DNA of 64,000 nt from Candidatus Microgenomates bacterium (GTDB lineage Bacteria > Patescibacteriota > JACPGU01). The notes beneath the pieces were generated by a model. It was not told the DNA's origin, ran no database searches, and saw only the letters and a list, made by a program, of their open reading frames with translations. The stretch lies in NCBI GenBank assembly GCA_016188915.1, contig JACPGU010000004.1:40198-104197 (forward strand), given 5' to 3'. Below are positions 1-64,000 of this stretch, piece after piece. The translations under genes were made by a program, and so were the position numbers. Every line of letters starts with the position of its first letter. Within the stretch, counting starts at the first letter, position 1.

Positions 1-122
1 AGAAGGATTAAACAAGGTGCTTGACCAAGAATTTTCCCGAGAAGGAGGACATGAAATTTTTTTCCAAAAACTGTTGGAAAAGCTCCAGTCCTCCTGATCT
101 CCGCCTTTTTTTAAAAAAGGCA

Positions 123-160
123 TTCGTCCGGTTAATTGTGCCGGACGGATTTTTTTTGTT
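123..160 (+). terminator. Rho-independent terminator hairpin (CGTCCGG..CCGGACG followed by a T-run)
   Basis: Inverted repeat cgtccgg ttaattgtg ccggacg followed by tttttttt, upstream of murC. Confidence 0.5.
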
Positions 161-187
161 ATTTAGAATATTTATGATAAAATATCT

Positions 188-1696
188 TTGGTTTTTGGTA
201 TTATCAACACTATTTTTATGGCAAGTTTCATCAAAAAAATAAAAGGGGGTTTGAGGAAAAGAATACGACTTTTTTTTCACCCCTACGATCAGCTTTTTTC
301 TGACAATACGACTCGTTGTCATTTCATTGGCATCGGGGGGATTGGTATGAGCGGTCTGGCCCATATCATGAAAGAGAGAGGATTTAGCATTACGGGATCT
401 GACATCTTGGAAAGTTCTATCACCAAAAAATTAGTCAAAGATGGAGTAAAAATTGCCATCGGGCATAAAAGAGTCAATCTGGCTGACTACACAGATGCTG
501 TTGTTGTCTCTTCGGCTATTCCAAAAAACAATCCCGAGATTGAAAAAGCTTTGGAGCTAGGCATCCCTATTGTCAAAAGATCATATGTTTTAGGGCAGCT
601 AATGAAAAAGCAAAGAGGGATCGCTATTTCTGGCACACATGGCAAAACGACCACCACGACAATGATCACTCTACTTTTACAGGCGGCCAAAATGGATCCG
701 GCAGCTCTAATCGGCGGGGAAGTAAAAAATATCGGTGGCAATTTCCTGGCAGGGAAGGGGCAATATTTCATCGCCGAAGCCTGCGAATACGATAGATCAT
801 TTCTCGATTTCTATCCCGAGGTGGCGGTGATTACTAATATAGAAGAGGATCATTTGGATTATTATCGTGATTTGGCAGAAATCAAAAAAGCTTTCAAGAA
901 ATTTGTCGCTAAAATTCCAAAAAAAGGATTACTGATTTTTTCCATGGACGATCGGAATGCTTACGAAGTGGCGCAAGCAGCCAGATGCCATGTTATTGGC
1001 TATGGTTTTAGCAGCAAAAATAGGATGGAGGGTTTGAAAATTGATTCTTATTGGGAGGTAGAAGAAGTAGCGCAAGAAAAAGGCAAAACTAGATTTTCCG
1101 TCAGCAATGGTAAAAAAATGGGAGAATTTATCCTCCATATCCCAGGCAAGCATAATGTTTCCAACGCTTGCGCGTCTATTATTGTCGCTGATTATTTGGG
1201 AATAGACCCTGAAATCATGAAAAAAACTTTGGCCGATTTTTCCGGCACCAAAAGAAGATTTGAAATATTAGGGGAGAAAGGCGGCGTTGTGATTATTGAC
1301 GATTACGCTCATCACCCGACGGAAATCAAAGCGACACTAGAAGGAGTGAAAAAATTTTATAAAGAGAAAAAAATAGTGGCTGTTTTTGAACCGCATCAAT
1401 ACAGCAGAACCAGGCTTTTGCTCAAAGAATTCGGCGCTTGTTTTGATAACGCTGACCTGGTGATTATTCCTGGTATCTACGCGGTACGCGACAGTAAGAT
1501 AGATATCAAAAGTGTGACACCAAAAGATCTGGTTTCTGAAATAGAAAAAAACGGTACTAATGCTATATATATAGAAGGCTACGAGAAAACCATCCAATAT
1601 TTGCAGAAAAACTTAGGAAAAGATACCATTCTTCTCACCCTTGGCGCGGGGAATGTTTATAAAATAGGAGAAGGATATATGGGTCTTCACTTTTAA
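188..1696 (+). CDS. murC: UDP-N-acetylmuramate--L-alanine ligase MurC
   Basis: N-terminal GIGGIGMSGLA nucleotide-binding motif. GTHGKTTTT P-loop. DDYAHHP C-terminal Mur ligase motif. The exact start is uncertain (internal Met codons). Confidence 0.85.
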   Translation: MVFGIINTIFMASFIKKIKGGLRKRIRLFFHPYDQLFSDNTTRCHFIGIGGIGMSGLAHIMKERGFSITGSDILESSITKKLVKDGVKIAIGHKRVNLADYTDAVVVSSAIPKNNPEIEKALELGIPIVKRSYVLGQLMKKQRGIAISGTHGKTTTTTMITLLLQAAKMDPAALIGGEVKNIGGNFLAGKGQYFIAEACEYDRSFLDFYPEVAVITNIEEDHLDYYRDLAEIKKAFKKFVAKIPKKGLLIFSMDDRNAYEVAQAARCHVIGYGFSSKNRMEGLKIDSYWEVEEVAQEKGKTRFSVSNGKKMGEFILHIPGKHNVSNACASIIVADYLGIDPEIMKKTLADFSGTKRRFEILGEKGGVVIIDDYAHHPTEIKATLEGVKKFYKEKKIVAVFEPHQYSRTRLLLKEFGACFDNADLVIIPGIYAVRDSKIDIKSVTPKDLVSEIEKNGTNAIYIEGYEKTIQYLQKNLGKDTILLTLGAGNVYKIGEGYMGLHF

Positions 1697-1719
1697 TTTT
1701 TTACTCCTAACTGTATAAA

Positions 1720-2604
1720 ATGGTGTTTAGGATTTTTAGAAGAAAAAATAGGACATACTTGCCGCGGCAAAAAAGAGTAGAGCAGTATTATCAAACAGAA
1801 AAAAAGAAAAAATTTTCTTTTTCTTTTCGCTCGCCCATAGCCGAGGCGAAAAATTTACCCGGCCAATATGCCAATGCTATTTTTGGTCGGCCATATCGCC
1901 TAATACGAGTATCTTATCTCTATATTGGGATTAGTCTGATTCTGACCCTAATTATTATTTACTTTGTTTTATTTTCTAGTATTTTTCAGATAAAAAAAAT
2001 CACTGTTTCCGGTAATCAGGTTTTACTAGAAGACGATGTCGTTAGTTTTTTGAAAGATCGCAATATTGAAAAGAAAAATATTTTTCTGCTGAATTCTTCT
2101 CAGCTGAAAGGTATTTTAAAAGATTATTATCGTAGGATAGAGGATGTCAGGGTTTATCGTGTTTTACCTTCTAAGATAAAAATAAAAATCAGTGAAAAAC
2201 CCAGTGCTATTATTTGGCGGACGGGGGAGAGCAGGTATCTTTTGGATATGAACGGATTTGTTTTGGGCCAGCCAGAAGAAGGCACTCCGATGCCGGAAGT
2301 GACGGATTTGGCCGCTTTGCCTGTTGGTGATGGCGCGCGAGTAGTGACTAGAACTTTTATTGATTTTGTTAATACGGTAGATGAAAGTTTGAAAAAAAGA
2401 TTTGGCCTAGGCGTTGTGGGCTATAGCATCAATCAAACTACTTTTGAATTAAAGACTCATATCAATAGTGGATTCTACCTGCTTTTTGATACATTGGCCG
2501 ATCCATCGGAACAATTAGAAAAATTGACCAAAGTTTATGAAAAAGGTGAAATCATTAACGAATATGTGATTTTATCAATAGAAGGGAAGGTCATCGTGAA
2601 ATAA
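1720..2604 (+). CDS. ftsQ: Cell division protein FtsQ/DivIB-like (TM plus POTRA)
   Basis: Basic cytoplasmic N-terminus, one TM helix (ISLILTLIIIYFVLF), then a POTRA-like segment (IKKITVSGNQVL...). It sits directly after murC as in dcw clusters. Confidence 0.55.
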   Translation: MVFRIFRRKNRTYLPRQKRVEQYYQTEKKKKFSFSFRSPIAEAKNLPGQYANAIFGRPYRLIRVSYLYIGISLILTLIIIYFVLFSSIFQIKKITVSGNQVLLEDDVVSFLKDRNIEKKNIFLLNSSQLKGILKDYYRRIEDVRVYRVLPSKIKIKISEKPSAIIWRTGESRYLLDMNGFVLGQPEEGTPMPEVTDLAALPVGDGARVVTRTFIDFVNTVDESLKKRFGLGVVGYSINQTTFELKTHINSGFYLLFDTLADPSEQLEKLTKVYEKGEIINEYVILSIEGKVIVK

Positions 2605-2610
2605 GGGCCC

Positions 2611-4305
2611 ATGAATAATACCATTTGGAAAATCACAGACAAAATATCTGCCAAAGCCCAAAAGGCTTTGGCAGATTATGATGAGGTAACCCGCCAATTA
2701 CTTTTCAGTCGTGGCATTATTACAAAAAAAGAAGCAGAAGATTTTTTTCATCCCAACTACGAAGATTTGCCAGATCCCTATTCGATGAAAGATATGGAGA
2801 AAGCGGTAAAAAGAATCATTCGAGCGATAGAAAAAAAAGAAAGAATAGTAATCTATGGAGATTATGATGTGGACGGGATCACCTCTACCGCTTTGCTCTA
2901 TCAAGGATTATTACGCTTGGGAGCTGACGTCAAATTTTATATTCCACATCGTGTCAAAGAAGGCTATGGAATGAATGTGGCTTCTATCGATTTTTTAGCC
3001 GAAGAAGGTACACGACTCATCATCACTGTCGATAATGGCATCAGCGCCCATGAAGAGATAGAGCAGGCCAAAAAATTGGGCATGGATATTGTGATAACCG
3101 ATCATCATGAGATAACCAAAGATGTTCCGGAAGCGTATGCGATATTGAACCCCAAACAAAAAAACGATGCCTACCCCTTTAAGGATCTTTGTGGAGTAGG
3201 GGTAGCCTTTAAGTTAATTTCGGCCTTGGTTATCAAAACGAAAAAAAAAGATTTTTCCCCTGATCAGCTGAAGTGGTATTTGGATTTGGTGGCGCTGGGA
3301 ACTATTTCCGATGTTATGCCATTGGTTGGAGAAAATAGGGCTTTGGTTCATTTTGGTTTGATAGTTTTGACTCAGACAAAAAATATCGGGCTAAAAGCTT
3401 TGGCAAAAATTGGAGGGATTGATTTGAAAAAAAGTAGTCCCTACACGATAGGATTTCAGATCGGACCGAGGTTGAACGCCGCCGGGCGAATGGCGCATGC
3501 CGAGACGGCACTTTCTTTGATTTTGGCGGATGATATTCCGACTGCCGAAATGCTAGCTTTAAGACTGGAAAGATTGAATAGCGAGAGGCAAAAAACCGTT
3601 AAAGAAAGTTTGGAAAATTTGAAAGCTAGCTTTGTTGAAAAAAAAATGACCAAAGCATTGGTTGTTGGGCATAAAGATTGGTCGGCTGGCATTATTGGTT
3701 TGATTGCTGGCAGAATGTCGGAAGAATTTTCCCGGCCGGTTTTTTGTCTGTCTTTGGACGGAGATGTTTTCAAGGGTTCGGTTAGATCGTCTATTAATTT
3801 TTCCGTGATAGAAGCTCTATCGGCTACCAAAGAATGCTATATTGGTTATGGAGGGCATTTCGCGGCGGGAGGATTTTCTATTCTGCCGGAAAATTTTGAT
3901 ATATTTCAAAGTAAAATAATATCTTACGCGGAGAATATTTTGCAAGATGAGGATATGGCAAAAATTTTAATGATTGATATGGAGATTGATGGGGGAGAGA
4001 TTGGAGAAGAATTATTTACCAAAATTCAAAAATTTGCTCCTTTTGGGCAGGGGAATAGAGAGCCGGTTTTTGCGAGCCAATTCAAAATAAAAGAAGCCAA
4101 GGCGGTAGGCGAAGACGGCAAACATTTGAAGCTGGCGCTGTCTTCTGATTCTAAAAATATTTATGGCATTGCTTTTGGTTTGGGGGATTTGGCTTCTCGC
4201 CTCCCCTTTGGGACAGATGTCAAAATAGCTTATAATATTTCGGAAAATATCTGGGGGGAAAGGAGGAGGATAGAGATGAAGGTGAAGGATATAAAGATAG
4301 GATAG
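2611..4305 (+). CDS. recJ: Single-stranded-DNA-specific exonuclease RecJ
   Basis: DHH family motifs (GDYDVDGITS, ITDHHE) and a DHHA1-like region (GGHFAAGG). Confidence 0.8.
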   Translation: MNNTIWKITDKISAKAQKALADYDEVTRQLLFSRGIITKKEAEDFFHPNYEDLPDPYSMKDMEKAVKRIIRAIEKKERIVIYGDYDVDGITSTALLYQGLLRLGADVKFYIPHRVKEGYGMNVASIDFLAEEGTRLIITVDNGISAHEEIEQAKKLGMDIVITDHHEITKDVPEAYAILNPKQKNDAYPFKDLCGVGVAFKLISALVIKTKKKDFSPDQLKWYLDLVALGTISDVMPLVGENRALVHFGLIVLTQTKNIGLKALAKIGGIDLKKSSPYTIGFQIGPRLNAAGRMAHAETALSLILADDIPTAEMLALRLERLNSERQKTVKESLENLKASFVEKKMTKALVVGHKDWSAGIIGLIAGRMSEEFSRPVFCLSLDGDVFKGSVRSSINFSVIEALSATKECYIGYGGHFAAGGFSILPENFDIFQSKIISYAENILQDEDMAKILMIDMEIDGGEIGEELFTKIQKFAPFGQGNREPVFASQFKIKEAKAVGEDGKHLKLALSSDSKNIYGIAFGLGDLASRLPFGTDVKIAYNISENIWGERRRIEMKVKDIKIG

Positions 4306-4367
4306 AAAACAAAAAAATAAAAAACTAAAAAAATATTAATTTCTTATTTTCTTAATTTCTTATTTTT

Positions 4368-5999
4368 TCATCTCATCGTATTGAGTAACGATATTCCCGT
4401 CATCTCGGCGGGCTTTTTGATGTTTAGCAGATCTAAAATAGTGGGGGCGACATCAGACAGAGTGCCGGTTGGCTCCATAATCAGTTCACGAAAGGTAGGA
4501 GAGGCTTTGGTTTTTTTCAAATCTCTGTGCGCCAAAATCAAAGGCACCGGGTAGATATTGTGTTCAGTGTCTACTTCACCTGTTTCAAAATTGATCATCT
4601 CTTCACTATTGCCATGATCAGAAGTGATGATGACAGACCCTCCCAGATCAATAATTTTTTTTGCTATTTTGCCTAAAAGATCGTCTACTTTTTCTATCCC
4701 CCGACAAGTGGCAGAAAAATCTCCAGTATGGCCCACCATGTCAGGATTGGCAAAATTGATGACATAAAAATCTTGTTCGTTTTTTTCTAAACTTCCCAAA
4801 ACTTTTTTAGCGATAGATTCGGCGCTCATGTGGGGCGCTTCATCAAAATTGCCAACTTTTAGAGAAGGGATGATGATGCGCGACTCGTTGGGGTATGGTT
4901 TTTCTTGTCCGCCATTGAAGAAATAAGTGACATGGGGATATTTTTGCGTTTCAGCGATATGCAATTGTTTGAGACCATGTTTGGCCAAGACTTCGGCTAA
5001 GGGATTTTTTATATTATTTTCAGGAAAGATGACGGGGAGACCAAGAGTGGGATCGTATTCAGTCATGGAGGCAATGAAAAGTTTTTTTATTTTTTTCACT
5101 TTAAAACCGCGAAAACGACGATCGGCAAAGGTGGCAACGATTTGCCTCATACGATCGGGACGGAAATTAAAGCAAAGCAAAGCGTCTCCATCGGTAATCC
5201 CAGTGATAGGTTTTTTGTTTTTATCAATTACGGTAGTAGGTTCAATGAATTCATCAGTTTTGCCCTTGGCATAGGCGGAAGCGATAACTTCGCGAATATT
5301 TTGTGTTTTATTGTTTGATGTGCCGATGATAGATTTGTAAGCCAGCTCTGTTCTTTCCCAGATTTTATCTCTATCCATACCAAAATAGCGACCACCGATA
5401 CTGGCGATTTGAGCATCTATTTTCAATTCTTTTATTTTTTTCTCTATATCGAAAATAAAATTTTCAGCGACATTGGGCTGGCTATCGCGACCATCGGTAA
5501 AAAGATGAAGAAAGATTTTTTTTATTTTTGCTTTCTCTGCCCACTCCAAAAGATAGAGGAGATGTTCTATGTGAGAATGGACACCTCCAGCTGAAATCAG
5601 CCCCAAAAGATGCAAATTGCCCTTGGTTTTTTTCAAATGATGGAGTATATCATTCGTCACTGAGTTTTCTTCCAGCGCGCCGTGTTCAATGGCGCGCGAG
5701 ACGCGAAGCAAGGGTTGATAAACAACACGACCGGCACCGATATTCAAATGGCCGACCTCAGAATTGCCGAATTCACCATAGGGTAGCCCTACTTCATTGC
5801 CAGAAGAATGAAGGAGGGTTTTGACAAAATATTTAGCAAGGTAATCTAGATTGGGGGTTTTGGCATGCCAAACAGCATTGCCTTCCGAGATCGGCGAGAT
5901 GCCGAATCCATCCAAGATAACGAGAGCAACAGGATGAGGGATTTTTTCTATTTTGTCGCGATTGGTAATTGTTTTGCCAAAAAAAGAGAACATACCCAT
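4368..5999 (-). CDS. gpmI: 2,3-bisphosphoglycerate-independent phosphoglycerate mutase
   Basis: GLISAGGVHSHIEHL and metalloenzyme-domain motifs typical of iPGM. About 540 aa. Confidence 0.8.
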   Translation of the reverse strand: MGMFSFFGKTITNRDKIEKIPHPVALVILDGFGISPISEGNAVWHAKTPNLDYLAKYFVKTLLHSSGNEVGLPYGEFGNSEVGHLNIGAGRVVYQPLLRVSRAIEHGALEENSVTNDILHHLKKTKGNLHLLGLISAGGVHSHIEHLLYLLEWAEKAKIKKIFLHLFTDGRDSQPNVAENFIFDIEKKIKELKIDAQIASIGGRYFGMDRDKIWERTELAYKSIIGTSNNKTQNIREVIASAYAKGKTDEFIEPTTVIDKNKKPITGITDGDALLCFNFRPDRMRQIVATFADRRFRGFKVKKIKKLFIASMTEYDPTLGLPVIFPENNIKNPLAEVLAKHGLKQLHIAETQKYPHVTYFFNGGQEKPYPNESRIIIPSLKVGNFDEAPHMSAESIAKKVLGSLEKNEQDFYVINFANPDMVGHTGDFSATCRGIEKVDDLLGKIAKKIIDLGGSVIITSDHGNSEEMINFETGEVDTEHNIYPVPLILAHRDLKKTKASPTFRELIMEPTGTLSDVAPTILDLLNIKKPAEMTGISLLNTMR

Positions 6000-6097
6000 A
6001 TTCTTTTGTTTTTATTTTTACCTATTATCTATCATATAAGAAAGATTGTGGCATTGCAATTAGAACATCTTTCGTTGTGATGCTTGGCGTTAAAAAA

Positions 6098-6181
6098 TGC
6101 CGCGGGAGAGACTCGAACTCTCATGATATTGCTATCGCAGGATTTTGAGTCCTGTGCGTCTACCAGTTCCGCCACCGCGGC
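6098..6181 (-). tRNA. tRNA-Leu(CAA)
   Basis: The reverse complement folds as GCCGCGG acceptor stem, anticodon loop CTCAAAA, a long variable arm, T-loop TTCGAGT and discriminator A. The overlapping 72-aa ORF is spurious. Confidence 0.75.
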
Positions 6182-6347
6182 TCTTTGTTGCAAAAACAAA
6201 ATAAATAACAGTGAATAGAAAGAACAAAAGTCTATTGAGATAACTACCAATATATCATAGCAAAAAAATCCTTCAGTTTCAATTTTTATTTTTTTTACTA
6301 TGAAAACAAGTCTTTGCCAAAAGCCGGTATTTTGTTAGAATAGGGCA

Positions 6348-7067
6348 ATGGCTGACGGCTACTACCAAAAAAAAGGACTTATTCCCCATTGGCTCAAAAG
6401 AGAATTGGCGGTTTTTGGCGGAATGTTCGTAGAAAGCTCCAAATTCATCTTGGTGTCTTTTTTGGTATTCGGCACTATTTTTGGCTCTATCAATGGTCCC
6501 GCCATTTGGAATAATGTTCGTTGGTGGTGGTATGTCAATTATGTGGACGATCATTCTGGCAGTTGGTGGGGATTGAAATTGCCCAGCATCGGCGATGACG
6601 CGACGCCGGACAATACTCTTTTTATTCCCAAAATAGGCGTTCAGACACCTATCCAATACTCCAAAACTCGTTTGAACTCCGAAGTGAACAAACTCTTGCT
6701 TGATGGCGTAGTGCATTATGCCGACACTGCCTTGCCAGGAAAGAGGGGCAATGTTTTTATTACCGGACACTCTTCTTTTTACTGGTGGAGCAAGGGAAAT
6801 TATAATAGTATTTTTAGCATTTTGGACAAATTGGTGGTGGGCGATATTGTCTATATCAACTACAATGGCGTTCGCTATACCTACCGAGTAGAAAAAACCA
6901 AAGTAACATTGCCGACTGATCTGTCGGTGCTTTCGCAGGGAGACGAGAACATTTTGACTCTTATGACCTGCACGCCCGTAGGCACTAATTATCGCCGGCT
7001 GATAGTGACAGCCAAACAGATTTCTCCTGCCCCTCCATCGGCTAAAAAAACTTTTTTAAAACTCTAA
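6348..7067 (+). CDS. Sortase family transpeptidase
   Basis: N-terminal TM helix. FITGHSS His region. TLMTCTP (TLxTC catalytic Cys) with a downstream conserved Arg (YRRL). Confidence 0.6.
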   Translation: MADGYYQKKGLIPHWLKRELAVFGGMFVESSKFILVSFLVFGTIFGSINGPAIWNNVRWWWYVNYVDDHSGSWWGLKLPSIGDDATPDNTLFIPKIGVQTPIQYSKTRLNSEVNKLLLDGVVHYADTALPGKRGNVFITGHSSFYWWSKGNYNSIFSILDKLVVGDIVYINYNGVRYTYRVEKTKVTLPTDLSVLSQGDENILTLMTCTPVGTNYRRLIVTAKQISPAPPSAKKTFLKL

Positions 7068-8434
7068 AAAGAGATCAGGGCAAGTGATTTGCCACTATCT
7101 TTTTGCTCTACTACTAGAATAGCCGAAGAACCGACTACGCGAAAATCATAGACGGCAGAATCCGTAATGAGCGTGTTGTTACTACCATCCAGCCGAATGA
7201 GATTGAGGCGATTGTCGGCGGTGTAAAAAAGATAATAATTATTGGCGAATTCTCTCAAATCGCTTAAAGGCTGGCTGATTCTGGTAATCAGTTTGTTTTG
7301 TTTTTCTTTCTTTATTTCATTGGGGTCAAAACGCCATATCTCATAATTGCGGGTATAGTAAATATCGTATCCTTTATCGCCATAAAGTAGGCGAGTCACT
7401 TGATCATTGAGGCTGATAGTCGGCTCACCAGAAGAGAATACGCCGAGTTGGCCGTTATTCAAAATATAAAATTGTCGCCCATTTGCTCCCGGCAAAATAG
7501 TGAAATCATCGCTTGGAGTGAAATCATCAAGGACAAAATCAATCTGCTCTATACTGGTATCGTAGCGAGCCAATTTTTTCTCCGCATTTTGGACAAAGTA
7601 TAAATATTGATTATCTCCGGAGACGGATGAAACATTTTTGACGGCGATATTGATATTTTTTTGCGCTATATTGATCTGGTAAAGATCGCGGCCGTTAGTG
7701 CCAAAAAGTTCATTATTATTTTTGTCCAAGAAAAATATCTCTTCAAAAAAAGGAGAGAAAGAAAAAGCTTGATGGAAATAAAAACCTTCCCTGGTGTCAG
7801 TGTCCAGCCAATAAATAATATTACCAATATCACGGATGAAAATAACGGTTGATCTTTTGCTGTCGCTTGACCAAAAAAAGCGGATATTTTTCGTTTGATC
7901 GGGGATTTTTATGCCTAGATCGTAATCAGTTTTTTTACTTAAATCATAAATATTGACGGAACGATCAACCGTATAAATCATCTTGCGACTGTTGGGAGCA
8001 AAGGAAAAATCTTGAATATTTTTTTCTAAAAGAGATGTTTTTTGGATATTTTCTGGGACAAAGATGATTTTTTCTATTTCAGTAATCAATTCCGGGACGA
8101 TAATAATATGTTCGCGATAGGGGAGATAGCTTTCTTTTTTTATCTCCAGATCGTATTCTCCTGGAAAAAGACTGATGCTTTTGGAATTGTGCCAAATGCT
8201 AGGTAGCAAGCTCTCTTTGAAGGGGGCTGGCTGGCCGTTTATGAAAATATTAGCGCCACCATCCGGGCTTTTGAAGACCAAGAGGCCGGTTTTTTGTACT
8301 TTCCAAGTATGGGTGTTTACTCTATAGCCGGCAGCGTAAAGAGCCAAATACAAACAAAAAACCGACAAAGCAACTATGATAATTGTGGCTATGGTGTAGT
8401 ATAGAGTTTTTTTGAATATTTTTTTCGCGGTCAT
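7064..8434 (-). CDS. Membrane-anchored PEGA-domain / beta-propeller-like protein
   Basis: N-terminal TM helix, a PEGA-like segment (FINGQPAP...PGEYDLEIKKESYLPY), and a repeat-rich C-terminus. Confidence 0.3.
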   Translation of the reverse strand: MTAKKIFKKTLYYTIATIIIVALSVFCLYLALYAAGYRVNTHTWKVQKTGLLVFKSPDGGANIFINGQPAPFKESLLPSIWHNSKSISLFPGEYDLEIKKESYLPYREHIIIVPELITEIEKIIFVPENIQKTSLLEKNIQDFSFAPNSRKMIYTVDRSVNIYDLSKKTDYDLGIKIPDQTKNIRFFWSSDSKRSTVIFIRDIGNIIYWLDTDTREGFYFHQAFSFSPFFEEIFFLDKNNNELFGTNGRDLYQINIAQKNINIAVKNVSSVSGDNQYLYFVQNAEKKLARYDTSIEQIDFVLDDFTPSDDFTILPGANGRQFYILNNGQLGVFSSGEPTISLNDQVTRLLYGDKGYDIYYTRNYEIWRFDPNEIKKEKQNKLITRISQPLSDLREFANNYYLFYTADNRLNLIRLDGSNNTLITDSAVYDFRVVGSSAILVVEQKDSGKSLALISF

Positions 8435-8511
8435 GGCGCCTTTATTATAGCATCTTTTTTACCCCAGACAAACTATCTAGGCAAAACAAACAATGATATA
8501 ATAAGGCTCTT

Positions 8512-9771
8512 ATGGAAAAATTGATAATCTGTGGTGGGAAAAAATTAACAGGCAAGATTTCGGCATCTGGTTCTAAAAACGCGGCCCTACCTCTGATGGG
8601 GGCATCTATTTTGACCGATGAAAAAATAATATTACGAAAAGTGCCGGATTTGGCTGACATTCGCGTAATGATTAAGATATTGCAACATATCGGTAAAAAA
8701 ATATCTTTTCATGGTGGCGTAATGGAGATTGAGCGGGGGAAGGAGACCAAAACAGAGGCTCCTTACGAATTGGTCCGGCAAATGCGCGCCTCAATTATCG
8801 TTTTGGGACCGCTTTTGGCAAGATTTGGCCAATGCCGAGTTTCTTTGCCTGGCGGTTGCGCTTTTGGTCCGCGGCCGGTGGATTTGCATATCAAGGGTAT
8901 GGAAAATCTGGGGGCAAAAATAACTCTTAATCATGGCTATATCTCGGCTAGTGCTAAAAAATTAAAAGGCAAAGAGATGGTTTTGGCGGGAGAATTCGGC
9001 TCATCTGTTTTGGGAACCGACAATGTAATGATGGCGGCAACTTTGGCCGAGGGCAAAACCGTCATCAAAAGCGCGGCTCGTGAGCCAGAATGTGTTGATT
9101 TGGCGGGACTGCTCGTCTCTATGGGAGCCAAAATATCAGGGGCGGGGACAGATACCATCACTATTGAGGGAGTGGACGAATTGACCGGCGCTGACTATAC
9201 TATTATTCCGGACAGGATAGAGGTAGCAACTTATTTGGCGGCGGGAGTGGTGACAGGTGGAGAGGTAACGGTAGAAAATTGCCGTCCGGATCATTTGGAG
9301 AATCCTTTGGATTTTTTAAAAAAAGTAGGATTTGATATTATAAAAGATGAAAACAGCATAAAAATCAGCGGACAGGGCAGGTATCCTTTGAATATCGCTA
9401 CTGGGCCGTATCCTGGTTTTCCTACTGATTTGCAGGCTATTTTTACCGTTATTGCTTGCTTACTCCCAGGTGAAAGTCATATTTCGGAGGGCATTTATTT
9501 AGACAGATTTTCTCATATTTTGGAATTGGCGAGACTCGGAGCCAAAATAGAGTCCAAAGGTTCCAGCATCACCATCAAAGGCAAAAGCAAATTGACTGGC
9601 GCGCCTATCCAAGCCTCTGATTTGCGTTGTGGCGCGGCGCTGGCGCTGGCGGCCTTGATGGCTTGCAACACTACGGAGCTTGCCGGAGTCTATCATATAG
9701 ATAGGGGTTATGAAAATTTTGAAGAAAAACTGAGGAGTTTGGGGGCGGAGATAGAGAGGGAAGGGGATTAG
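8512..9771 (+). CDS. murA: UDP-N-acetylglucosamine 1-carboxyvinyltransferase MurA
   Basis: KNAALPLMGASILTDE, a catalytic Cys-containing PGGCAFGPRPVDLH region, and EPSP-synthase-fold repeats. Confidence 0.85.
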   Translation: MEKLIICGGKKLTGKISASGSKNAALPLMGASILTDEKIILRKVPDLADIRVMIKILQHIGKKISFHGGVMEIERGKETKTEAPYELVRQMRASIIVLGPLLARFGQCRVSLPGGCAFGPRPVDLHIKGMENLGAKITLNHGYISASAKKLKGKEMVLAGEFGSSVLGTDNVMMAATLAEGKTVIKSAAREPECVDLAGLLVSMGAKISGAGTDTITIEGVDELTGADYTIIPDRIEVATYLAAGVVTGGEVTVENCRPDHLENPLDFLKKVGFDIIKDENSIKISGQGRYPLNIATGPYPGFPTDLQAIFTVIACLLPGESHISEGIYLDRFSHILELARLGAKIESKGSSITIKGKSKLTGAPIQASDLRCGAALALAALMACNTTELAGVYHIDRGYENFEEKLRSLGAEIEREGD

Positions 9772-9780
9772 TTAATTTTT

Positions 9781-9870
9781 GAATTTTGTAATTTTTAATT
9801 TTTAAATAAATCTTAATTTTTAATGTTTAAAAATTTGAATTTAGAAATTATTTAAAAATTACAAAATTCA
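9781..9870. repeat. AT-only 18-bp perfect inverted repeat (GAATTTTGTAATTTTTAA / TTAAAAATTACAAAATTC) with about 54-bp spacer
   Basis: Read directly in the murA-glycosyltransferase intergenic region. Possibly a terminator or operator. Confidence 0.6.
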
Positions 9871-9881
9871 AAATTCTAAAT

Positions 9882-11015
9882 ATGCTCATAGGTATCGATG
9901 CGTCAAAAATAGGAGTGAAGGGAAAAACGGGCGTTGAAGAATACGCGACGCAGATTTTGCGTTATTTAATAAAAAATGACCGAACCAATCGCTATATTCT
10001 TTACGCTCCGCATGATATTAGTCCAGCCTTGGACAAACTGCCTGACAATTTTTCTCTAAAAATTATCTCCGCCCCTTTTTTTTGGACGCAGATAAGATTG
10101 GCGTGGCAGATTTGGAAAGACCATTTGGATTTATTTTTTACTCCCAGTTACGCGCCGCCAGTTTTTTGTTTTGTTCCTCATATTGCCGTTATCCATGATG
10201 TAGCCTTCCGTCTTTTTCCTGAAAATTATACCCTATTACAGAGAATGATTTTGGAGATTACTACCAGATTGGCAATAGGGCGCGCTAAAAAAATAATCAC
10301 TATCTCGCAGACGACAAAAAATGATCTAGTCCATCTATTTCGCGCTCAATCTTTGAAAATAGAAGTGACCTATTTGGGCTTTGACGACACAATGATTAAA
10401 TGGCGGCATTTTGACAAAAATGTTTGGGAAAATATCAGTGAAAAGTTTAACATCAAAAAACCCTATCTTTTATTCGTAGGGAGGATAGAGGGCAAAAAAA
10501 ATCTCGGCAATCTTCTGCAAGCTTTTTACAATCTATTGGCCGAAGGGCAAGATTTGCAAATGATTTTGGCGGGCAAAGACGGAGTGGGGGCGGATGAAGT
10601 GCGAGCGGTGGCCGCTAAATACAATCTAGACGACAAAGTGATTTTTACCGGATACATTAGCGAGGAAGAAAAAAAATATTTGCTTTCTCGTTGTCTTTGC
10701 TTTACTTTTGTTCCGAAATACGAAGGCTTTGGTATCCCCGTGCTGGAAGCGATGGCGATGAATATCCCAGTGGTAGCTTCGGACATTCCGGTTTTTCACG
10801 AATTGTACCGTGACGCGGTTATTTTGACCAAACCGGAAGATCCTGATGCTATCGCCTATGGAATAAAAAGTTTACTGGACGATCCAGAAAGAATAAAAAT
10901 TTTAAAAGAAAGAGGGAAAAAAATGGTCAAAGATTTTTCTTGGGACTATTGCGGAGAGAAGATTTTGAGTATAATAAATGAGGCTACTAAAGATAAAAAT
11001 GATAGGAGGATATAG
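9882..11015 (+). CDS. Glycosyltransferase family 1 (GT4-like)
   Basis: C-terminal EGFGIPVLEAMA motif and a Rossmann-like GT-B fold pattern. Confidence 0.7.
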   Translation: MLIGIDASKIGVKGKTGVEEYATQILRYLIKNDRTNRYILYAPHDISPALDKLPDNFSLKIISAPFFWTQIRLAWQIWKDHLDLFFTPSYAPPVFCFVPHIAVIHDVAFRLFPENYTLLQRMILEITTRLAIGRAKKIITISQTTKNDLVHLFRAQSLKIEVTYLGFDDTMIKWRHFDKNVWENISEKFNIKKPYLLFVGRIEGKKNLGNLLQAFYNLLAEGQDLQMILAGKDGVGADEVRAVAAKYNLDDKVIFTGYISEEEKKYLLSRCLCFTFVPKYEGFGIPVLEAMAMNIPVVASDIPVFHELYRDAVILTKPEDPDAIAYGIKSLLDDPERIKILKERGKKMVKDFSWDYCGEKILSIINEATKDKNDRRI

Positions 11016-11623
11016 TGTTTGACCTGGTAACCTTGATTAAGGCGGTAGGGTATTTAGGCATATTTGGCATTGTTTTTGCCGAATCAGGCCTTTTGATTGG
11101 ATTTTTTCTGCCTGGCGATTCCCTGCTTTTTACGGCCGGTTTTTTGGCATCGGGCGGATATCTGGACATCAATATTTTGATTGCTCTGATTTTTGTTGGA
11201 GCAGTTTTGGGAGATAATACAGGCTACGCTTTTGGCCACAAGATGGGACCAAGGGTTTTTAAATCAGAAGAATCGGTTTTTTTTCATAAAAAACATTTGA
11301 CGCAGGCGGAAAATTTTTTCAAAAAACACGGAGGCAAAACTTTGATTTTGGCGCGTTTTATTCCGGCTATCAGAACTTTTGCTCCGATTTTGGCCGGCGT
11401 GGGTCAGATGTCTTACCGAATTTTTTTTCTATATAATGTAGTTGGCGCCGCCCTTTGGTCTATTGGAGTGACTTTGGCTGGATTTTATTTGGGGCGGCTG
11501 ATCCCTGATGTCGATCATTATCTTTTGCCTATAGTGGGGGGAATAGTTTTTGTTTCTATTTTGCCTGGGCTTTGGCAGGTGATAAAAATTAGAAGGTCAA
11601 AAAGGCGAAGCTCTGAAGGGTAG
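11015..11623 (+). CDS. DedA/SNARE-associated family membrane protein
   Basis: LPGDSLLFTAGFLA and GxxxG(Y/H) motifs typical of DedA. Multi-TM. Confidence 0.65.
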   Translation: MFDLVTLIKAVGYLGIFGIVFAESGLLIGFFLPGDSLLFTAGFLASGGYLDINILIALIFVGAVLGDNTGYAFGHKMGPRVFKSEESVFFHKKHLTQAENFFKKHGGKTLILARFIPAIRTFAPILAGVGQMSYRIFFLYNVVGAALWSIGVTLAGFYLGRLIPDVDHYLLPIVGGIVFVSILPGLWQVIKIRRSKRRSSEG

Positions 11624-11766
11624 ATTGACTTTTTTATACTAATATTGAGTAATAAAGATTTTCTCAATAACGTCTTGATTTTTTGGCTAAATAGTGCTAC
11701 TTTTGTCAATAACGTCCCTCGTGGGGCAATAGTGTGGCTTAAAAAAAAACGAATAAAGGAGGCGGC

Positions 11767-14269
11767 CATGAACCGCGCGAAAATAGCAGTTCTAGCAATT
11801 TTGCTGGTTGTAGCGTCCGCGACTGTTTCGGTCGCCGAAATGATCAATCTTTCTTTTGAGAAAGGTTGGCAGACGGTTTCTTTTGGATTTTATTGGCAGG
11901 GGAGCGATCTTTTTGATTTGCTTTCACAAAACCAGATCCAAGTTTTTTCTTTTGACAAAAGCTTGGGTTATTCGGAAAAAGTAGTATCGGCTTCCAGCCT
12001 GAAAGCAGGAAGGCCATATTGGCTTTTTGCTAAATCAGCGGCTACTTTTTCAATTGACGGCAACAAGATTCTTCCTTCCGATACTTTCATAACCGCTTTG
12101 GCTGGTTGGAATCTGCTACCCAATCCTTTTTGGAGCGAAGCGGATCTGACTTGTCGAAGCAAACTTTCCGGCGTGCCCTTTGATTCTTCCGCCTATGTTT
12201 TCACGGGCGAAGAATATGTGGCGACCACGACTATTCCTATCGGCGCTTCTTTCTTCTTCAAGGTGGCGCAGAACACGAATTTGGAGATTTTTACCACTTC
12301 TATTTACGAATGTGGCGATGGTATTTTTACTGCCGCTTGCGAAGCCTGCGATGATGGCGCCAATAACGGCCAGATAGGATTTTGCAATCTTTCTTGCGCA
12401 GGAATGGTTTTGGCCACCTGCAATGGCATCGCGGTGGATGAAGGCGAAATCTGTGACGGCAACCAGCAGATCTGTTCTGATGGTTGTTATAGTGGCCTAG
12501 AAGATTGTCTTGTGGATTGTTCCGGCTGGGAGGAATGCGTGGTGACTGGGCAATCCTGTGGCGATGGCGTTAAGACTGGCTGCGAATTTTGCGACGACGG
12601 CGCCAATAACGGTCAGATGGGGTTTTGCAGCCTGGACTGTGGATCTATTTTGCCTTCTCTTTGCGGGAACGGCGATTTGGACAACGGCGAATATTGCGAT
12701 TCGGATACGATTGTTTGCAATGACGGTTGCTATATCGGATCGCAAACCTGTCTTTTGGACTGTTCGGCGTATGAGACCTGCGATGTCGGGTCTCAATCTT
12801 GCGGCGATGGTATAAAAAACGGTTGCGAGACTTGCGACGACGGTGCCAATAACGGCCAGCCCGAATTTTGCAATCTCTCTTGCAACGGTCAGACATCGGC
12901 TCTTTGCGGGAATGGGACTCTGGATATTGGCGAGATATGCGAAGTAGGAGCATTCAAATCATGCAGGGATGAAGCTACCAATTGTTACGACGGATCGCGT
13001 TATTGCAAAACCGATTGCACCGGCTATGAGAGCGTTTGCGATATCGGTGGCCAACGTTGCGACAATGGAATCCAGGAAGGCTGTGAGACTTGCGACGACG
13101 GCGCGGCCAATGGGACGCCCAATCATTGCAACGCGATCTGCCATGGCACAACTTCTTCTGTTTGCGACAATGGCGTGGTGGAATTTGGCGAGGATTGCGA
13201 TCCGCCGGATACTAACACGGATTGCCCCTATGGCGAGATGAGCTGTTTCGTTTGCGGGGTAAATTGCCAAGATGTTTTCGGCATACCCCATTATTGCAGC
13301 GATGGGACGCTGGATTTGTCATCTGGCGAGCAGTGCGATGACGACAATACGCTGAATGGCGATGGCTGTTCGGCTGATTGTCAGGTGGAGGTCCCACCCT
13401 ATGCCACCCAGACTTTTGTTTTGAAATGGGGGATTACCGGATCGGGGAATGGACAATTTTCCACTCCGCGCGACCTGGACACCGACACCAATGGCAATGT
13501 CTATGTGGTGGACCAGGACAATGACCGAGTGCAGAAATTTGACGCCGACGGCAACTGGCTGGCCAGTTTTGGTCCGGCAATTGTCGGCACGATAGATCTT
13601 TGGACTCCGGAAGGCGTTTGCGTCAGTCCCAATAGCGGGACGATCGCTATCACCGATAGAGATAATTCGCGAGTAGTACTGCTGGATTATTTTGGCAACT
13701 ACTTGCGGGAGTTCGGCGGATCTGGCGATAGTGATGGGGAGTTTTATGAGCCACGAGGCTGTGTCTGGGACAAAGATGACAATATCTATGTTGCAGATAG
13801 TAGTCCTCAGGTGGGAGATAGCCTTCATCACCGAGTGCAGAAATTTGATATCCAGGGACAATTCCTGAATGTCAAATGGGGGCAGAAAGGCTCTGTTGAC
13901 GGACAATTCAGTGGTCCCATTGGAATCATCATTGATCAGTGGGGCTATGTCTATGTGGCGGATAGCGGAAACCATCGCGTCCAGAAATTTGACGCCGATG
14001 GAACATTCGTTGCCAAATGGGGGAGCCCCCTGACGATGTCCTGGCCGACCTACCTGGATATAGACGCCAACAATCGTCTCTATGTGGTGGATTTCGGTTA
14101 CGCGGAAGTGGATGTTTTTGAAACCGATGGCCAGCAGGTGGGAAAAGTCGGAGTAAACGGTAGCGCTGATGGGGAATTCAATAATCCTATCGGAGTCGCT
14201 GTCTCCGGTACCACGGTCTATGTATCGGATATGACCAGCACGAGAAATAACGTGCAAAAATTTCAATAA
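11767..14269 (+). CDS. Secreted protein with 4-5 tandem cysteine-rich repeats followed by a C-terminal NHL-type repeat region
   Basis: Strong SD (AAGGAGG) 7 nt before the ATG at 11767. Signal peptide MNRAKIAVLAILLVVASATVSVA. Repeats CGDG..GCExCDDGANNGQ.GFC.L.C, with the last repeat ...CDDDNTLNGDGCSADC. NHL-like repeats (YVVDQDNDRVQKFD, YVADSGNHRVQKFD). The track start at 11645 is probably too far upstream. Confidence 0.65.
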
Positions 14270-14283
14270 AGGCAATTTTGCCA

Positions 14284-14314
14284 AGCGCTCCGGGAGATCG
14301 GAGCGCTTTTATTT
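14284..14314 (+). terminator. Rho-independent terminator (AGCGCTCCG ggagat CGGAGCGCT + TTTTATTT)
   Basis: Perfect 9-bp stem plus a T-run right after the 11767-14269 CDS. Confidence 0.7.
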
Positions 14315-14339
14315 CATAGAAAATTGCGTTGCAAGGACT

Positions 14340-15287
14340 CTACTTTACCAATTCTGATTCGGCGTAGATAGCGTAATCTAGCATACCCACGATCTGGCCG
14401 GTGGAACGGTCCATTTCCACGATAATTTTTCTCACCACATTGCCGAAATAACCGGTGGATTCAATGATCGTCTTGGGTGTGGTCATCAGATCACTACTGC
14501 TTCCTCGCGTGATATTGAGATTGACGAAGGGGATGGAGCTATCCTTGGGCGCGCTGCCTTCGGTATAGATATTGGTGCCCGGTTCGGGCAGAGATTTGGT
14601 GTACCAAGGTTTGATGCGGATAATTTTTTTACCTACGCCGGTTCGAGATGATTGTATTCTGACTGATTTATTAAATGTACTAGTAAAAAACTTCCCTCCT
14701 TTTTCAATCGGGATGATACTGCCCTCTTCGTCATAGACGGTTATTTCCATCCGGTAGCCGCTGCGTTCAGAGCCGGCTAATATTTCTGTGGCCGGGTTGG
14801 GAGTCCACTCAATCTTCAAATCTCCCGTCAAACTGGGAATACCGATTTCCACCACATCGTCGCGGTTGACCTGGAGATTTTGAATTTGCGGAGTTTTGTA
14901 CCACATCTTCAATCCATAGTAGCGAGACTTCGGGTCTTTGGCGCCGGCAGCAGTACAAATGTTAGCAGAAAGCCGTCCCATCTGGAGATTGTCTTTGTCT
15001 AGATTGACGCACCGCGGACTATTATTGGTTTTGTCCGTGACATCCACATTGGCGTTGGTATCGTTTTCAAAAGAAATTTCGCTGTCTTTGTTATACCGCC
15101 AGGAAAGTAGCGCCTCTTCCAGTCCCGCTTCGGCGGCGTAGTAGGCGATCAAAGAATTATCAATCCTGGTAGAATTTTTTACCTCATCTAGCATCTCTCT
15201 GGTGAAAAGTCCGATAGAAGTCAGCATGATTCCAGAAATAATCAAGGTAGTGATGAGGGCGATACCCCGCTCTTTTTTCCTTGTCAT
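14340..15287 (-). CDS. Type IV pilus minor pilin, PilX-like
   Basis: N-terminus MTRKKERGIALITTLIISGIMLTSIGLF (PilX_N-like hydrophobic segment) followed by an extracytoplasmic domain. Confidence 0.4.
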   Translation of the reverse strand: MTRKKERGIALITTLIISGIMLTSIGLFTREMLDEVKNSTRIDNSLIAYYAAEAGLEEALLSWRYNKDSEISFENDTNANVDVTDKTNNSPRCVNLDKDNLQMGRLSANICTAAGAKDPKSRYYGLKMWYKTPQIQNLQVNRDDVVEIGIPSLTGDLKIEWTPNPATEILAGSERSGYRMEITVYDEEGSIIPIEKGGKFFTSTFNKSVRIQSSRTGVGKKIIRIKPWYTKSLPEPGTNIYTEGSAPKDSSIPFVNLNITRGSSSDLMTTPKTIIESTGYFGNVVRKIIVEMDRSTGQIVGMLDYAIYAESELVK

Positions 15288-17866
15288 TATTCTATATTTA
15301 TTTTTATACTGTCGTTGGCGGTCAGCCCCAGTTTATCGGTCAAGATCACTTTCAAAGTTGCCTCTCCGCTGACGCTGTCCGGCAGAGTAAAATCGGTCAG
15401 CCCAAAAGGCGCCTCAGTATTTTCAGCTATTTTTACTTCGTCTAGGAAATACTCAATTTTAGCGACTTCTTTGGGCGCTTTGTAATTCAAAATAACAGAC
15501 AGAGTATCGGCAATAATCTGGTTTTTGATAGGGGAGGTGATTTTTAGTTCTGGTTGATTTTCCTTAACTAAAACAGAACAATTTTCTACTTCGCTGGGGA
15601 TATTGTTGTGCCCGGCGGCTTTGGCCCAATTGATCACCGCGTCTTCCCAGCTTTTTACATTAGGCAAAATAGAGTGAAATTCCAGAAAAATTTTGTTTTC
15701 CGTAATACCGTCCGGACAATTGTCGGCCGCTTTTTTGCCTGTTTCTTTGATCACCCTTACTATTTTGTGCACATCGTCAACGGCGGTGGGAGCTTGACCT
15801 TTCAAAAATACTTCTCGGCGGAGAGGTAGGCTCTCTTTCAGTTCTTCCGGAATATTGGCCAGGGGCTGTTTGCCTGTTAGCGCGTCTATTTCGGCGTATT
15901 CAATACCAGAAGGCACAGAAAATTGCTCTACTGGCGTACCGGCCAAGGCCTTTCTCATATAATAATTCCAGATCGGCGCGGCCACCATGCCACCCGATGC
16001 TCCCGCCATTGGTGTATTGTCGTTATTGCCGGCCCAGACACCAGTGACCAAAGACGGAGTGTAGCCCATCGTCCAGGCGTCGCGATATTCATCAGTTGTT
16101 CCAGTTTTGGCGGCAACTGGTCGGCCGGGTAGGGTCAGGATGCCACCAGTGCCGAAGATTTCAGCGCGAGCCGAATCATCGGACAAAACATTAGTCACCA
16201 GATAGGCGACATTTTCATCCAAAACTTTTATGCCCTTATGCTCGGACTCTTTATATTCATAGACATCCTTGCCATTTTTGTCAGTAATTTTCAAGATAGT
16301 AATTGGCTCATAATAGATGCCTTGGCTGGCCAAAGTAGCGTAAGCGGCCGCTTCTTCCAGGAGTCTCACCTCGCCACCGCCCAAAACTAGAGACAGTCCA
16401 TAGCGGTCCGGATCGGTTAAAGATTTCAAGCCCATTTTTTGCGCCAAATCAGTTGCTTCTTTTACTCCGACCAAGGCTAGCGCTTCAACGGCTGGGATGT
16501 TCAAAGAATTGCCCAAAGCTCTCCTAATAGAGACAGGGCCGCGGAAAGATTTGTCATAATTCAAAGGTTTGTAGCCATTGCCGAAATCAGTTGGCACATC
16601 CATTAGCATGGTAGAAGGGGAGTAGCCCTGGGTGAAAGCGGCCGCGTAAATAATAGGCTTGATGGAAGATCCAGGCTGGCGCAGTCTGACGGCCACATTG
16701 ACATTGCCGTCATTTTCTTTGTCAAAATAGTCAACCGAACCGACCATAGCCAAGACTTGGCCGTTTTTGGGATCCAGCGATACCAATGACGCATTTTTAG
16801 CACCGCGGGCGGTAAGGCTGGTCCGATTGGCATCCATCGCTTCTTCGGCTATTTTTTGTTTGGTAAGATCAAGTGTGGTAGTGACGACAAAGCCATCATT
16901 GGCCAATTGATCTTCTCCGAATTGTTCAGCCAAAAGTTCTCTGACATACATTACGAAATGGGGAGCTGTAATACCCTGATTTGGTTCGGAAAATTTGATT
17001 ACTTCGGCTTTGGCAACAGCAGCTTGCTCCTTGGTGATTAGATGCAGCTCTGCCATTTGGTCCAGGGCAAAATCTTTGCGTCCCATCAGAATATCGGTAT
17101 TGGAACCGTAGGGATTGTAATAGGTGGGCGCTTGGGGCAGAGAAGCTAGGAGCGCCGATTCGGCTAGAGTTAAATCTTTGGCGTCTTTGTCAAAATATGT
17201 TTTGGCGGCCGCTTGTACTCCATAGGCGTTATTGCCATAGGGGATTTCGTTCAAATACATAGTCAGGATCTCGTTTTTGGAATAAATCTGCTCAATCTCA
17301 ATAGACAAAATGAATTCTTTGATTTTGCGAGAGATTTTTTTATTGCCGGATAAAACAGCATTTTTGACGAATTGCTGGGTGATGGTGGAACCTCCTTGTT
17401 TGGCCTCGCGATGGAAGATGTCATAGACTATGGCGCGGGCGATGCCTTTCAGATTGAATCCGGAATGTTTATAAAAATCGCGATCTTCCAGGGCTACTGT
17501 TGCTTGTTTGACGGCATCGGGAATATCTTCAAATTTAATCAATGTCCTATTTTCTTCGCCGTGGATTTGATAGAGAAGCTCGCCATTTCTATCTACTATT
17601 TTAGTAGATTGGGCGACGATTCTTTTGTTTAATTTGTAAGGATTGGGTAGGTCTTTGGAGTACCACAAAAAAAGCGTGGCAATGATTAAAACAAAGCCAA
17701 AGGCGGTATAGGCAATAGTTTTCGGCCAAGGGAGATTGGATGATCTGATCTTTTCCAAAATTTGTCCGACAAAGGGGATTTTAATCCTTATTGGCCGCGT
17801 GGTCTGTGAAGTATAGGTGTAGTGAGCGCCAGCTACTCTCTGGCGCCGGCGAGAAAAGCGTCTCAT
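15287..17866 (-). CDS. Bifunctional class A penicillin-binding protein (transglycosylase/transpeptidase)
   Basis: N-terminal TM helix. GT51 motifs (EDRDFYKHSGF, GGSTITQQ). Transpeptidase motifs (SSIKP, SLN, KTGT). Extra C-terminal domain. Confidence 0.8.
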   Translation of the reverse strand: MRRFSRRRQRVAGAHYTYTSQTTRPIRIKIPFVGQILEKIRSSNLPWPKTIAYTAFGFVLIIATLFLWYSKDLPNPYKLNKRIVAQSTKIVDRNGELLYQIHGEENRTLIKFEDIPDAVKQATVALEDRDFYKHSGFNLKGIARAIVYDIFHREAKQGGSTITQQFVKNAVLSGNKKISRKIKEFILSIEIEQIYSKNEILTMYLNEIPYGNNAYGVQAAAKTYFDKDAKDLTLAESALLASLPQAPTYYNPYGSNTDILMGRKDFALDQMAELHLITKEQAAVAKAEVIKFSEPNQGITAPHFVMYVRELLAEQFGEDQLANDGFVVTTTLDLTKQKIAEEAMDANRTSLTARGAKNASLVSLDPKNGQVLAMVGSVDYFDKENDGNVNVAVRLRQPGSSIKPIIYAAAFTQGYSPSTMLMDVPTDFGNGYKPLNYDKSFRGPVSIRRALGNSLNIPAVEALALVGVKEATDLAQKMGLKSLTDPDRYGLSLVLGGGEVRLLEEAAAYATLASQGIYYEPITILKITDKNGKDVYEYKESEHKGIKVLDENVAYLVTNVLSDDSARAEIFGTGGILTLPGRPVAAKTGTTDEYRDAWTMGYTPSLVTGVWAGNNDNTPMAGASGGMVAAPIWNYYMRKALAGTPVEQFSVPSGIEYAEIDALTGKQPLANIPEELKESLPLRREVFLKGQAPTAVDDVHKIVRVIKETGKKAADNCPDGITENKIFLEFHSILPNVKSWEDAVINWAKAAGHNNIPSEVENCSVLVKENQPELKITSPIKNQIIADTLSVILNYKAPKEVAKIEYFLDEVKIAENTEAPFGLTDFTLPDSVSGEATLKVILTDKLGLTANDSIKINIE

Positions 17867-17933
17867 ATATTAGAGATTATTGTTTTGATATTATTATAGC
17901 AAAAAGCTTTGCTGTCTGCTAGAATAAAACTAT

Positions 17934-19139
17934 ATGAAAAAAGCAGATGATCAAAAAATAAAAGAGATTTTGACGCGGGGGGTAGAGCAAGTTTTTCCCT
18001 CTTTGGGTGCTGTGGAAAAGATTTTAGCAGGTGGCCGTAAATTAAAAATATATTACGGCATTGATCCGACGGGGAAATCTTTGCATTTGGGACATTTGAT
18101 TCAGCTCCGCAAATTAAGAGATTTTCAAAAATTGGGACACGAAATAATTATTTTGCTGGGTGATTTTACGGCGCAAATAGGCGATCCGACAGACAAGATG
18201 GCGGCCAGAAAACCGCTTACTCACAAACAGGTTCTGGCCAATGCCAAAGATTACAAAAAACAAATAGCCCGAATTTTGGACATCAAAAGTTCTCGGGTGA
18301 GATTTTTGCGTAATGAGAAATGGACCAATAAGCTCAAGCCGGTGGATTTGCTGGAGATCGCTTCTCATTTTACGACCAGTCAGCTTTTGAGTAGAGAAAT
18401 GTTCCAAAAAAGAATCAAAGACGGCAAAGATATTCATGTGCACGAATTCCTTTATCCGATTTTTCAAGCTTATGATTCCGTCACTATGAATGTGGATATG
18501 GAGATAGGTGGCAATGACCAAATGTTTAATATGTTGGCCGGGCGCGATTTGGTGAAAAAAATGCTAGGCAAGGAAAAAATTGTTTTGACGACGAGACTAT
18601 TGGTGGATCATGAGGGCAAAAAAATGGGTAAAACAGAGGGCAATATGGTAAACCTTTCTGATAGCCCAAATGATATGTTTGGCAAAATAATGAGCTGGCC
18701 AGATGGACTGATTGTCCCAGGGTTGGAACTTTTGACGGATATACCAATGGCGGGGGTAGACAGTCTCAAGAAAGATTTGGGGAAAAATGCCAATCCGCGC
18801 GATATCAAATTCAAATTGGCTATGGAGATAGTGCGCGCTTATTATGGCGACGGGGCATCGCTTAAAGCAGGGGAGGCGTTCAACAGAATTTTTCGTGACA
18901 AAAAAACGCCCAAGGAAATGAAAGAAGTAAAAATAAAATCAGCCAATCTGCCGGTAGTAGAACTCTTGCGTCAGGCGGGAATCGTTCAAAGCAATAATGA
19001 GGCCAGACGTTTGATAGAGCAAGGGGGACTAAAAATAGACAACGCTAGAATCGGCGATTTCAATGCCTCAGTAGGCATCTACGATGGTTTGGTTATTCAG
19101 GCCGGAAGACACCGATTTGTCAGAGTAAAAAGAGGATAG
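17934..19139 (+). CDS. tyrS: Tyrosine--tRNA ligase
   Basis: HIGH motif (HLGHL), KMGKT (KMSKS-like), and a C-terminal S4 RNA-binding domain. Confidence 0.75.
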   Translation: MKKADDQKIKEILTRGVEQVFPSLGAVEKILAGGRKLKIYYGIDPTGKSLHLGHLIQLRKLRDFQKLGHEIIILLGDFTAQIGDPTDKMAARKPLTHKQVLANAKDYKKQIARILDIKSSRVRFLRNEKWTNKLKPVDLLEIASHFTTSQLLSREMFQKRIKDGKDIHVHEFLYPIFQAYDSVTMNVDMEIGGNDQMFNMLAGRDLVKKMLGKEKIVLTTRLLVDHEGKKMGKTEGNMVNLSDSPNDMFGKIMSWPDGLIVPGLELLTDIPMAGVDSLKKDLGKNANPRDIKFKLAMEIVRAYYGDGASLKAGEAFNRIFRDKKTPKEMKEVKIKSANLPVVELLRQAGIVQSNNEARRLIEQGGLKIDNARIGDFNASVGIYDGLVIQAGRHRFVRVKRG

Positions 19140-19150
19140 GGTTTTCTCAG

Positions 19151-20800
19151 ATGAAAGATTTGATTAGACAGCGAATAAATAATGCCGTCAAAAAGAAATT
19201 TCAAATCAAAGATTTTGAATGCTCTTTAGATGTGCCAGATAATAACAAATTCGGCGATTATTCAACAAATTTGGCCTTTGCTTTGGCTAAAAAAACAAAG
19301 AAAAGTCCGAAGGAAATTGCCGAGGCCATAGCTCTGGAAATGGCCAAAATAAAAGATTTCCAAAAAGTAGAGGTAGCCGGCGGGGGATTCATCAATTTTT
19401 TTATAAATCCTGCTATTTTAGAAAAAGCCGTTGGAGAGATTTTGAAAGCGAAGAGGAAATATGGCAGTAGGGCAATAAATCAAAAAAACAACAAATCAAA
19501 AAAACAAAAAACTATGGTGGAATTCCTCTCCGCCAATCCGACCGGGCCGATGACTTTGGGTAACGGCAGGGGAGGATTTTCTGGTGATACATTGAGCAAT
19601 GTTTTGGCGCTATCCGGCCATAATATTTTCCGTGAATACTATATCAATGATGCTGGCAACCAAGTCAAAGAAGTACTCTCCAAGTCAGTAAAAAAAGCCC
19701 TAGGGATAGATCTCAAAATAGAAGAAGGAGAAGAGTTGTACGGAGGAGCGTATATTGAAGAAATAGCGCGCAAAATCAAAAAAGAAAAGGGGATAGAATG
19801 GGTCGCCAAAACACATAGCAGGGTAGGAGTCTTGGCGGCTAAAATTATTTTGCAAAATTTGATAAAAAAAGATGTCAAAAGTTTTGGCATCCGCTACGAC
19901 AATTGGCTTTCGGAAGAAAGCTTACACAAAAAGGGCCTACTGGACAAAACATGGAAGATTTTGATTAAAAAAAATATGGTTTATGAAGAAGAAGAGGCCT
20001 ATTGGCTGAAGACTACTAAATACGGCGATGACAAAAATAGGGTGATCAAAACCAATGAAGGCAATTATACCTATCTGATGGGTGATATTGCCCTACTCTA
20101 TGATCGTTTTGTTTTGCGCAAATTTGACAAAGTAATTGTTTTCGTTGGGGCGGACCATCATGGCTATCTGGGCCGTTGGTATGCCGCCTGTGAGATGTTG
20201 GGGATAAAAAAAGATAGATTGGTAATCATTGTTATGCAAATAGTTCGCGCGATCCAAAGCGGCGAGGAAGTGAGGATGAGCAAAAGAAAGGGGACATTCA
20301 TTACTTTGCGCGAAGTAGTAGAAGACATAGGACTGGACGCGGCTAGATATTTTTTCATTTCTCGCGATTTTAACACCCATATTGATATAGATTTGGATTT
20401 GGCCAAAGAAGAAAACAATAGAAACCCGGTTTACTATATCCAGTATGCTTCGGCGAGAATGAATAGTGTGCTCGCTAAAGTGAGAAATCACAAAAGACGA
20501 ATCACAAAACATAAAAAAATCTCAAATCTTAATGACCAAAATTCTAAATATGAATTGGATTTGATAAAAAAAATGCTAGAATGGCCGGGGCTGATTTCTG
20601 AAATAGCGGGTAATTTCCAAGTGTATAAAGTAGCCAATTACGCCTATGAATTAGCGGGAGTATTCCACAGGTTTTACGATAATTGTCGGATCATTGGAGA
20701 CGAAAGAGAAAAAGAAAGACTACTTTTGATCAGGGCTAGCAAAATTATTCTGGAAAGCGTGTTAAGGGTTATGGGCATAGAGGCCAAAAAAAAGATGTAA
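19151..20800 (+). CDS. argS: Arginine--tRNA ligase
   Basis: SANPTGPMTLGNGRGG (ArgRS HIGH-region equivalent) and a DALR anticodon-binding C-terminus. Confidence 0.8.
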   Translation: MKDLIRQRINNAVKKKFQIKDFECSLDVPDNNKFGDYSTNLAFALAKKTKKSPKEIAEAIALEMAKIKDFQKVEVAGGGFINFFINPAILEKAVGEILKAKRKYGSRAINQKNNKSKKQKTMVEFLSANPTGPMTLGNGRGGFSGDTLSNVLALSGHNIFREYYINDAGNQVKEVLSKSVKKALGIDLKIEEGEELYGGAYIEEIARKIKKEKGIEWVAKTHSRVGVLAAKIILQNLIKKDVKSFGIRYDNWLSEESLHKKGLLDKTWKILIKKNMVYEEEEAYWLKTTKYGDDKNRVIKTNEGNYTYLMGDIALLYDRFVLRKFDKVIVFVGADHHGYLGRWYAACEMLGIKKDRLVIIVMQIVRAIQSGEEVRMSKRKGTFITLREVVEDIGLDAARYFFISRDFNTHIDIDLDLAKEENNRNPVYYIQYASARMNSVLAKVRNHKRRITKHKKISNLNDQNSKYELDLIKKMLEWPGLISEIAGNFQVYKVANYAYELAGVFHRFYDNCRIIGDEREKERLLLIRASKIILESVLRVMGIEAKKKM

Positions 20801-20830
20801 AAAAATCTGCCAAATGGCAGATTTTTTTAC
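20801..20830. terminator. Bidirectional rho-independent terminator (AAAAATCTGCCA AA TGGCAGATTTTTTT)
   Basis: Perfect palindrome with A/T runs on both sides, between the convergent argS and the 741-aa gene. Confidence 0.75.
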
Positions 20831-20847
20831 ATTCAATTGACTATTTT

Positions 20848-23073
20848 TTACATCGGCAAAGAATAAACAGCCGTACCCGAGAGAACATAGACTTTGTTTT
20901 CTTCAGGAGAAACCCACATATCTTTAAGGTCAGTAAATTTATCGCTTAGATACTGCAGGCGATAATTGCCTTCTTTGTCAAAAATAACCACGCGGCGACC
21001 GCCAGCGTCCAAAACATAGATATTGTCCAAATCTTTATTAGTGTAAATTTTCAAAGGATCAAGCAGACGGTTGGCCGCTGTTTTATCTGGATTGCTGGTA
21101 TCTACCAATTCTGGCATACCTATTATTCTGAAGGCTGTTTTTTCTCCGGAGAGGAATTGGATGATCTCGCCATTTTTTTTCAAAACATAGACAGCGCCAT
21201 CTATGGTGAGATCAATAGCGTCAGATAGATCAGCGCCGGTAGAGACAATGTAATTACTTTTGGCGCCGTAAGAATTAGCCAGAGCAACATATTTGTATAT
21301 CTGGTTATCCTTTGGCGATAATAAATAGAGATTGTTAAAAAAAGTTCCAATGCCGGATGTTTCCGGCCAAGTTTCTCCGGTAATTTGAGTATCGGGCGTC
21401 AAAGAACGGCTAGGGGAGTCAAAGGTATAAATATTAGAAGGGTCTTTGGTCGCAAAAATCATCATATTTTTGTCATCAGGGGTAGTTATGTCGCTTAAGG
21501 CGCCGTCAAAATAGGCAGAAGAAATATTTTCAGCCGTACTGGAATCGGTATTGAACGCGACAATATTTTTCCTTTCTTTGTCGGAAGAAAAGATGAAATT
21601 TTTTGCTTTGAATAGACCCTGGAGCTGGATATTGGGGTCCAAACTATTGAATTCGGCTATCGGCTGGATGTCGGAGATTCTGACTATTTGGAACATTTTT
21701 TCTATCTCACCATCTATCTGGCGCGCCAGAGCTGTTATCTCATTTGCCATATATCTGGAAGAAAGGAGTTCTTTTATCTCTTTTTGAGCATCAGTCAAAA
21801 GAGAACGCGATTTTTTCTCATCGCCTAATTCTTGCGCCTTGATAGCCCCTTCGGTTTTGGTCCTGACTATATCATATTGAGTTTCTATATTTTTATGCAG
21901 AGTCGCTACCTTTCTTTGCTGGTAAGAATAAGTGCCAGAGATGGCCACCGCGATAATTAAAAGAATCCCTCCTACGGCAAAAAGCTGGCTTCTTTCTTTG
22001 GTTTTGCTAACAAATTCTTTAGTCTCTACAAAAATATTCTCCAAATTTTTCTTAGAAGAAGTGAAAAAATTCTTTCTTGGCGCGGAAAAAAGCTCTTGTT
22101 GGGGGGTGAGATCTTCTTTATCTGAAATTTTGTTTTCCTTGTCCCAGAATTGTTCACCCTGGATTTTTTGTTTTTGTGATAATTCGTTGATTTTTTCACC
22201 GACTCTTCGGGAAGCTTCTTTGGAAAAGGAGCTAATGCCAACAGAGATTTTTTCTTCATAAATAGTTTTGGATTTCTCTAGACTTTTTTTAGAAACATCC
22301 AAAAAAGCGCCAACTACCGGTTTTATTTTGCTGGCGTATTTTTCCAGGTTAGTCTCGCCCAGCCATTCTGTTACTTGCGGTTTTTCATCTTCCGTCACGG
22401 ATTCCTCATCGTTTACTTCAATTATCAAAGCATTGATAGACTCCACCTCTTCTTTGCGGAGAGATTTGACGATATAGGTGGCAGCATTGGCAGGAGAAAA
22501 TTTGGCGATAACGCGACGCAAATCCTCTAAAGAAAAATGGTAGAAAAGTTCAGAAGTAGAAACCATTATTTTGTCGCCCAGCATCAAATCTCCCGAAGCG
22601 ATATTGACGAAGGTTTTGAGGGGATTGGGGCGGTCGTTGGCGCCGGATAGGCCTTCGGTGACATGAATGATCTGATTATCGCGAACCATATAGGTTTCGG
22701 CGGTACCAGCTTGGGTGATGTGCAAGAGATCTTTTTCCAAAACGGCGATGACGCCATTGATTTTACCGATCCAGGCAACTTCGCCCTCTTCAGCCAATTC
22801 GGCCAAGGCTTCATTGACTTTTTTCAAAGAAATTTCCAAAGCATCTAATCCGCTACCCAGACTTTGATAATATTCTTCAATAATGATGCTTTCAATCATT
22901 TTGGCGACTTTGTTCATGGAGGGGTCGGCCGACATTATCTCCAGAACAAAATACAAAATACCATGGTCTCGTTCCTCTTGATCGTTAGGGCGGAAGATAG
23001 AAACCAGGGTATAGCGGTCAGGACTTTTCTGACGGGAGAGGATTTTACCTACTTTTGTAATATATGAGGACAT
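20848..23073 (-). CDS. Membrane protein with a cytoplasmic PP2C(PPM)-like domain, one TM helix, and an extracytoplasmic repeat/propeller-like domain
   Basis: The N-terminal region has PPM-like motifs (...AGTAETYMVRDNQIIHVTEG..., ...GDLMLGDKIMVSTSELF...). TM helix LFAVGGILLIIAVAISG. C-terminal NHL-like strands (YVLDAGGRRVVIFD). Confidence 0.35.
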   Translation of the reverse strand: MSSYITKVGKILSRQKSPDRYTLVSIFRPNDQEERDHGILYFVLEIMSADPSMNKVAKMIESIIIEEYYQSLGSGLDALEISLKKVNEALAELAEEGEVAWIGKINGVIAVLEKDLLHITQAGTAETYMVRDNQIIHVTEGLSGANDRPNPLKTFVNIASGDLMLGDKIMVSTSELFYHFSLEDLRRVIAKFSPANAATYIVKSLRKEEVESINALIIEVNDEESVTEDEKPQVTEWLGETNLEKYASKIKPVVGAFLDVSKKSLEKSKTIYEEKISVGISSFSKEASRRVGEKINELSQKQKIQGEQFWDKENKISDKEDLTPQQELFSAPRKNFFTSSKKNLENIFVETKEFVSKTKERSQLFAVGGILLIIAVAISGTYSYQQRKVATLHKNIETQYDIVRTKTEGAIKAQELGDEKKSRSLLTDAQKEIKELLSSRYMANEITALARQIDGEIEKMFQIVRISDIQPIAEFNSLDPNIQLQGLFKAKNFIFSSDKERKNIVAFNTDSSTAENISSAYFDGALSDITTPDDKNMMIFATKDPSNIYTFDSPSRSLTPDTQITGETWPETSGIGTFFNNLYLLSPKDNQIYKYVALANSYGAKSNYIVSTGADLSDAIDLTIDGAVYVLKKNGEIIQFLSGEKTAFRIIGMPELVDTSNPDKTAANRLLDPLKIYTNKDLDNIYVLDAGGRRVVIFDKEGNYRLQYLSDKFTDLKDMWVSPEENKVYVLSGTAVYSLPM

Positions 23074-23303
23074 TTTGGAGTCAATTTATAGTTTTTTGGT
23101 GTTACCACCAGGTATAGTAATTAAAAGCTTAACTTCAGGCAGATTGCGATAAAGCACACAAACAACAAAACCGAAAACCTTTGTTTTTGTTTCTTACATC
23201 ATATTTTAGGCTGGTAGAATATTTTTACAAGAGGGAGTTTTTGGGGAAAAGATAGGGCTAGGAAATTAAAAAATTAAAAAAATAATGAATTAGAGCCTTT
23301 CTT

Positions 23304-23801
23304 CTATGGGGGCGTAGGGGCGTGCTTGAGATGATTATTCTTGGCGTATAGTCCCAAAATGAAAAGCAAGGCGGAATCAATGGCAGAAATCACGCACCAG
23401 GCGCAGATAGCTCCGATGACGAAGATTTGGAGATAGACGAAATAGAAAGAAGCGACAAAGCCGATGGGGGTAATGTAGCGTAGGGCGTCTAGCTTGTCTG
23501 CTCGCCTCACTGAAGCTTGGTCGAAGCGGGCCGGCGAGGCAGGTGTAAAGCGTCTAGTTTTTGGTAGTAGCCCCAAGATACTCAAAAGAAATATGATAAA
23601 ATAGTAAATTATTCCATAGACAGCGATATAGACACCGAAAATTTCCGAATATTTAGAGGTCGTGACAATATCACAGCCACTACCCAAAATACACACCAAA
23701 GAAGTTGAAACGTAATGCTCATAAGTTAAATATATTGAATCTGCCAGTCCAATTAGGGAAAGAATCAAAAAACCGGCTAAAATCCATGATTTTTTTTGCA
23801 T
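23304..23801 (-). CDS. VKOR (vitamin K epoxide reductase)-family membrane protein
   Basis: Multi-TM. N-terminal SIYLTYEHY, CxxC pairs (CILGSGC, CAWC). Confidence 0.45.
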   Translation of the reverse strand: MQKKSWILAGFLILSLIGLADSIYLTYEHYVSTSLVCILGSGCDIVTTSKYSEIFGVYIAVYGIIYYFIIFLLSILGLLPKTRRFTPASPARFDQASVRRADKLDALRYITPIGFVASFYFVYLQIFVIGAICAWCVISAIDSALLFILGLYAKNNHLKHAPTPP

Positions 23802-23843
23802 AAAATACTTTTTGACTTAATACTTAATACTATAACAATCCCC

Positions 23844-24308
23844 ATGAAGAATCTAGCCGTTATCGCGCACAATATTCGTTCGCTCCATAATGTAGGGTCT
23901 ATTTTTCGTACCGCGGAGGGGGCGGGAGTGGATAAAATTTTTTTGACTGGCTATACCGGTCGGCCACCAAGAAAAGAAATAGCCAAGGTCGCCTTGGGTT
24001 CAGAGGATAGGGTACCGTGGGAATACACAAAAGATGTTGGGAGATTGATCGGGCGGCTGAAAGGCAAAGGATTTCAGGTCGTGACCCTGGAACAGGGGAG
24101 GACAGCGGTGGATTATAAAAAATATAAACCAAGGGGCAAGATCGCCCTAATCATTGGCAATGAGGTGAGGGGAGTGTCTAAAAAATTGCAAGAGCTATCT
24201 GATATTGTTATTGAAATCCCGATGTTGGGAGACCGCCGTTCTCTCAATGTTTCGGTAGCCTTTGGTATTGTTGCCTTTCACCTCGCCAATTTTTTGAAAA
24301 AAGTTTAA
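23844..24308 (+). CDS. SpoU/TrmH-family RNA 2'-O-methyltransferase
   Basis: IGNEVRGVS and the SPOUT C-terminal motif. I chose the internal Met start at 23844. The track ORF start at 23796 would read through the TTGACTTAATACTTAATACT motif. Confidence 0.65.
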   Translation: MKNLAVIAHNIRSLHNVGSIFRTAEGAGVDKIFLTGYTGRPPRKEIAKVALGSEDRVPWEYTKDVGRLIGRLKGKGFQVVTLEQGRTAVDYKKYKPRGKIALIIGNEVRGVSKKLQELSDIVIEIPMLGDRRSLNVSVAFGIVAFHLANFLKKV

Positions 24309-24310
24309 TC

Positions 24311-24384
24311 TGGTCGGGATGCCGAGAATCGAACTCGGTCTACACCCACCCCATGGGCGCGTACTACCGGCATACTCCATCCCG
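24311..24384 (-). tRNA. tRNA-Pro(GGG) with encoded CCA
   Basis: Reverse complement: CGGGATG acceptor stem, D-arm GTAT/GTAC, anticodon loop ATGGGGT, T-loop TTCGATT, ...CATCCCG A CCA. Confidence 0.7.
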
Positions 24385-24635
24385 AAAACATAAAATCCTA
24401 TAGCATTATACCTAATTTTTCTCAATAAAAAAATCTGCTCTCTGAATGGGACGAAAGGAAGATCGTGACCTAGATATACTAGGTGGGTGTTCTCGGATTG
24501 CCTCCACGGAAGCAATCTATGATGAACTCCCTAGATTTGAGCGTAGGTCGATCTTAGACCATCCCATTCAGGTAGCAGATTTAAAAATACCTGTGGATAT
24601 CTTAAAGTCTTATACTTATATTGTAAACCGATTTT

Positions 24636-25319
24636 CTATAATAGGGAAGACAGATATTTTAGCGCTATGTCTAGCGGATAAAGTAGAGTGGAGATGACAA
24701 AAGACAAAATTCTTTCTATCCAAGTAATTAGTGGCACAAGGATAGGTATTCTCAAAAAATATTCCACGAAAATAATCGTCAGTAAAAGAATAGGCCCCGA
24801 TTTTTCCAGCCTATCAACCGCATCTCGCATACTTTCTGGCGCTATAGCGCTTAATATTTTTGATCCATCCAAAGGGTAAATAGGCAGAATATTAAAGGCC
24901 GCCAAGAGCAGATTGACTTGGACTATTATCCCAATGATAGTTAGAGGATAGGTATTATAAGCATCAAATCCATATTGGTCGGCTATCAAAAGGGGGATAG
25001 ACAGAATTAAGGCAAGTAAAAAATTAGCGGTTGGTCCGGCTATTGATACTTTGAGCTCATCGTAGCGATTTTTCAAGGCATTGGGGTTGACCGGCACTGG
25101 TTTGCCCCAGCCGAAACCAACGAAAAGTAAAAAAAGAGTGCCTGTCGGATCAAAATGGCGAGCAGGATTGAGCGACAATCTGCCGGCGTATTTGGCGGTA
25201 AAATCGCCCAAACGAGTCGCCATCCAGGCATGGGCGAACTCATGAACGGTTAGTCCAATAATAATAGCCAATAAGAAAGCCAATAAGGCTAGAGGGCTAG
25301 AGAAAAGATCAAGTAGCAT
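24636..25319 (-). CDS. Peptidase M50 (site-2 protease)-family membrane metalloprotease
   Basis: HEFAHAWMA (HExxH) inside a TM helix. Multi-TM. Confidence 0.65.
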   Translation of the reverse strand: MLLDLFSSPLALLAFLLAIIIGLTVHEFAHAWMATRLGDFTAKYAGRLSLNPARHFDPTGTLFLLFVGFGWGKPVPVNPNALKNRYDELKVSIAGPTANFLLALILSIPLLIADQYGFDAYNTYPLTIIGIIVQVNLLLAAFNILPIYPLDGSKILSAIAPESMRDAVDRLEKSGPILLLTIIFVEYFLRIPILVPLITWIERILSFVISTLLYPLDIALKYLSSLL

Positions 25320-25459
25320 AAAGATTTTGCTTTAAGTGATTGATGTTTGGAAGGACAGAAAAAGGTAAATGAGATTTTTTGCTAGACAAAATAAATATCT
25401 TTTGATAAAATAACAAAGCTAACTAACCATAAATTTAATCTTACTTGAGGAATTCTATT

Positions 25460-25657
25460 ATGTCAAAAGTGTGTGAAATGTGCGGAAAAACCAGGACTTC
25501 CGGTAGTAATGTCTCTCATTCTAATAGGCATACCCGGAGAGTTTTTAATCCCAATTTGCAAAAAGCCACCCTGGTTGTCGATGGCGTTAAAATACAAACC
25601 AAAATTTGCACCACTTGCATCAAAACTCGCGGTAAATCAAAAAAAAATAAAAAGTAA
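25460..25657 (+). CDS. rpmB: 50S ribosomal protein L28
   Basis: MSKVCEMCGKTRTSGSNVSHSNRHTRRVFNPNLQK... is a classic L28 sequence. The start is the ATG after the track's upstream alternative start. Confidence 0.8.
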   Translation: MSKVCEMCGKTRTSGSNVSHSNRHTRRVFNPNLQKATLVVDGVKIQTKICTTCIKTRGKSKKNKK

Positions 25658-25687
25658 AAATCCCCTAGGCAGCGGGGGATTTTTTGA
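25657..25687. terminator. Bidirectional terminator (AAAAATCCCC tagggcagc GGGGGATTTTTT)
   Basis: Stem ATCCCC/GGGGAT with flanking A/T runs, between the convergent rpmB and the zinc-ribbon gene. Confidence 0.6.
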
Positions 25688-25949
25688 TATAGCAGTCAAA
25701 ACAAATGGTTTCTTCGTCAGGAGCTAGGTCTTGGGTGATGATAGATTTTTTGCCGCAAATTTTGCAAGTAATTTCTTTTTCTTTGGCTTCTTCAGCTTTT
25801 TGCTCCTGTTTTTTTTTGGCGCGACAGGCACGACAACGGCGGGGGGCTTCCTTGAACCCTTTTTTGGCAAAATAAGCCTGTTCGGATTTATCCCAAACGA
25901 ATTCATTACCGCACTCTTGGCATTCTAATGTTTGGTCTTGGAATTGCAT
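25665..25949 (-). CDS. Small zinc-ribbon protein (2x CxxC...CxxC)
   Basis: CQECGNE...CRACRAKK and CKICGKK...CFDC. Confidence 0.4.
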   Translation of the reverse strand: MQFQDQTLECQECGNEFVWDKSEQAYFAKKGFKEAPRRCRACRAKKKQEQKAEEAKEKEITCKICGKKSIITQDLAPDEETICFDCYIKKSPAA

Positions 25950-26080
25950 ATAAAATAGTTAACAGCTAATAATTAAAAGTGAAAATTAGGTAAGGGATAA
26001 TACCTTTCGCTTGCATTATACGCCGGATTGATTTTTTAATAAAGCGACAAAGTGCTATAATCTCTTCGGGGAGAAAAAAG

Positions 26081-26917
26081 ATGTATCCAAAACAATGGAG
26101 TTTTTTTGGGAAGGCTTTAGCTGGCGATCGGTTGCACCACGCTTATATTTTTTATGGTCCGGGACACCAAGAAAAAAAAGATTTTATTTTACAGCTAGCC
26201 GCTTTGGCGCAATGCGCGAAGCCTTCTGAGCAAAAACCATGCGGCGAATGTGTTAATTGCCAAGCATTAGTTAGCAAAAGAAGAGTAGATACTTTCATTA
26301 TTGACCAACAAGAAAATATATCCATTGATACTATCAGAGAAGCGCAGAGATTTTTGGGGCTTACCAAAACTACAGGATTAAAAAAGATTTTGATAATCAA
26401 CGGTTTTGAAAAAATGCGGCCGGAAGCGCACGATACTCTGCTCAAAATTTTTGAGGAACCGCCAGTCGATACTTTGATTTTGCTAGCCGTAGAAAATATA
26501 ACAAATATTCCAAAAACTATCCTGTCGCGTTGTCATAGCGTCTATTTGCCAGGGCTGGGATTGTCAATCGGTGATTTGTCTCCCGAAGAAATAAAGACTA
26601 TCTGGCAAGAATGTGAAATTATTTTAGGAGTAAAAAATTTTGCCAAATTAGAGCTAGCTTTTCAGACTAGCGAGCTGGAAAATCCTGCCGATAGGATAAA
26701 ATGGTGGCTGATTTTCCTTAATTCTTTTTTGGTGGTTTATCATGGGGGAGAGCAGGATAACCAGATAGAAAATATTTTTTTACCCCTCTTGGAAAAAAAC
26801 ATCAATCATGCTAAAATATACAGGGCTGTTGAGGAAATAGCCTTGCTTTTGTCTAAAGTAGAAAACACCAATACTCTGACGCGTTTGGCTATAGAAGATG
26901 CCTTGTTGCGTGTCTAG
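26081..26917 (+). CDS. holB: DNA polymerase III delta-prime subunit
   Basis: HAYIFYGPGHQ-KKDF (P-loop-like), a CGECVNC zinc module, and an AAA+ clamp-loader fold pattern. Confidence 0.65.
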   Translation: MYPKQWSFFGKALAGDRLHHAYIFYGPGHQEKKDFILQLAALAQCAKPSEQKPCGECVNCQALVSKRRVDTFIIDQQENISIDTIREAQRFLGLTKTTGLKKILIINGFEKMRPEAHDTLLKIFEEPPVDTLILLAVENITNIPKTILSRCHSVYLPGLGLSIGDLSPEEIKTIWQECEIILGVKNFAKLELAFQTSELENPADRIKWWLIFLNSFLVVYHGGEQDNQIENIFLPLLEKNINHAKIYRAVEEIALLLSKVENTNTLTRLAIEDALLRV

Positions 26918-26972
26918 GCAATCGCTATTATAATGAAGACTGCTCATATTTTCTAACAATAAAACAATATCT

Positions 26973-27674
26973 ATGGCAGGTATTATATTGATTTTGGCCT
27001 TGGCTGGTATTTTTATTATGATAGCGCGTAAAATGCCGGAGGCTTTGGAAACTTTGGGTCGTCGACAAAATGGCGGAGAAGACTCTGGCGCGGCCAAAAT
27101 GAATAAATTCAGCAGTACCGAAGAAGAGGAAGCAAAAAAGAAAAAAAATGGCAAAAAAACCAATCGTTCAGTGCCACGCTTCGTTAAGGCTTCTGACGAG
27201 GCGATCAATGAAATTTTAGATAAAACTGATGGCTTGATAGAGCAAAAAGAATATGAGCAAGCCGAAAAATTTTTGATTGACGAGATAGAGCAAGCGCCTA
27301 CCAATGCCAAGCTTTACAACAAATTGGGCATTATTTATTTGGAGCAGGAAAATTTTTCTGATGCCAAAGAATCTTTCAAAACTGCTTTGAAATATGATAA
27401 AAATAATGATTTGATTTATAACAATTTGGGTTTGGCTCTTTTCAACCAGGGTCGCTATATAGAATCCATTGAAGCTTATAAAAAATCTATTCAATTAAAC
27501 GGCCTGGTGCCGCATCGCTATATCAATTTGGGTTTGGCTTTCGCGGCGTTAAGAGAATTTGGCAAGGCTCTGGATGCTTATAAAAAAGCGCAAGTTTTGG
27601 ACAAAGACAATAATGACTATCAGAAATTAATTAAGGAAGCGACAGAAAAATTAGCGGAAACCTCCATCGCATAA
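26973..27674 (+). CDS. TPR-repeat protein with N-terminal TM helix
   Basis: Tandem TPR-like 34-aa repeats (AKLYNKLGIIYLEQENFSDAKESFKTAL...). Confidence 0.6.
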   Translation: MAGIILILALAGIFIMIARKMPEALETLGRRQNGGEDSGAAKMNKFSSTEEEEAKKKKNGKKTNRSVPRFVKASDEAINEILDKTDGLIEQKEYEQAEKFLIDEIEQAPTNAKLYNKLGIIYLEQENFSDAKESFKTALKYDKNNDLIYNNLGLALFNQGRYIESIEAYKKSIQLNGLVPHRYINLGLAFAALREFGKALDAYKKAQVLDKDNNDYQKLIKEATEKLAETSIA

Positions 27675-27805
27675 GACAATCTAGCGAAATCCTGCCGGCA
27701 AGATTTCAGATTAAATTCAGATTAAATAGAGAACGGCAAAAATGGGAGCACTTGCGTTGTAGTTTAAAAATTAAAAATTATAAAATTAAAAATTAATTAG
27801 ATAGT

Positions 27806-27888
27806 GGTGGGATACCGAAGCGGTCAAACGGGGCAGACTGTAAATCTGTTGGCTTACGCCTTCGTAGGTTCGAATCCTACTCCCACCA
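27806..27888 (+). tRNA. tRNA-Tyr(GTA)
   Basis: GGTGGGA acceptor stem, anticodon loop ACTGTAAATC region with GTA, a long variable arm, T-loop TTCGAAT, ...TCCCACC A. Confidence 0.75.
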
Positions 27889-27956
27889 TTTATTAAGTGA
27901 AAAGTGAGTCAGTAGATAAGAGCTTCTGACTTTTTATTAACTTTTCACTATGATTT

Positions 27957-27994
27957 GCCATCGTAGCTCAGTTGGTAGAGCATTTCCATGGTAA
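27957..27994 (+). pseudogene. 5' half of a split tRNA-Thr(GGT): acceptor, D-arm, and anticodon stem/loop up to ATGGTAA (attL)
   Basis: GCCATCG TA GCTC AGTTGGTA GAGC A TTTCC ATGGTAA, then unrelated island sequence. It pairs perfectly with the 3' half at 43858-43899. Confidence 0.75.
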
Positions 27995-28126
27995 TTATTT
28001 AGACGTAACAAATTCCTACCAAAATAAGGATTTTGTAAGTTACCAAAGCCACTTAATCTCTCTGATGGTTTTTTTGACGGGAATGTCTTACCAAGAAGCG
28101 ACCATCGGAAGGGAAATAAAGAAAGA

Positions 28127-28198
28127 GCCGATGTAGTTTAGCGGTAAAACGTCGCCATGGTAAGGCGAAGACCTCGGGTTCGATTCCCGACATCGGCT
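28127..28198 (+). tRNA. tRNA-Thr(GGT), island-borne replacement copy
   Basis: GCCGATG TA GTTT AGCGGTA AAAC G TCGCC ATGGTAA GGCGA AGACC TCGGG TTCGATT CCCGA CATCGGC T. Its anticodon loop is identical to the att core. Confidence 0.75.
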
Positions 28199-28233
28199 TT
28201 AGATAATAAAAGATACTGCCACCAAGGAAGGAG

Positions 28234-29139
28234 GTGGTATTTTTTATGGAGATAAAAACTCTTCTCCAAGAATTTTGTGATTATGCTCTCTATGCTCGAG
28301 GTCGGTCGAATAATACCATTAAGGGATATAGGTTTATTGCGAATCTTTTTTGTAAGGATACTGGAGTCGCCGAGATTGAAGATATTACCACCGATCTTGT
28401 TCGCAATTGGTTCTATCTAGGGAGGAAGGACAGAAAGTGGGCTCCTGCATGTTCTATTTCCTATCATAAGAACCTGACGGTTTTCTTCCGTTGGTGCCTA
28501 GACAACGGCTATCTAAAAAGCAACCCTTGCGATGATGTCGAATTACCTAAATTAGACAAGAGACTTCCTCCAAAATTAACCAAACAAGATTCTGCCAAAT
28601 TGCTAGAGTTTGTCTATAACTACCCGTATAATTATAGATTTCTGAGATTTAGGAATCATGCAATTTTTGCCACATTCATATTCGCAGGATTAAGGAAAGC
28701 CGAGCTATTAAATCTAAAATATACCGATGTTGATATCGAAAATATGTCTATTTTTATCAGACAGGGTAAGGGAAATAAAGATCGGATAGTCCCAATGTGT
28801 TATTCTCTGTCGACGATACTCAGAAAATACTTAGACGAAAGAAAACGACTACATAAAACTTGCCCCGAATTTTTCGCCTCTCTAAACCGTAATATGGGAT
28901 TTTGTGATAGTGGGCTAAGAAATCTAACCGTAAAAATGAGAGAAGAATCGGGGATTAAGTTTGGGATTCATAAATTACGCCATACCTTTGCCACCCTAAT
29001 GCTTGAAGGCGGTTGTGATATTTTCTCGCTATCAAAAATGATGGGGCATAGCGACATTAAAACAACGACCATCTATTTAGCCGCCAGCGTTGAACATCTG
29101 AGAAAGCAGATTTTGAATCACCCACTCAACAATTTATAA
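28234..29139 (+). CDS. Tyrosine-type site-specific recombinase/integrase
   Basis: C-terminal catalytic region HKLRHTFATLMLEGGCDIFSLSKMMGHSDIKTTTIYL (R..HxxR..Y signature). Lies 40 bp from attL and the island tRNA. Confidence 0.8.
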   Translation: MVFFMEIKTLLQEFCDYALYARGRSNNTIKGYRFIANLFCKDTGVAEIEDITTDLVRNWFYLGRKDRKWAPACSISYHKNLTVFFRWCLDNGYLKSNPCDDVELPKLDKRLPPKLTKQDSAKLLEFVYNYPYNYRFLRFRNHAIFATFIFAGLRKAELLNLKYTDVDIENMSIFIRQGKGNKDRIVPMCYSLSTILRKYLDERKRLHKTCPEFFASLNRNMGFCDSGLRNLTVKMREESGIKFGIHKLRHTFATLMLEGGCDIFSLSKMMGHSDIKTTTIYLAASVEHLRKQILNHPLNNL

Positions 29140-29162
29140 AATTAATCAAGAAAGGAGTTACT

Positions 29163-29732
29163 ATGAGAAAAATAGCCATATATGTGCGTGTTAGCACAGG
29201 AGAGCAGGATACGGATAATCAGATAACGCCCTTAAGCCAATATACAACCGATAGGGGCTGGGAGGTGTATAAGATATACGAAGATAAGGTCAGTGGGTCA
29301 AAAGAAGACAGAGAGGCCTTAAAAGAGCTTATGGACGATGCCCATAAGAGGAAATTTGACTGTATTATTGTTTTTAGATTTGATCGGTTCAGCCGGAGCT
29401 CCCGTCAACTTATTAATTCTCTCGATGTGTTTAAGTCACTTGGAATAGACTTCATTAGCTATCAAGAGAATATAGATACAACCACTCCAGCGGGCAAGGC
29501 GATGTTTACTATGATTTCTGCTTTTGCCGAGTTCGAGAGATCAATTATCCGTGAAAGAGTAAATGCCGGTATCGCCAAGGCTAGAGCAAGGGGCACTAAG
29601 CTAGGCAGGCCAAAAATAAAAATCGATATAGATCTACTAAAGAAATTGAAAAACAAGGGGTTGTCAATTCGCAAAATAGCCAAGGAGCTAGAAGTTCCGA
29701 AATCTACGGTGCATAGTCATCTGTGTGCGTAA
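29163..29732 (+). CDS. Small serine recombinase (resolvase/invertase family)
   Basis: MRKIAIYVRVSTGEQ (catalytic Ser motif), a resolvase core, and a C-terminal HTH (GLSIRKIAKELEVPKSTVHSHL). Confidence 0.8.
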   Translation: MRKIAIYVRVSTGEQDTDNQITPLSQYTTDRGWEVYKIYEDKVSGSKEDREALKELMDDAHKRKFDCIIVFRFDRFSRSSRQLINSLDVFKSLGIDFISYQENIDTTTPAGKAMFTMISAFAEFERSIIRERVNAGIAKARARGTKLGRPKIKIDIDLLKKLKNKGLSIRKIAKELEVPKSTVHSHLCA

Positions 29733-29920
29733 TCTGAGCTGTCCGTAAAACCATATCAAAAAGATGACAATATTGAACCTATAAAAGTTTCTCAAAAAGT
29801 TTGTACGATAAACAACTGTTTTTGGGACAACAAAAGAGGTTAGACGAATAATTATCTGTCTGGCCTTTCGGTTCTTGGTTCCATCATATTATTATCCATA
29901 GCCCACTTTCTTAGTTTTTG

Positions 29921-30076
29921 GTTTAATGGTAAATTTTAGAGGCTAAGATCGATGTTCTGTGCGATAATGTAGCCAAGATTATTATATCATTTAAATATAA
30001 GAATAAGATTGTTCGTTTTCTTAGCTTAAACAAGGAACAAAGCTTTGATTTTAGCCTCTATTTTTTACCATTAAGC
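29921..30076. repeat. 26-bp imperfect inverted repeat (22/26) flanking a 104-bp segment, just downstream of the serine recombinase
   Basis: gtttaatggtaaattttagaggctaa (29921-29946) against the reverse complement of ttagcctctattttttaccattaagc (30051-30076). The right arm overlaps the stop of the 30051-31091 CDS. Confidence 0.45.
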
Positions 30077-31091
30077 CTAGTTTTTCTATCCTCCTTAGTG
30101 CCCTTTGTTTATCCTTGTTGCTGTATTTTTCTATGGCATCCTTTTGTTGCTTCTCCCATTCGAAAAATCCCTCTCCATGCTCTATCATACTTTTGTCAAG
30201 ATTTAGTATCTGTAGCTCCACCTCTTTCTTTGTTATATCGGGGAGACCTTTAATGTAGTTGTAGAAGTGTTGGGTGTTCTCGTCTTCGTCTGCAATCTTT
30301 TCGATTGCCATCATATATTCTTTTGATAGAAGCTTACCAATCTGCTCAATTTGACTTTTTTCTAAAACAGGAAAAGGATTGTCTATCCCTGTTTTTTTAC
30401 TCCAATCGAACTTTATCGCTCCGATAGGGTATTTTAATAGGTGCAGAGTCACGACCAAAGTTGTTATTTCTCGATAAACATATAACCACTCCAATAAGGT
30501 TTTTTCTTGGAATGTCTGAAAGTTTGATTTCAGGATTCCTAGGTGGTTAGAATATCGATACCCTTTTGTGTGAACATAATTATGTAGAAGGCCTAGTTTA
30601 TTAAACCGTTCGCGAAGATTGAGCTTTTGATCAAATGTTTTAATGTTAGCGTTTGAGTATAGTATGTTCTGGATCCTATCTGCTTTCGGTGTATTTGAGT
30701 CCCAAGAGTCCTTCGACATTAGCCAATCTTTAACTGTTTTGTGCCCATCGTCGTTAATGTTGTAATAAACAGACAGCAATCCTAGTTCAAGGCTACTACG
30801 TAGTGATACGAAAGCTTGCTTATAAAAACCAAAGACCATGAGATTAAATGATATTTGTAGCTCTTCCCATGATTCTATATATGGGAAATAATGACCAGAC
30901 GAAAAATTCTCAATTGTTTGAGGTATTATGTCTCCTATGCCTTGATAAATCCACCCTACATCCTTGATCTCTTCTTTTATCTTTGGGTTTTTTAAGAAAA
31001 AAGCTTCTGTTTCCCTTAAAACAACATTACTTTTTTCCGGATCGTATGTGAACGGCATGTAATTAGCTGGGAATGGAATTGGGTTGCCCAT
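30051..31091 (-). CDS. Hypothetical protein (346 aa), stand-alone island cargo
   Basis: Intact ORF between AT-rich noncoding stretches. No motif I can assign. Confidence 0.4.
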   Translation of the reverse strand: MGNPIPFPANYMPFTYDPEKSNVVLRETEAFFLKNPKIKEEIKDVGWIYQGIGDIIPQTIENFSSGHYFPYIESWEELQISFNLMVFGFYKQAFVSLRSSLELGLLSVYYNINDDGHKTVKDWLMSKDSWDSNTPKADRIQNILYSNANIKTFDQKLNLRERFNKLGLLHNYVHTKGYRYSNHLGILKSNFQTFQEKTLLEWLYVYREITTLVVTLHLLKYPIGAIKFDWSKKTGIDNPFPVLEKSQIEQIGKLLSKEYMMAIEKIADEDENTQHFYNYIKGLPDITKKEVELQILNLDKSMIEHGEGFFEWEKQQKDAIEKYSNKDKQRALRRIEKLGLMVKNRG

Positions 31092-31390
31092 TTATAATTT
31101 GATAATCATCGTTTATTTTATACAGATACCGAATAACAACCGAATATTACTCTTTGAGAGTTCTCGCACGGCAACGGCCGAAAGGGGGCTCAAATGCGAG
31201 TGGGGTGGTTGTTTCGGAGCTTTTGTCTAGGTAGGGTTGTTCTGTAGTAAAACCCTCACGCGTTTTTAGGATGCTGAAAAAAATTCTATAATTTTTTTAA
31301 AGCATTTGTTCACTTAACAAGTGTTTTTAGAACTCTGCTTTCTTTTTACTCCTTCCTCCTCAAAACCCCGAGCGTAAGCTCGCGGGAAGC

Positions 31391-31672
31391 TTATGGTTCT
31401 GAAACCGTATCTACGGTGTCCATGCTGTCTAGAGCATATCCCATATCATCATAACTCTCCCAGGTATACCATTTTGCATCCTCTATGATGCTGTTGGCTT
31501 GTTCTATGTTGTCGTTAGCTTCACTTAACGCACTACGATACTCATCTATAGTGTCTTCCAGAGATGAATTTTGGCTTTGCAGGTCGGATATGGTGTTGTG
31601 GCTACTCCAAAGCCAAATGCCTGCTATCAATACTATAACAATGATTATCGTAGTTTCTTTTTTTTGTTCCAT
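31391..31672 (-). CDS. Small membrane-anchored coiled-coil protein with acidic C-terminus
   Basis: TM helix IIIVIVLIAGIWLW followed by a heptad-like region. Confidence 0.3.
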   Translation of the reverse strand: MEQKKETTIIIVIVLIAGIWLWSSHNTISDLQSQNSSLEDTIDEYRSALSEANDNIEQANSIIEDAKWYTWESYDDMGYALDSMDTVDTVSEP

Positions 31673-31912
31673 AGAGCTATCTATTTATTCCGTAACTTCT
31701 CGAACACACTTTATAGCTTAATTCAAGAACTGAAAGTGTACCAGCTTTTTTATTAGCTATATTAGCTAGCATTTTTTGTTACATGCAATCGTTGTAACCA
31801 TTGGTCTTATCTCAAACCAGCCAAAAAGCAAGACAAATAAAACTACCCACAAAATAGTTGTTAAGTGTTTTTTAATGGGTGTCAAAATATGCTTTATCTT
31901 CATTGTTACCTA

Positions 31913-32218
31913 TTATTTCTTTGGTAGTCGTCCACCGCTACTCAAGCAATCCGCGATAGAGTTATAGGGGGTAAAATTGGTCGTTTTCGAATAATAAGTG
32001 GTGCCTTCTCCATGGCAAATCCCCGTAGTGCTTTTTTTGACAGGAGGGTTTTCGGAGTCGCTACCACTACTAGGAATACTTTGGGTATTCTCTTGCTTGG
32101 CACTGCTATTTTTTGTACTACTTGCCCCTTTTGAATAGGCGAACACCAAACCAGCCATTACTAGGATGGCAACAACTACACCGATTATGACCCTGTATGT
32201 TGTGTTGAGCTTTACCAT
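31913..32218 (-). CDS. Small secreted/anchored protein ending in a conserved two-Cys C-terminal module (ICHGEGTTYY..FTPYN..CLSSGGRLP)
   Basis: N-terminal hydrophobic segment. The C-terminal 40 aa are nearly identical at protein level to the thermonuclease C-terminus, although the DNA has diverged. Confidence 0.45.
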   Translation of the reverse strand: MVKLNTTYRVIIGVVVAILVMAGLVFAYSKGASSTKNSSAKQENTQSIPSSGSDSENPPVKKSTTGICHGEGTTYYSKTTNFTPYNSIADCLSSGGRLPKK

Positions 32219-32445
32219 TTCTTATATCCTTTCTTGCTAGTGAAGGGGTTAAAATTACCTTTTGATGAAAAGTTATTAAACTTTTTCTTATCTGACTTTG
32301 TTTTATAATAAGGCATTACATAGGTGCCTCTCTTGGTGCTATAGCCCTTGACTCTCACATAAGCACTGGCAGAATTTGGCACAGCAAAAATCCCTATAGT
32401 CAGGATAAATAGACCCAAGACGATCGTGCCAATATATCTTTTCAT
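32212..32445 (-). CDS. Small basic secreted protein (Lys/Tyr-rich)
   Basis: Signal peptide MKRYIGTIVLGLFILTIGIFAVPNSASA, then KGYSTKRGTYVMPYYKTKSDKKK... Confidence 0.35.
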   Translation of the reverse strand: MKRYIGTIVLGLFILTIGIFAVPNSASAYVRVKGYSTKRGTYVMPYYKTKSDKKKFNNFSSKGNFNPFTSKKGYKKW

Positions 32446-32506
32446 TTTTCTCCCTTCTGATTATTTGTGGCTGTATTATACACATTAATTAGTAGAAAAG
32501 ATAGCC

Positions 32507-33469
32507 CTATCTTAACGGAAGTCTGCCTCCACTATCTAAGCATTCGTCAATAGTATTGTATGGCGTAAAGTAAATTGTTTGATTGTAATAGGTGGTTCCG
32601 GGAGCATGACAAATGCTGGTCTTACTTTTCTTTACTGGGAGTGTTGTAGTTGTAGTAGAAGGTGGGAGAGTCGGAGTTGTTGGTTGAGTAGCTGTCGGCG
32701 AACTCCCGCCAGATGTATTTTGGGTCGGAGTAGTTGCTTCTTGGGTCGTATCGCCCCCACACGCAGAGGCACTCCAAAGGCCTCTATTTGCCTCTATAGC
32801 TTGTTTCTCCGCCTCTTTGAACTCTTGTTGGTATTTGTAGGGATTGCTCTGATAGGTGTATTCATGAGCGTAGCCGTCTAGGATCATTTTTTTATTAAAG
32901 TTTGTGCCGTCTTCAAGAAAAACAAACCGCAACAATCTCCCGTATTTGTCTCTTTCGTTTTGTGTAAGGTCTTTTTCAAGACGCACTTTTTGTTCTGTAA
33001 GGATCATTTTGGCTCTGTCTGAGGCCTCTTTGCCGAAGCATTGTACTGGCTTGCGAGGATCTACCGTTTCCGGTGTGTCTATACCAACAAGCCGAATGGC
33101 TTCTAGCTTGCCACTTATCTCAACCTTGATAGTGTCGCCATCAGTAACGCTGGCTACTAGATAGAGGGTATCGTCGAGCGAAGTGGTGCTATCTTCTGCT
33201 GACTTCTCTTGCTGATTTTTACTTGCTTCTATATTTGCTTCATCCTTAGTTTGTTTTGGCTGATTAGTGTTTGTGGCACCATTGGTTGTTTTTGGAGCTG
33301 TAAGCCCAACGCCAACGAAAAACACAAAACTGGCAATACCAAAAATTAGGCCTATCGATTTTCTCGCAACACTGCCTTTCAAAATACGAGAGAAAATAGA
33401 TGGCTTAATGAGACCAGCAACCAAGGAGATTAGAGATAGGATAAACAGCAGAAAAAATACAAGAGTCAT
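32507..33469 (-). CDS. Membrane-anchored thermonuclease (staphylococcal-nuclease-like) with a Thr/Pro-rich linker and a C-terminal two-Cys module
   Basis: SNase core motifs (VTDGDTIKVE...IRLVGIDTPET...RDKYGRLLRFVF). N-terminal TM helix. Low-complexity TTPTQ..PTTPTLPPSTTTT linker. C-terminus ...SICHAPGTTYYNQTIYFTPYNTIDECLDSGGRLPLR. Confidence 0.7.
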   Translation of the reverse strand: MTLVFFLLFILSLISLVAGLIKPSIFSRILKGSVARKSIGLIFGIASFVFFVGVGLTAPKTTNGATNTNQPKQTKDEANIEASKNQQEKSAEDSTTSLDDTLYLVASVTDGDTIKVEISGKLEAIRLVGIDTPETVDPRKPVQCFGKEASDRAKMILTEQKVRLEKDLTQNERDKYGRLLRFVFLEDGTNFNKKMILDGYAHEYTYQSNPYKYQQEFKEAEKQAIEANRGLWSASACGGDTTQEATTPTQNTSGGSSPTATQPTTPTLPPSTTTTTLPVKKSKTSICHAPGTTYYNQTIYFTPYNTIDECLDSGGRLPLR

Positions 33470-33480
33470 AAGATTCGTTT

Positions 33481-33921
33481 TTATAGATAGTATTCATAAA
33501 GAAAATATCCGATGACGGCTATCAAAAATCCTATGCCAAGTATCTTCCAAATTGCTCCAACGCCATCACGCTCATTATCGGTCGTTTGATTACTTTGCGA
33601 TACTGATGTTACGGCTTGATTATTTACCTTCGCCTCTTCTTTTTTTGGCTCCGGTATCACAGGCGGAGGAGTAGGATTGACTTGTAGCTGGGGTGTAGTT
33701 GGCAATAATCTTTTTGGCTCTGTACAGCTCGGATAATATGGAGCACAAGTAGCAGAAAATGGCGTGCCATCATTACAGCCACAGGTGCCTACTCCACCAT
33801 GGTGCGAGCAACATCCAGATCGAGCATATGATGTAACCGGAATCGTGATTACAGCAACAAACATGAAAAAACTAGCGATACCTATGTTTAGACGCAATTT
33901 GTTATCGTTCTGGTTATGCAT
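33481..33921 (-). CDS. Cys-rich, Pro-rich small membrane protein
   Basis: N-terminal TM helix, CCSHHGGVGTCGCNDG...CAPYYPSC, and a C-terminal TM helix. Confidence 0.3.
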   Translation of the reverse strand: MHNQNDNKLRLNIGIASFFMFVAVITIPVTSYARSGCCSHHGGVGTCGCNDGTPFSATCAPYYPSCTEPKRLLPTTPQLQVNPTPPPVIPEPKKEEAKVNNQAVTSVSQSNQTTDNERDGVGAIWKILGIGFLIAVIGYFLYEYYL

Positions 33922-35359
33922 TTTTTAAAATAGGAATTTTGAATTCGTTTACCGCCCTGCTGATGCCTTGTTTCATTGATGTGTACATTTTCTTTAGTTT
34001 CAATATTTTCTTGTCCCACATACTTTCAATCTTAATCATAGTCTCTTTTTGGCGACCAACACTCTCATTTATAGATTTTACTTCTGCGTTTATTCTACTG
34101 ATGTTGTCCTCTGTATTTTTCTTTAATACTTCAATCTCTGGATAAAAAGTAGCATTTTGTAATATGGTTTTTTTGCTTTCCTCTAATTGAACGATCTCAT
34201 TTTTTAATCTGCTAATCTTTTTTATACACACTCTACGATGCTTAATATTGCGTAGCTTAAAAGTGATATTTAGAATAATGAGAGTTATCGTTGTAAATAG
34301 TAATTCAATAGGTGCAGTAACGTGTTGCTGTTTGAGGCCAATATGTTTCCACCAATATGTTACAAGTAGGGAAGCTGGTATTGTAAAAATCCTGAAGACT
34401 TGGTTAAAATTATGTGTAATATCAGAACTAGATGCCGACCATAAGATAGCTAAAGTGATTGCCAATATTCCTAAAGCAAAGTTGACGATCAGATAAATAG
34501 CGTAAAAAGCCTTTGCGTAGGTATTGCTATTTTTCGATACAGATGGGTATGTGAGCTCCGCAAGTAAAAGGAGGGAGATTGGGATTACTACACCAAAAAT
34601 TACACACCACATATTCAGGCTTATTTCTGAAAGCCCATAATTGATGAATACCTCTCGTGCGAGTCCAAACATTATGAATACTTCCGCAAGGAATAATATT
34701 ATGGCAGGCAAAGCTATTATAATTTTTATGATACTTTCCGACAATATACTGGACAATTCATTTTGCCTTGCAGATAACCCATGTATCTTTTGTAATAAAT
34801 CCTCCGATTCCTTACTCTTTTCCCTAAACTCTCGTTCTAGGCTCTGTATGGCGATTCGGTAATCGTCTATCTGCTTATTAATTTCGTTGATCTGTTTTTC
34901 TGCTCCGTTAATATGATCTTTATACTCTTTAGACCCCCGCAGTGTCTTTTCTCCGTTCACCATATCATCTAGTGTAGTATCAGTATCTCGCAGGAGTTGC
35001 TTTTTTCGTTCCTCAAGAGCAGAAATATTATTTCTTATCTCCTCGGATTTTCTTTTTAATATACTTTCTGCTTCTTCTATTCTTTTATCAAAATCGTAGC
35101 CTTCTAGTACAGAATTTTGTATCTCGGACGAGAATATCGGCGATAACTTTGTCGCTGATAGATTAGTATTATTTTCTGACAGGCTTCGCCAAATAGCTAT
35201 ACCGGCTCTTTTTATTTTACCCTTCGCCAATCTATATCCCCTGAATTCGTAATCAAATCTATACTTGAGAGCAAAGTATGTCTTGATTAATACAGCTATA
35301 ACTAAAACGGTTGCTAGTCCATATAGAGCCATGATGATGTTGTCTTTCTGTATGATCAT
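33914..35359 (-). CDS. Multi-TM membrane protein with long coiled-coil segments
   Basis: N-terminal TM helix, heptad-rich stretches, 4-5 central TM helices, and a C-terminal coiled coil. Separated by 2 nt from the upstream zinc-ribbon gene. Confidence 0.35.
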   Translation of the reverse strand: MIIQKDNIIMALYGLATVLVIAVLIKTYFALKYRFDYEFRGYRLAKGKIKRAGIAIWRSLSENNTNLSATKLSPIFSSEIQNSVLEGYDFDKRIEEAESILKRKSEEIRNNISALEERKKQLLRDTDTTLDDMVNGEKTLRGSKEYKDHINGAEKQINEINKQIDDYRIAIQSLEREFREKSKESEDLLQKIHGLSARQNELSSILSESIIKIIIALPAIILFLAEVFIMFGLAREVFINYGLSEISLNMWCVIFGVVIPISLLLLAELTYPSVSKNSNTYAKAFYAIYLIVNFALGILAITLAILWSASSSDITHNFNQVFRIFTIPASLLVTYWWKHIGLKQQHVTAPIELLFTTITLIILNITFKLRNIKHRRVCIKKISRLKNEIVQLEESKKTILQNATFYPEIEVLKKNTEDNISRINAEVKSINESVGRQKETMIKIESMWDKKILKLKKMYTSMKQGISRAVNEFKIPILKNA

Positions 35360-35361
35360 GA

Positions 35362-36681
35362 TTAAGAAGTTAATAGTTTATCGTAGATGGTTTTTATCTC
35401 GTCGCGACAAGCTCCGATTGATCCGCTGTCTGTTAGCCCTACGGGTATTATCTGTATACTGTATGGTTTTTGCGTAAAGTTAGCTTTTAGGTTCTGTACC
35501 TGCCATGATCCCAAATAGTAACTAGAAAAATTATCATTTTTTTGTGGGCGACTACCGCATTGCTTGCTGGAGTCTGAACTTTGATCTTGTAGGCACTGCT
35601 CATAGGTCTGTATTCTGTAAATAAATTGTGCTGATATGTAGTTTTTATATCTCGTGCAGTCAGAATAAGTGAGTCCATAAGCATAATAAGCAAAGGGAAA
35701 TTTTATGTTACCTGCAACTATCAATACGCCAGTTATGTTTTTATAGCCCCTATTCACATAACCGTTCATATATTCGTTTATTTTGGCGTAGTAATCAGTA
35801 AAATTAATATCCTCCGGCTTGTTTCCAACATCGCTAAAATAGGCTTTTATTTTTGATACGATATCTTTGTAACCATAGACCGTCATTGTCTTTTCTCTGC
35901 CATCGTCATCGTTCTGTTTGTCATTATCGATTGCATCAAATTCTATTACTTTCGTACCGTTGTGATCGTAATTAGTAATCTTCATAGATATGTTGATTTT
36001 CCTTGTCAGCTTAAGCGATTTATTAGATCCATAAACATCTAAGACCAAGCTATCATTGAACTTAAGTGGTCCCTGCTTATTAAAAATATCCGCGATAACG
36101 CTGTCTGTATCGTCATCACTTAATTTGCTAGATAGGTTTATATATGTAAGCTTGCGTTCCGCGGTTTGGCTATCAACCATCATAAACTCATCTTTGAATT
36201 CTCTATTTAAGCATTGATTGTTTTTACATGAGGCGAGAATTTTATCAACCGAAATATGAATAGGCGTTTTATTGATACTGTCGCTTTCTATTGGTACAAG
36301 ATCAAGGGACGACCCTATTTCATTTCCATTCATTTTATAGTCAAAATATTTTTCCATCCTTTTGGTAAATATGATTTTCATGGTTGTCTTGCTGTTTCCT
36401 CCGGCAAGAATAGTCCTAGCATTGTCATTTTTGTAAATGAATATCCCTCCAAGCAAAACTATCAGGATGAATATCCCGATTATAGTTGCGATAATTAATG
36501 TTTCCTTGATAGTTCCTGTCATTTTCTTACCACAATTAGAACAAAAGGAAGCTTTTTTTACCTCTTTATTACAATTACTGCATTTTATTTTCGTTTTACC
36601 CGTAACCACAGAATAACCACAGTCAACGCAAAAATTGACTCCTTCGTCTAGCTCATGACCACATTGAATACAGTTGGGCAT
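35362..36681 (-). CDS. Double-zinc-ribbon membrane protein with a large extracytoplasmic domain
   Basis: N-terminus CIQCGHE..CVDCG...CSNCNKE..CSNCGKK, one TM helix, and an extracellular region of about 330 aa. Confidence 0.4.
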   Translation of the reverse strand: MPNCIQCGHELDEGVNFCVDCGYSVVTGKTKIKCSNCNKEVKKASFCSNCGKKMTGTIKETLIIATIIGIFILIVLLGGIFIYKNDNARTILAGGNSKTTMKIIFTKRMEKYFDYKMNGNEIGSSLDLVPIESDSINKTPIHISVDKILASCKNNQCLNREFKDEFMMVDSQTAERKLTYINLSSKLSDDDTDSVIADIFNKQGPLKFNDSLVLDVYGSNKSLKLTRKINISMKITNYDHNGTKVIEFDAIDNDKQNDDDGREKTMTVYGYKDIVSKIKAYFSDVGNKPEDINFTDYYAKINEYMNGYVNRGYKNITGVLIVAGNIKFPFAYYAYGLTYSDCTRYKNYISAQFIYRIQTYEQCLQDQSSDSSKQCGSRPQKNDNFSSYYLGSWQVQNLKANFTQKPYSIQIIPVGLTDSGSIGACRDEIKTIYDKLLTS

Positions 36682-36879
36682 GCGTGTAATCTTAGATAAA
36701 ATAAGAGATTAGAGTATTGCTAAGGACTACCGTGGTTGCCATAACTCTAAGTTATACCTATGATAAGCTATTATTTAGATAATTGCAAGGCCCGGAGAGC
36801 GTAAAGGCAGATGATGCCCACAGCAATCCTATAGTTTAAGAAAAAAGCCTTTTATCCGAGTCATGATTGACGGTTTAGC

Positions 36880-37416
36880 CTAATTGTTTTGGCTATCAAG
36901 ATTTTCCAGTGCCCTTAGTGCCTCCTCTCTCTCGTATGGGTTGAACGACTGGATCGTTATAGGCTCTTTTCCTGTGATGTCAGATAACTGATGATGGCTG
37001 GTTTTAGTCACCACTAACTGATATTTTCTATCTTTACATATAATCTCGTAATCACCATTAAGGAAATCTAAAAATTCACTCAAGTCGCCTTTGTCTATCA
37101 ATGTGTGATAACTGCAATAACTTCCCTTTTCATCAATTCTTGGGCGACTTTGGATTATGATATGATTTGTCTCCATATCGCGAACAGCGAAGAATGCTCC
37201 TGTAGTTAGCCATTGCCCACAGCGATTTTCTGAAATACCGCCATAATCCTTTGGGGCGTATCGATAATACATCATCATTTTTTCTAGATCGTACCCGTTC
37301 TTAACAGACATAAGAGCGTCCCATTCTTTGCGACTAAAAACCTTAATATCATCTTGGGTATCGCCAGCCTTTTCTTCCTTATTTGGTTTCATGAGGCCTT
37401 CTTTTAGTAATAGCAA
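36880..37416 (-). CDS. Hypothetical protein (last gene of a 5-gene island operon)
   Basis: ORF overlaps the upstream gene, suggesting translational coupling. Confidence 0.3.
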   Translation of the reverse strand: MLLLKEGLMKPNKEEKAGDTQDDIKVFSRKEWDALMSVKNGYDLEKMMMYYRYAPKDYGGISENRCGQWLTTGAFFAVRDMETNHIIIQSRPRIDEKGSYCSYHTLIDKGDLSEFLDFLNGDYEIICKDRKYQLVVTKTSHHQLSDITGKEPITIQSFNPYEREEALRALENLDSQNN

Positions 37417-37705
37417 GATTGACTATGAAGATAACGCTAGCCACCACATTAAAAGTCGCCCATATTTCTCTTTGGAAGTAAAAAGAGGCGATGGGGTTAA
37501 AAATGATAGCGATAACAGCGAATATCCAAAGCCAGAGTTGATCTTTCTCCTCGTATTCACTATACGCAGAATACGCGGAGACACCACAAACTAACCATCG
37601 CAGGAACTGATAGTAGAAATACGGCCAGTGCAAAACGGCTATCAATAAAGCGATAGCCGAAATAGCCTTTAAGGTGGCTAAGTAATTGGTATCGTGTTTA
37701 TTCAT
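37379..37705 (-). CDS. Small 3-TM membrane protein
   Basis: Hydrophobic helices. ATGA start/stop overlap with the upstream gene. Confidence 0.3.
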   Translation of the reverse strand: MNKHDTNYLATLKAISAIALLIAVLHWPYFYYQFLRWLVCGVSAYSAYSEYEEKDQLWLWIFAVIAIIFNPIASFYFQREIWATFNVVASVIFIVNLAITKRRPHETK

Positions 37706-38259
37706 GAGGGCACATAGATGTTTGCTATATTAAAAAGTTCTTGCATCATGGGGATTTCTTTGTATTCAGCCAAGAGAGAGACCTGACGCGATATACCTCC
37801 CTCCCTAAACATCTCTCTGGCTTTCTTTGTTTTGCCTAAATGATGGAGAGAGCCGGCGTATAGAAAGACGATATCTGCCATCGGAAGGCCATCGAAACCA
37901 TAAGGTTGGGCACCTATTTTCATATCATGAATATCGCAAGTAAGCTTTTCGCATTTCTCATATTCGCCGAGGCAATATAGGGCAACGGCACTGAAGAAGT
38001 AGGGGAGATAAAAGTTCGGATGCTCTTTCGTCATTCCCTCCATTGCTCCCAACGCTTTTTGGAAGTTTTCTTTACTGTGATCGCGTGAAAAGGAATCCAT
38101 CACCTTAGACATCCTAATATATCCCCTGATAAGATCAGATTTATCATTTGACATAAGGGAGTTGAATATGGAGTATTGGTCTTTCTTGGCGGGCATAAGA
38201 TTATTTTTATTCTTTTTGGTTGTAATGGTTATGAGGGGAAACCAGCTCTTTATTTTCAA
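37702..38259 (-). CDS. Helical (TPR-like) hypothetical protein
   Basis: The true start is probably the internal Met near 38196. Shows an alpha-helical repeat character. Confidence 0.3.
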   Translation of the reverse strand: MKIKSWFPLITITTKKNKNNLMPAKKDQYSIFNSLMSNDKSDLIRGYIRMSKVMDSFSRDHSKENFQKALGAMEGMTKEHPNFYLPYFFSAVALYCLGEYEKCEKLTCDIHDMKIGAQPYGFDGLPMADIVFLYAGSLHHLGKTKKAREMFREGGISRQVSLLAEYKEIPMMQELFNIANIYVPS

Positions 38260-38956
38260 TAGGCCAGTTAAGCTTGTCTTCTCGCCATAGAAGAGAGCTT
38301 ATTTGGATGCCTAGATTGTTTTTCTCTTGCCCATAATCTAGGTCATCTATAACCAAAGCTCTTCCTTTTTTGTCTAATTCTTTCGTAACCTTCAGCTTGT
38401 TATCGAGCGGACTGTCCCTTTTTATTTTTTTCCTGTCTAGCCCAATCCGTGAAAAAGTAGCACCTACATTATTCGGAGCAACAGAAAAAACATTCTCATA
38501 ATCAAAGGCCAGAATTTTTCCGTCACACAAAAGATTTAAAGAATCAGAAATCATTTTCAGATATTCTTGGTTAACGTCTGACAATATCCCCATCTTCAAT
38601 CTAGGAAACTGTAGTCTGATAAAACATAATAAAGGGACTATACTTTCTCTAAAAATAATTTTCTTGTCCTTCGGCACTCCCAAAGTACCCCAAACATCCC
38701 ATAATAGATACTGATCTTTTATCTTTAAGTTTTTAAACCTCCTCTCAACATTTTCTGTAACTGATTTGCAAAAAGCTTTTTCTTCTTCAAAAATAACATC
38801 AATTAGCCCGTTTGTATATGTATCGTCCAAAGAAGGGGCATTCTTTTTTATTCTTTGTGATATTTTTTGAAATATTTGCTTGTTTACTTTTTCATCCAAA
38901 AAATCATTCCAAAAACCTTTTGGTTTTTCTTGTTTTGGTTCAAAAGACTTTCTCAT
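38207..38956 (-). CDS. Hypothetical protein with degenerate HAD-hydrolase-like motifs
   Basis: LWDVWGTLG (motif-I-like, second Asp replaced), GILSDVN (motif II-like), and ALVIDDLDYG (motif IV-like). Tentative. Confidence 0.25.
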   Translation of the reverse strand: MRKSFEPKQEKPKGFWNDFLDEKVNKQIFQKISQRIKKNAPSLDDTYTNGLIDVIFEEEKAFCKSVTENVERRFKNLKIKDQYLLWDVWGTLGVPKDKKIIFRESIVPLLCFIRLQFPRLKMGILSDVNQEYLKMISDSLNLLCDGKILAFDYENVFSVAPNNVGATFSRIGLDRKKIKRDSPLDNKLKVTKELDKKGRALVIDDLDYGQEKNNLGIQISSLLWREDKLNWPIENKELVSPHNHYNQKE

Positions 38957-38982
38957 TTATTACGCCCCACTTACCTTGCTAG

Positions 38983-39318
38983 TCATACACTTTTATTTTC
39001 TGAATAAATCATAACTCCGCCTATCAGCCCGAAAATTATCATTGAAATGAGTTCTGTCGTATTGTCGTCCATTCCCATGAATGATAGTACGGTGCCTATT
39101 ATTGGCGGAATGATAAAAAGGATTACCAATTTTATTATAGTCTGAATATGTTTTTTATGCACCCTTGTCCTTTGCTCTATTTCCTGTTTTATGCCTTCAG
39201 AACTGCGTCCCAAAGTGCACAAAGCATTGTCATTATCCCCATATTTTTTTCTCAATTCCAATAACTCTTTTAATTTTCTTTTATTCTCCGCTCCTTGTGT
39301 TTCTTCCCAGCCAAACAT
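38983..39318 (-). CDS. Small 2-TM membrane protein (first gene of the operon)
   Basis: Charged N-terminus followed by two TM helices. Confidence 0.3.
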   Translation of the reverse strand: MFGWEETQGAENKRKLKELLELRKKYGDNDNALCTLGRSSEGIKQEIEQRTRVHKKHIQTIIKLVILFIIPPIIGTVLSFMGMDDNTTELISMIIFGLIGGVMIYSENKSV

Positions 39319-39485
39319 ATTTTTGTGTAAAATAATATTTTGGATCGAACAAAGACTCCTTCGTTACGCAGATAATTAATGCCAGAAAAATCTGAAGATT
39401 CTTAAATAAAAGTTTTTGATAGGACTGCCTATACGGCATATAAGAATCAGAATCGTTGGAATAAGAACAAAGAACGGATATATTT

Positions 39486-41027
39486 TTAGCTTACTGTTAT
39501 GTTAGTCCCTGATTGTGGCTTAGTTACAGAAGGCGTATTGGTTATATTCTTAGAAGACGGACTGTTGTTGACCGGATTACTAGAGGCTTCATTTTTCACT
39601 TCAATTTGCCAGTATATTCCTAAATCTTGCATCCATGTTATCTCTTCCGTAACAGGAGTGAAATACGCCTTATAAATACCGGGATCCTTTGGTGCTCTAA
39701 TCATAAATTCAAATCTGGTATGCCAACCTGGTCTGATTTCATCATGAAGCATTGTTATAGCCCTATTACCTGACAGCCACGAATCATAGTCGTAAAACTC
39801 TGAGATATAATCTCTATGTTGACTAGAAGTTCCGAATTTTGATCCACTACCAAGTTTTATAGCATTTATGCAATCTTTATACCATGTGGCCTTGCCAGTA
39901 TTTTTTACTTCTATCCAAACATTTGCTCTTTCTCCTGGATACAAAGTTTCGGGATAAGGAGATTGTTTTATTATTTTGAAGCTATATGAAGATGGCGGAT
40001 ATTGGGGGCAGGTTTTTGTGGATTTTGGTTTACTCGTGGTAGTCACAGAATCTGTGTTACTAGTGTTGTTGCCAGTATTGGGCGTGCTATTATTTGTGTT
40101 GTCTGTAGTGTCAATTTTATTTACACAGTTATCTGTAGCCTTGTCATATGTCCCACCACCTGACCCGAGCATACATATAACGCTTTTCTGCACATCCTCT
40201 TGTGCATTATCTCCTCCCTTGGTTATTTCAATTCCATGCCAGTCATATGTTTCTTCTCCAAAAGCATATTTATACCAAAAATTTATCGTTGCCACTGGTA
40301 TAACATATCCCTCTAGTGTATATCCTATGTTTTGATCTCTGATGCCAGCACTGGTTAGGCCAATAAATTTGCCTTTTTTGTCAAAAGCCGCTCCTCCTGA
40401 GCTACCAAAACTAATTTGAGCATTGGTAACAATTGTCGGCAGTCCTTTATAGGAATAATCAAGTCTTGTTATAAATCCTTTAGCGTAGTTCATATTTCCA
40501 TTTGCATAGTCAGGAAATCCTAGCGTTTTAACTTCATCGTTAATATTCGAGCTATCTCCCAAATCATAGCCATATGTAGAAAACTTAATCGAGTCAAACT
40601 GCAACATGGTGTCACTGATAGGTATATTTGCAATGCTCTGCCATTTACCATCTGCCAACTTGTAATTTATATGAAGTATTGCTATATCAAGCTGTTCATT
40701 ATACTTGGCTGGCACTGTAACCGCCAAGCCTAGATTATGATAGGCATCTGCCAGAAAATCGCACTTGAGTGATTCGTAAGTGCTGGCTTTGTGACAGATT
40801 ACGGCCTTATAGTCGTTCGGATATTTTATTATTTTCTCTGCAACATGATAATTAGTAAGAATTGACAAGTCTGTATATACGCCAGACCCCCATTCTTGTA
40901 AGTTCCAGTTTTTATCAAAAATCTGTATTTGTACCACGGAGCGAACATTGGAATCGGTAACTTGTGCACGGACAAGATTAGGGAATGCTAGCCCGACAGC
41001 AATCATCAAAATGATTATTTTCTTCAT
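39486..41027 (-). CDS. Secreted trypsin-like (S1) serine protease with a Thr/Asn-rich linker and a C-terminal domain
   Basis: Signal peptide MKKIIILMIAVGLAFPNLVRAQ. Catalytic His (TNYHVAEK), Asp (DIAILHI) and Ser (GSSGGAAF). Confidence 0.65.
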   Translation of the reverse strand: MKKIIILMIAVGLAFPNLVRAQVTDSNVRSVVQIQIFDKNWNLQEWGSGVYTDLSILTNYHVAEKIIKYPNDYKAVICHKASTYESLKCDFLADAYHNLGLAVTVPAKYNEQLDIAILHINYKLADGKWQSIANIPISDTMLQFDSIKFSTYGYDLGDSSNINDEVKTLGFPDYANGNMNYAKGFITRLDYSYKGLPTIVTNAQISFGSSGGAAFDKKGKFIGLTSAGIRDQNIGYTLEGYVIPVATINFWYKYAFGEETYDWHGIEITKGGDNAQEDVQKSVICMLGSGGGTYDKATDNCVNKIDTTDNTNNSTPNTGNNTSNTDSVTTTSKPKSTKTCPQYPPSSYSFKIIKQSPYPETLYPGERANVWIEVKNTGKATWYKDCINAIKLGSGSKFGTSSQHRDYISEFYDYDSWLSGNRAITMLHDEIRPGWHTRFEFMIRAPKDPGIYKAYFTPVTEEITWMQDLGIYWQIEVKNEASSNPVNNSPSSKNITNTPSVTKPQSGTNITVS

Positions 41028-41069
41028 ATTTTCTTGTTACTTGTATAAAATATAAAATAAAATTTGCAA

Positions 41070-41180
41070 CAAAAAGGGTCGCCCGATACAGCGGAGTCCC
41101 TTGCGAGCCTCCATGCACACTTTCGAGTGCATACCATATGCATGATACCGATCAGACGACCGTTTATATGCATGTGGTTT
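41070..41180. other. GC-richer structured noncoding segment (candidate small RNA or regulatory hairpins)
   Basis: ATGCAC..GTGCAT hairpin, repeated CATATGCATG / TATATGCATGTGG, ending in GGTTTTTTTGACC. Sits in the 300-bp gap between divergent genes. Confidence 0.2.
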
Positions 41181-41325
41181 TTTTGACCATGCTATCAACA
41201 AATAAGCTGATAGTTTAGGTCTTTTTTACGAATTGTAGCTATATTGTAGCATGGCTAAAAAGCAATGTAAAGTATCAAGGATTTAGTGATATACTTAGAA
41301 TAGAAATATTATTTTTTGTTTTAAT

Positions 41326-41547
41326 ATGAAATATCTACTCGTGTCAGATGATAATCATAAGTACCCAGTACAGGTAATGGATGTATCACAAAGACCACCG
41401 AAATTGGTAAGAAAATTTCCTCCCGGACAGGAGGAGCAAGCAATGGAGTGGGTAACTGAACTGTATGAGAAAGAAGAGAAACAGAAAGAGCAGAAGCAAA
41501 TTACGACTAACCCCGACATCCATGGAGGCAAAGCCATTGAGAATTAG
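41326..41547 (+). CDS. Small hypothetical protein (73 aa)
   Basis: ORF only, acidic C-terminus. Overlaps the next ORF. Confidence 0.2.
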   Translation: MKYLLVSDDNHKYPVQVMDVSQRPPKLVRKFPPGQEEQAMEWVTELYEKEEKQKEQKQITTNPDIHGGKAIEN

Positions 41548-42190
41548 AAAGAATATAGCTGAAGAGACATTTCAGATCCGAGTATCTGACTTTGGCGGTA
41601 AAATCCTAAGGGGCGATCAACGCTCTGAACGGTTTGGCTACTTTACCGCAAAAGGAAATAACGGCATTTTGCAGTTTATTACTTATAGAATAGAGGTAAA
41701 TGACGATTTGCCTTCTATACACCTACATCATTCCACAGAACGAGGAAAAGTCGATTCTTTGCATTTTTCACAGGTGGATCTAGCGAAGATACCATCGTAT
41801 TTTGGTCTTCGCCCCTACCTTAGGTGCCAGCATTGTGGCGATAATGCCTTAGTCCTCTATAAGCCCTCAGGAGCTGACCAATTTCTCTGTCGCAAGAAAG
41901 AGTGTGGCAATATTACTTACGCTTCATCTAATCAAAGTAAGGCTCTCTCGGGACATATAGTGCAATTAGAGAGACTCCATAAGTTATTTGGTATGCGAGA
42001 TGAGATCTCCAAGATATTCTATCGAGGAATGATGACAAAGAAAGCCAAACGCTATATCAACTGGCAGAATAAATGGGGCATGCATGGTATTGATAAGGAG
42101 ATAGCACATTATGCTGAACAACAATATATCCACGCTCGCTCTAAAGTGCTCCAAAATATACAAAGAGAATTGTCTTCCCAGTCGATTTAG
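41465..42190 (+). CDS. Hypothetical zinc-finger protein (CQHCG...CRKKECGN)
   Basis: A CxxC...CxxxxC module. Sits just upstream of the second integrase. Start uncertain. Confidence 0.3.
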   Translation: MRKKRNRKSRSKLRLTPTSMEAKPLRIRKNIAEETFQIRVSDFGGKILRGDQRSERFGYFTAKGNNGILQFITYRIEVNDDLPSIHLHHSTERGKVDSLHFSQVDLAKIPSYFGLRPYLRCQHCGDNALVLYKPSGADQFLCRKKECGNITYASSNQSKALSGHIVQLERLHKLFGMRDEISKIFYRGMMTKKAKRYINWQNKWGMHGIDKEIAHYAEQQYIHARSKVLQNIQRELSSQSI

Positions 42191-42582
42191 CCGTTCTCTG
42201 TAGATTAAGATTCTGGCAAATATTTTATTGGCAATCTCGGTTGTGTAAAGGTGAAAAGAAACAGAATATAGTTGAGCCCAACGGACGACCTGGGGTTCTG
42301 TTGTTTTATTTTGATTAGAATTTGTGGTATTATTCTCAATAGATTTAGACAACTAAGAGCTTTTTTAGCGACATAAATGTTGTCCAAAAATGGCTCTTGC
42401 GTAATGGCTGGGACATTGCTAACATACTGGCAGAAACCGGTGCTCGAATTATGAATATGAAAACTTGAGGTGTAGTAATCTGCTTTCTTTAAGAAAGCCT
42501 CTTGCACTTCACGATTCAATTCGTAATCCGAGCTTTTTTATTATTAAGCAAGAGAGGAGGACATAGCAAACTGGTCGATAAA

Positions 42583-42658
42583 ATATGAATATAAAATTAT
42601 GAATATCTAAATATGAATATGGGAGATTTATACTATTAAAGTTAGGAGATATTCATAT
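42583..42658. repeat. Four copies of the 10-bp motif ATATGAATAT (three direct at 14-bp spacing, one inverted) directly upstream of the second integrase start
   Basis: Read at 42583, 42597 and 42611, and inverted at 42649. Candidate arm-type or operator sites. Confidence 0.5.
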
Positions 42659-42659
42659 C

Positions 42660-43607
42660 ATGACTGATAAATCAAATAAAACATTGTTGCAATGGCACGA
42701 AGAGTTTTGTAGCATGCAACAACATGTTCGTGGATTGCGACCAGCCACTATTGATAGCTTCAGGAATACTTTCAGGGTATTCTCCAAGCTAACCTCAGAA
42801 GATCTTATGCCAGGTATGCTCACTAATGCTTTGATAATTCAATTTTTTACAAAATTGAACACAAGAGAGCGGAAGGTAGGCGTTACCGTTAAATCGGGGA
42901 TAAAGACAAGCACGACGAGCACTTATTACAGTAAGCTAAAGCCATTTTTTGACTATTTGGTCAGGCAGAAAATTATTGAGATAAGTCCATTTGACGGAAT
43001 AGATAAGCCAAAAGTATCGTATGAGGACGTAAAATATCTCAAAAAAGAACAAGTAGAAAAGATATTAACAGCAATCGCTCTTAATGTTGATTGGAAAAAT
43101 GATTTCATTAAAAGCAGAAATCTTGCAATGATCCACATATTATTGTTTACAGGCATCAGAAAAGGTGAGCTGTTAAATCTTAAAGTAACTGATTTTGATT
43201 TTAATACTGGGTTAGTAAAAGTAAATGGGCAAACATCAAAATCAAAAATAGATAGAGAAGTGCCGATAAACACTCGGATCATAAAGATAATCAAAAGCTA
43301 TCTTGCTGACAGAAAGGCATCTAACTGTCCTTTTTTCTTTGTTGGAGAAAGAGGAGAGCGTTTCACCGAATCGGGGCTAAAACACCTGATTGAGAAAATT
43401 AAAGACGCAAGCAATATTAGGTTTCATATTCATCAGTTCCGACATACTTTCGCAATGAATATGGTGAACAAGGGTTGCGATATAGCCAGACTCCAATGTC
43501 TAATGGGGCACAAGGATATTAGACAAACATCCGTATATCTTCGAAAAATGCCCTCAGTTATAGTTAGAAATACGATTGAGTTACTTGATATTGATACCTT
43601 GGTGTAG
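42660..43607 (+). CDS. Tyrosine-type site-specific recombinase/integrase (second copy)
   Basis: C-terminal HQFRHTFAMNMVNKGCDIARLQCLMGHKDIRQTSVYL. N-terminal SAM-like core-binding domain. Lies 250 bp from attR. Confidence 0.8.
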   Translation: MTDKSNKTLLQWHEEFCSMQQHVRGLRPATIDSFRNTFRVFSKLTSEDLMPGMLTNALIIQFFTKLNTRERKVGVTVKSGIKTSTTSTYYSKLKPFFDYLVRQKIIEISPFDGIDKPKVSYEDVKYLKKEQVEKILTAIALNVDWKNDFIKSRNLAMIHILLFTGIRKGELLNLKVTDFDFNTGLVKVNGQTSKSKIDREVPINTRIIKIIKSYLADRKASNCPFFFVGERGERFTESGLKHLIEKIKDASNIRFHIHQFRHTFAMNMVNKGCDIARLQCLMGHKDIRQTSVYLRKMPSVIVRNTIELLDIDTLV

Positions 43608-43621
43608 AGCAATAAAGGTCA

Positions 43622-43740
43622 TTTAAAGGATTGATGTCGGGAAGTGCTTATGATAAGATATAAAGAACAATATCAGTAAAATATTAATAAGCGATAGCGG
43701 TATCAATCCTTTATGGCCTTTGAGCTATTAAAGGATTTTA
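43622..43740. repeat. Three copies of TAAAGGATT (one inverted) between int2 and attR. A similar AAGGATTTT occurs next to attL at 28021.
   Basis: tttaaaggattgat, atcaatcctttat and ttaaaggatttta. Candidate integrase or excisionase arm sites. Confidence 0.4.
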
Positions 43741-43857
43741 TTATCAAAGATAGAGGAATAAGAACAGGTCACCGGCTACTATCGGCCAAGTGGTCAAAAA
43801 TATGAAGTCCGTGCCTATACAGAGCCAAGAACGCGAGAAGATGGGTAGACCTCATAA

Positions 43858-43899
43858 ATGGTAAGGAAAAGGTCACCGGTTCAAATCCGGTCGATGGCT
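43858..43899 (+). pseudogene. 3' half of split tRNA-Thr(GGT): ATGGTAA core (attR), anticodon stem 3' strand, variable loop, T-arm, acceptor
   Basis: ATGGTAA GGAAA AGGTC ACCGG TTCAAAT CCGGT CGATGGC T. It complements the 5' half at 27957-27994 exactly. Confidence 0.75.
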
Positions 43900-43902
43900 T
43901 TG

Positions 43903-43954
43903 GCCACCTTAGCTCAGTCGGTTAGCCTCCGGCCCGGAGGGAGCAACCGCCTTG
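43903..43954 (+). pseudogene. 5' half of a second, decayed split tRNA (Thr-like body) with a 15-nt hairpin inserted in the D-loop
   Basis: GCCACCT TA GCTC AGTCGGTTAG [CCTCCGGCCCGGAGG] GAGC A ACCGC CTTG... The acceptor pairs with AGGTGGC at 44094-44100. Confidence 0.5.
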
Positions 43955-43972
43955 CCCGCCCGCCAAAAACTT

Positions 43973-44045
43973 GCCATCCTAGCTCAGTTGGTAGAGCAGC
44001 CGCCTTGTAAGCGGCAGGTCATCGGTTCGAGCCCGATGGATGGCT
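43973..44045 (+). tRNA. tRNA-Thr(TGT), intact, nested between the two halves of the decayed tRNA
   Basis: GCCATCC TA GCTC AGTTGGTA GAGC A GCCGC CTTGTAA GCGGC AGGTC ATCGG TTCGAGC CCGAT GGATGGC T. Confidence 0.75.
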
Positions 44046-44057
44046 TTGGCAAGTCGG

Positions 44058-44101
44058 GCGCGGTAAGCGGTAGGTCGTCGGTTCGAGCCCGACAGGTGGC
44101 T
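44058..44101 (+). pseudogene. 3' half of the second split tRNA (anticodon stem 3' strand, variable loop, T-arm, acceptor)
   Basis: ...CGGTAA GCGGT AGGTC GTCGG TTCGAGC CCGAC AGGTGGC T. Confidence 0.5.
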
Positions 44102-44146
44102 TTAGGACAAATTAATACTTAATACTTAATACTTAATACAAACTAT

Positions 44147-44317
44147 ATGGCCAGCAAGAAAAAAGGACCGAGAAATATGGTGACGATGGAATGCGCGGAA
44201 TGTAAGGAAAAAAATTATTTTACTTCTAAAAACAAACGCAATACGGCGGAAAAATTGGAATTGAAAAAAAGATGTAAAAGGTGCGGCAAGGTGACAAAAC
44301 ATAAGGAAGGAAAATAG
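44147..44317 (+). CDS. rpmG: 50S ribosomal protein L33
   Basis: MASKKKGPRNMVTMECAECKEKNYFTSKNKRNTAEKLELKKRCKRCGKVTKHKEGK is an L33 zinc ribbon. Below the ORF-track length cutoff. The 70-aa minus-strand ORF at 44126-44338 is spurious. Confidence 0.8.
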   Translation: MASKKKGPRNMVTMECAECKEKNYFTSKNKRNTAEKLELKKRCKRCGKVTKHKEGK

Positions 44318-44423
44318 TAAAAAATTTCTAATTTCCAATTATTAATTTCTAGAAAAATCCCAAATTCTACTTACGCAATGGGTCTTTTTGAGATTTTGTA
44401 TTTGTGTTTGAGATTTTAAAGTG

Positions 44424-44494
44424 TAGGGGTGTCGTTCAACGGTAGGACGCTGGTCTCCAAAACCAGTAACGTGGGTTCGATTCCTACCACCCCT
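44424..44494 (+). tRNA. tRNA-Trp(CCA)
   Basis: AGGGGTG acceptor stem, anticodon loop CTCCAAA, T-loop TTCGATT, ...CACCCCT G. Conserved rpmG-tRNA-Trp synteny. Confidence 0.75.
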
Positions 44495-44938
44495 GCTAGG
44501 AATGTAAAAATTATCTAAAAGAACGGCTAGATGGCCGTTCTTTTAGGTGGGGATTTTCTCCACAATTTTTTCTCCAAAAGTATCTTGCTATAAATTGTCA
44601 ATCGCCTATAATGAAAATGTAGAGATACACATAGTTTGCAACACGTTGATAGATTATGTTGTATTCAGAATTGAATACAGTAATTGTTTTGTTTATGGTA
44701 AAAAAATTACCACCCAAAAATTCAAAAGACAAGATGCCAGGTTTGATTTGCCGGTTGATATATTGCTAGAAAGGAATATCATAAAGAAGATGCCAAAAGA
44801 ATAGCCGAAATCAGCCTGGCTGCTTCTTTTTAAGTATTTATAGGAGGGAACAATTCTATTATCAAAAAACACCCAGAGGATAAAGCCTATTCTTTGGGTT
44901 TTTTAAAAAAAACATAAAGTTATCAATAATTTTTACAG

Positions 44939-45433
44939 ATGATACCTTTTGACGCCAATCAGTTCGTGAATAAAAAAAGAACAAATTTTTCTTTGTGGCA
45001 ACGTTTCAAAAGTTGGCCTACTCATATTCAGGCGACAGTAGCGGCAGTTTTTTTACTAGTCGCCATTTCCTTCGTGGCGTCAGGATTCAAAATCGGTACC
45101 TTTGCCGATACTATTATTGAGACGCCGGTTAATTACAACTTTGACTACAAAGGAGTATCCATTCATACCAAAGCTGAAAGTTTGAGCCCTGGTAGGGCTG
45201 GTACCGCCACCACCAAAAGTGGCGACGAGGTGCTGTTTACTCTTACTATCAATAACGCCGAAACTAGTGCCAAAAAAACCGATGTGCGTTTTACCTTACC
45301 CCCCGGTTTTTTGTATAAAGCAGGCACGGCCAGCAATAGCAATTTTATTCAAAGTGGTCAAATTTTTACCTGGGCTGACTATAGCGCTCAATCTGGCGAT
45401 AGCACGATAACCCTGAAAGCAATTGTCCCATAA
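44939..45433 (+). CDS. Membrane-anchored DUF11-like (conserved repeat domain) protein
   Basis: TM helix ATVAAVFLLVAISFVASGF. GDEVLFTLTINNAETSAKKTDVRFTLPPGF resembles the DUF11/CARDB signature. Confidence 0.35.
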   Translation: MIPFDANQFVNKKRTNFSLWQRFKSWPTHIQATVAAVFLLVAISFVASGFKIGTFADTIIETPVNYNFDYKGVSIHTKAESLSPGRAGTATTKSGDEVLFTLTINNAETSAKKTDVRFTLPPGFLYKAGTASNSNFIQSGQIFTWADYSAQSGDSTITLKAIVP

Positions 45434-45481
45434 ATAATAAAAATGGCTCCAGGGTTATTGATAATGGAAAATTAATATTTT

Positions 45482-46048
45482 TTGATGATTAATCTGTTCA
45501 ATAAAAAGTATGTTCTTTTGGCCACGGTGGCTATTTTAATTATTTTTGGCGCTGGATTTTATTTGTTCAAAAAAGAAAGTCCGGACCCAGTCGCTTTGTA
45601 CGCGGAGCTTTTGGAAGGCAAGGGGGCGGGAGAAAATATTTCTGCAGAAAAGCGTAAAAAACTTTTTGATAAAGTGATTGAAGGATTGGAGCAGCAATCA
45701 AATAAAAGCTCGGAAGATATGAGTTTGAAATTGCAATTGGCAACGGCCTATTATAGCAATCGCTATCTAGAAAAATCGGAAAAGACTTTAAAGGATATCT
45801 TGGCGCAAAATCCGGAGAATGCTTCTCTGTATGTTTCGGTTGGCAATGTCTTGCAGGAACAAGGAAAATATCAAGAAGCGGTATCTTTTTATGATTTGGC
45901 CAAACAAAAGGACAGCCACTTAATCTCTGCCTACATTAACCTATATTTAGTTATCAAAAATAATTTAAACGACCAAGCGAGAGCGCAAAAAATATTGCTA
46001 GAAGCAAAAGTTGCCAACCCAGGCAATGAAGAGTTGAATAGTTTGTAA
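45482..46048 (+). CDS. TPR-repeat protein with N-terminal TM helix
   Basis: TM helix VLLATVAILIIFGAGFYLF and TPR-like repeats. Confidence 0.5.
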   Translation: MMINLFNKKYVLLATVAILIIFGAGFYLFKKESPDPVALYAELLEGKGAGENISAEKRKKLFDKVIEGLEQQSNKSSEDMSLKLQLATAYYSNRYLEKSEKTLKDILAQNPENASLYVSVGNVLQEQGKYQEAVSFYDLAKQKDSHLISAYINLYLVIKNNLNDQARAQKILLEAKVANPGNEELNSL

Positions 46049-46058
46049 AAATATCTCT

Positions 46059-49000
46059 ATGTTCTTGAAAAGAAAAGTCAAAAATCTAATCGCCGTTGTC
46101 GCTTCTATCTATGTGGCTAGTATTTTTCTAAATCCAGCTAGTTTTTTGGAGATAACAAAAGATAACAATTCCGTTGCTGCTGCTAGTTTTGGCAATTATG
46201 GCAGAGAATTTTATGTGGTTTTTCCTTCCAGCGCCTATGGCTGTTCTGCTTTAGGTGGTTTAGGCACCATATTTACATTGGGAATGGCTAATGTTCCTTC
46301 GGGGTGCAAAGATCCTGCCCAAAGGATAATAGTACAATCTACAAGCTCTTTTGATGCAGGGGAAACAGGGAGATATGAACTTTATTATCCAGGCGATAAT
46401 GATGGTGGCGGATGGCTTAATCCTTTCGGGAAAAACGAATTTGTATGGTCCAAAAAAAATACTGGCTTGACGCAAGAGTCGATAGAAAAATATTCTGCCA
46501 ATATTCATAATTTTCTTCCGGACAACAAATCGGGACAGGTTATGGGGAGCAATGCTGTTCATATTATTTCTGAAGTTCCGATGTCTGTTTCTATGGCTAA
46601 TAACAACGCTTTTACTCCGGCTATGTTTACGGCCATACCAGTGGAAAAATTGGGGAAAAATTATATTCTCTCATCCAGCGCCAACATGGTAGATGGTGGC
46701 AGGTCGGAATTTATAATTGTGGGTACCGTTGCTAGTACGAGGGTCAAAATTACCTACGGAAAACATAGTTCAAAATCGGGTCAGACCAAAACTATTACTC
46801 TTGGAGCATCTGATACTTACGGAGAGATATTGAATAATACCATGGGCACCACAATCGATGTGGAATCCGGTGGTAATATAGCCGTGATAACGGCTGACCA
46901 AAATAATTACCAAGCTTGGTGGAGCCAAGTCCCGCCGATAAGTTCTCTGGGCAATAAATATGTAGCCACAGTCAATAGCGGAGGTAACTCAACCGGAGTT
47001 GTTATTGTGGCTACTCAGGACGGTACGAAAACATCCAAGGGAAATCTATCAAAAAAAGGCGACTATATACGTTATTCCTTTTCAGAAATCCAAAGTACTA
47101 TCACATCAGATTATCCGATATTGGTTTATCAATTTGAAAAAAGCGTAAATAATGCCAATATATCTTCCACGTTTTTGGCCCCTATTGATGCGAATTCAAA
47201 TGACAATAGGGCAGATGTTTTTATGTTTGATCCAGACAGATCAGCGATGGCGGTTGGCTACGATTACAAATATACAGTAGCTATAGTAGTGAAAGAAAAT
47301 AGCGACAATAATCTAGAACTAGGGATGAGGGAATTGTACAGAGACGGGAAGCTGGCATCAATAGCGAGTGAAAAAAAAATAAATGCTTCTAACACGACCA
47401 GAACTTGTGATTCTTTTATTGATGGGTCAAACGTTTGCGTACTCTATCTATGGAATTTTGATTTTCAGTCAGGCAAAAGATATCGCATATATCCTTTGTC
47501 TACTAGCGACTACATTCATCAAGTATCTGTATCGTCTGATAATTCTCTTTTGAACTATTTTATTTATTCTGCTTCGGCTGTTTATTCTATTACTCCGCCG
47601 GAGAATCTATCCTGTTTTGTTTCACCGCAGAACTCCCTGGATCCCAATTTGAGTATTTCTTCTGTGGACAAAGAGGATGATATTATTGCTTATAAATACG
47701 GCATCAATACTCCAGGTGTGTATAATTATTCTATTGCTAGCAATTTTGCTTCTGGAGAGACCGCTAGAACCGCCGTAAACTTGTCGCCATATGGCTATGG
47801 CGTGCTTTCTACTATCTGGGTGCAAGCGACGGACAGTTCTGGTTTGTCCGCCACCACTACTTGCGCAGTTACTCCAATCCCTGATTTTGACTTCAGTCTA
47901 GCCGCCGATCCCAATAGCTCTACTATTTATCAAAATACGGTAGTGCCCGTAGCCGTAAAAGCGGCTCTCGTCAATCTCTCTTCTCCTTCAGAAAAAATAA
48001 ATTTTGCCACCGGCGATATTAAAGTTTTTAAATCAACGGATGATATCAGCAAAGCTACGCCTCTTAGCAACTCTGTTCATGGTATGACTTTTGGTTATGA
48101 TGCCGGCGCCACTGATTCTTGCACGCCTTACGCAAATTCTGGATGTTCGGTAAAACTAAAAGTGACAACCACCAACAAAACAGGTAATTTCAAAGTAGTT
48201 ATCCCGGGAAAATCCGTCAGCAATAAAGAGAAAAAAGCGGATTCATCCTTCAATATTACGATTACTCCACAATCCGCTATCAAGGCTTATTCCAATATAG
48301 AAATTCCCGCCAGTGTTGCTTTGCGTATTGAAAAAAGCACTACTCCGCCAGCGACACCTTCCTACAATGTGACCATTGCCAAGGGTGGAGGTACCTGGAC
48401 AGAAAATAATCCGGTAACAGGAATATCGTATCGCATTAGGTACACAGATTCTTCAGGTAGTACCAGGAGTGATTGCCCGACTTTTGACGATTATTTGGCT
48501 AGCCCGCCCACGAATGCTTCAGGAAACACAGCCTATGTTCAATCCTTAAGCCTTGGCGCCACTATTACTTTTAATTGTTCTTACACTCCTAAAACAGACA
48601 GTGTTACTGTTTATTCCAATAAGGGAATGGCTAGTAATTTCTACCTTTCTGGACCAGCTAATTATACTAGTTATAAAGTTAGTGGGGACAATGGATCTGT
48701 CGCAATTAATAATGCTCCAGTCAGCAAGACAAAAAAATATACTCTAATTTGCTCAGAATTATCAGGGTATAGTGTCAGCACCGAGTATCGATCTAGTTTT
48801 GATACGCCATCTTTGCCCACTGGTACTTTTACCAATGGCAATAGCGGAACACTTTATTATGATACAGACTCCAACAGCAGTCACTTAGAATTTAAATGTC
48901 TTTATTCTCTTAAAAAGGGGACCATTAAGGTTTCCGCCAATAAGGCGACTGGCTTTATTCTCTATAACGAAACCGGAAAAACGAATATAGCTAGCGGCAC

Positions 49001-49634
49001 TATTGATGCCGACAATGGAATCAAGGAATATGTTTATACGCCAAGTCAAAATGGCGATAAGATAAAACTAACTTGCGATACCAAGGCTGGCTATGATATT
49101 CCTCAATATATCTACAACCCATCCGATCAAATATTAAAACCAGGCGCGTCTTTGGATATTGGTTGTAGCTATACGGCCAATGCTAAACCCCAAGACCTAG
49201 CGGTGTTTGCTTCTCCCACGAGAAATAATCTTGCCGTGGGGGTCAAAAGTAGCTATGTTGATAACTCTGGCCAATCTACGACTGTCAAGCGTCGTTTACT
49301 TCTAGAAAATGTGATTGATGTCGTAAAAAATGCTGACAATTCTGTCACTAGCCGCGTCAATCCAGAGAAATCAATTAGGATAGGGGATACCATCAATTTG
49401 TCTGCTCTCGCCTCTGATCAGAATAGCCAAGAGATTGCCATTGGTATCTATAATTATAATTGGGAAGTAAAAAAAGTAGAGGATAACACTGTGACTTATT
49501 CAGCAACAAACAAAACTACGATTTGGAATCCAGCCGAAATAGGCAAATATATTATTACGGTTACTTTTGATGGGCTGAAAAGCACGATAGAACTGGAAGT
49601 CTTGCCCCCTGAGCTAAAACCAGTGGTTCCATAA
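46059..49634 (+). CDS. Giant secreted/surface protein (1191 aa), function unknown
   Basis: N-terminal signal-anchor, Ser/Thr/Asn-rich beta-rich sequence. No recognisable catalytic motif. Confidence 0.5.
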   Translation: MFLKRKVKNLIAVVASIYVASIFLNPASFLEITKDNNSVAAASFGNYGREFYVVFPSSAYGCSALGGLGTIFTLGMANVPSGCKDPAQRIIVQSTSSFDAGETGRYELYYPGDNDGGGWLNPFGKNEFVWSKKNTGLTQESIEKYSANIHNFLPDNKSGQVMGSNAVHIISEVPMSVSMANNNAFTPAMFTAIPVEKLGKNYILSSSANMVDGGRSEFIIVGTVASTRVKITYGKHSSKSGQTKTITLGASDTYGEILNNTMGTTIDVESGGNIAVITADQNNYQAWWSQVPPISSLGNKYVATVNSGGNSTGVVIVATQDGTKTSKGNLSKKGDYIRYSFSEIQSTITSDYPILVYQFEKSVNNANISSTFLAPIDANSNDNRADVFMFDPDRSAMAVGYDYKYTVAIVVKENSDNNLELGMRELYRDGKLASIASEKKINASNTTRTCDSFIDGSNVCVLYLWNFDFQSGKRYRIYPLSTSDYIHQVSVSSDNSLLNYFIYSASAVYSITPPENLSCFVSPQNSLDPNLSISSVDKEDDIIAYKYGINTPGVYNYSIASNFASGETARTAVNLSPYGYGVLSTIWVQATDSSGLSATTTCAVTPIPDFDFSLAADPNSSTIYQNTVVPVAVKAALVNLSSPSEKINFATGDIKVFKSTDDISKATPLSNSVHGMTFGYDAGATDSCTPYANSGCSVKLKVTTTNKTGNFKVVIPGKSVSNKEKKADSSFNITITPQSAIKAYSNIEIPASVALRIEKSTTPPATPSYNVTIAKGGGTWTENNPVTGISYRIRYTDSSGSTRSDCPTFDDYLASPPTNASGNTAYVQSLSLGATITFNCSYTPKTDSVTVYSNKGMASNFYLSGPANYTSYKVSGDNGSVAINNAPVSKTKKYTLICSELSGYSVSTEYRSSFDTPSLPTGTFTNGNSGTLYYDTDSNSSHLEFKCLYSLKKGTIKVSANKATGFILYNETGKTNIASGTIDADNGIKEYVYTPSQNGDKIKLTCDTKAGYDIPQYIYNPSDQILKPGASLDIGCSYTANAKPQDLAVFASPTRNNLAVGVKSSYVDNSGQSTTVKRRLLLENVIDVVKNADNSVTSRVNPEKSIRIGDTINLSALASDQNSQEIAIGIYNYNWEVKKVEDNTVTYSATNKTTIWNPAEIGKYIITVTFDGLKSTIELEVLPPELKPVVP

Positions 49635-49649
49635 AATTAAAACACACTG

Positions 49650-50267
49650 ATGATATTTTTGTATATGGTAAAAAAAATACATATTTTTGTTTTGGTAGCG
49701 CTCATTTTGCTGGCTACCACTACCTATATCAGCCCAGCGCAGGCGGCAGAAGTAAAATGTATCACTTCCGGTTGTTCTGCTAATCCTGGCGATACAGTAA
49801 AATTCAAGGTTCAGGCCGTGGATACTTTGGGCAATCCGATTTACTCGCCAGTGCGGTTCAAATGGTCGGTGATAGCGGATAATGGCAAATATATTGGCGA
49901 TTTTACTTTGGTGGCGGGAAAAGCTCCAATTGGCGACACCCATTTTCCGGCAGAAATTAATTCTCCTGGCCCTAATTCTCTCGATGAACCCTCTTATTCT
50001 TCTGCTTCTATAAAAATTCCCGCTATTGGTGATTTACCGATCGGGAAAATAAAAGTAGAAGCTTTCTATGGCGGAACGACGACAACGGCTGTTTATGAAA
50101 TAATTACCGCTTGCACCCGCGATCCAAAACTTTATTTTGCCATTGGGGAAGTAAAGGAGGCGGGGGCAAGTAATACCAATTGGCATAAAGCAACCGCGGA
50201 AATTTTGGAAACTTGTCGGGAAGAATACCGGCTTTTTGGTAGCACGACTTCGGGGCAAGGCAAATAA
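49650..50267 (+). CDS. Secreted protein (205 aa), possibly an Ig-like fold
   Basis: Signal peptide with an AQA cleavage site, Cys pairs. Confidence 0.4.
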   Translation: MIFLYMVKKIHIFVLVALILLATTTYISPAQAAEVKCITSGCSANPGDTVKFKVQAVDTLGNPIYSPVRFKWSVIADNGKYIGDFTLVAGKAPIGDTHFPAEINSPGPNSLDEPSYSSASIKIPAIGDLPIGKIKVEAFYGGTTTTAVYEIITACTRDPKLYFAIGEVKEAGASNTNWHKATAEILETCREEYRLFGSTTSGQGK

Positions 50268-50284
50268 AATAAAAGACAATAGAT

Positions 50285-51109
50285 ATGATTTATTTTTTGC
50301 GCAAAACAATAATTGCCACATTGGCCATAGTGGTTTTTACCATTGGGTTTTGGATTGTGGCAAAAAATGGAAATTTTGCGGTTTTTGCTTCTCCTTTTAG
50401 CGTGACTGGTGCTTATCCGGCTCCAAACGCTAGCGGAGAAATGACTATAGATACGGCAAAAAAATATTTCTTTTACATGCAAATAGCTAGAACTACAACC
50501 GAAAACGCACAAGACTTTTCTGTCTCCTGGTATGATGTACCGGATAGCGCTATCCCTGTCGGCGGTGGATTAGCAGGGGTAGATTACACCCTTTTGACAC
50601 CTCTATATACTGTTTCCGCGAAGCCCATAGATGTTGGCGGGAAATACGGCTATCAGACAGCGCCTTACACTTTTACTCCAGGTAAACACAATATCGCAGT
50701 AAGGATCACGAATTTATCTATTGGGGAATTCCAAATATATAGCTTTAACGGTAAAATCCTAACAGTTACCGGTGTAGGGGGGACTCCGCCTGAGCCGATT
50801 ACCTATACTTATGTGGACAATTATAATTATCCCGATGGGATTTTGGTTTATACTTCAGTTTTGGGCCCAGACAAATCCACCGCTACGCTAACCCAGGGGC
50901 AAGAAGCTGTTTATTATTTAACCGTAGTCAACCAGAGTTCGGTTAATAAAAAGGTGGATCTGAGATATTATTTACCGCTTGGCTTCACCTATGTTGGCAT
51001 GGTAGACAATAATGATCCGGCGCCCAAGCAGGAGAATAATTCTTTGGTTTGGTACGCCCTAGATGTCGGCGCGCCAGAAAGAGTATTGCAAGTAAAAGTG
51101 AGAACGTAG
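50285..51109 (+). CDS. Membrane-anchored DUF11-like repeat protein
   Basis: N-terminal TM helix. C-terminal LTQGQEAVYYLTVVNQSSVNKKVDLRYYLPLGFTYVG. Confidence 0.4.
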   Translation: MIYFLRKTIIATLAIVVFTIGFWIVAKNGNFAVFASPFSVTGAYPAPNASGEMTIDTAKKYFFYMQIARTTTENAQDFSVSWYDVPDSAIPVGGGLAGVDYTLLTPLYTVSAKPIDVGGKYGYQTAPYTFTPGKHNIAVRITNLSIGEFQIYSFNGKILTVTGVGGTPPEPITYTYVDNYNYPDGILVYTSVLGPDKSTATLTQGQEAVYYLTVVNQSSVNKKVDLRYYLPLGFTYVGMVDNNDPAPKQENNSLVWYALDVGAPERVLQVKVRT

Positions 51110-51139
51110 GTATAAGAAAATAAGAAAATATACAAATCG

Positions 51140-52966
51140 ATGGTAGAAAGTAAGGTAAAAAAACAAACTTTTTGGCATATGCTTTTGCTCCTCGGAGCGA
51201 TAGTCTCATTTTTTGTTTTGCCTGGCGATGTTAGCAAGGGAGCGGGGCAGGGAAAGATTACTATCCAAATCAATCCGTCCGTTAATACCACGGCCTACAT
51301 TGATGGCGCCCCAATACCTTATTTTGTCACTAATGGAAAAAGTAGCGAAATAACTTTGGCTGAAGGAGCGCACTATGTCAATCTTGACCCAGTGACGGAT
51401 CTCATCACGCCGATGCCGCCGACTCCTGATAGCCCCAAGGCTACGGGAAGAAAATTCTATCTTGCCTCCGGCGAGAACAAAATTATTAGCATAGATTACT
51501 ACCAGCCCTCCGGGCTGAAAGCCATTGGCGCTTACGAAGATGAAGTTTTGCGCTTTACTCCTTCGGCGACAATAGCGTCAGCGCAATGGGCGCTAGTAGA
51601 AGCAGTTGCCGAAATAACGCAAGACAAAAAGCATTGGCAAAGGAGTTCGGCGGAGATTTTGAATATTGGCGCTGTGCCACCGGTTATTGATATAGCCAAA
51701 ACCAATGGTATGTCTATCATTCCGATTGGTCAAAGTGGCGGGCAAGTATCTTACGATATTTCCTTCTTCGCGGCGGGCAATTTGCCAATAGGATCGCCAG
51801 CTATTATTGATGATACTTTGACGATTTTTTCTTCCGATGGGGCAGACCTGGCCAAAGTTAATATTACTGGCGCGCAGGCTATCAGCCACCCCTTGCAGAC
51901 GGTATCTAGTTTTACCGCCAAAAGCGCTCGATTTACTGTAGCCAATCCAGTAGTTGGCACGACCTATACTTTTAGAGTGACGGTAAAAATCGGCAGTTCT
52001 TTGGCGATTAATACCAGAGTATCCAATAAAGCGACCGGTTCTGTCGGTGGCTATCAAGACAGTGATACTGACGAAGACGTGGTAGCTAGCGCCTTTATCA
52101 AAGAATCAGCCGGTGGCAGTGTTTTTGGCAGGAGAGGGGTCAATCTGCGCAATCCTTCATCTACTTTGTATATTGTGGGATCGGGTGGCAATATCAAGGC
52201 GGCCTCAGAACAAGATTGGCTGGTTGGTAGCTATGGGGTTAATACCAAAAGCGTTTCTAATTTTGGCATTGATGAGGGTTGCCGACCGGAGGACCCGACT
52301 GGTTGTGGCGTGATGCAGAGTAATATTAACAAGATAAAAAAGGTTTCCAAGCAACAAACTGTTTCAGTAATCAATGGCGAGCTTGATCTAAATCCTAGCA
52401 AGACGCCAGAAGGCGGAGTAAAGGTGTTCAACAGCGGTCTGACTATTGGTTCCGCTCTGGGTGCACCAATTACCATGAAGGGTAAGGGAACTATTATCGT
52501 AGAAGGCGATTTGATAATCAAAGATGATCTGATCTATCTTGATGGCAAAAAAGACTTGGCCGGTTTTATCGTTCATAATGGCAATATTAAAATAGCGCCA
52601 AATGTCAAAAATATTAGCGGTATATTCTATGTTTATTCCGATAAAGGTGTTAGCAAAAAAGGTAGTTTTATCAGCGAAAGCTTTGGGACATCTTACGATA
52701 TTCCTTTGACTATTCGGGGCGCGGTAATTGCTAGCGGTTATTCTAATGGGACAGCGCGTAGTGATGCTATCCAGTTGGCGCGCAATTATATTGGCCCGGA
52801 ATCAGATTTTTATACTTGTGATAAAAAAACCGGAAAATGTACCGGCACAATCAAACCAGATGATCCATCTACTTGGAAACCGTCAGAAATTTTTGATTAT
52901 GACGCGCGTGTTGTATTCAGCCCGCCACCAGGATTCGCCAAAGAAGTTTTCAAGGCAAGAGAATAG
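51140..52966 (+). CDS. Secreted protein (608 aa), function unknown
   Basis: Signal peptide MVESKVKKQTFWHMLLLLGAIVSFFVLPGDVSKG. Confidence 0.45.
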   Translation: MVESKVKKQTFWHMLLLLGAIVSFFVLPGDVSKGAGQGKITIQINPSVNTTAYIDGAPIPYFVTNGKSSEITLAEGAHYVNLDPVTDLITPMPPTPDSPKATGRKFYLASGENKIISIDYYQPSGLKAIGAYEDEVLRFTPSATIASAQWALVEAVAEITQDKKHWQRSSAEILNIGAVPPVIDIAKTNGMSIIPIGQSGGQVSYDISFFAAGNLPIGSPAIIDDTLTIFSSDGADLAKVNITGAQAISHPLQTVSSFTAKSARFTVANPVVGTTYTFRVTVKIGSSLAINTRVSNKATGSVGGYQDSDTDEDVVASAFIKESAGGSVFGRRGVNLRNPSSTLYIVGSGGNIKAASEQDWLVGSYGVNTKSVSNFGIDEGCRPEDPTGCGVMQSNINKIKKVSKQQTVSVINGELDLNPSKTPEGGVKVFNSGLTIGSALGAPITMKGKGTIIVEGDLIIKDDLIYLDGKKDLAGFIVHNGNIKIAPNVKNISGIFYVYSDKGVSKKGSFISESFGTSYDIPLTIRGAVIASGYSNGTARSDAIQLARNYIGPESDFYTCDKKTGKCTGTIKPDDPSTWKPSEIFDYDARVVFSPPPGFAKEVFKARE

Positions 52967-53047
52967 CAATCAACGGTTGCGTAAAAGAGGTTTTTTGTTT
53001 ATAGTAAATATAAAGTATAAAACAAAGACAGATATAGCCAAACAAAA

Positions 53048-53764
53048 ATGTTAGACATAGATATTTCCAAAATCAGCAACGCGGTAGGGGAGCCGACGGC
53101 GCATTTCGTAGAAAGTGAAAAAGACCGCGAGGATAGACTCAAAATAGCTGTCTTTTCGGCTGTTTTTACAGGAATTTTTTTGATCGGAACATTACTTGTT
53201 TTTATCTTGGGTAGTCTCGCTAGCGCTCGCGCTAAAACTTTAGCCGATAGTGTGGCCGATCTCAAAACTGCCAATCAAGAGCTTTTGGATGTGGAAAAAG
53301 AAGCTTCCATTATTGAACGTCGCAACAAAAATGCTCTGACGAGTGTCAATTCTGTCCCGATGTGGTCGGTAGTTTTTGAAGAGATCTCTAAAATCAATCC
53401 CAAAAATGTCACCTTCAATCGTTTTGAAGCTGACTCGGTGAGCTCGGTTAGGATTAGTGGCACGAGTGAAAATTATGAAAATTTAGCCAAATTGATTGTC
53501 TCCTTGGAACAGTCAGACTTTTTTACCAATGTTGTTCTATCTTCTTCAGCAATGATTTTGGGAGAGGGGAGGGCCAAGGTGGAATTCTCTTTATCGTCTG
53601 GTATTACCAAAGATTTTAGCAAGGGGACATTGGCAAAGGAGGGGCAAAAGATAATTGTTCCGCCACAGGCTACTGAAAATAATATTCAATCACCAGGAGA
53701 AAATACTCCGGCAGATATCAATCCTCCTGCTTCGGAAAACCCAGGGGAGTTACCTTCATTATAA
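53048..53764 (+). CDS. pilN: Type IV pilus assembly protein PilN-like
   Basis: Short cytoplasmic N-terminus, TM helix AVFSAVFTGIFLIGTLLVFILG, coiled coil, and a periplasmic domain. Gene context supports it. Confidence 0.5.
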   Translation: MLDIDISKISNAVGEPTAHFVESEKDREDRLKIAVFSAVFTGIFLIGTLLVFILGSLASARAKTLADSVADLKTANQELLDVEKEASIIERRNKNALTSVNSVPMWSVVFEEISKINPKNVTFNRFEADSVSSVRISGTSENYENLAKLIVSLEQSDFFTNVVLSSSAMILGEGRAKVEFSLSSGITKDFSKGTLAKEGQKIIVPPQATENNIQSPGENTPADINPPASENPGELPSL

Positions 53765-53768
53765 AAAT

Positions 53769-54440
53769 ATGCTAGAACAAAACCCAAAAATAAAAAAAGT
53801 TTTAGATAAACAGAAAAAATCTGTGAGCAAATTTTTCAGTGTGGGAGAAAATCAAATCGGTTCTATTTTCCTTGTTGTTATTTTGGTGGTGATGGTAGTG
53901 GGCAATTTTGTTTTACGCCCTGTTAATATTAATTACAAAAACCAAAAAATCGCGATAAAAAATTATACTACCGAAAAGGCTTTACTAGAATCAAAAAAGA
54001 AAAAATTGGAAAATCTATCACAAGATTTACTGGCTAACAAAATTTTTATTGATCAAGTCAAAGATATTTTGCCAGAGACAGAACAGGTGCCTGAACTTTT
54101 GGTGGCGCTGGAAGAAATAGCCAAAAAACATTCTTTGTATATCACCAATTTTTCTCCCAAACCAAAAGTAGAAGAGAGGACAGTAGTTCGCGGTGAGGGA
54201 GGGACAGCTGGTGATAATATTGTGGCAACGGCCGATAGAGAAGCATTGGAATTACAATTTGATTTGACTGGCTCCTATGCTTCACTCCTAGATTTTTTGA
54301 AAGATTTGGAAAATAATATCAGACCCCTTAGCGTCAAGGTGATTAACGCCAGTGGCGGAGGAGTGGATACTATTACCAATACCCAATTGCCTTTACGTTT
54401 CAGCATTACAGCTGATGTTTATTATCAGCCGAGAAAATAA
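53769..54440 (+). CDS. pilO: Type IV pilus assembly protein PilO-like
   Basis: Start set at the ATG just after the pilN stop. TM helix IGSIFLVVILVVMVVGNF, coiled coil, and a C-terminal domain. The track ORF at 53655 is an upstream extension. Confidence 0.5.
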   Translation: MLEQNPKIKKVLDKQKKSVSKFFSVGENQIGSIFLVVILVVMVVGNFVLRPVNINYKNQKIAIKNYTTEKALLESKKKKLENLSQDLLANKIFIDQVKDILPETEQVPELLVALEEIAKKHSLYITNFSPKPKVEERTVVRGEGGTAGDNIVATADREALELQFDLTGSYASLLDFLKDLENNIRPLSVKVINASGGGVDTITNTQLPLRFSITADVYYQPRK

Positions 54441-54455
54441 AACAAACTAATCCAT

Positions 54456-54704
54456 ATGAAAAAAGAATTAGATTTGATTACAATTTTAGGAATAGGGGCC
54501 AGTGTTTTGATGGTTTTGTTTTTTGTTTGGGTTTTTTATGCTTCTAGCCCCAGGCTTTCTGATTTGAAAGATTTTTTGCCAGCCAGAGTGCCTAGCATCA
54601 CTAGTGATGGCCTAGCGCAACAGATACCTTTTTTGAAAAAAGTCAACGCTTTACCCATCAATATTGATCCTGCCGAATTGGGTAAGGAAAACCCATACCA
54701 GTAA
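54456..54704 (+). CDS. Small single-TM protein (82 aa) between pilO and pilB
   Basis: TM helix ITILGIGASVLMVLFFVWVFYA. Confidence 0.35.
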   Translation: MKKELDLITILGIGASVLMVLFFVWVFYASSPRLSDLKDFLPARVPSITSDGLAQQIPFLKKVNALPINIDPAELGKENPYQ

Positions 54705-54742
54705 ATAGCAAGCGAACACAGCAATCTCACAATTTACTTTTT

Positions 54743-56617
54743 TTGCTTTCTTATTTTCTTAATAATCCTATGTCCGATACAATAACGCCAGTAAAAAATG
54801 TTGGAGATTTGGCGGTAGCTCGCGGGATCATCACTCCCGAACAGCTAGACCAAGCCAAAACTACTGCCGCCAAAGAAAACGCCTTTTTAGAAGACGTTTT
54901 TGCGGCTATGGAAGGATTGTCAGGAGAAGATTTGGCAAAAATGGCAGGAGAGGTCTATGGTATGCCCTATGTGGATTTGACCGGTAAAAAGGTTCCCTTT
55001 ACTGTTTTGTCTAAATTTCCTGAAGAAATAGCCAGAAAATACAATATGGTTATTTTTGAAATGCCTTCGGAACAAGTAATCAAGGTAGCGGTAGGCAAGC
55101 CTTGGGATCCGGTGACTAAAAAAGCCTTTGATTTCATCAGAGAAAAAAATCACATTAATGTTGATCCCTACATAGCCTCTATCGCGGGTCTGGAAAAAGC
55201 TTTTGAGCAATACAAAAACCCAGTTTTGGTAGCCAAGGAAACAGGGCAGGAGCAACAACAGCCAGCTTTTGCCGCTGGTCCTAATATCCCCAAGCCTGCC
55301 GGAACGGCAACTGGCACCAAACCAGAGACCGCTCCAACAGAAGAAAGTAAGGCTGATTCTACTTTGGCCGATCTGGTCAAGGAAGATATCACCACCAGTG
55401 CTATTTTGCAGGATTTGATTAGCAATTCAGCCATTCCAAGAATAGTAGCGGCAACTATCAAGTACGCTGTTTCCTCTGGCGCTTCTGATATTCACGTGGA
55501 ACCTAATGACAAAGCAGACACCAGGATTCGTTTTCGTATTGATGGCGTTTTGCATCAGATTGCTACTCTGTCGTTCAAAGATCATCCAGCTTTCGTCTCG
55601 CGCGTGAAAATTTTGGCAAAACTAAAAATTGACGAACAGAGAGTGCCACAGGACGGCAGAATTGATGTTATCTTTGGTCAGCGGGAAATAGACCTGCGTA
55701 TTTCTACCTTTCCTACCATCAATGGAGAAAAAGTAGTAATGAGAATTTTGGACAAAGGTGGGGGAGTGATAAAACTGGAACAATTGGGTATGATGGGCAA
55801 ATCTTTTGATTATTTCGTTAATGCCATCAAAATTCCCCATGGTATTTTGCTAGTGACTGGTCCGACCGGCTCGGGTAAATCCACTACTCTATACGCGGCA
55901 ATCGCGCAATTGAATAAAGAAGGTGTCAATATTGTAACGCTAGAAGATCCGGTAGAATATCAAATCAATGGCATCAGCCAATCGCAGGTAAAGCCATACA
56001 TTGGTTACAGTTTTGCTCAAGGTCTGCGCTCTATTTTGCGTCAGGATCCCAACATTATCATGGTAGGGGAGATCCGCGATAAAGAAACAGCCGAGATGGC
56101 GGTGCAGTCAGCCCTTACCGGTCATTTGGTGCTGTCAACATTACACACTAATGACGCCGCCGGCGCTATCCCGCGTCTAGTGGATATGGGGGTGGAGCCA
56201 TTTTTGATTTCTTCTTCTTTGCATACCGTCATCGCTCAGCGTTTGGTGCGTAAAATTTGTGATTTTTGCAAAGCACCGGCCAATGTTCCAGCGGCAGTTT
56301 TGGAAGATATCAAAACTGAATATGCCAAAATACCGGATCAATACAAGCAAAATATTGCCTTAGACCCTGGGAAAATATTGCAGGGCAAGGGCTGTGGCAA
56401 ATGTAATAATTCGGGGTACAAAGGCCGTTTGGGTATTTATGAATTGCTACCGGTGACAGAAGAAGTGCAGAAATTGACTATTCAAAGGTCTTCCTCCACG
56501 GCTATTTTGAATCAAGCCATCAAGGAAGGAATGATCATAATGAAACAGGATGGAGTTTTGAAGGTTTTGCAGGGCATTACGACGATGGAAGAAGTCTATC
56601 GCGTGACGAGTATCTAG
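54743..56617 (+). CDS. pilB: Type IV pilus assembly ATPase PilB (GspE family)
   Basis: Walker A GPTGSGKSTTLYA, Asp box, His box, CxxC...CxxC tetracysteine, N-terminal GspII-like domain, and a Pro/Ala/Thr-rich linker. Confidence 0.85.
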   Translation: MLSYFLNNPMSDTITPVKNVGDLAVARGIITPEQLDQAKTTAAKENAFLEDVFAAMEGLSGEDLAKMAGEVYGMPYVDLTGKKVPFTVLSKFPEEIARKYNMVIFEMPSEQVIKVAVGKPWDPVTKKAFDFIREKNHINVDPYIASIAGLEKAFEQYKNPVLVAKETGQEQQQPAFAAGPNIPKPAGTATGTKPETAPTEESKADSTLADLVKEDITTSAILQDLISNSAIPRIVAATIKYAVSSGASDIHVEPNDKADTRIRFRIDGVLHQIATLSFKDHPAFVSRVKILAKLKIDEQRVPQDGRIDVIFGQREIDLRISTFPTINGEKVVMRILDKGGGVIKLEQLGMMGKSFDYFVNAIKIPHGILLVTGPTGSGKSTTLYAAIAQLNKEGVNIVTLEDPVEYQINGISQSQVKPYIGYSFAQGLRSILRQDPNIIMVGEIRDKETAEMAVQSALTGHLVLSTLHTNDAAGAIPRLVDMGVEPFLISSSLHTVIAQRLVRKICDFCKAPANVPAAVLEDIKTEYAKIPDQYKQNIALDPGKILQGKGCGKCNNSGYKGRLGIYELLPVTEEVQKLTIQRSSSTAILNQAIKEGMIIMKQDGVLKVLQGITTMEEVYRVTSI

Positions 56618-56684
56618 AGACACGAATTATACAAATTGGAATACGAATCGTACAAATCCAACGCAATATTAATTGTTTTTATAG

Positions 56685-57764
56685 ATGGCAGAAAAAGACA
56701 TCCATGCTGATATTATGGACATTCCTCATTTAACCGACGACAAACCGGAAATTTTTGAATTACTCTTGCTTGGCCTGGAAAGAAAAGCATCGGATTTGCA
56801 TCTTTCGGCGGGGCATCCGCCTATTTTGAGGATAGACGGCAAATTGTTGCCTGTTTTGGAAAGGCCAAGATTAACGCCTGGCTATATTGAAAAATTAGTG
56901 GGGTTACTTTTGACCGATGATCAGAAAAAAATCTTGAAAGAAAAAAAAGAATTGGATTTTTCTTACATTTTTCGCGACCAGGCTTTTTTGAGAGCTAATG
57001 CTTTTTATCAAAAAAATAGTATCGCCTGTATCATTCGTCTTATTCCGTCACAGATCCGTGATTTTGAATCTCTGTCTTTGCCTCCTTCGGTAAAAAAGTT
57101 CGCTACCTACAATCAGGGTTTGGTTTTGGTGACTGGACCGGCCGGTAGTGGCAAATCTACTACTATTGCCTCTATCATAGATGAAATAAATCGTACCAAA
57201 TCAGAACATATTTTGACCATTGAGGATCCAATAGAATATGTTTTTTCTCCTAAAAAAAGCGTAATCAATCAGCGCGAAGTGGGGCGCGACACCAATAGTT
57301 TTTCCGATGCCTTAAAAGCGGCCCTGAGGGAAGATTTCAACGTAATCTTAATCGGCGAATTGCGAGATGCCGAATCTATCGAGACAGCTCTAACTATCGC
57401 AGAGACTGGGCATTTGGTTTTTGCCACCATTCATGCCGGTTCGGCTGTGGCGACGCCGGATCGAGTGGTTAATGCTTTTCCACCGCACTATCAGACACAG
57501 ATTCGCAGTCAATTGTCCAATGTTTTACTGGGAGTAATCGGTCAAAGGCTAGTGCCAAAAATAGATAACGGGCGCATTCCGGCGGTAGAAATAATGATGG
57601 TCAACCAAGCTATCGCGAATTCTATCAAAGAAGGCAAGACTGCTCAAATCAAATCTATCGTAGAGACCAGTCGCAGTGAAGGAATGGTCACTTTTGAACA
57701 ATCTCTATCAGCTCTTTTGGCTGATAAAAAAATTAATGAAGACGCCCTGCGAGGCTTAATCTAA
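56685..57764 (+). CDS. pilT: Twitching motility / retraction ATPase PilT
   Basis: Walker A GPAGSGKSTT, LTIEDPIEY, and an AIRNLIRE-like C-terminal motif. About 360 aa. Confidence 0.8.
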   Translation: MAEKDIHADIMDIPHLTDDKPEIFELLLLGLERKASDLHLSAGHPPILRIDGKLLPVLERPRLTPGYIEKLVGLLLTDDQKKILKEKKELDFSYIFRDQAFLRANAFYQKNSIACIIRLIPSQIRDFESLSLPPSVKKFATYNQGLVLVTGPAGSGKSTTIASIIDEINRTKSEHILTIEDPIEYVFSPKKSVINQREVGRDTNSFSDALKAALREDFNVILIGELRDAESIETALTIAETGHLVFATIHAGSAVATPDRVVNAFPPHYQTQIRSQLSNVLLGVIGQRLVPKIDNGRIPAVEIMMVNQAIANSIKEGKTAQIKSIVETSRSEGMVTFEQSLSALLADKKINEDALRGLI

Positions 57765-57768
57765 AAAT

Positions 57769-58983
57769 ATGGATCGTTATTCTTATGAAGCAAAAGACAA
57801 AATGGGGAAATTGGTCAAAGGCCTGGTGGAGGCTGATAGTTTTGATGCCGTAGATGATATTCTGCGCTACAACAAATTGACAGCTCTCTCTATCCGCCCC
57901 TATATGTCATCGGAAGATAGGATAAAAAATTATTTTCGCTCTGTTGTCGCGAAGATTCGCCCCAAAGACAAGGCTATTTTTGCCAGACAATTAGCCACAA
58001 TGATCAATGCCGGCCTACCTCTGATGGAGGCTTTAAGATCTTTGTTAAAACAAACTCCAAACAAAAATCTAGTAGCTGTTATTTTGAAAATAATCAGTAT
58101 GATTGAAAAGGGCAAAAGCTTTTCTTACGCTATAGCTCAATTCCCCTTTGTTTTTTCTCCTGTTTTTGTCAGTATGGTCAAAAGCGGCGAGGCTTCGGGT
58201 AAAATGGATAAAGTTTTGCTGGATTTGGCCGAACAACTGGAGAGTGATTACGCCTTACGCTCCAAAATCCGTGGCGCGATGATCTATCCTGCCTTTATTT
58301 TGTCGGCGATGTTGGTGGTGGGGGTTTTTGCCATTGTCTATATCATTCCTAGCCTGGAAGAAGTTTTCACCGGCGCCGGGGCGAAATTGCCAGCTACCAC
58401 TTATTTTTTGATCGCGCTGTCACATGCTTTAAGCAATTTTTGGTATCTTTTTGTACTGGGCATAATTATCATTATAGCTTTTTTGCGCTACCTTATGTCC
58501 ACTAATACGGGCAAGACTTTTTTGGGCTATATGGCGATGAAAATACCGGTTTTTGGCAAAATAAACCTGGGGATATATATCGCTCATTTTGCCCGCAATT
58601 TGGGGCTTTTGATGGCGGGTGGAGTGCCTATTGTCAAATCTTTGAGCATGGTTTCAGAATCAGTGGGTAATATTTTGATAGAAAGAGAAATCAAAGATTA
58701 TGTGATGCAAGTAGAGCAGGGCATCCCTTTGTCGGAGCCGGTCGCCAAAAGCAAATATTTCCCGACCCTAGTAGCTTCTATGGTCGCGGTGGGGGAGCAG
58801 ACGGGGCAGATGGACAAAATCTTAATTAATCTTGCCAATATTTATGAGGAAGAGACGAATAATACCTTGAAAGGCTTAACTTCTCTTTTGGAGCCGGTGA
58901 TTATGTTGATTATTGGTTTGGGAGTAGCCTTTTTGGTAGTTTCTATAATTATGCCGATATTCCAGCTGTCTAATGTTTTTTAA
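57769..58983 (+). CDS. pilC: Type IV pilus inner-membrane platform protein PilC (GspF family)
   Basis: Duplicated GspF domain. 404 aa, 3-4 TM helices. Confidence 0.8.
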   Translation: MDRYSYEAKDKMGKLVKGLVEADSFDAVDDILRYNKLTALSIRPYMSSEDRIKNYFRSVVAKIRPKDKAIFARQLATMINAGLPLMEALRSLLKQTPNKNLVAVILKIISMIEKGKSFSYAIAQFPFVFSPVFVSMVKSGEASGKMDKVLLDLAEQLESDYALRSKIRGAMIYPAFILSAMLVVGVFAIVYIIPSLEEVFTGAGAKLPATTYFLIALSHALSNFWYLFVLGIIIIIAFLRYLMSTNTGKTFLGYMAMKIPVFGKINLGIYIAHFARNLGLLMAGGVPIVKSLSMVSESVGNILIEREIKDYVMQVEQGIPLSEPVAKSKYFPTLVASMVAVGEQTGQMDKILINLANIYEEETNNTLKGLTSLLEPVIMLIIGLGVAFLVVSIIMPIFQLSNVF

Positions 58984-59014
58984 GATATGTGGATAACTTT
59001 TCTTTTATTTTAGG

Positions 59015-59059
59015 TTATAATATCAATAATATAGAAATATTTTTCAAAAAGGAGTATCA
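59015..59059 (+). promoter_or_regulatory. pilA promoter and RBS: a perfect -10 TATAAT in tagGTTATAATatc and an AAAGGAG SD 8 nt before the ATG
   Basis: Read directly. Confidence 0.4.
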
Positions 59060-59521
59060 ATGCAAAAAAATCAAAAAGGTTTCACCTTGATTGAACTTTT
59101 GGTAGTTATCGCTATCATCGGCGCCTTGGCGGCTATTGGTCTGACCAATTTTTCTTCCGCCAGAAAAAAATCTCGCGACACCAAAAGAGTAGCCGATATG
59201 GATTATGCCTCCAAGGCCCTGGAGCAGTATTTCATGGATAATAATACGTATGTTCCAGCGGCTACTTTTGAAGTCGCTATCAATACCACCCTGAAGGACG
59301 CGGGCTATACGGAAAGAGATATCAAGGCGGTGTCTTCTGCCGCTTACCCATATAAATATTGCGTAAGTTCTGATGGTTTGTATTACAAGGTGACTGCCAA
59401 ATTTGAAAATGCGAACAACCCGGCGTTAACAGAAGATGAAGGTTCAGACGATACGCTGTATGAAGTAGGCAACGCGACTGGTAGTAACAGTGGTAAAGTA
59501 ACAGCAGGCGATTGCTCTTAA
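59060..59521 (+). CDS. pilA: Type IV major pilin
   Basis: Class III signal MQKNQKG|FTLIELLVVIAIIGALAAIG, Cys pair near the C-terminus, followed by a strong terminator. Confidence 0.8.
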   Translation: MQKNQKGFTLIELLVVIAIIGALAAIGLTNFSSARKKSRDTKRVADMDYASKALEQYFMDNNTYVPAATFEVAINTTLKDAGYTERDIKAVSSAAYPYKYCVSSDGLYYKVTAKFENANNPALTEDEGSDDTLYEVGNATGSNSGKVTAGDCS

Positions 59522-59545
59522 TATCTTTAAGCGATTTGTATTTTT

Positions 59546-59585
59546 AAGCAAGGAAAATGCTGGTCATTTTCCTTGCTTGATTTAA
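59546..59585 (+). terminator. Strong rho-independent terminator (14-bp perfect stem AAGCAAGGAAAATG/CATTTTCCTTGCTT)
   Basis: Read directly after pilA. Confidence 0.8.
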
Positions 59586-59607
59586 TCATCACGATGTCAA
59601 TTCTCCT

Positions 59608-60411
59608 ATGAATATCTTACTTTTTTTTATCCTAGGCTCTGTGATGGGGAGTTTTCTTTCGGTGGCGATCAAGAGATTGCCTATTGATGAAACTATCGTC
59701 TGGGGTAGGAGTCATTGTTTTTCCTGCCGGACCAAAATATTAGCGCGTGATTTGATCCCACTTGCTTCTTTTTTCATTTTGCGCGGGCGTTGCCGAAATT
59801 GTCAGCAGAAAATCAGTTATTTTTACCCGTTACTTGAAATAATGACCGGGCTTATTTTTGTGGCCGTATATTATCGTTTTTATGATGTTTTGGCGGGATT
59901 AAATCTTTACCTTTTTTTTACTTTTTATCTTTTAGCGATAATGGCGCTTTTGATTATTTTGTTTACCGACTTTTTTTATTTTTTTGTGCCGGACAGAATA
60001 ACCGTACCGGCTATTATCATATCTTTGATCTTGAGCTCGCTTAATATTTTTTTGTCGCCAAAATATGGGACAGATTTTTTTATCTACGCGCCTTTTTGGG
60101 GCAATCTTTTGGGTGGCGCGCTGATTGGAGCGGGTTTTTTTTTCTTATTAGTTTTTTTATCAAAAGAGCGTTGGATGGGCTGGGGAGATGTAAAATTGGG
60201 ACTTTTTTTAGGTATTATTTTGGGATGGCCACTGATATTGATAAATCTTTTAGTTGCTTTTATTGCCGGTGGATTTTGGGGCGCTTTTTTAATTATTTTG
60301 AAAAAAAAGAAAAAAACAGATGTTTTGCCCTTCGCGCCCTTTTTGGTCATGGGGTTTTTTATCGCATTTTTTTGGGGTAAATATATTATTCAATGGTACA
60401 ATGGGGTATAG
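59608..60411 (+). CDS. pilD: Prepilin peptidase PilD (A24 family)
   Basis: N-terminal CFSC...CRNC tetracysteine, multi-TM, and a GWGDVKLG catalytic Asp region. Confidence 0.8.
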   Translation: MNILLFFILGSVMGSFLSVAIKRLPIDETIVWGRSHCFSCRTKILARDLIPLASFFILRGRCRNCQQKISYFYPLLEIMTGLIFVAVYYRFYDVLAGLNLYLFFTFYLLAIMALLIILFTDFFYFFVPDRITVPAIIISLILSSLNIFLSPKYGTDFFIYAPFWGNLLGGALIGAGFFFLLVFLSKERWMGWGDVKLGLFLGIILGWPLILINLLVAFIAGGFWGAFLIILKKKKKTDVLPFAPFLVMGFFIAFFWGKYIIQWYNGV

Positions 60412-60428
60412 GTAAGAGGTAAATTAGC

Positions 60429-60502
60429 ACAGGTAAAAGGTTATAGATAAAAAATAACAGACAGGGAATAGGCTATAGGTTAATGTCAAGTATCATTCGT
60501 AA
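60429..60502. repeat. About 75-bp upstream element, copy 1 (duplicated at 61602-61676, about 95% identical)
   Basis: cacaggtaaaaggttatagataaaaaataacagacagggaataggctataggttaatgtcaagtatcattcgtaa compared with acgcaggtaaaaggttatagataaaaaataacagatagggaataggttataggttaatgtcaagtatcattcgtaa. Confidence 0.7.
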
Positions 60503-60543
60503 TTCGTATATTCGGTCTTGATTCGTATATTCGTAGTAATATT

Positions 60544-61140
60544 ATGTTCAAAACAAACAAAAAAAATGGTTTTACCTTGATAGAAATTTTAGTAGTTATT
60601 TCTATTATTATTCTTTTGCTGGGCATTGCCACCCCATCTTTTCGCACCTATACTTACAATAGCCACATCAGAGATAGCGCCAAAGCTATTCGTTCTCTTT
60701 TGTGGGAGGCGCAAGGTTTTTCTCTCGCGCCACGCGATACCGAAACGACTAAATACATCGTAGATTTGACCGCGGGCTCAAACATTGCCCCGATTATTAT
60801 CAAAAAAGCTTACAATGTGGCCAACCCCGCTGTTCCTGGAACTTTTACGGAAAATATTGATCCCAGCCCCAATCTTTCCTCTGCTAAAATATTTTCCGAA
60901 GTGGTGGTGGAAAAAATTAGTTTTTACAAAGCATCTGGAGGTAGCGCGCTCTCTGCCACCGATACGAGATTTGCTTTTTTGGTTGGCAATAGAACGGGAG
61001 GGCAGATAAAAATCACGAGCTCTGTTTCGACAGAAGAGGCAAATAAAGCGGAGATTATCATAGGCTCGCCTAGAGCAAAATTGAAATACAAAATTACCGT
61101 AAGCGCCGCGGCTAATAATATTACTATTATTCGCCAATAA
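60544..61140 (+). CDS. Type IV pilin-like pseudopilin / minor pilin
   Basis: MFKTNKKNG|FTLIEILVVISII class III signal. Confidence 0.7.
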   Translation: MFKTNKKNGFTLIEILVVISIIILLLGIATPSFRTYTYNSHIRDSAKAIRSLLWEAQGFSLAPRDTETTKYIVDLTAGSNIAPIIIKKAYNVANPAVPGTFTENIDPSPNLSSAKIFSEVVVEKISFYKASGGSALSATDTRFAFLVGNRTGGQIKITSSVSTEEANKAEIIIGSPRAKLKYKITVSAAANNITIIRQ

Positions 61141-61143
61141 AAT

Positions 61144-61596
61144 ATGTTTGAAACAAAAAAGAAAAATGGATTTGGACTGATAGAGGTTTTGGTTAGCATT
61201 GCTATTTTGACGGCGGTGGTTTTGACGCTGAATTTTTTGGCGCAGATGGCCTATTATAGTTGGGAAAACGCGCAGTACAAAACGGCAGCTTATAATATTA
61301 TTCAAGACGCGACAGAATATATTCGCAATACTCGCGATCAGAATGTCGGCACCAGCAATGGGTGGTTTGCCGGTCTTGCTACCCAAGCAGAGATAGAAAA
61401 AAATAATGGGCTAATCACAATGCCCTCTGGCTTTACCCGCGAAATAAAGGTGAGTGATGTGGCCTCTGACATCGTTTATGAAGGTACTGCTTTATCTAAA
61501 AAAAAGGTAGAAATAAAAGTTTCGTGGAAAGAAAGGAGAGGGGAGAGATCCCTTGCCAGCGTTACTTATTTTACCGACTGGAAGAGCAAATACTAG
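61144..61596 (+). CDS. Type IV pilin-like pseudopilin / minor pilin
   Basis: MFETKKKNG|FGLIEVLVSIAIL. Confidence 0.7.
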   Translation: MFETKKKNGFGLIEVLVSIAILTAVVLTLNFLAQMAYYSWENAQYKTAAYNIIQDATEYIRNTRDQNVGTSNGWFAGLATQAEIEKNNGLITMPSGFTREIKVSDVASDIVYEGTALSKKKVEIKVSWKERRGERSLASVTYFTDWKSKY

Positions 61597-61601
61597 GGTT
61601 A

Positions 61602-61676
61602 ACGCAGGTAAAAGGTTATAGATAAAAAATAACAGATAGGGAATAGGTTATAGGTTAATGTCAAGTATCATTCGTA
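61602..61676. repeat. About 75-bp upstream element, copy 2
   Basis: See copy 1. Confidence 0.7.
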
Positions 61677-61715
61677 AATTTGTATATTTGTATTCAATTT
61701 GTAAATTCGCAGTAT

Positions 61716-62342
61716 ATGCCCAAAACAAACAAAAAAAATGGATTTACTTTGATAGAGCTTTTGGTGGCAACGGCTATTTTTGCTACTTTTGTTACGGTCT
61801 CATCTAGATTCTTGGTTAATGTGGTGCGGCTAGAACAAAAAGCCAATGTTTTGCGCCAAACCCAGCAAGACACGCGCTATGTTTTAGAATCCATCATGCG
61901 CGAGGCCAAGACGGCTAACGGAGAATTTGACAACAAGATATCGGCTAACGGAAGGCGCAAAATACACGCCTATCAATATGAGCCGTTGACCGGAACGCCG
62001 AATAAATTTGTTATTTATACTACTGATTTTACTAATAATCAGGTATGGAAAATGGTTTATTCTTGGAGCGGGGGAGTAGTCTCGATAGAAAAATACAAAA
62101 AATCTCTTGGGACGATTGGCGCTACCTATGCTTTGGTCTCGCAGACTCCCTTAAACGATGTTAATTATACCTATGTGGATAAATTTTCTTTTGCCGTAAG
62201 CGGGCTGTCTTCTGATTTGAGTTTGCCGCCCAGAGTGGCTATTACTATTGAAGCTTCCAGCGCGCCGAGCAAAACATCTGATAGCAAAATTTTGCAGGCC
62301 AAAACAGTTTTGGTATCTTCGGCAACTTCTCGCAGCTATTAA
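61716..62342 (+). CDS. Type IV pilin-like pseudopilin / minor pilin
   Basis: MPKTNKKNG|FTLIELLVATAIF. The track ORF start at 61680 is an upstream extension. Confidence 0.7.
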   Translation: MPKTNKKNGFTLIELLVATAIFATFVTVSSRFLVNVVRLEQKANVLRQTQQDTRYVLESIMREAKTANGEFDNKISANGRRKIHAYQYEPLTGTPNKFVIYTTDFTNNQVWKMVYSWSGGVVSIEKYKKSLGTIGATYALVSQTPLNDVNYTYVDKFSFAVSGLSSDLSLPPRVAITIEASSAPSKTSDSKILQAKTVLVSSATSRSY

Positions 62343-62344
62343 AT

Positions 62345-62379
62345 ATGAATTATGAATTATGAATCGTGAATTATGAATA
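62345..62379. repeat. Tandem heptamer repeat (ATGAATT)x5. Its inverted partner (AATTCAT)x4-5 lies at 62750-62780.
   Basis: atgaattatgaattatgaatcgtgaattatgaata, and on the other side aattcataactcataattcatgattcatcat. The 4HB gene's start and stop codons and the rnhA start codon all lie inside these repeats. Confidence 0.7.
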
Positions 62380-62765
62380 GTTCAAAAGACAAAATAAAAT
62401 CTTTTACCGATCTTAATGCATGGAAAGAAGCGCATAAATTGGTGTTAATGGTTTACAGAATAACAAAAAAAATTCCGTCAGAAGAATTGTTTTGTCTAAC
62501 GAGTCAAATCAGAAGGGCAACTATATCTATAACTTCCAATATCGCAGAGGGATTTAGCAGAAATTTCAATAAAGAAAAAGCGCAATTTTATACTGTAGCA
62601 TTGGGGTCCTTGACTGAATTGCAGAATCAAATTTTAGCTGCTCGAGATATAGGCTATATACCAAAAGAAGATTTCACTTTAATGGCTGATCAAACGATAG
62701 TGGTGAGTAAGCTCATAAACGGGCTAATCAAATCTACTCGCAATAACATAATTCATAACTCATAA
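62373..62765 (+). CDS. Four-helix-bundle protein (family typically found inside 23S rRNA intervening sequences)
   Basis: Central SQIRRATISITSNIAEGFSRNF motif and length of about 130 aa match the 'four helix bundle / 23S rRNA IVS protein' family. Confidence 0.6.
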   Translation: MNSSKDKIKSFTDLNAWKEAHKLVLMVYRITKKIPSEELFCLTSQIRRATISITSNIAEGFSRNFNKEKAQFYTVALGSLTELQNQILAARDIGYIPKEDFTLMADQTIVVSKLINGLIKSTRNNIIHNS

Positions 62766-62768
62766 TTC

Positions 62769-63164
62769 ATGATTCATCATTTATATTCCGATGGAGGATC
62801 TAGGGGCAATCCGGGCAAAGCGGCGGGCGCTTTTGTTATTAAAAAAGATGAAAAAATAGTGGCGGAGGGCAGTATTTTTTTAGGCACAGCGACCAATAAT
62901 AAGGCTGAATACGCTGGATTGATTTTGGGCCTGGAAAAACTTTCCAGTCTCACCAAGGGGGAGGTGAGATGTTTTTTGGACAGCGAATTGGTGGTGAAGC
63001 AATTAAAAGGCGAATATCGGATCAAAGACGAGGGGCTAAAACCGCTTTTTGCCAAAGTCGTTCAGCTAAAAAATAATTTTGAAAAAATAACCTTCACCCA
63101 TATCAGAAGAGAAAAAAATAAAGAAGCAGATTTTTTAGTGAATAAAGAATTGGATAATAATTAG
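62769..63164 (+). CDS. rnhA: Ribonuclease HI
   Basis: Catalytic DEDD pattern: YSDGGSRGNPG (D), NNKAEYAGL (E), CFLDSELVV (D), NKEADFLV (D). Confidence 0.6.
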   Translation: MIHHLYSDGGSRGNPGKAAGAFVIKKDEKIVAEGSIFLGTATNNKAEYAGLILGLEKLSSLTKGEVRCFLDSELVVKQLKGEYRIKDEGLKPLFAKVVQLKNNFEKITFTHIRREKNKEADFLVNKELDNN

Positions 63165-63168
63165 CTTT

Positions 63169-63564
63169 ATGAGTAGAAAAATTATTTTTGTTATCGTGAG
63201 CCTAATTTTAATCCTTTCCATCGGCTTGCCCTACGCTATGCCCTATCTGGAAGATTTGCAAACTGATGTGGAAGAAACAGCCGATACTTTGGAGGAGAGA
63301 AAGCAGAAGAGCGAAAAAACAGCGGAGCAAAAAGGGCTGGAAGGGACAGTGCGTAAACTGGAAGCCTCTATCTATCAGCAGGGAACGCATTATTTGGAGG
63401 CAGATGGAATAACACTAGCTCTTTTGGAGTCTAGCTCGGGCATAAATTTGGATAGATATATTGGCAGAAACATTGTTGTTTATGGCACGCCTCGCCAGAC
63501 AGTAGAGGGCGACGGGGTGATTATTGATGTAGAAAGGGTAATCTCTCCTAACGTCGAACGTTAG
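63169..63564 (+). CDS. Small secreted hypothetical protein
   Basis: Signal-anchor IIFVIVSLILILSIGLPYA. A 9-bp perfect hairpin (CTCCTAACG tcga CGTTAGGAG) overlaps its stop. Confidence 0.35.
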   Translation: MSRKIIFVIVSLILILSIGLPYAMPYLEDLQTDVEETADTLEERKQKSEKTAEQKGLEGTVRKLEASIYQQGTHYLEADGITLALLESSSGINLDRYIGRNIVVYGTPRQTVEGDGVIIDVERVISPNVER

Positions 63565-63603
63565 GAGATTTACGTTGGCCCCTAAACGCTGTATAATATA
63601 GCC

Positions 63604-64000
63604 ATGCAAGCCGATGAAATCTTGAAGGGGCTCAACCCCGAGCAGAGAGAGGCCGTAGTGTATAACGACGGACCACTTTTGATTGTGGCAGGAGCGGGGA
63701 CGGGGAAAACAGGCGTTATTACTGCCAAAATAGCTTATTTAGTAGCGGAGAAAAAAGCCAAAGCATCGGAAATTTTGGCTCTTACTTTTACCAAAAAAGC
63801 GGCTTACGAGATGGAAGAAAGGGTGGACATTCTCCTGCCCTATGGCTACAACGATGTCAAAATTGCCACCTTCCACTCCTTTGCCGAAGAATTTTTGCGG
63901 GAAAATGCTTATTCTTTAGGGTTTTCTACTAATTTTCAATTGCTCTCCGATACGGCGCAAGTGATGTTTATAAGAGAGCATATTTTTGATTTTGACCTGA
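63604..64000 (+). CDS. uvrD: UvrD/PcrA-family DNA helicase (N-terminal part, continues beyond the window)
   Basis: LNPEQREAVVYNDGPLLIVAGAGTGKTGVITAKIAYL (motif I). A TATAAT lies 6 nt before the ATG, which suggests a leaderless transcript. Confidence 0.7.
   Translation, partial: MQADEILKGLNPEQREAVVYNDGPLLIVAGAGTGKTGVITAKIAYLVAEKKAKASEILALTFTKKAAYEMEERVDILLPYGYNDVKIATFHSFAEEFLRENAYSLGFSTNFQLLSDTAQVMFIREHIFDFDL

Follow-up and report, generated by a model that had tools for sequence, protein, structure and literature searches.

A probable integrative element of Candidatus Microgenomates that splits a tRNA-Thr(GGT) gene in the anticodon loop and carries its own tRNA-Thr(GGT)

A tRNA-Thr(GGT) gene split in its anticodon loop

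What has split the tRNA-Thr(GGT) gene in this genome of Candidatus Microgenomates (CPR), and what could make such a split tolerable? In the window, i.e. the whole 64,000-nt stretch of DNA analysed, positions 27957-27994 joined to 43865-43899 were folded by ARAGORN into a fully paired 73-nt tRNA-Thr(ggt) cloverleaf with the host-type acceptor GCCATCG/CGATGGC, as proposed in the initial annotation. The 7-bp core ATGGTAA, which is exactly the anticodon loop, was confirmed at both 27988-27994 and 43858-43864; the two copies, 15,863 bp apart, are identical and both tRNA halves are free of decay, though the adjacent arms have diverged. The anticodon loop is said to have been recognized by Williams in 2002 as a crossover sublocation in tRNA genes. 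Analysis of the whole window with ARAGORN and Rfam gave no tRNA at either junction, in agreement with the earlier statement that neither of them rebuilds the gene, and a classical tRNA-restoring island was rejected on this ground. From the attL core into the island the sequence reads ...ATGGTAAttatttagacg, and cctcataa directly precedes the attR core. The chromosomal target sits between tRNA-Tyr and the L33 gene. We regard 27995-43864 with good confidence as an integrated mobile element, the features of which are summarized in Table 1. The whole island (~15.9 kb) also stood out in the composition check, since its tetranucleotide distance from the flanks was 0.022 versus 0.008-0.012 for equal-size host segments; its GC content was 37.7% (vs 41.2%), and its GC skew was reversed.

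Table 1. Features of the island and of the split tRNA gene (window coordinates)
Feature	Position	Strand	Evidence
Orphan 5' half of host tRNA-Thr(GGT); its last 7 nt, ATGGTAA, are the entire anticodon loop (attL core)	27957..27994	+	Sequence, ARAGORN joining
P' arm, 132 nt from core to element tRNA, beginning TTATTTAGACG	27995..28126	+	L099 homology
Element tRNA-Thr(GGT), replacement copy, intron-free	28127..28198	+	Rfam tRNA; ARAGORN Thr(ggt)
Int1, simple (Xer-like) tyrosine recombinase	28234..29139	+	Pfam PF00589, 1.2e-27
Serine resolvase/invertase	29163..29732	+	Pfam PF00239, 1e-46
Inverted repeat, arms of ~32 nt each with TTAATGGTAAA, ~94 bp between	29920..30077	.	DNA fold z = -5.6
Cargo block: SNase-type nuclease, trypsin-like protease, DUF6804, zinc-ribbon, Rz-like/DUF2570 and no-match proteins	30051..41027	-	Pfam, PHROGs
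LOOT RNA (RF03000)	41093..41221	-	68.5 bits vs gathering score 46.4
ATATGAATAT repeat cluster, directly upstream of Int2	42583..42658	.	3 exact copies
Int2, second simple tyrosine recombinase	42660..43607	+	Pfam PF00589, 1.1e-35
P arm: three TAAAGGATT copies, AACAGGTCA box, possible tRNA D arm relic	43608..43857	+	Sequence, alignment
attR core ATGGTAA and orphan 3' half of host tRNA-Thr(GGT)	43858..43899	+	Sequence, ARAGORN joining

A wrong join during assembly at the similar 5' parts of tRNA-Thr genes could in principle mimic such junctions, as 27955-27982 resembles 43971-43998 (28-nt repeat, 96% identity) and Logan contigs tend to stop within the tRNA cluster (L001 ends at 27792 and L002 starts at 43991). 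However, a single 32.6-kb Logan contig (SRR12113420_12881, covering window 27819-60459) ran through both junctions with 100% identity over the fetched parts, and a 16.1-kb island contig from a second sample (SRR12113422_368166, full span ~27965-44019 by arithmetic) was 100% identical over its fetched part, 32660-44019, across the right junction. The right junction was thus present in two independent assemblies and the left one in the former, and the same junction design was repeated in five unrelated assemblies. These observations effectively refuted a chimera, whose probability we consider negligible.

It is also conceivable that the gene still works in pieces, the halves being transcribed apart and then, as in Nanoarchaeum, brought together in trans by joining or pairing. 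Their undecayed state would fit, as would a 3' half differing by only 2 nt from that of a sister organism (L010) despite the diverged neighbouring arm, but separate insertions into a conserved gene explain this conservation equally well. In contrast to the complementary GC-rich extensions of Nanoarchaeum split tRNAs, the sequences beside the window halves (ttatttagacg and gacctcataa) are AT-rich and non-complementary and form no complementary leader/trailer, and a complete replacement gene exists. To our knowledge, no splicing endonuclease that joins split tRNA halves is known in bacteria. We therefore hold a working split gene to be highly improbable.

The carried tRNA, the recombinases and the att arms

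The complete, sequence-divergent tRNA-Thr(GGT) that had been described inside the left end was detected by Rfam with 71.2 bits (28126-28199), 132 bp from that end. It shares the acceptor GCCGATG/CATCGGC and the T stem TCGGG/CCCGA with the element tRNA of the relative L099, which bears an intron. Whereas the copy in the window is uninterrupted, four of five relatives have a group I-like intron inside the carried tRNA, as an insert of 191-210 nt placed in the anticodon loop, and its removal in silico gave tRNA-Thr(GGT) in L094, L098, L099 and L025. In 4/4 sequences the 5' splice site has a U.G pair and the insert a terminal G, and compensatory changes were found in 32 of 72 helix pairs, the helices having a group I-like arrangement; Rfam RF00028 did not match the inserts at E<=1. 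From these sequence features, the inserts appear to be group I-like introns, which may be self-splicing. Bacterial tRNA group I introns occur in cyanobacterial tRNA-Leu and tRNA-fMet and in Azoarcus tRNA-Ile; those of the relatives agree with them in the U.G pair, the terminal G and the covarying helices, and differ in interrupting the isoacceptor Thr(GGT) in a gene borne on an integrative element. Cores related to these introns also interrupt ORFs in two IMG/VR contigs.

A tRNA-Thr(TGT) is present as well and might partly cover the ACY codons. Next door to the island lies a broken tRNA-Thr(TGT) with a replacement tRNA nested inside (window 43903-44101), and a similar remnant occurs in L102; these nested remnants suggest that the spare tRNA may be kept once an element decays.

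A tyrosine integrase had been placed next to each end and a serine resolvase/invertase had also been noted, and Pfam identified all three. The public gene call for Int1 starts at 28246 (297 aa). Int1 has 2263 homologues, many of them ~65% identical, and adjoins the element tRNA in L094, L098, L099 and L025. Int1 and Int2 are paralogues (34% identity), and Int1-like and Int2-like genes were found together in 10 fetched loci. In an alignment of the Int2 family, R153, H258, R261, H284 and Y293 were invariant, with matching motifs in Int1. As in simple recombinases, both proteins (~300 aa) consist of SAM-like core-binding and catalytic domains without an arm-binding domain, although the att arms hold repeats. 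The classification of Smyshlyaev et al. (2021, PMC8138268) includes among the Xer-related tyrosine recombinases a 'Cand' subgroup from candidate phyla; Int1 and Int2 resemble the Xer-type enzymes in size, two-domain structure and conserved pairing (cf. XerC/XerD), while lying in a mobile island between tRNA halves and not at a dif site. By analogy, the two might act as a heteromer. L099, L100 and L101 each have, at the corresponding position, a resolvase gene 65% identical to that of the window. The inverted repeat just downstream of the invertase gene is possibly an invertible segment and a candidate part of the mechanism.

With respect to the arms, the P' arm of L099 begins with the homologous TCATTTAGACACC and has similar spacing, and GGGTAGAC beside the core may be what is left of a tRNA D arm. 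The arm-like repeats reported initially were only partly borne out: TAAAGGATT indeed occurs three times (43624-43737), but ATATGAATAT has three exact copies and not four, all within the cluster upstream of Int2 (0.24 expected in the whole window). Likewise, the match AGGTCACCGG around 43766, which had been read as a degenerate copy of the tRNA 3' part, is real, but its interpretation as a relic of earlier insertions (43767-43795) was not supported: in an alignment of the window, L010, L030, L094 and L025, an AAnAGGTCA box was invariant in all five sequences, ~85-95 nt before the core in right-end or attP-like sequences. It corresponds in the window to the AACAGGTCA box at 43763-43771. The aligned core ATGGTAA was also invariant. 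The core flanks differ between attB (TTTCC/GGAAA) and attP (CATAA/TTATT), a difference that counts against our reading as regards recognition by the recombinase.

Recurrence of the module and the uninterrupted site

The same junctions were found in other genomes. L094 contains a second complete element, with attL (GCCGTTG...CGTCC ATGGTAA) and attR (ATGGTAA GGACG...CAACGGC) 7.1 kb apart, the halves of which join into tRNA-Thr(ggt), and with tRNA-Thr(GGT), Int1 and Int2 inside. One more left end is present in L098 and one more right end in L030, and in L025 the box, core, tRNA and Int1 are contiguous, i.e. in an uncut attP-like order. In a sister organism, the left end (L099/L100) has the same 5' half followed by ATGGTAA, tcatttagac, tRNA-Thr(GGT), Int1 (82% identical) and the resolvase, and the right end (L010/L011, from the same samples) has Int2 (58%), the AGGTCA box and ATGGTAA, after which come the matching 3' half and the L33 gene. 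Four more LOOT RNA matches (68-77 bits) were obtained in related elements; in L010, L012 and L030 the RNA is encoded 0.5-1.6 kb upstream of an Int2-like gene and on the other strand, and it also occurs within the L098 element. It is a conserved companion upstream of Int2-type genes. By sequence comparison, the order core, ~130 nt, tRNA-Thr(GGT), Int1 ... LOOT RNA, Int2, AGGTCA box, core constitutes a conserved module. Furthermore, the search for an empty site yielded a syntenic relative, L105, with an uninterrupted tRNA-Thr(GGT); L104/L105 keep the gene order holB, TPR / Tyr, Thr-TGT, Thr-GGT / L33, Trp and have no integrase. The relatives therefore strengthened the central reading of the initial annotation, namely a crossover in the anticodon loop, no rebuilding and a substitute tRNA that has the same anticodon.

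Its view of the insertion as recent could not be substantiated, since the sister lineage, with host proteins 65-69% identical (TPR 69%, L33 65%), has the same site occupied. Considering that the element proteins are about as diverged as the host flank proteins (Int1 82%, resolvase 65%, Int2 58%), the sequences allow for old vertical inheritance in place of current mobility, in which case the recombinases would now have another role or none. Both Logan assemblies held only the integrated form, no circular attP junction or empty-site contig of the window organism being found, and the neighbouring broken tRNA-Thr(TGT) with its nested replacement shows that decay in situ is possible for such insertions. 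Nevertheless, the cores are identical and the halves undecayed despite the diverged arms, neither recombinase ORF is truncated and the catalytic residues are kept in both, the cargo differs wholly between the window element and the sister element, and there are the uncut attP-like form and one relative with an empty site. An immobilised insertion was thus judged unlikely, albeit worth keeping in mind, and the element may still be able to excise.

The cargo varies from element to element, that of the window having nothing in common with that of L010. An alternative to a plain genomic island is a CPR temperate phage or phage satellite with tRNA-dependent lysogeny. Its logic would be identical to that of known phage systems (PMC10865867), and there is a weak Rz-like spanin/DUF2570 match, the nuclease, the invertase and the protease each have matches in phage families, L094 has XRE/ImmA-like regulators and L012 a LexA-like gene. 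On the other hand, capsid, portal, terminase and tail families had no match among the 19 ORFs in Pfam or PHROGs, where CPR phage proteins are poorly represented, and scans of IMG/VR with Int1 and Int2 returned distant matches only. The sizes (15.9 kb, and 7.1 kb in L094) are small for a phage and the cargoes unrelated, so that a phage origin seems improbable relative to a genomic island.

Proposed mechanism and relation to known systems

For the integrative element, we propose that a circular form would carry attP in the order Int2, P arm with AGGTCA box, ATGGTAA, ~130 nt, tRNA-Thr(GGT) and Int1. One or both tyrosine recombinases would swap strands over a 7-bp ATGGTAA overlap, which makes up the whole anticodon loop in the chromosomal gene. 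With the identity between attP and the host gene limited to these 7 bp, integration would yield two dead halves. The complete tRNA-Thr(GGT) right beside the att core, if expressed and needed, would compensate for the broken gene and make integration tolerable, and by analogy with tRNA-dependent lysogeny the cell may be tied to the element itself or, at the minimum, to its tRNA.

The arrangement has a precedent, its principle having been published in 2024 as tRNA-dependent lysogeny in actinobacteriophages such as Fionnbharth, LeBron and Gaia (Guerrero-Bustamante and Hatfull, 2024, PMC10865867). That study, in which the Lactobacillus johnsonii prophage Lj965 is cited as well, provides an experimental precedent for the replacement-tRNA logic. 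The present element is in good agreement with those systems in its att site within a host tRNA gene, its own tyrosine recombinase, its repeat (7 bp here), the lack of a tRNA at the junctions and the carried tRNA, here tRNA-Thr(GGT). It differs in its CPR host, in the phage structural genes, which were not detected with Pfam and PHROGs, in a core that is exactly the anticodon loop, in a conserved module that combines a paralogous pair of Xer-like recombinases with a serine recombinase and LOOT RNA, and in a spare tRNA located ~130 bp from the core within the att region, with a group I-like intron in most relatives. Classical tRNA-gene islands and prophages (P4-like and others; Islander, PMC4383910) likewise have a tyrosine integrase, a tRNA target and direct repeats at the ends, but bring along the tRNA 3' part, by which the gene is restored at one junction; here neither junction restores it, and the repeat has only 7 bp. 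While the principle is known, we rate as new the CPR host, the 7-bp anticodon-loop core, the pair of simple tyrosine recombinases and a spare tRNA that forms part of the att region. Here, the replacement-tRNA trick of actinobacterial phages is seen in a different family of elements, which recurs and has two integrases.

The split tRNA-Thr(GGT) gene and its island

The 5' half of the host gene (27957-27994; GCCATCG-TA-GCTC-AGTTGGTA-GAGC-A-TTTCC-ATGGTAA) ended with the anticodon loop heptamer ATGGTAA, and a second copy of this core opened the 3' half (43858-43899; ATGGTAA-GGAAA-AGGTC-ACCGG-TTCAAAT-CCGGT-CGATGGC-T). The halves merged via a single ATGGTAA formed a cloverleaf, as the initial annotation had described, and ARAGORN called it as a 73-nt tRNA-Thr(ggt) with all stems completely paired. 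Its further statements, that neither junction rebuilds the gene and that a complete tRNA-Thr(GGT) lies inside attL, also held, as neither ARAGORN nor Rfam called a tRNA at either junction of the unmodified window and both recovered the intact gene 132 bp inside attL. Because orphan halves were missed as tRNA by Rfam even in sensitive mode, they were handled by ARAGORN on joined sequences together with a T-arm regular expression.

Features of the island, its surroundings and the related loci
Feature	Location	Strand	Basis or remark
tRNA-Tyr	window 27805-27889		ARAGORN and Rfam
Core ATGGTAA, attL	window 27988-27994
Intact tRNA-Thr(GGT)	window 28126-28199		Rfam (71.2 bits) and ARAGORN
Int1	window 28234-29139		PF00589, short Xer-like tyrosine recombinase
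Serine resolvase/invertase	window 29163-29732
Cargo block	window 30051-41027	minus	SNase-type nuclease, trypsin-like protease, DUF6804, zinc-ribbon, DUF2570/Rz-like, several unmatched proteins
LOOT RNA	window 41093-41221	minus	Rfam RF03000
Two small ORFs		plus
Int2	window 42660-43607		PF00589, tyrosine recombinase
Core ATGGTAA, attR	window 43858-43864
tRNA-Thr(TGT)	window 43973-44045		ARAGORN and Rfam
tRNA-Trp	window 44425-44496		ARAGORN and Rfam
Intron-bearing tRNA-Thr(GGT)	L099 1598-1875		sister organism, left end
Intron-bearing tRNA-Thr(GGT)	L098 9677-9961		further attL
Intron-bearing tRNA-Thr(GGT)	L094 1497-1777		second complete element
Intron-bearing tRNA-Thr(GGT)	L025 13626-13890		uncut order
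LOOT RNA	L010 5253-5385	minus	RF03000; sister organism, right end
LOOT RNA	L012 8271-8397	minus	RF03000; tRNA-Val locus
LOOT RNA	L030 8871-8989	minus	RF03000; further attR
LOOT RNA	L098 17643-17767	minus	RF03000; further attL

An assembly artefact at the join, a concern already raised in the initial annotation, was ruled out by Logan contigs identical to the window across the junctions. The 32.6-kb contig SRR12113420_12881 covers window 27819-60459, and its fetched parts (27819-39732 and 32660-53607) showed 100% identity with both junctions spanned; the 16.1-kb contig SRR12113422_368166 from a second run, whose extent of about 27965-44019 was obtained by arithmetic only, was 100% identical over the fetched part 32660-44019, right junction included. 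Exact-protein look-ups with the flank genes returned only short Logan contigs ending at the tRNA cluster, with no empty-site allele for the window organism. Three Logan contigs tended to break within this cluster (window 27792, 43991 and 44019), consistent with the repeated tRNA-Thr 5' parts.

The expected tyrosine integrases near both ends and the serine resolvase/invertase were all identified, Int1 and Int2 being paralogues with 34% identity. NCBI assigns both integrase proteins to a Candidatus Microgenomates bacterium. The left-hand neighbours of the island were holB and a TPR gene, those to its right L33 and tRNA-Trp. In composition the island differed from its flanks, with a tetranucleotide distance of 0.022 (0.008-0.012 for equal-size host segments), a GC content of 37.7% versus 41.2%, and a GC skew inverted across 30-41 kb. 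A PHROGs search of the island proteins gave no capsid, portal, terminase or tail match, and IMG/VR scans with Int1 and Int2 retrieved only distant integrases (23-27% identity over full-length matches).

Elsewhere in the window, positions 12001-17000 had a GC content of 0.45-0.52 against about 0.40 in the rest. Directly after the invertase gene, an inverted repeat (29920-30077) with arms of about 32 nt around about 94 bp carried TTAATGGTAAA, which is the att core heptamer, in both arms; it may be an invertible segment, and its orientation was the same in the one Logan contig fetched there (SRR12113420).

Recurrence of the design and an uninterrupted allele

Relatives were reached through homologues of Int1 and Int2 and their contigs, and comparison of these sequences showed that the island belongs to a recurrent element family and is no one-off. 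In the second complete element (L094), the halves lay 7.1 kb apart and joined to a tRNA-Thr(ggt). Its left part comprised tRNA-Tyr, tRNA-Thr(TGT), the orphan 5' half GCCGTTG...CGTCC-ATGGTAA, about 130 nt and tRNA-Thr(GGT), followed by an Int1-like gene (64%), small regulators, an Int2-like gene (47%) and two further genes, and its right end read ...tttg-ATGGTAA-GGACG-AGGTC-GCCAG-TTCAATC-CTGGC-CAACGGC-T.

A sister organism, sampled in JGI 3300027896, ENA ERZ27247850 and SRR5272259, provided both ends of another element. Its left end (L099/L100) consisted of a TPR gene (69% to that of the window), tRNA-Thr(TGT), tRNA-Tyr and the 5' half GCCATCG...TTTCC-ATGGTAA, after which came tcatttagacacc (ttatttagacgtaac in the window), about 125 nt, tRNA-Thr(GGT), Int1 (82%) and the resolvase (65%). 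The right end (L010/L011, same JGI and ENA samples) carried Int2 (58%), the AGGTCA box (AAnAGGTCA), the core and the 3' half (...acatac-ATGGTAA-GGAAA-AGGTC-ACCGG-TTCGATT-CCGGT-CGATGGC-T), and then the L33 gene (65%). No cargo gene was common to the window element and the L010 element. A further attL (L098) joined a different host 5' half, GCCGAGA...CTTCC-ATGGTAA, to tRNA-Thr(GGT) and Int1 (66%), and in a further attR (L030), Int2 (39%), the box and the core ATGGTAA preceded the 3' half of one more, different tRNA-Thr(GGT), with no 5' half found within 10 kb. The locus L025 displayed the uncut order of AGGTCA box, about 90 nt, tttAATGGTAAag, about 125 nt, tRNA-Thr(GGT) and Int1, which is exactly the circle junction predicted if window 43608-43864 is joined to 27995-28233. 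A transposition event duplicating a 7-bp target was rejected, since no transposase was present and all relatives used the same specific site.

When the host 3' half ACCGGTTCAAATCCGGTCGATGGC was used to scan a genome collection, only two Endomicrobia tRNA-Thr genes were returned, neither of them a relative. Two more relatives were picked via the left-flank TPR protein, independently of the integrases. The first (L104/L105, an 867-kb contig of GCA_022703645.1) kept the gene order, with tRNA-Tyr, tRNA-Thr(TGT), an uninterrupted tRNA-Thr(GGT) (11391-11463), L33 and tRNA-Trp, and contained neither an integrase nor orphan halves; it supplied an uninterrupted allele of the kind that the initial annotation had proposed to look for, and whose complete absence the annotation had named among its refuting observations. 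The insertion had also been regarded as recent; the halves were indeed perfect, but the site was occupied as well in the sister lineage, with host proteins no more than 65-69% identical. The occupied sister site and the perfect halves are compatible with separate insertions into the same conserved gene as well as with an old, inherited insertion whose cargo has turned over.

Int1-like and Int2-like genes occurred together, in several arrangements, in 10 fetched loci, by which a composite of two unrelated elements was rejected. The pairs often flanked a tRNA or its 5' half, of Lys type in L020, L024, L028 and L029 and with an Ala-type anticodon (TGC) in L026. From this and the co-occurrence, the pair is a conserved unit; joint action of Int1 and Int2 in a XerC/XerD-like manner would be a reasonable hypothesis. 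A lone Int1-like gene adjoined an intact tRNA-Arg in L032.

The more distant pairs (L020, L024, L026, L028 and L029) flanked an intact tRNA-Lys or orphan 5' halves ending at the anticodon loop, such as the tRNA-Lys(CTT) 5' half of L028 ending ...CTCTTAA; among these contigs and L032, some were GC-rich and probably non-CPR. In L024 and L032, Int1 was preceded by a second loop-heptamer copy about 130-150 nt upstream. A comparable organisation around a different tRNA was present in L012 (9865-11190), where an orphan tRNA-Val(GAC) 5' part with the whole anticodon arm was followed by an Int2-like gene (45%) and, after it, a divergent but intact tRNA-Val(GAC); no tRNA-Val 3' part was found within 10 kb.

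Attachment arms, the putative tRNA intron and LOOT RNA

The core ATGGTAA was invariant in the alignments, as was the AAnAGGTCA box that precedes it by about 85-95 nt. The initial annotation had read this stretch of the P arm (43767-43795) as a degenerate tRNA 3' part left by earlier events; such a scar origin of the AGGTCACCGG box was rejected, since the box is conserved at the same position in every relative, and from this sequence conservation it is more likely a protein-binding site. The arm-like repeats also reported were present, with TAAAGGATT in three copies as claimed, located in the P arm; the ATGAATAT-type repeats, reported as four, amounted to three exact copies (42583-42658, 0.24 expected) just upstream of Int2. 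Beside the core, 43840-43857 (gatGGGTAGAcCtcataa) resembled the tRNA D-arm region (gttGGTAGAGCatttcc) in the same register, which could derive from a 5' half formerly present in attP, or be chance.

The element tRNA-Thr(GGT) was interrupted after ATGGT by an insert of 191-210 nt in four of five relatives, and removal of the insert restored a tRNA-Thr(ggt). The Rfam group I model RF00028 did not match the insert; in an alignment fold, used instead, the U.G pair of the splice site was conserved, the last nucleotide was a G, and 32 of the 72 pairs showed compensatory changes, by which the insert appears to be a group I-like intron. It cuts the 7-bp core in the spare gene, and the window copy is intron-free. 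Related cores (GAATAACGGTTAA...AGACCGTGGCG...GACTGACAAGGG...ATACAGTCC) interrupted ORFs in two IMG/VR viral contigs (L107, ~9440-9600, and L108, ~700-880, both minus strand), one of them adjoining an HNH endonuclease gene.

Wherever the fetched sequence included the Int2-like gene (window, L010, L012 and L030), LOOT RNA was located 0.5-1.6 kb upstream of it and encoded on the other strand; in L098 it was situated within the element. To our knowledge, this RNA has no assigned function.

Proposed mechanism and possible tRNA replacement

The structure of the junctions and their recurrence, together with the attP-like form and the empty site, are shown directly by the sequences and supported the main interpretation of the initial annotation, and we consider it quite probable that a tyrosine recombinase integrated the element at the anticodon loop, with the carried tRNA complementing the loss. 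On the simplest account, one or both tyrosine recombinases would integrate site-specifically, the 7-bp ATGGTAA serving as overlap, a cleavage-site spacing of 6-8 bp being normal for this enzyme family (PMC10865867). The attB core is flanked by the anticodon stem, a natural inverted repeat, and the attP core by cATAA/TTATt; the predicted empty attB would read ...GAGCATTTCCATGGTAAGGAAAAGGTC... and the predicted circular attP ...GGGTAGACCTCATAAATGGTAATTATTTAGACGTAAC.... Both junctions are dead because the attP/attB identity is confined to the loop, and the complete tRNA-Thr(GGT) inside attL would supply the lost function. What we infer is where exactly the strands are exchanged, which enzyme acts, and that the spare tRNA is expressed and needed.

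A classical tRNA-restoring island regenerates the gene at one junction, which this island does at neither; it follows the same logic as tRNA-dependent lysogeny (Guerrero-Bustamante & Hatfull 2024, PMC10865867). There, phage integrases act on an attB inside a tRNA gene with a common core of no more than 8-17 bp, integration leaves the tRNA unrestored, and lysogeny requires a same-isotype phage tRNA that makes up for the loss. The Lj965 prophage is also cited there, and the concept is mentioned in later papers for Sinorhizobium prophages. Unlike that system, the host here is a CPR bacterium, the window island has no recognisable phage genes, the core is exactly the anticodon loop, a single lambda-like integrase is replaced by two simple recombinases and a serine recombinase, the att region includes the tRNA, and LOOT RNA is part of the module. 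A literature search found no paper describing such an arrangement in CPR bacteria; the newness lies in the element family and the host, the principle being already known.

Beside the island, a second broken tRNA (43903-44101), a GCCACCT-type tRNA-Thr(TGT) with its 5' part at 43903-43954 and its 3' part at 44064-44101, was interrupted in its D loop by a 16-nt GC hairpin and in its anticodon loop by 109 nt, the latter being the complete tRNA-Thr(TGT) with 18 GC-rich nt on each side. Without both inserts it became a tRNA-Thr(tgt) in ARAGORN, nearly identical to the intact genes of L099 and of L102, the other relative picked via the TPR protein. L102 had no integrase, yet its tRNA cluster was not clean: several nested remnants (10700-11630) included an intact GCCGTTG-type tRNA-Thr(GGT) between fragments of a TTTCC/GGAAA-type tRNA-Thr(GGT), and a tRNA-Tyr was split in the anticodon loop by a cassette of a GIY-YIG endonuclease ORF, a complete tRNA-Tyr and the repeated GC palindrome CCACCCTACGGGTGGTCACCCGCAGGGTG. 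Together with the broken tRNA beside the island, these remnants suggest repeated takeover of tRNA genes by cassettes bringing a replacement copy.

More speculatively, and with rather low probability, the islands could be one stage of an addictive tRNA-replacement cycle widespread in CPR. A two-recombinase element would break a tRNA gene in its anticodon loop and supply the sole working copy; upon decay, only its tRNA would remain, nested in the broken host gene as at 43903-44101 and in L102, and host tRNA-Thr genes would thus be serially replaced by element-borne alleles. The group I intron, exactly at ATGGT|AA in most element tRNAs, would keep the spare gene from serving as an attachment site, and LOOT RNA would be a dedicated regulatory or recombination RNA of the module.

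The proposed integration would extend a mechanism so far demonstrated only in actinobacterial phages, with prophage candidates elsewhere, to CPR and to elements unlike phages. The recurrent module is recognisable (core, tRNA-Thr(GGT), Int1 ... LOOT RNA, Int2, AGGTCA box, core) and, as Int1 has >2000 homologues, may help delimit many CPR mobile islands; the orphan LOOT RNA motif gains a genomic context. The findings also suggest that mobile elements can take over tRNA genes of reduced genomes. Recombinases that need only a short core, are specific for the anticodon loop and come with a complementing tRNA could find use as integration tools.

Follow-up and report, generated by a model that had tools for sequence, protein, structure and literature searches.

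Predicted two-cysteine, sunset-type modules on a membrane-tethered thermonuclease and a small surface protein encoded by an integrative element of Candidatus Microgenomates

The surface-attached Nuc2 of Staphylococcus aureus has a membrane-anchored extracellular layout to which that of the enzyme described below can be likened, and the YokF protein of the Bacillus subtilis SPbeta prophage (and YncB) is, like the present enzyme, a staphylococcal nuclease (SNase)-family nuclease on an integrated mobile element. Secreted SNases of Patescibacteria are themselves already described, and nucleotide scavenging is the published hypothesis for their secreted SNc-type nucleases (PMC11495043), which supports the tie between surface nuclease and scavenging drawn in an earlier note on this DNA. 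The other relevant system is the sunset domain (NCBIfam NF051437), for which gp33 of Clostridium phage phiCT19406A (YP_009277307.1; 56.5 bits over 1-42/42 of the model) provides a bona fide reference. NCBIfam also has entries for sunset variants of the ribosomal proteins L20, L17, L4 and S2, and a literature search on 'sunset domain' found no relevant paper.

The window, meaning the whole stretch of 64,000 nucleotides that was analysed, comes from a Candidatus Microgenomates (Patescibacteria) genome and contains an integrative element of about 15.9 kb (about 27988-43864). The element, correctly suspected at the outset to be mobile, is real: it splits the host tRNA-Thr(GGT), interrupted at 27988 and 43858 with the anticodon loop as insertion point, and it encodes two integrases and a resolvase. 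Joining the two halves restores a 73-nt tRNA-Thr(ggt) (ARAGORN), and the core ATGGTAA is repeated at both ends, so that recombinases, split tRNA and repeated core together identify a tRNA-targeting integrative element.

Within it, six minus-strand open reading frames run consecutively from 36681 down to 31913 (Table 1), exactly as the earlier note had them and in agreement with public gene calls, with spacers of 198 nt on the upstream and 240 nt on the downstream side. The junctions are, in gene order, a 2-nt gap, an 8-nt overlap, an 11-nt gap, a 61-nt gap and a 7-nt overlap; the gaps or overlaps of 2-11 nt claimed originally therefore hold for four of them but not for the 61 nt between the nuclease gene and the 77-aa gene. 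The first descriptions of the products (double zinc ribbon, multi-TM coiled coil, Cys/Pro-rich, nuclease, basic secreted) stand by Pfam and hydropathy.

Table 1. Features of the element and of the six-gene block (positions in the window)
Feature	Position	Strand	Basis
Element left end: 5' half of host tRNA-Thr(GGT) to anticodon loop	27957..27994	+	repeat family D2, ARAGORN
Element left core ATGGTAA, 7 nt	27988-27994		
Replacement tRNA-Thr(GGT) borne by the element	28126-28199	+	ARAGORN, Rfam
Tyrosine integrase	28234-29139	+	PF00589, E 1e-27
Serine recombinase (resolvase)	29163-29732	+	PF00239, E 1e-46
101-aa protein: hydrophobic anchor/signal (1-33), Ser/Asn-rich linker, C-terminal module	31913..32218	-	ORF, hydropathy
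Module copy 2, residues 57-101 of the 101-aa protein	31916..32050	-	profile match E 8e-24
77-aa secreted Lys/Tyr-rich protein	32212..32445	-	ORF, hydropathy
320-aa membrane-tethered thermonuclease	32507..33469	-	PF00565, catalytic residues, AlphaFold2
Module copy 1, nuclease residues 277-320: LPVKKSKTSICHAPGTTYYNQTIYFTPYNTIDECLDSGGRLPLR	32510..32641	-	AlphaFold2, family search, hhalign
SNase catalytic domain, residues ~100-245, Cys pair C144/C237	32735..33172	-	alignment to S. aureus nuclease structures, E 9e-18
N-terminal hairpin, nuclease residues 1-57	33299..33469	-	hydropathy, AlphaFold2 helices
146-aa Cys/Pro-rich protein	33481..33921	-	ORF, hydropathy, 6 Cys
481-aa coiled-coil membrane protein	33914..35359	-	ORF, hydropathy
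439-aa protein: N-terminal double zinc ribbon, one TM-like segment, long ectodomain	35362..36681	-	ORF, Pfam, hydropathy
Second tyrosine integrase, adjoins right end	42660..43607	+	PF00589, E 1e-35
Element right end: core ATGGTAA, then 3' half of host tRNA-Thr(GGT)	43858..43899	+	repeat, ARAGORN

The nuclease, annotated 'thermonuclease family protein' (MBI2448626.1), is built of a TM hairpin, a disordered spacer, the SNase domain, a disordered Thr/Pro linker and the C-terminal module. It scores 92.0 bits against PF00565 (gathering threshold 21; E 4.1e-26; residues 125-233), and its D112, R126, D131, T132, E134, K175, Y176, R178, Y204 and Y206 correspond one-to-one to D21, R35, D40, T41, E43, K84, Y85, R87, Y113 and Y115 of S. 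aureus nuclease (phmmer alignment to 2f0u_A). The catalytic core read as intact at first sight thus retains its full Ca-ligand and catalytic set under careful alignment, and by this residue set the protein is a catalytically intact member of the SNase family. AlphaFold2 predicts helices at residues 2-30 and 36-56, pLDDT below 50 at 62-96 and 249-274, mostly 84-98 across the SNase domain (10-residue block means, residues 101-240) and above 90 in the module. The two hydrophobic helices of the hairpin, seen by both hydropathy and AlphaFold2, are separated by a Lys/Arg-rich loop (KPSIFSRILKGSVARKS), which by the positive-inside rule would place the remainder of the protein, including the catalytic domain, outside the membrane, in keeping with the membrane-anchored, cell-surface enzyme proposed initially. 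The same N-terminal hairpin recurs among homologues, for example in P0043 and in the HNH protein P0119. Among 22 homologues C144 is invariant and C237 conserved in at least 90%. The NucI equivalog (NCBIfam NF047694) was rejected as an identification (122.9 bits against a cut-off of 250), leaving a related nuclease. Relatives occur at 257 places in the genome collection, from which 80 loci were retained, mostly in metagenome-assembled genomes (MAGs) of Patescibacteria. A phage record covering at least 80% of the nuclease was not found, the best reaching 65% (residues 27-233, tblastn).

The remaining large proteins do not accompany these relatives in the retained loci. The 439-aa protein matches PF12773 (29.9 bits, cut-off 27.3) and has one TM-like segment at residues 54-86 (hydropathy), as first described; the outside domain is larger than the 330 aa then given, since roughly 355 residues remain after the segment, and these would lie outside. 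This ectodomain is an ORFan, a database-wide search of 5.8 billion (5.8e9) proteins having returned the self-match only. In the 481-aa protein a TM segment at the N-terminus is followed by two coiled coils, the first at ~aa 85-210, with a multi-TM block (~aa 200-370) between them; the protein gives only sub-threshold matches of coiled-coil type (DUF4349, DUF4407, SMC-like). No homologue of either protein was found in the 80 loci carrying nuclease relatives, nor of the 481-aa protein in viral contigs, and neither the 146-aa nor the 77-aa protein matches a Pfam or NCBIfam family. The former starts with a hydrophobic segment and ends with a TM segment; between them lie the motif SGCCSHHGGVGTCGCNDGT..SATC....SC, which recurs in a secreted protein elsewhere (L060, 12651-13553), and a Pro-rich linker. 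The latter is very basic (pI 10.4), has a signal peptide whose last residues are ASA, and matches phrog_29674 (E 7.6e-16); a homologue lies at L010, 3184-3438. A PADLOC search for one anti-phage defence system matched by several operon proteins found none: the SNase domain alone matches a single candidate protein, C3a212 'SNc+LTD' (E 4.5e-44), and the other matches are coiled-coil noise (E >0.002). The view of the six genes as one functional system is not upheld, given the lack of homologues of the zinc-ribbon and coiled-coil proteins in the 80 loci and the self-match of the ectodomain. Among the loci examined only the pair of nuclease and small module protein recurs elsewhere, and the functional core of this block of putative envelope-protein genes is best explained as the nuclease gene plus the last gene, encoding the 101-aa protein, the other four being best regarded as co-oriented, closely spaced, lineage-specific cargo.

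What unites the two core proteins is the C-terminal module. Its copies are identical at 29 of 44 residues, which bears out the shared stretch of about 40 aa reported earlier, and at 81 of 132 nucleotides; for 22 of those 29 residues the codons differ, a divergence of the DNA that agrees with the selection at protein level already proposed. A family profile run against the six-frame translation of the window recovers exactly these two copies (E 8e-24 and 8e-22; next best E 0.18), both ending 0-1 residue before the stop. AlphaFold2 models the module as a beta-beta-beta-alpha mini-domain with a Cys pair (pLDDT 95.4). The 101-aa protein is identical to HYV44_03685 of Candidatus Microgenomates, and its module corresponds to the C-terminus of phrog_37565 (E 3e-17).

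The module had been taken for novel and unplaceable in any family, which it is not. An exhaustive profile search gave 917 cluster representatives at E<=1e-3, and the profile aligns with the bona fide sunset domain at 94.4% hhalign probability (E 8.6e-8, 41 columns, 39% identity); NF051437 is matched by 26 of 62 diverse module instances at E<=1 (best E 7.8e-7). The NF051437 cut-off of 27 bits is reached neither by the nuclease copy (12.3-12.6 bits, E 0.11-0.13), nor by the 101-aa copy (no match), nor by nine further family members (<=22.2 bits), and the window copies are for this reason left unnamed by standard annotation; the module has no Pfam model either. Judged by profile comparison, the module is not new and forms a two-cysteine branch within the sunset-domain superfamily, so that it does match a named domain, although not a sorting or anchor signal. 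In the hhalign alignment to gp33 its first Cys stands opposite a Tyr and its second opposite an Ala, while its His is also present in Cys-free sunset domains. Since the Cys pair takes the place of these sunset residues, the module is probably a disulfide variant for exported proteins, in which the pair would form a stabilising bond outside the cell.

The wider family extends from monoderm-like Patescibacteria to Proteobacteria such as Limnohabitans. Over 302 unique instances, Cys12 is kept in 301, Cys35 in 300 and His13 in 294, some members carrying extra Cys (ICHCPG and GRCPKRD motifs, for example). An N-terminal hydrophobic segment is found in 234 of 263 family proteins and, like the second conserved Cys pair in the SNase domain, fits an exported, oxidised protein. 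With a mean net charge of +2.7 and a median pI of 8.9 the modules are basic; they occur in 1-3 copies per protein and lie within 5 residues of the C-terminus in 144 of 158 proteins of the top-scoring set. Among the 76 members of at least 160 aa, 23 carry an SNase domain and 4 GmrSD_C, and about 7 more family proteins have an HNH motif ('YExDH..LE.GG'); secreted nucleases thus account for about 45% of the larger carriers. Three unrelated folds are represented, and the module can precede or follow the catalytic domain and is also seen in tandem arrays. Nine family proteins have a G5 domain instead of a nuclease, about one third of the larger ones have no recognisable partner domain, and several stand-alone copies occur in contexts without a nuclease. 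The module is present in 10 of the 80 nuclease homologues and is therefore dispensable for this nuclease family. At L081 a secreted HNH nuclease is encoded by a gene whose stop shares 4 nt with the gene for a 72-aa module protein. L008 is a related element in Peregrinibacteria, its integrase being 46% identical; there the gene of a 100-aa lipoprotein with module (8716-9018), which is the counterpart of the 101-aa protein and bears a lipoprotein signal, overlaps the gene of the nuclease with module.

A lead on mechanism, not a family membership, comes from the N-terminal domain of E. coli Ada (PF02805; 1wpk, 1adn, 1zgw), which is small and makes contact with the DNA backbone. In the PDB, Foldseek matched the module model only to N-Ada (1wpk; E 4.4, TM 0.53 normalised to the query, not significant). 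Its matches in BFVD (E >=0.34, not significant) included two entries named 'Metal binding domain of Ada' and one named 'DNA methyl phosphotriester repair domain'. The hhalign comparison with N-Ada has a plausible register (YFTPYNTIDECLDSGGR / NVSFYANASEALAAGFR), with module Cys34 opposite Ala61, at a non-significant E of 0.3. The zinc ligands of Ada, which form a Zn(Cys)4 site, are Cys38, Cys42, Cys69 and Cys72. Membership of the Ada metal-binding domain was rejected: all four Zn-ligand cysteines are missing, the only two Cys being elsewhere, and PF02805 is matched up to E 10 neither by the window copies nor by 62 family instances.

The reading favoured here, by a modest preference, is that of a surface nuclease equipped with a DNA-binding, sunset-type domain on a flexible linker, plus a stand-alone copy of that domain, serving nucleotide scavenging. 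The N-terminal two-helix hairpin would hold the SNase enzyme at the outer face of the membrane, and the 44-residue module, carried at the end of the disordered Thr/Pro linker, would catch extracellular DNA and feed it to the catalytic domain, by analogy with a carbohydrate-binding module on a glycosidase. The 101-aa protein, with its anchor, linker and module, would be a surface DNA-binding protein. The likely payoff would be oligonucleotides and nucleotides for a cell unable to make its own. That the module binds DNA is probable. The points counted for nucleic-acid binding were the three nuclease folds, the L081 and L008 loci, the basic charge, the ribosomal sunset variants and the Ada fold matches; those counted on the other side were the non-significance of the Ada matches, the G5 fusions, the partnerless carriers, the stand-alone copies without nuclease and the 10/80 share.

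The wide occurrence of nuclease relatives (257 places, most of the retained loci in Patescibacteria MAGs) and the presence of an integrase homologue within about 8 kb at only 5 of the 80 loci fit a housekeeping scavenging role. They weigh against a reading in which the nuclease serves the element by destroying incoming DNA, lowering natural transformation and preventing removal of the element by recombination with element-free DNA, with the small module protein as modulator. In Campylobacter jejuni, DNases encoded by prophages are reported to lower natural transformation and thereby protect their element. Natural competence of Patescibacteria is reported in a 2023 paper in Cell. The pair of nuclease and small module protein is found on two integrase-bearing elements of different CPR lineages (the window and L008), the module and the 77-aa protein belong to PHROG families, SPbeta-type prophages carry SNase genes as yokF, and the C3a212 match is to a candidate defence protein. 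Protection of the element is nevertheless unlikely as the explanation, and it is compatible with scavenging, the two roles not being mutually exclusive.

It is similarly improbable that the module is an attachment or protein-protein domain for an envelope polymer, pili or the host-cell surface, its link with nucleases reflecting nothing but shared surface display. Such a function would suit the C-terminal position in 144 of 158 proteins, the nine fusions to G5, which is typically found in cell-surface proteins, the many carriers formed by anchor, linker and module without an enzyme, and the stand-alone modules among small secreted proteins and adhesin-like genes. However, N-terminal anchors are already present on the carriers, no envelope polymer is common to Patescibacteria and Proteobacteria such as Limnohabitans, sunset domains are present on cytoplasmic ribosomal proteins too, and enrichment with three nuclease folds together with tandem arrays is the pattern of a substrate-binding module. 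Least probable of all is a metal site (Zn or Cu) or redox centre formed by Cys-His...Cys, after the manner of Ada and in place of a structural disulfide, because the near-invariance of Cys12, His13 and Cys35, the zinc-domain nature of the nearest solved fold and the extra Cys of some members are set against Cys residues that align with core positions (Tyr and Ala) of sunset domains and not with metal ligands, a His common to Cys-free sunset domains, the lack of any PF02805 match, and the adjacency of Cys12 and His13 on a beta-strand, whose side chains should point to opposite faces.

A surface nuclease of the proposed kind can be set beside several known systems. It has every catalytic and Ca-binding residue in common with S. 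aureus Nuc and Nuc2/NucI, and it differs from them in the two-helix-hairpin anchor, the extra Cys pair C144/C237, the long Thr/Pro linker and, at the C-terminus, the sunset-type domain. YokF, to which it is 33% identical over residues 27-233 (tblastn), belongs to a different phylum and has other accessory regions, with no sunset-type module detected. The 101-aa protein resembles the competence DNA receptor ComEA in architecture only, both combining an anchor, a flexible linker and a small C-terminal domain, putatively DNA-binding in the present case; ComEA uses a helix-hairpin-helix domain where the 101-aa protein has a sunset-type module, and is hence without sequence or fold relationship to it. 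Compared with the sunset domain of gp33, the module has the Cys pair for Tyr/Ala, a loop 3 residues shorter, SGGRLPK(R/K) for AGYRxPK, and exported carriers. It is likewise C-terminal and about 42-45 residues long, and the conserved positions follow one order in both, (V/I)K..S..I-x-H-xPG..YY..T...(F/Y)..(I/L)..x...G.R.P, and gp33 also combines a TM hairpin, a linker and the C-terminal domain, as in the layout of the nuclease.

The nuclease (MBI2448626.1 in the public records) and the 101-aa protein (HYV44_03685) encoded in the six-gene minus-strand block of this Candidatus Microgenomates MAG both end in a 44-aa two-cysteine module (residues 277-320 of the nuclease), of which a family profile found just these two copies in the window. 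The copies are identical at 29 of 44 amino acids and at 81 of 132 nucleotides, with different codons at 22 of the 29 identical residues, and because of this codon divergence under amino acid identity the earlier note was correct in proposing selection at the protein level. When 1.84 billion cluster representatives were searched exhaustively by HMM, 917 matched at E<=1e-3, of which 563 also passed E<=1e-10. In the top-scoring set the module lies five residues or fewer from the C-terminus in 144 of 158 proteins, being present once in 117, twice in 36 and three times in 5. The two cysteines (Cys1 and Cys2) are kept in 301 and 300 of 302 unique instances, the His in 294 and the first Lys in 295, and an N-terminal hydrophobic segment was found in 234 of 263 carriers. 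AlphaFold2 (44 residues, 62-sequence alignment) predicted a beta-beta-beta-alpha fold with a pLDDT of 95.4. The carriers are named hypothetical in public records; Pfam returned nothing at E up to 10 for the two window copies or 62 family instances, and a profile search of PDB sequences gave no match at E up to 10. The module also corresponds to the C-terminus of PHROG 37565 (E about 1e-17). In the P2-like Vibrio phage vB_ValM-yong1, a copy lacking a start codon is flanked by a hypothetical gene and the integrase gene; it is considered decayed since the stop at its Cys1 position is TAA, which rules out a selenocysteine there.

The earlier note could not place the module in any family, a view now superseded by its relationship to the sunset domain (NCBIfam NF051437). 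The nuclease copy scores 12.6 bits against this model, below the curated cut-off of 27, and 26 of 62 diverse module instances match it at E<=1 (best E 7.8e-7), with weaker matches to the "sunset variant" models of ribosomal proteins L20, L17, L4 and S2 and of ArfC. Clostridium phage phiCT19406A gp33 ends in a bona fide sunset domain, which covers the full model at 56.5 bits, and the module profile aligned to it over 41 columns with 94.4% probability (hhalign, E 8.6e-8). The His, PG, YY, Thr and G-x-R-x-P elements are common to both, whereas the sunset Tyr is replaced by Cys1 (I-Y-H versus I-C-H) and the Ala of E-E-A by Cys2. Based on this alignment, the module is a two-cysteine branch of the sunset superfamily missed by the curated model, that is, an unannotated and widespread variant of an uncharacterised domain and no new family. 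The earlier note would have given up novelty on a match to a known sorting or anchor domain; the module does match a named domain, which is no sorting signal. A literature search on the sunset domain returned nothing relevant and no described function. The placement of a cysteine pair at two core positions in exported proteins suggests a structural disulfide. As for gp33 itself, it carries a TM hairpin and a linker ahead of its sunset domain, and its gene lies between those of the phage portal and of a "pilot protein for DNA ejection", which is an odd place to find a membrane protein that may bind DNA.

Among 76 module proteins of at least 160 aa, the partner domains were SNase (23), G5 (9) and GmrSD_C (4), an HNH-type nuclease, the rest having no domain. 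A regular-expression scan added about 7 module proteins with a second HNH type ("YExDH..LE.GG"). The module follows SNase, precedes or follows GmrSD_C, or forms tandem arrays, and for one small accessory domain to be shared by three unrelated nuclease folds, with its order and copy number varying, is typical of a substrate-binding module. Moreover, locus L081 encodes a secreted HNH nuclease, of a type that elsewhere carries the module as a fusion, and the end of its gene shares 4 nt with the gene for a 72-aa protein made of a signal peptide and the module; in a Peregrinibacteria locus (L008) a nuclease-with-module gene is overlapped by one for a 100-aa lipoprotein with the module. Directly after the L081 pair lies the gene of an 84-aa secreted protein with a weak sunset-like C-terminus (SGVFHFKGQRWYGNTKKGAFVCQKEAVQEGSR; NF051437 15.2 bits), so that two paralogous sunset-type small proteins accompany one nuclease. 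The modules are basic (mean net charge +2.7), and sunset domains are found appended to ribosomal proteins. The sole PDB match by Foldseek was the Ada N-terminal DNA-repair domain (1wpk, E 4.4, TM 0.53), and three BFVD matches bear annotations for the metal-binding or methylphosphotriester-repair domain of Ada. The register of the module on N-Ada was plausible in hhalign (E 0.3) and the canonical sunset domain had no meaningful BLASTP match to N-Ada; homology to Ada is therefore not established, and the likeness is kept as a fold-level lead. Given the partner nucleases, the L081 and L008 neighbourhoods, the basic charge, the ribosomal variants and this lead, we propose with moderate confidence that the module binds DNA or another nucleic acid.

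Several facts count against DNA binding: the G5 fusions, the many carriers with no enzyme, several stand-alone copies in nuclease-free contexts, and the presence of the module on just 10 of 80 nuclease homologues. In rival readings, both less likely, the module would serve for attachment or as a metal site. The module is strongly and testably associated with secreted nucleases. Patescibacteria lack the ability to make nucleotides, and scavenged nucleic acids are believed to sustain them; their surface machinery for capturing DNA is poorly defined. It is possible, if rather doubtful, that the module binds DNA outside the cell as a so far unrecognised domain, locked by a disulfide and serving secreted nucleases of three different folds, that its stand-alone anchored copy acts as a surface DNA receptor feeding uptake or scavenging in Patescibacteria, and that mobile elements carry the nuclease-receptor pair to control the DNA arriving at the host surface. 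On present data, scavenging cannot be told apart from an alternative role in which the nuclease would keep out incoming DNA to the element's advantage. Were the receptor reading true, the whole sunset superfamily, ribosomal-protein variants included, would be nucleic-acid binding and evolutionarily tied to the Ada phosphotriester-repair domain. The locus draws attention to a compact domain of 44 residues, present in 917 protein clusters or more, which annotation has missed, there being no Pfam model and its scores falling below the NCBIfam cut-off. DNA binding, if confirmed, would make it a means of tracing extracellular DNA-processing proteins of uncultivated bacteria and would give the sunset domain a first function.

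The six ORFs of the block, delimited exactly by the earlier note, are the same as the public gene calls, and most junctions are as tight as claimed (in order, a 2-nt gap, an 8-nt overlap, an 11-nt gap and, last, a 7-nt overlap), the one between the nuclease and 77-aa genes being looser than stated (61-nt gap). Non-coding borders of 198 nt and 240 nt would suit a block transcribed on its own; simple scans for promoters and terminators did no better than on shuffled sequence. Hydropathy backed the membrane and secreted assignments. The double zinc ribbon is above its Pfam cut-off (29.9 versus 27.3 bits), and the 481-aa protein has sub-threshold, coiled-coil-type Pfam matches only. The zinc-ribbon ectodomain matched only itself among 5.8 billion proteins, which makes it a true ORFan on a mobile element. 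Neither this protein nor the coiled-coil one has a homologue in the 80 nuclease loci or in viral contigs, which rules out a conserved six-gene operon. The 146-aa protein has just a Cys motif, SGCCS(H/W)HGGVG.C...DGT.S..C, in common with one other CPR protein, a secreted one of 300 aa, and no Pfam or NCBIfam model matched. The basic, Lys/Tyr-rich 77-aa secreted protein belongs to PHROG 29674 (E 7.6e-16), with one homologue among the 80 loci and no tblastn match in INPHARED phage genomes; its mature motif reads RVKGY..K.GTYV.P.YKT.....KF.NFS.KGN.NP(F/Y)T.KKG. A 93-aa TM and coiled-coil protein encoded just downstream of the block matches DUF2570, a family mostly from phages, above the Pfam threshold (29.2 versus 26.6 bits). 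A known defence system (no system-level PADLOC match) and a recognisable prophage (the nuclease, the module and the 77-aa protein alone gave PHROG matches) were ruled out. No evidence was found for joint action of the six genes, and only the pair of nuclease and small module protein recurs elsewhere.

Coordinates of the features discussed (window positions unless a locus is named)
Feature	Location	Positions	Strand
Six-gene block	window	31913-36681	minus
Zinc-ribbon ectodomain (355 residues)	window	35365-36429	minus
146-aa Cys/Pro-rich protein	window	33481-33921	minus
77-aa secreted protein	window	32212-32445	minus
93-aa DUF2570 protein	window	31391-31672	minus
Host tRNA-Thr(GGT), 5' half	window	27957-27994	
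Host tRNA-Thr(GGT), 3' half	window	43858-43899	
Element's own tRNA-Thr(GGT)	window	28126-28199	
ATGGTAA in anticodon loop of element's tRNA	window	28157	
LOOT RNA (RF03000)	window	41093-41221	minus
tRNA-like fragment	window	43901-43972	
Intact tRNA-Thr(TGT)	window	43973-44045	
tRNA-like fragment	window	44048-44103	
Peregrinibacteria element	L008	2337-13721	
Homologue of 77-aa protein	L010	3184-3438	
300-aa secreted CPR protein	L060	12651-13553	
84-aa secreted protein	L081	5275-5529	
Decayed module copy, Vibrio phage	L086 (NC_049477.1)	3001-3123 (3582-3704)	
gp33, phage phiCT19406A	L092	1162-1635	

The "island" of the earlier note is real and can be delimited, a split tRNA-Thr(GGT) marking both ends. 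ATGGTAA, a 7-nt core, is present at both junctions, and the joined halves form a 73-nt tRNA-Thr(ggt) (ARAGORN). Insertion occurred within the anticodon loop, unlike the usual 3'-end insertion. The 15.9-kb insert brings its own intact tRNA-Thr(GGT), different from the host's and with the core also in its anticodon loop, two tyrosine integrases, a serine recombinase and a cargo of mostly exported proteins, among them a trypsin-like protease. A LOOT RNA (68.5 bits versus a gathering score of 46.4) lies within the element, directly upstream of the protease gene, which is the first of a long minus-strand gene array. The G+C content of element and flanks does not differ. Two tRNA-like fragments, one 5' piece whose acceptor reads GCCACCT and one 3' piece with AGGTGGCT at its end, bracket an intact tRNA-Thr(TGT) as if left by an older nested insertion; ARAGORN gave no unique tRNA reconstruction from them. 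The L008 element, beside tRNA-Lys and with two integrases, one 46% identical to the window's, looks like a relative with different cargo. It also encodes a 705-aa protein, possibly primase-like by eye, and the protein downstream of its nuclease/lipoprotein module pair ends in an Excalibur-like DKNKDGVACE motif.

As for the nuclease, its SNase domain is confirmed (Pfam 92 bits, E 4e-26), and comparison with solved S. aureus nuclease chains (aligned at E 9e-18) together with direct inspection bore out the earlier note's intact catalytic core, all catalytic and calcium-binding residues being kept (D112, R126, D131, T132, E134, K175, Y176, R178, Y204, Y206). Overall, that note's observations were accurate and its interpretation partly right. 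AlphaFold2 (22 homologues) predicted two N-terminal helices (2-30 and 36-56), a disordered spacer (62-96, pLDDT below 50), and a confident SNase domain and C-terminal module separated by a disordered Thr/Pro linker (249-274). The loop joining the helices is Lys/Arg-rich, which by the positive-inside rule would place the nuclease outside the membrane. The enzyme is not a NucI equivalog (122.9 bits versus a cut-off of 250). Relatives occur at 257 places in the genome collection, and the 80 loci retained come mostly from Patescibacteria MAGs, some being labelled Gammaproteobacteria or Desulfobulbaceae. The SNase domain has a second cysteine pair, C144 (invariant among the 22 homologues) and C237 (at least 90% conserved), that the S. 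aureus nuclease lacks, which suggests an extra disulfide in an exported nuclease clade. Since secreted SNc-type nucleases of Patescibacteria have already been described in a published survey, with nucleobase salvage as their proposed role (PMC11495043), both the enzyme and its proposed role are of a known kind, and the nuclease is an ordinary member of that family. Its carriage by a mobile element is likewise ordinary, yokF of SPbeta providing the precedent.

What the first reader, a model, noticed from the sequence alone, without database searches (positions are those of the whole stretch)
43767..44101. tRNA matryoshka: an intact tRNA-Thr(TGT) nested inside a second, decayed split tRNA, next to the island's attR
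Immediately after the Thr(GGT) 3' half lies GCCACCT-TA-GCTC-AGTCGGTTAG...GAGC-A-ACCGC-CTTG (43903-43954). Its acceptor strand pairs perfectly with AGGTGGC at 44094-44100, which terminates ...CGGTAA-GCGGT-AGGTC-GTCGG-TTCGAGC-CCGAC-AGGTGGC-T (44058-44101). These are two halves of one Thr-like tRNA, again broken in the anticodon loop. The roughly 105-bp intervening piece is essentially just a complete tRNA-Thr(TGT) (43973-44045).

The intervening piece is bounded by GC-rich, partly inverse-complementary ends (CCCGCCCGCC ... GGGCGCGG). In RNA these could zip the two halves together.

The outer gene has also acquired a 15-nt hairpin (CCTCCGGCCCGGAGG) inside its D-loop, so it looks decayed.

This resembles the large island's logic in miniature: a disrupted Thr tRNA together with a replacement copy. 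It may be the remnant of an older insertion, or a composite transcript processed by RNase P and RNase Z.
Basis: seen in the sequence. Interest (0 to 1): 0.65.

Follow-up and report, generated by a model that had tools for sequence, protein, structure and literature searches.

The report
tRNA gene nested inside tRNA gene
A working threonine tRNA gene, flanked by two GC-rich arms that pair with each other, sits exactly in the anticodon loop of the resident threonine tRNA gene, and the same "disrupt and replace" cassette recurs in other ultra-small (Patescibacteria) bacteria, which suggests an undescribed kind of mobile tRNA cassette.

Summary
Positions 43903-43954 and 44064-44101 are the two halves of one tRNA-Thr(UGU) gene, split between anticodon nucleotides 35 and 36 by a 109-bp insert. 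The insert is an 18-nt arm, an intact tRNA-Thr(UGU) at 43973-44045, and a second 18-nt arm.

The outer gene is the native one. The closest relative found (L001) carries it uninterrupted and identical except in the D-loop.

The arrangement is not a one-off. I found cassettes of the same build, each inside a tRNA gene with the same anticodon, for Thr(GGU), Thr(CGU), Arg(CCG) and Gly(CCC). These include:
- a clean filled/empty allele pair, 100% identical apart from a 111-nt insertion;
- reciprocal nesting of two Thr(CGU) alleles;
- three-level nests in independent assemblies.

The arms always fold into a long stem stacked on the inner acceptor stem. Outer genes range from intact to badly decayed.

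Best reading: a DNA-level replacement cassette. The inner tRNA is the working gene, the outer is a pseudogene, and the arms act as an RNA processing stalk. How the cassette moves is inferred, not shown. Related insertions carry small GIY-YIG nuclease genes; this window has none. A spliced or split functional outer tRNA is unlikely. I found no description of this in the searchable literature.

The parts
43903..43954 (+). Outer (native) tRNA-Thr(UGU) gene, 5' part, nt 1-35. It ends ...ACCGC CTTG and is now a pseudogene half.
   Evidence: Identical to L001 3081-3152 outside the D-loop.
43926..43940 (+). 15-nt GC hairpin CCTCCGGCCCGGAGG inserted in the D-loop of the outer gene, together with 3 extra D-loop nt. 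Possibly the scar of an earlier cassette (inference).
   Evidence: Absent from the intact orthologue in L001. ARAGORN recovers tRNA-Thr(tgt) only after it is removed.
43955..43972 (+). Left arm of the cassette, CCCGCCCGCCAAAAACTT: C-rich P1 strand, A-run, then the leader.
   Evidence: The motif CCGCCCGCCAAA is shared with cassettes in L001, L084, L081, L099, L103 and L126.
43973..44045 (+). Inner intact tRNA-Thr(UGU), taken to be the functional gene.
   Evidence: ARAGORN; Rfam tRNA 68.3 bits. It differs from the outer gene by four compensatory base-pair swaps.
44046..44063 (+). Right arm of the cassette, TTGGCAAGTCGGGCGCGG: trailer complementary to the leader, then the G-rich P1 strand.
44064..44101 (+). 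Outer (native) tRNA-Thr(UGU) gene, 3' part, nt 36-73: TAA GCGGT ... AGGTGGC T.
43858..43899 (+). Context: displaced 3' part of the native tRNA-Thr(GGU) at the right end of the 15.9-kb island. It starts with the repeated anticodon loop ATGGTAA.
   Evidence: joined with 27957-27994 it gives an ARAGORN tRNA-Thr(ggt).
27957..27994 (+). Context: 5' part of the native tRNA-Thr(GGU) at the left end of the island. It ends with ATGGTAA.
28127..28198 (+). Context: island-borne replacement tRNA-Thr(GGU).
   Evidence: ARAGORN; Rfam 71.2 bits.

Best explanation
A 109-bp cassette was inserted at the DNA level between nucleotides 35 and 36 of the resident tRNA-Thr(UGU) gene. The cassette is a complete tRNA-Thr(UGU) gene of foreign origin, flanked by two arms that pair with each other. 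The position carries a 1-nt ambiguity (34/35 or 35/36).

Shown: the resident (outer) gene is split and has an added D-loop hairpin. It is the native gene of this lineage. Cassettes of the same build sit in cognate tRNA genes elsewhere. One filled/empty allele pair exists. Cassette copies are more alike than the genes that host them. Outer genes in related loci range from intact to badly decayed.

Inferred, step 1: the inner tRNA is the working gene. It is transcribed in the same orientation as the outer gene, within the same transcript. It is released by RNase P and RNase Z, possibly after RNase III cuts the 15-20-bp stalk that the arms form on top of its acceptor stem. The stalk also keeps the inner tRNA from mispairing with the homologous outer halves.

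Inferred, step 2: the outer halves are dead and decay.

Inferred, step 3: the cassette spreads between genomes by a break in the uninterrupted tRNA gene, repaired from a cassette-bearing allele (homing), or by plain homologous recombination using the conserved tRNA halves as homology arms. Only a cassette carrying a tRNA of the same anticodon survives, because it replaces what it destroys. Repeated invasion gives nests of nests.

The most likely nuclease is the small GIY-YIG family found inside related tRNA-disrupting insertions. None is encoded in this window, so this copy is either fixed or moved in trans.
For: Anatomy and native identity of the outer gene.

Recurrence, always with the same anticodon and the same orientation:
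- L001 Thr(GGT) in Thr(GGT).
- L084, L081 and L126 Thr(CGT) in Thr(CGT); L099 and L111 Arg(CCG) in Arg(CCG).
- L126 and L133 Gly(CCC) in Gly(CCC); L136-L139 a three-level Gly(CCC) nest in four assemblies.

Filled versus empty site: L084 and L121 are 100% identical across tRNA-Gly, the spacer and the Thr gene, apart from one clean 111-nt insertion at ATCG^TAA with no target duplication.

Reciprocal nesting: allele T1 hosts a cassette carrying T2 (L084). T2 hosts a different cassette carrying T1, in its D-arm (L122). T1 alone (L121) and T2 alone (L129) both exist as native genes.

Cassette copies of T2 differ at 3 of 74 positions, counted by eye from the sequences printed. Their hosts T1, T1' and T1'' differ by compensatory D-stem and acceptor changes, so the cassette moved relative to its host.

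Arms:
- They pair in every case, at -10 to -29 kcal/mol for the arms alone.
- The flank duplexes of nested tRNAs include the eight strongest and dominate the top of the ranking of 258 tRNAs (median -5.6 kcal/mol).
- The leader/trailer helix differs in sequence in every cassette (ACTTGCCA/TGGCAAGT, GCCTATGC/GCATAGGC, GACACGCC/GGCGTGTC, GGCTTCGT/ACGAAGCC) yet stays complementary.
- Leader/trailer stems also flank a tRNA-Trp embedded in the spirochaete rpmG-secE operon, which supports a processing role.

Decay of outer genes: L123, L124, L126 and L133.

GIY-YIG link: homologous 81-87-aa GIY-YIG ORFs lie inside insertions that disrupt tRNA-Tyr (L001), tRNA-Gln (L119) and tRNA-Lys (L124, L126), each next to an intact replacement tRNA.
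Against: - No nuclease or recombinase gene lies in the cassette, and no GIY-YIG homologue lies anywhere in the 64-kb window.
- No expression or end-mapping data exist. 'Inner functional, outer dead' rests on sequence only.
- In L084 and L099 the outer halves are still perfect tRNAs. That is equally compatible with recent insertion or with continued function.
- The inner tRNA sometimes carries the same target sequence as its host, for example the D-arm of T1 in L119. A simple 'occupied allele is immune' homing model therefore does not hold strictly.
- The shared left-arm 12-mer was the search pattern for the metagenome hits. Its conservation is unbiased only for the window versus L001.
- The simple sigma-70 consensus scan found no plus-strand promoter match upstream of the locus.
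Confidence: 0.6

Rival explanations
1. Non-autonomous hairpin or inverted-repeat transposon with a tRNA as cargo. The two arms are the ends recognised by a transposase or recombinase encoded elsewhere, for example a single-strand HUH/Y1 enzyme as for IS200/IS605 or REP elements, or an IS110-type or serine recombinase. That enzyme inserts the element, without target duplication, into tRNA stem-loops. Selection then keeps only insertions whose cargo matches the destroyed gene.
For: - Insertion is precise with no target duplication.
- The P1 arm sequence is conserved across different cargo tRNAs and distant lineages, while P2 only covaries.
- tRNA-less versions of the arms exist. The 39-nt X units flank the cassette in L081. 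CCGCC-AAA-GGCGG hairpins occur, in 705 kb of low-GC DNA, only inside disrupted anticodon loops.
- The insertion points are fixed: 35/36 for one arm type, the D-stem 23/24 (counted by eye) for another.
Against: - No transposase was found next to any copy.
- There is only one copy in the 64-kb window and no copies at non-tRNA sites.
- The two arms form one hairpin together, rather than a subterminal hairpin at each end as in IS200/IS605.
- It is unclear how a new cognate cargo would be acquired for each new target tRNA species.
Confidence: 0.17
2. Deletion remnant of a larger integrase-borne island, the first reader's 'older insertion'. An element like the neighbouring 15.9-kb island integrated into the anticodon loop of tRNA-Thr(UGU) and brought a replacement tRNA. 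It was later whittled down to the one indispensable gene.
For: - The adjacent island uses the same disrupt-and-replace logic. It has two integrase genes, a 7-nt anticodon-loop repeat and its own Thr(GGU).
- Reductive genomes delete dispensable DNA.
Against: - The 109-bp insert has no direct repeat of the anticodon loop.
- Its two 18-nt arms are symmetric and complementary. The same arm motif recurs around other tRNAs in other genomes with no integrase nearby.
- The island ends carry no such arms.
- Independent deletions would not converge on the same architecture.
Confidence: 0.12
3. RNA-level intron or split tRNA. The whole unit is transcribed and the inner tRNA is cut out. The outer halves, held together by the GC-rich arms, are then joined or act as a two-piece tRNA, so both tRNAs are functional.
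For: - The arms do bring the halves together in predicted folds.
- Several outer genes are still perfect (L084, L099).
- Patescibacteria do carry true (group I) introns at exactly 35/36 (PMC13011429).
Against: - No group I or other ribozyme match was found at a permissive threshold.
- There is no bulge-helix-bulge geometry. The junction is a 4x3 internal loop next to the anticodon stem.
- From my own knowledge, RNase P and RNase Z leave 3'-OH and 5'-P ends and would leave the arms sitting in the anticodon loop.
- Outer genes accumulate hairpin insertions, truncations and unpaired stems in the window, L001, L123, L124, L126 and L133.
- The inner copy makes the outer redundant.
Confidence: 0.05
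4. Assembly artefact: a chimeric join of two tRNA alleles from a mixed population.
For: The source is a metagenome-assembled genome, and tRNA genes are repeats.
Against: - An independent Logan assembly is identical over 19.8 kb.
- The same architecture appears in many independent samples and assemblers: L126/L127/L128, L119/L120 and L136-L139.
- The arms are specific, complementary sequences that no mis-join would create.
Confidence: 0.01

Closest known systems
Group I introns in the anticodon loop of bacterial tRNA genes, including position 35/36 in Patescibacteria (Nakagawa et al. 2026, PMC13011429)
   Same: Same host group, same kind of target, and the same insertion point (35/36) in the anticodon loop. 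Same orientation as the host gene. Most copies lack a homing endonuclease gene.
   Different: There is no ribozyme core (no Rfam match), and only 36 nt of the insert is not tRNA. The damage is compensated by a second complete tRNA gene rather than by splicing, and the host gene then decays.
Freestanding GIY-YIG homing endonucleases in tRNA gene regions, such as phage T4 SegB (PMC2330249)
   Same: A GIY-YIG nuclease is associated with tRNA genes and drives preferential inheritance of the neighbouring tRNA genes by break repair. Related loci here carry small GIY-YIG ORFs inside tRNA-disrupting insertions.
   Different: SegB does not sit inside a tRNA gene, and no nested or disrupted tRNA results. 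The window's cassette has no ORF at all. The GIY-YIG proteins here are only 81-87 aa, and their activity is untested.
Integrative elements that use tRNA genes as attachment sites, with crossover in the anticodon loop (tyrosine integrases; from my own knowledge, Williams 2002)
   Same: The target is the anticodon stem-loop of a tRNA gene, and tRNA function is preserved after insertion. The neighbouring 15.9-kb island in this window is of this kind, with a 7-nt repeat and integrase genes.
   Different: Classical elements restore the gene by carrying its 3' part and leave a direct repeat. The 109-bp cassette has no repeat and no integrase, and it carries a whole tRNA gene.
Disrupted tRNA genes of Archaea: bulge-helix-bulge introns at non-canonical positions and split tRNAs with GC-rich complementary leaders (PMC4033280, PMC3218864)
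   Same: tRNA halves are separated in the anticodon loop or D-arm, and GC-rich complementary sequences next to the break can bring the halves together.
   Different: The host is a bacterium. There is no bulge-helix-bulge motif. The halves decay instead of being conserved. The intervening sequence is itself a tRNA of the same anticodon.
Small palindromic repeats that invade RNA and protein genes (REP/BIME elements, Rickettsia palindromic elements, MITEs; from my own knowledge)
   Same: Short GC-rich imperfect palindromes with no coding capacity, inserted into structured genes. tRNA-less versions of the arms exist here.
   Different: Those elements are dispersed in many copies. Here the copies are confined to cognate tRNA genes, carry a functional gene in the hairpin tip, and show no target duplication.
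Leader/trailer processing stalks around rRNAs and some operon-embedded tRNAs (RNase III substrates; from my own knowledge)
   Same: Sequences either side of the mature RNA pair into a long stem that covaries between species. This is seen here for the spirochaete tRNA-Trp between rpmG and secE.
   Different: Those stalks are fixed features of a locus. Here the stalk travels with the tRNA as a unit into another gene.

Membership tests
Group I intron in tRNA | Conserved catalytic core (P3-P9) detectable with the Rfam group I intron model | tested here: not met
   cmscan at E<=10 on 43600-44600 found only the tRNA matches. The gathering-threshold scan of the whole window found no intron model. Only 36 nt of the insert is not tRNA.
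Group I intron in tRNA | Insertion in the anticodon loop, in the same orientation as the host tRNA | tested here: met
   Position 35/36 (1-nt ambiguity), plus strand.
Archaeal-type bulge-helix-bulge tRNA intron or split tRNA | Two 3-nt bulges separated by a 4-bp helix at the exon-intron junctions | tested here: not met
   The junctions form a 4-nt/3-nt internal loop (CUUG / UAA) directly between the anticodon stem and the P1 helix. The geometry was read by eye, not with a dedicated BHB scanner.
Archaeal-type bulge-helix-bulge tRNA intron or split tRNA | Joined exons give a canonical tRNA that is kept under selection | tested here: inconclusive
   The joined halves give a tRNA only after the D-loop hairpin is removed. 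Outer genes in related loci range from perfect to badly decayed.
Archaeal-type bulge-helix-bulge tRNA intron or split tRNA | Splicing endonuclease (EndA) and a ligase encoded by the organism | not tested
   Only 64 kb of the genome is available, and I did not search it for EndA or RtcB.
tRNA-targeting integrative element (tyrosine integrase) | Direct repeat of the crossover segment at both junctions | tested here: not met
   The junctions are CTTG|CCCG.. and ..GCGG|TAA, with no repeat. The L084/L121 pair shows a clean insertion. The neighbouring island does have the ATGGTAA repeat.
tRNA-targeting integrative element (tyrosine integrase) | Integrase gene within the element | tested here: not met
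   The insert is 109 bp with no ORF. The integrases at 28234-29139 and 42660-43607 belong to the neighbouring island.
Homing-endonuclease-driven mobile insertion | Filled and empty alleles of the same site, precise insertion, no target duplication | tested here: met
   L084 versus L121 for the same cassette type. The window's outer gene versus L001's uninterrupted orthologue.
Homing-endonuclease-driven mobile insertion | Endonuclease gene inside or beside the insertion | tested here: not met
   None in the cassette. tblastn with four GIY-YIG proteins found nothing in the window. The feature is met only in related insertions: L001 Tyr, L119 Gln and L124/L126 Lys.
Homing-endonuclease-driven mobile insertion | The nuclease cleaves the uninterrupted allele | not testable with these tools
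   This needs an in vitro cleavage assay.
MITE / inverted-repeat transposon | Terminal inverted repeats | tested here: met
   The arms are imperfect inverted repeats that pair.
MITE / inverted-repeat transposon | Target-site duplication and many dispersed copies | tested here: not met
   No duplication. There is a single copy in the window: the exact arm motif occurs only at 43956, and the short arm matches elsewhere are at chance level.
IS200/IS605-type or REP element (single-strand HUH transposition) | A separate subterminal hairpin at each end, with insertion 3' of a fixed tetra- or pentanucleotide | tested here: inconclusive
   The two arms form one joint hairpin, not two. For the Thr cassettes the bottom strand reads TTAC at the junction, compatible with a fixed target. 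The Arg, Gly and D-arm cassettes do not fit.

The most novel reading that the evidence does not exclude
These are a new class of protein-free mobile elements: a tRNA gene carried in the tip of a conserved GC-rich hairpin. The element invades the anticodon loop or D-arm of the cognate resident tRNA gene and replaces its function. It would act as a gene drive among tRNA alleles across Patescibacteria, with alleles invading each other reciprocally and leaving multi-layer nests and hairpin scars. The trans-acting enzyme would be structure-specific and would recognise tRNA-gene stem-loops. The small GIY-YIG proteins are the candidate.
Probability: 0.3. Interest if true: 0.9.

Novelty: new variant of a known kind. 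Interest (0 to 1): 0.78.

Why it matters
Insertions into tRNA genes are known to be tolerated in two ways. The insert splices itself out (group I introns), or the element rebuilds the gene with a partial copy (integrative elements). Here a third solution recurs: destroy the gene and deliver a complete replacement in a self-pairing wrapper.

If this is general, three consequences follow:
- tRNA complements of Patescibacteria genomes would be mis-annotated by tools that do not expect orphan halves, layered pseudogenes and replacement genes of foreign origin.
- tRNA alleles could spread horizontally as selfish units in organisms with minimal genomes.
- tRNA fragments and GC hairpins around tRNA genes become readable as a historical record of invasions.

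It also offers a natural design for embedding and releasing a tRNA from a longer transcript.

Tried and rejected
- Group I intron or other Rfam family in the insert: no match.
- Bulge-helix-bulge intron: the junction geometry does not fit.
- Integrase-type insertion for the 109-bp unit: no repeated core. This holds only for the neighbouring island.
- TIR transposon with target duplication: no duplication.
- Integron attC-like cassette: no GTT/AAC core at the ends, by eye.
- Dispersed REP-like family in the window: there are 42 GC-rich perfect hairpins in 64 kb, but the D-loop hairpin has no second copy and the arm motif occurs once.
- Viral-contig scan with the arm+tRNA pattern: no hits.
- Search for closer relatives of the window's organism. 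rpmG gave only the same organism (L116), a 395-bp contig and L001. The holB-like protein gave only itself.
- Of the 35 metagenome pattern hits, about 30 were chance matches in GC-rich DNA.
- A sigma-70 consensus scan found no plus-strand promoter match upstream of the locus, so it did not locate a promoter for the nested pair.
- Five literature searches found no description of tRNA-in-tRNA nesting. The library is incomplete, so prior description cannot be excluded.
Full report
**1. What is in the window**

Positions 43903-43954 are GCCACCT TA GCTC AGTCGGTTAG[CCTCCGGCCCGGAGG]GAGC A ACCGC CTTG. Positions 44064-44101 are TAA GCGGT AGGTC GTCGG TTCGAGC CCGAC AGGTGGC T. Between them lie 109 nt:
- an 18-nt arm, CCCGCCCGCCAAAAACTT;
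- a complete tRNA-Thr(tgt) at 43973-44045 (ARAGORN; Rfam tRNA 68.3 bits);
- a second 18-nt arm, TTGGCAAGTCGGGCGCGG.

Joining the halves and deleting the 15-nt hairpin gives a flawless ARAGORN tRNA-Thr(tgt). With the hairpin left in, the cloverleaf is mis-called. The break falls between anticodon nucleotides 35 and 36, or 34/35, because a G is shared at both junctions. An independent Logan assembly of the same organism is identical over 19.8 kb.

**2. The outer gene is the native one**

The closest relative I could find is L001, a Patescibacteria MAG. Its L33 protein is 83% identical and it shares the gene order holB-like, TPR protein, tRNA cluster, rpmG, tRNA-Trp. L001 carries an uninterrupted tRNA-Thr(tgt) at 3081-3152 (Rfam 73.2 bits). 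This gene is identical to the window's joined outer halves everywhere except the D-loop, where the window has 3 extra nt plus the hairpin.

The inner tRNA differs from the outer by four base-pair swaps, at 5-68, 7-66, 27-43 and 49-65. All four are compensatory. The inner gene is therefore a separately evolved, functional-looking gene from another lineage, not a local duplicate.

NCBI labels the window's organism 'Candidatus Microgenomates bacterium'.

**3. The arrangement recurs**

L001 itself has a tRNA-Thr(ggt) nested in the remains of the native Thr(GGU) gene. Its arms are CCGCCCGCCAAAGCCTAT and TTGCATAGGCGGGCAAGC.

A metagenome scan with the shared arm motif plus the start of a tRNA returned 35 loci. 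Most were chance hits in GC-rich DNA. Five low-GC contigs were real:
- Thr(cgt) inside Thr(cgt): L084 and L081.
- Arg(ccg) inside Arg(ccg): L099 and L111.
- A Gly(gcc) with the same arms next to a Gly 5' fragment: L103.

I then followed the Thr(cgt) locus through relatives by way of the neighbouring rotamase gene (Candidatus Magasanikbacteria). This gave a series of states:
- L121 has allele T1 alone and L129 has allele T2 alone.
- L084 has T1 interrupted at 35/36 by a cassette carrying T2.
- L122, L123 and L124 have a T2-type gene interrupted in the D-stem by a second cassette type (CCTGCCCGCC TTTGCCTAA .. CAGGCGATGGCAGGCGGG) carrying T1.
- L119 has a third allele interrupted by that same T1 cassette.
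- L081 and L126 combine both cassette types in layers.
- L126 and L133 have Gly(ccc) inside Gly(ccc).
- L136-L139, four independent assemblies, have a three-level Gly(ccc) nest.

L084 and L121 are 100% identical across tRNA-Gly, the spacer and T1, except for one clean 111-nt insertion with no target duplication.

In every nest where the outer anticodon is still readable, inner and outer share the anticodon, and in every nest they share orientation.

**4. Anatomy of the cassette**

In every case the two arms pair. A C-rich 5' strand and a G-rich 3' strand form helix P1. The last 4-8 nt of the leader pair with the trailer to form P2. Together they make a 15-20-bp stalk that stacks on the inner acceptor stem (the window's folds are).

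P2 differs in sequence in each cassette but stays complementary, whereas the P1 5' strand keeps the motif CCCGCC. Among 258 tRNAs in all the DNA fetched, the nested ones include the eight strongest flank duplexes and dominate the top of the ranking (-14 to -29.5 kcal/mol, against a median of -5.6). The other strong cases are the tRNA-Trp genes embedded between rpmG and secE in spirochaetes, whose leader/trailer stems also covary. That is what one expects of a processing stalk for a tRNA buried in a longer transcript. I therefore read the arms primarily as an RNA-level device for folding and releasing the inner tRNA. This is an inference.

**5. The outer gene is dying**

Outer genes range from perfect (L084, L099) to badly damaged:
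- substitutions that break the acceptor stem (L123, L124);
- T-loop insertions (L126);
- several hairpin insertions and truncations (L126, L133, L081).

The window's outer gene has the extra D-loop hairpin.

Short CCGCC-N3-GGCGG hairpins occur, in 705 kb of low-GC DNA, only inside the anticodon loops of already disrupted tRNA genes. L081 carries 39-nt tRNA-less copies of the arms either side of its cassette. I read these, and tentatively the window's D-loop hairpin, as scars of superseded cassettes. This is speculative.

**6. How it moves**

This part is the least secure. The cassette copies of T2 differ at only 3 of 74 positions, counted by eye from the sequences printed. Their hosts T1, T1' and T1'' differ by compensatory stem changes. 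The cassette has therefore entered distinct functional alleles at the same position, which is site-specific mobility rather than one ancestral accident. L133 is a hybrid: a native leader, then T2, then the cassette's right arm. It shows recombination between native and cassette copies.

The cassettes encode nothing. However, homologous 81-87-aa GIY-YIG ORFs (38-55% identical to one another) lie inside other tRNA-disrupting insertions in the same genomes, each beside an intact replacement tRNA:
- tRNA-Tyr in L001 and tRNA-Gln in L119. In both, the insertion is at 41/42 (position counted by eye), with GC hairpins at 34/35 or 35/36.
- tRNA-Lys in L124 and L126, where the ORF is flanked by 15-bp inverted repeats and an 11-nt duplication of the tRNA's 5' end.

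The most economical model is nuclease-stimulated homing, with the conserved tRNA halves serving as homology arms. A cognate cargo is then obligatory, because it replaces an otherwise essential gene. The window has no GIY-YIG homologue, so its copy is either fixed or dependent on a factor encoded elsewhere.

**7. Rivals**

A hairpin-ended transposon moved by an unseen transposase explains the conserved P1 strand, the fixed insertion points and the tRNA-less copies. It lacks a transposase, dispersed copies and a way to acquire cognate cargo.

A trimmed integrase island fits the neighbourhood. The adjacent 15.9-kb island splits Thr(GGU) with a 7-nt ATGGTAA repeat and carries two integrases and its own Thr(GGU). 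It does not fit the repeat-free junctions, the symmetric arms or the recurrence elsewhere.

A true intron or split tRNA is unlikely, because there is no ribozyme, no bulge-helix-bulge motif, and the outer genes decay. An assembly artefact is excluded by independent assemblies.

**8. Relation to what is known**

The nearest described phenomena are:
- group I introns at 35/36 in Patescibacteria tRNAs (PMC13011429);
- the GIY-YIG endonuclease SegB in the phage T4 tRNA cluster (PMC2330249);
- classical tRNA-targeting integrative elements;
- archaeal disrupted tRNAs;
- palindromic repeat elements.

None of these combines a complete cognate tRNA, a self-pairing wrapper, insertion inside the tRNA gene and decay of the host gene. 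Five full-text searches found no report of tRNA-in-tRNA nesting, but the library is incomplete.

**9. Limits**

- All functional statements rest on sequence.
- The shared 12-mer was my search pattern, so its conservation is unbiased only for the window versus L001.
- The window's lineage is thinly sampled: one relative.
- Several junction assignments and Sprinzl positions were made by eye.

Noticed in passing
window 27957-43899: A 15.9-kb island (27995-43857) splits the native tRNA-Thr(GGU) in its anticodon loop, with a 7-nt direct repeat ATGGTAA. It does not rebuild the gene. It carries a complete replacement tRNA-Thr(GGU) at 28127-28198 and two tyrosine-integrase genes, at 28234-29139 and 42660-43607.
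   Followed up: partly
window 43759-43794: A weak third copy of the Thr(GGU) 3' part (TAA-GAACAGGTCACCGGCTACTAT-CGGCCAAGTGG) lies about 100 nt upstream of the true displaced 3' half. Its alignment score is just above the best of 500 shuffles. It may be an older or element-borne att remnant.
   Followed up: partly
window 41093-41221 (-): Rfam LOOT RNA match (68.5 bits against a gathering score of 46.4) inside the island.
   Followed up: no
window 24311-24384 (-): ARAGORN calls a tRNA-Pro(ggg) here, but the Rfam tRNA model did not reach its gathering score at this position.
   Followed up: no
window 12000-17000: A block of raised G+C (0.48-0.50 against about 0.39 elsewhere). I did not examine it.
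   Followed up: no
L001 3030-3970 and 4300-4440: The relative's tRNA cluster holds several tRNA-gene remnants:
- a 13-nt duplicate of the Thr(UGU) 5' end plus a hairpin;
- a nested Thr(GGU) whose outer D-arm carries a double hairpin;
- a tRNA-Tyr split by a double hairpin at 34/35 and by a GIY-YIG ORF plus a replacement Tyr, with a 43-nt repeat;
- an orphan tRNA-Trp 3' half behind the intact Trp, with the downstream flank repeated.

The tRNA order also differs from the window (Thr-Thr-Tyr versus Tyr-Thr-Thr).
   Followed up: partly
L136-L139 (intergenic region after the rotamase gene): A three-level tRNA-Gly(CCC) nest in four independent assemblies. Gly1 is broken in the anticodon loop by a cassette carrying Gly2. 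Gly2 is broken in the D-arm by a cassette carrying the intact Gly3.
   Followed up: partly
L119 4370-4960; L124 6575-6935; L126 6562-6925: Small GIY-YIG ORFs sit inside or against tRNA genes. In L119 the ORF lies within a disrupted tRNA-Gln, upstream of the replacement Gln. In L124 and L126 the ORF is flanked by 15-bp perfect inverted repeats, between an 11-nt duplicate of the tRNA-Lys 5' end and the full gene. In L129 and L133 a GIY-YIG ORF lies free-standing downstream of an intact tRNA-Gln.
   Followed up: partly
L119 versus L084 (same rotamase protein, 100% identical): Two contigs with identical neighbouring genes carry completely different tRNA-Gly and tRNA-Thr alleles and different nests. 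The breakpoint is right at the start of tRNA-Gly. This points to very recent recombinational replacement of the whole tRNA block.
   Followed up: no
L007-L034 (spirochaete loci), tRNA-Trp between rpmG and secE: The tRNA-Trp is flanked by 10-15-bp leader/trailer stems whose sequences differ between species but stay complementary. This looks like a processing stalk for an operon-embedded tRNA.
   Followed up: no
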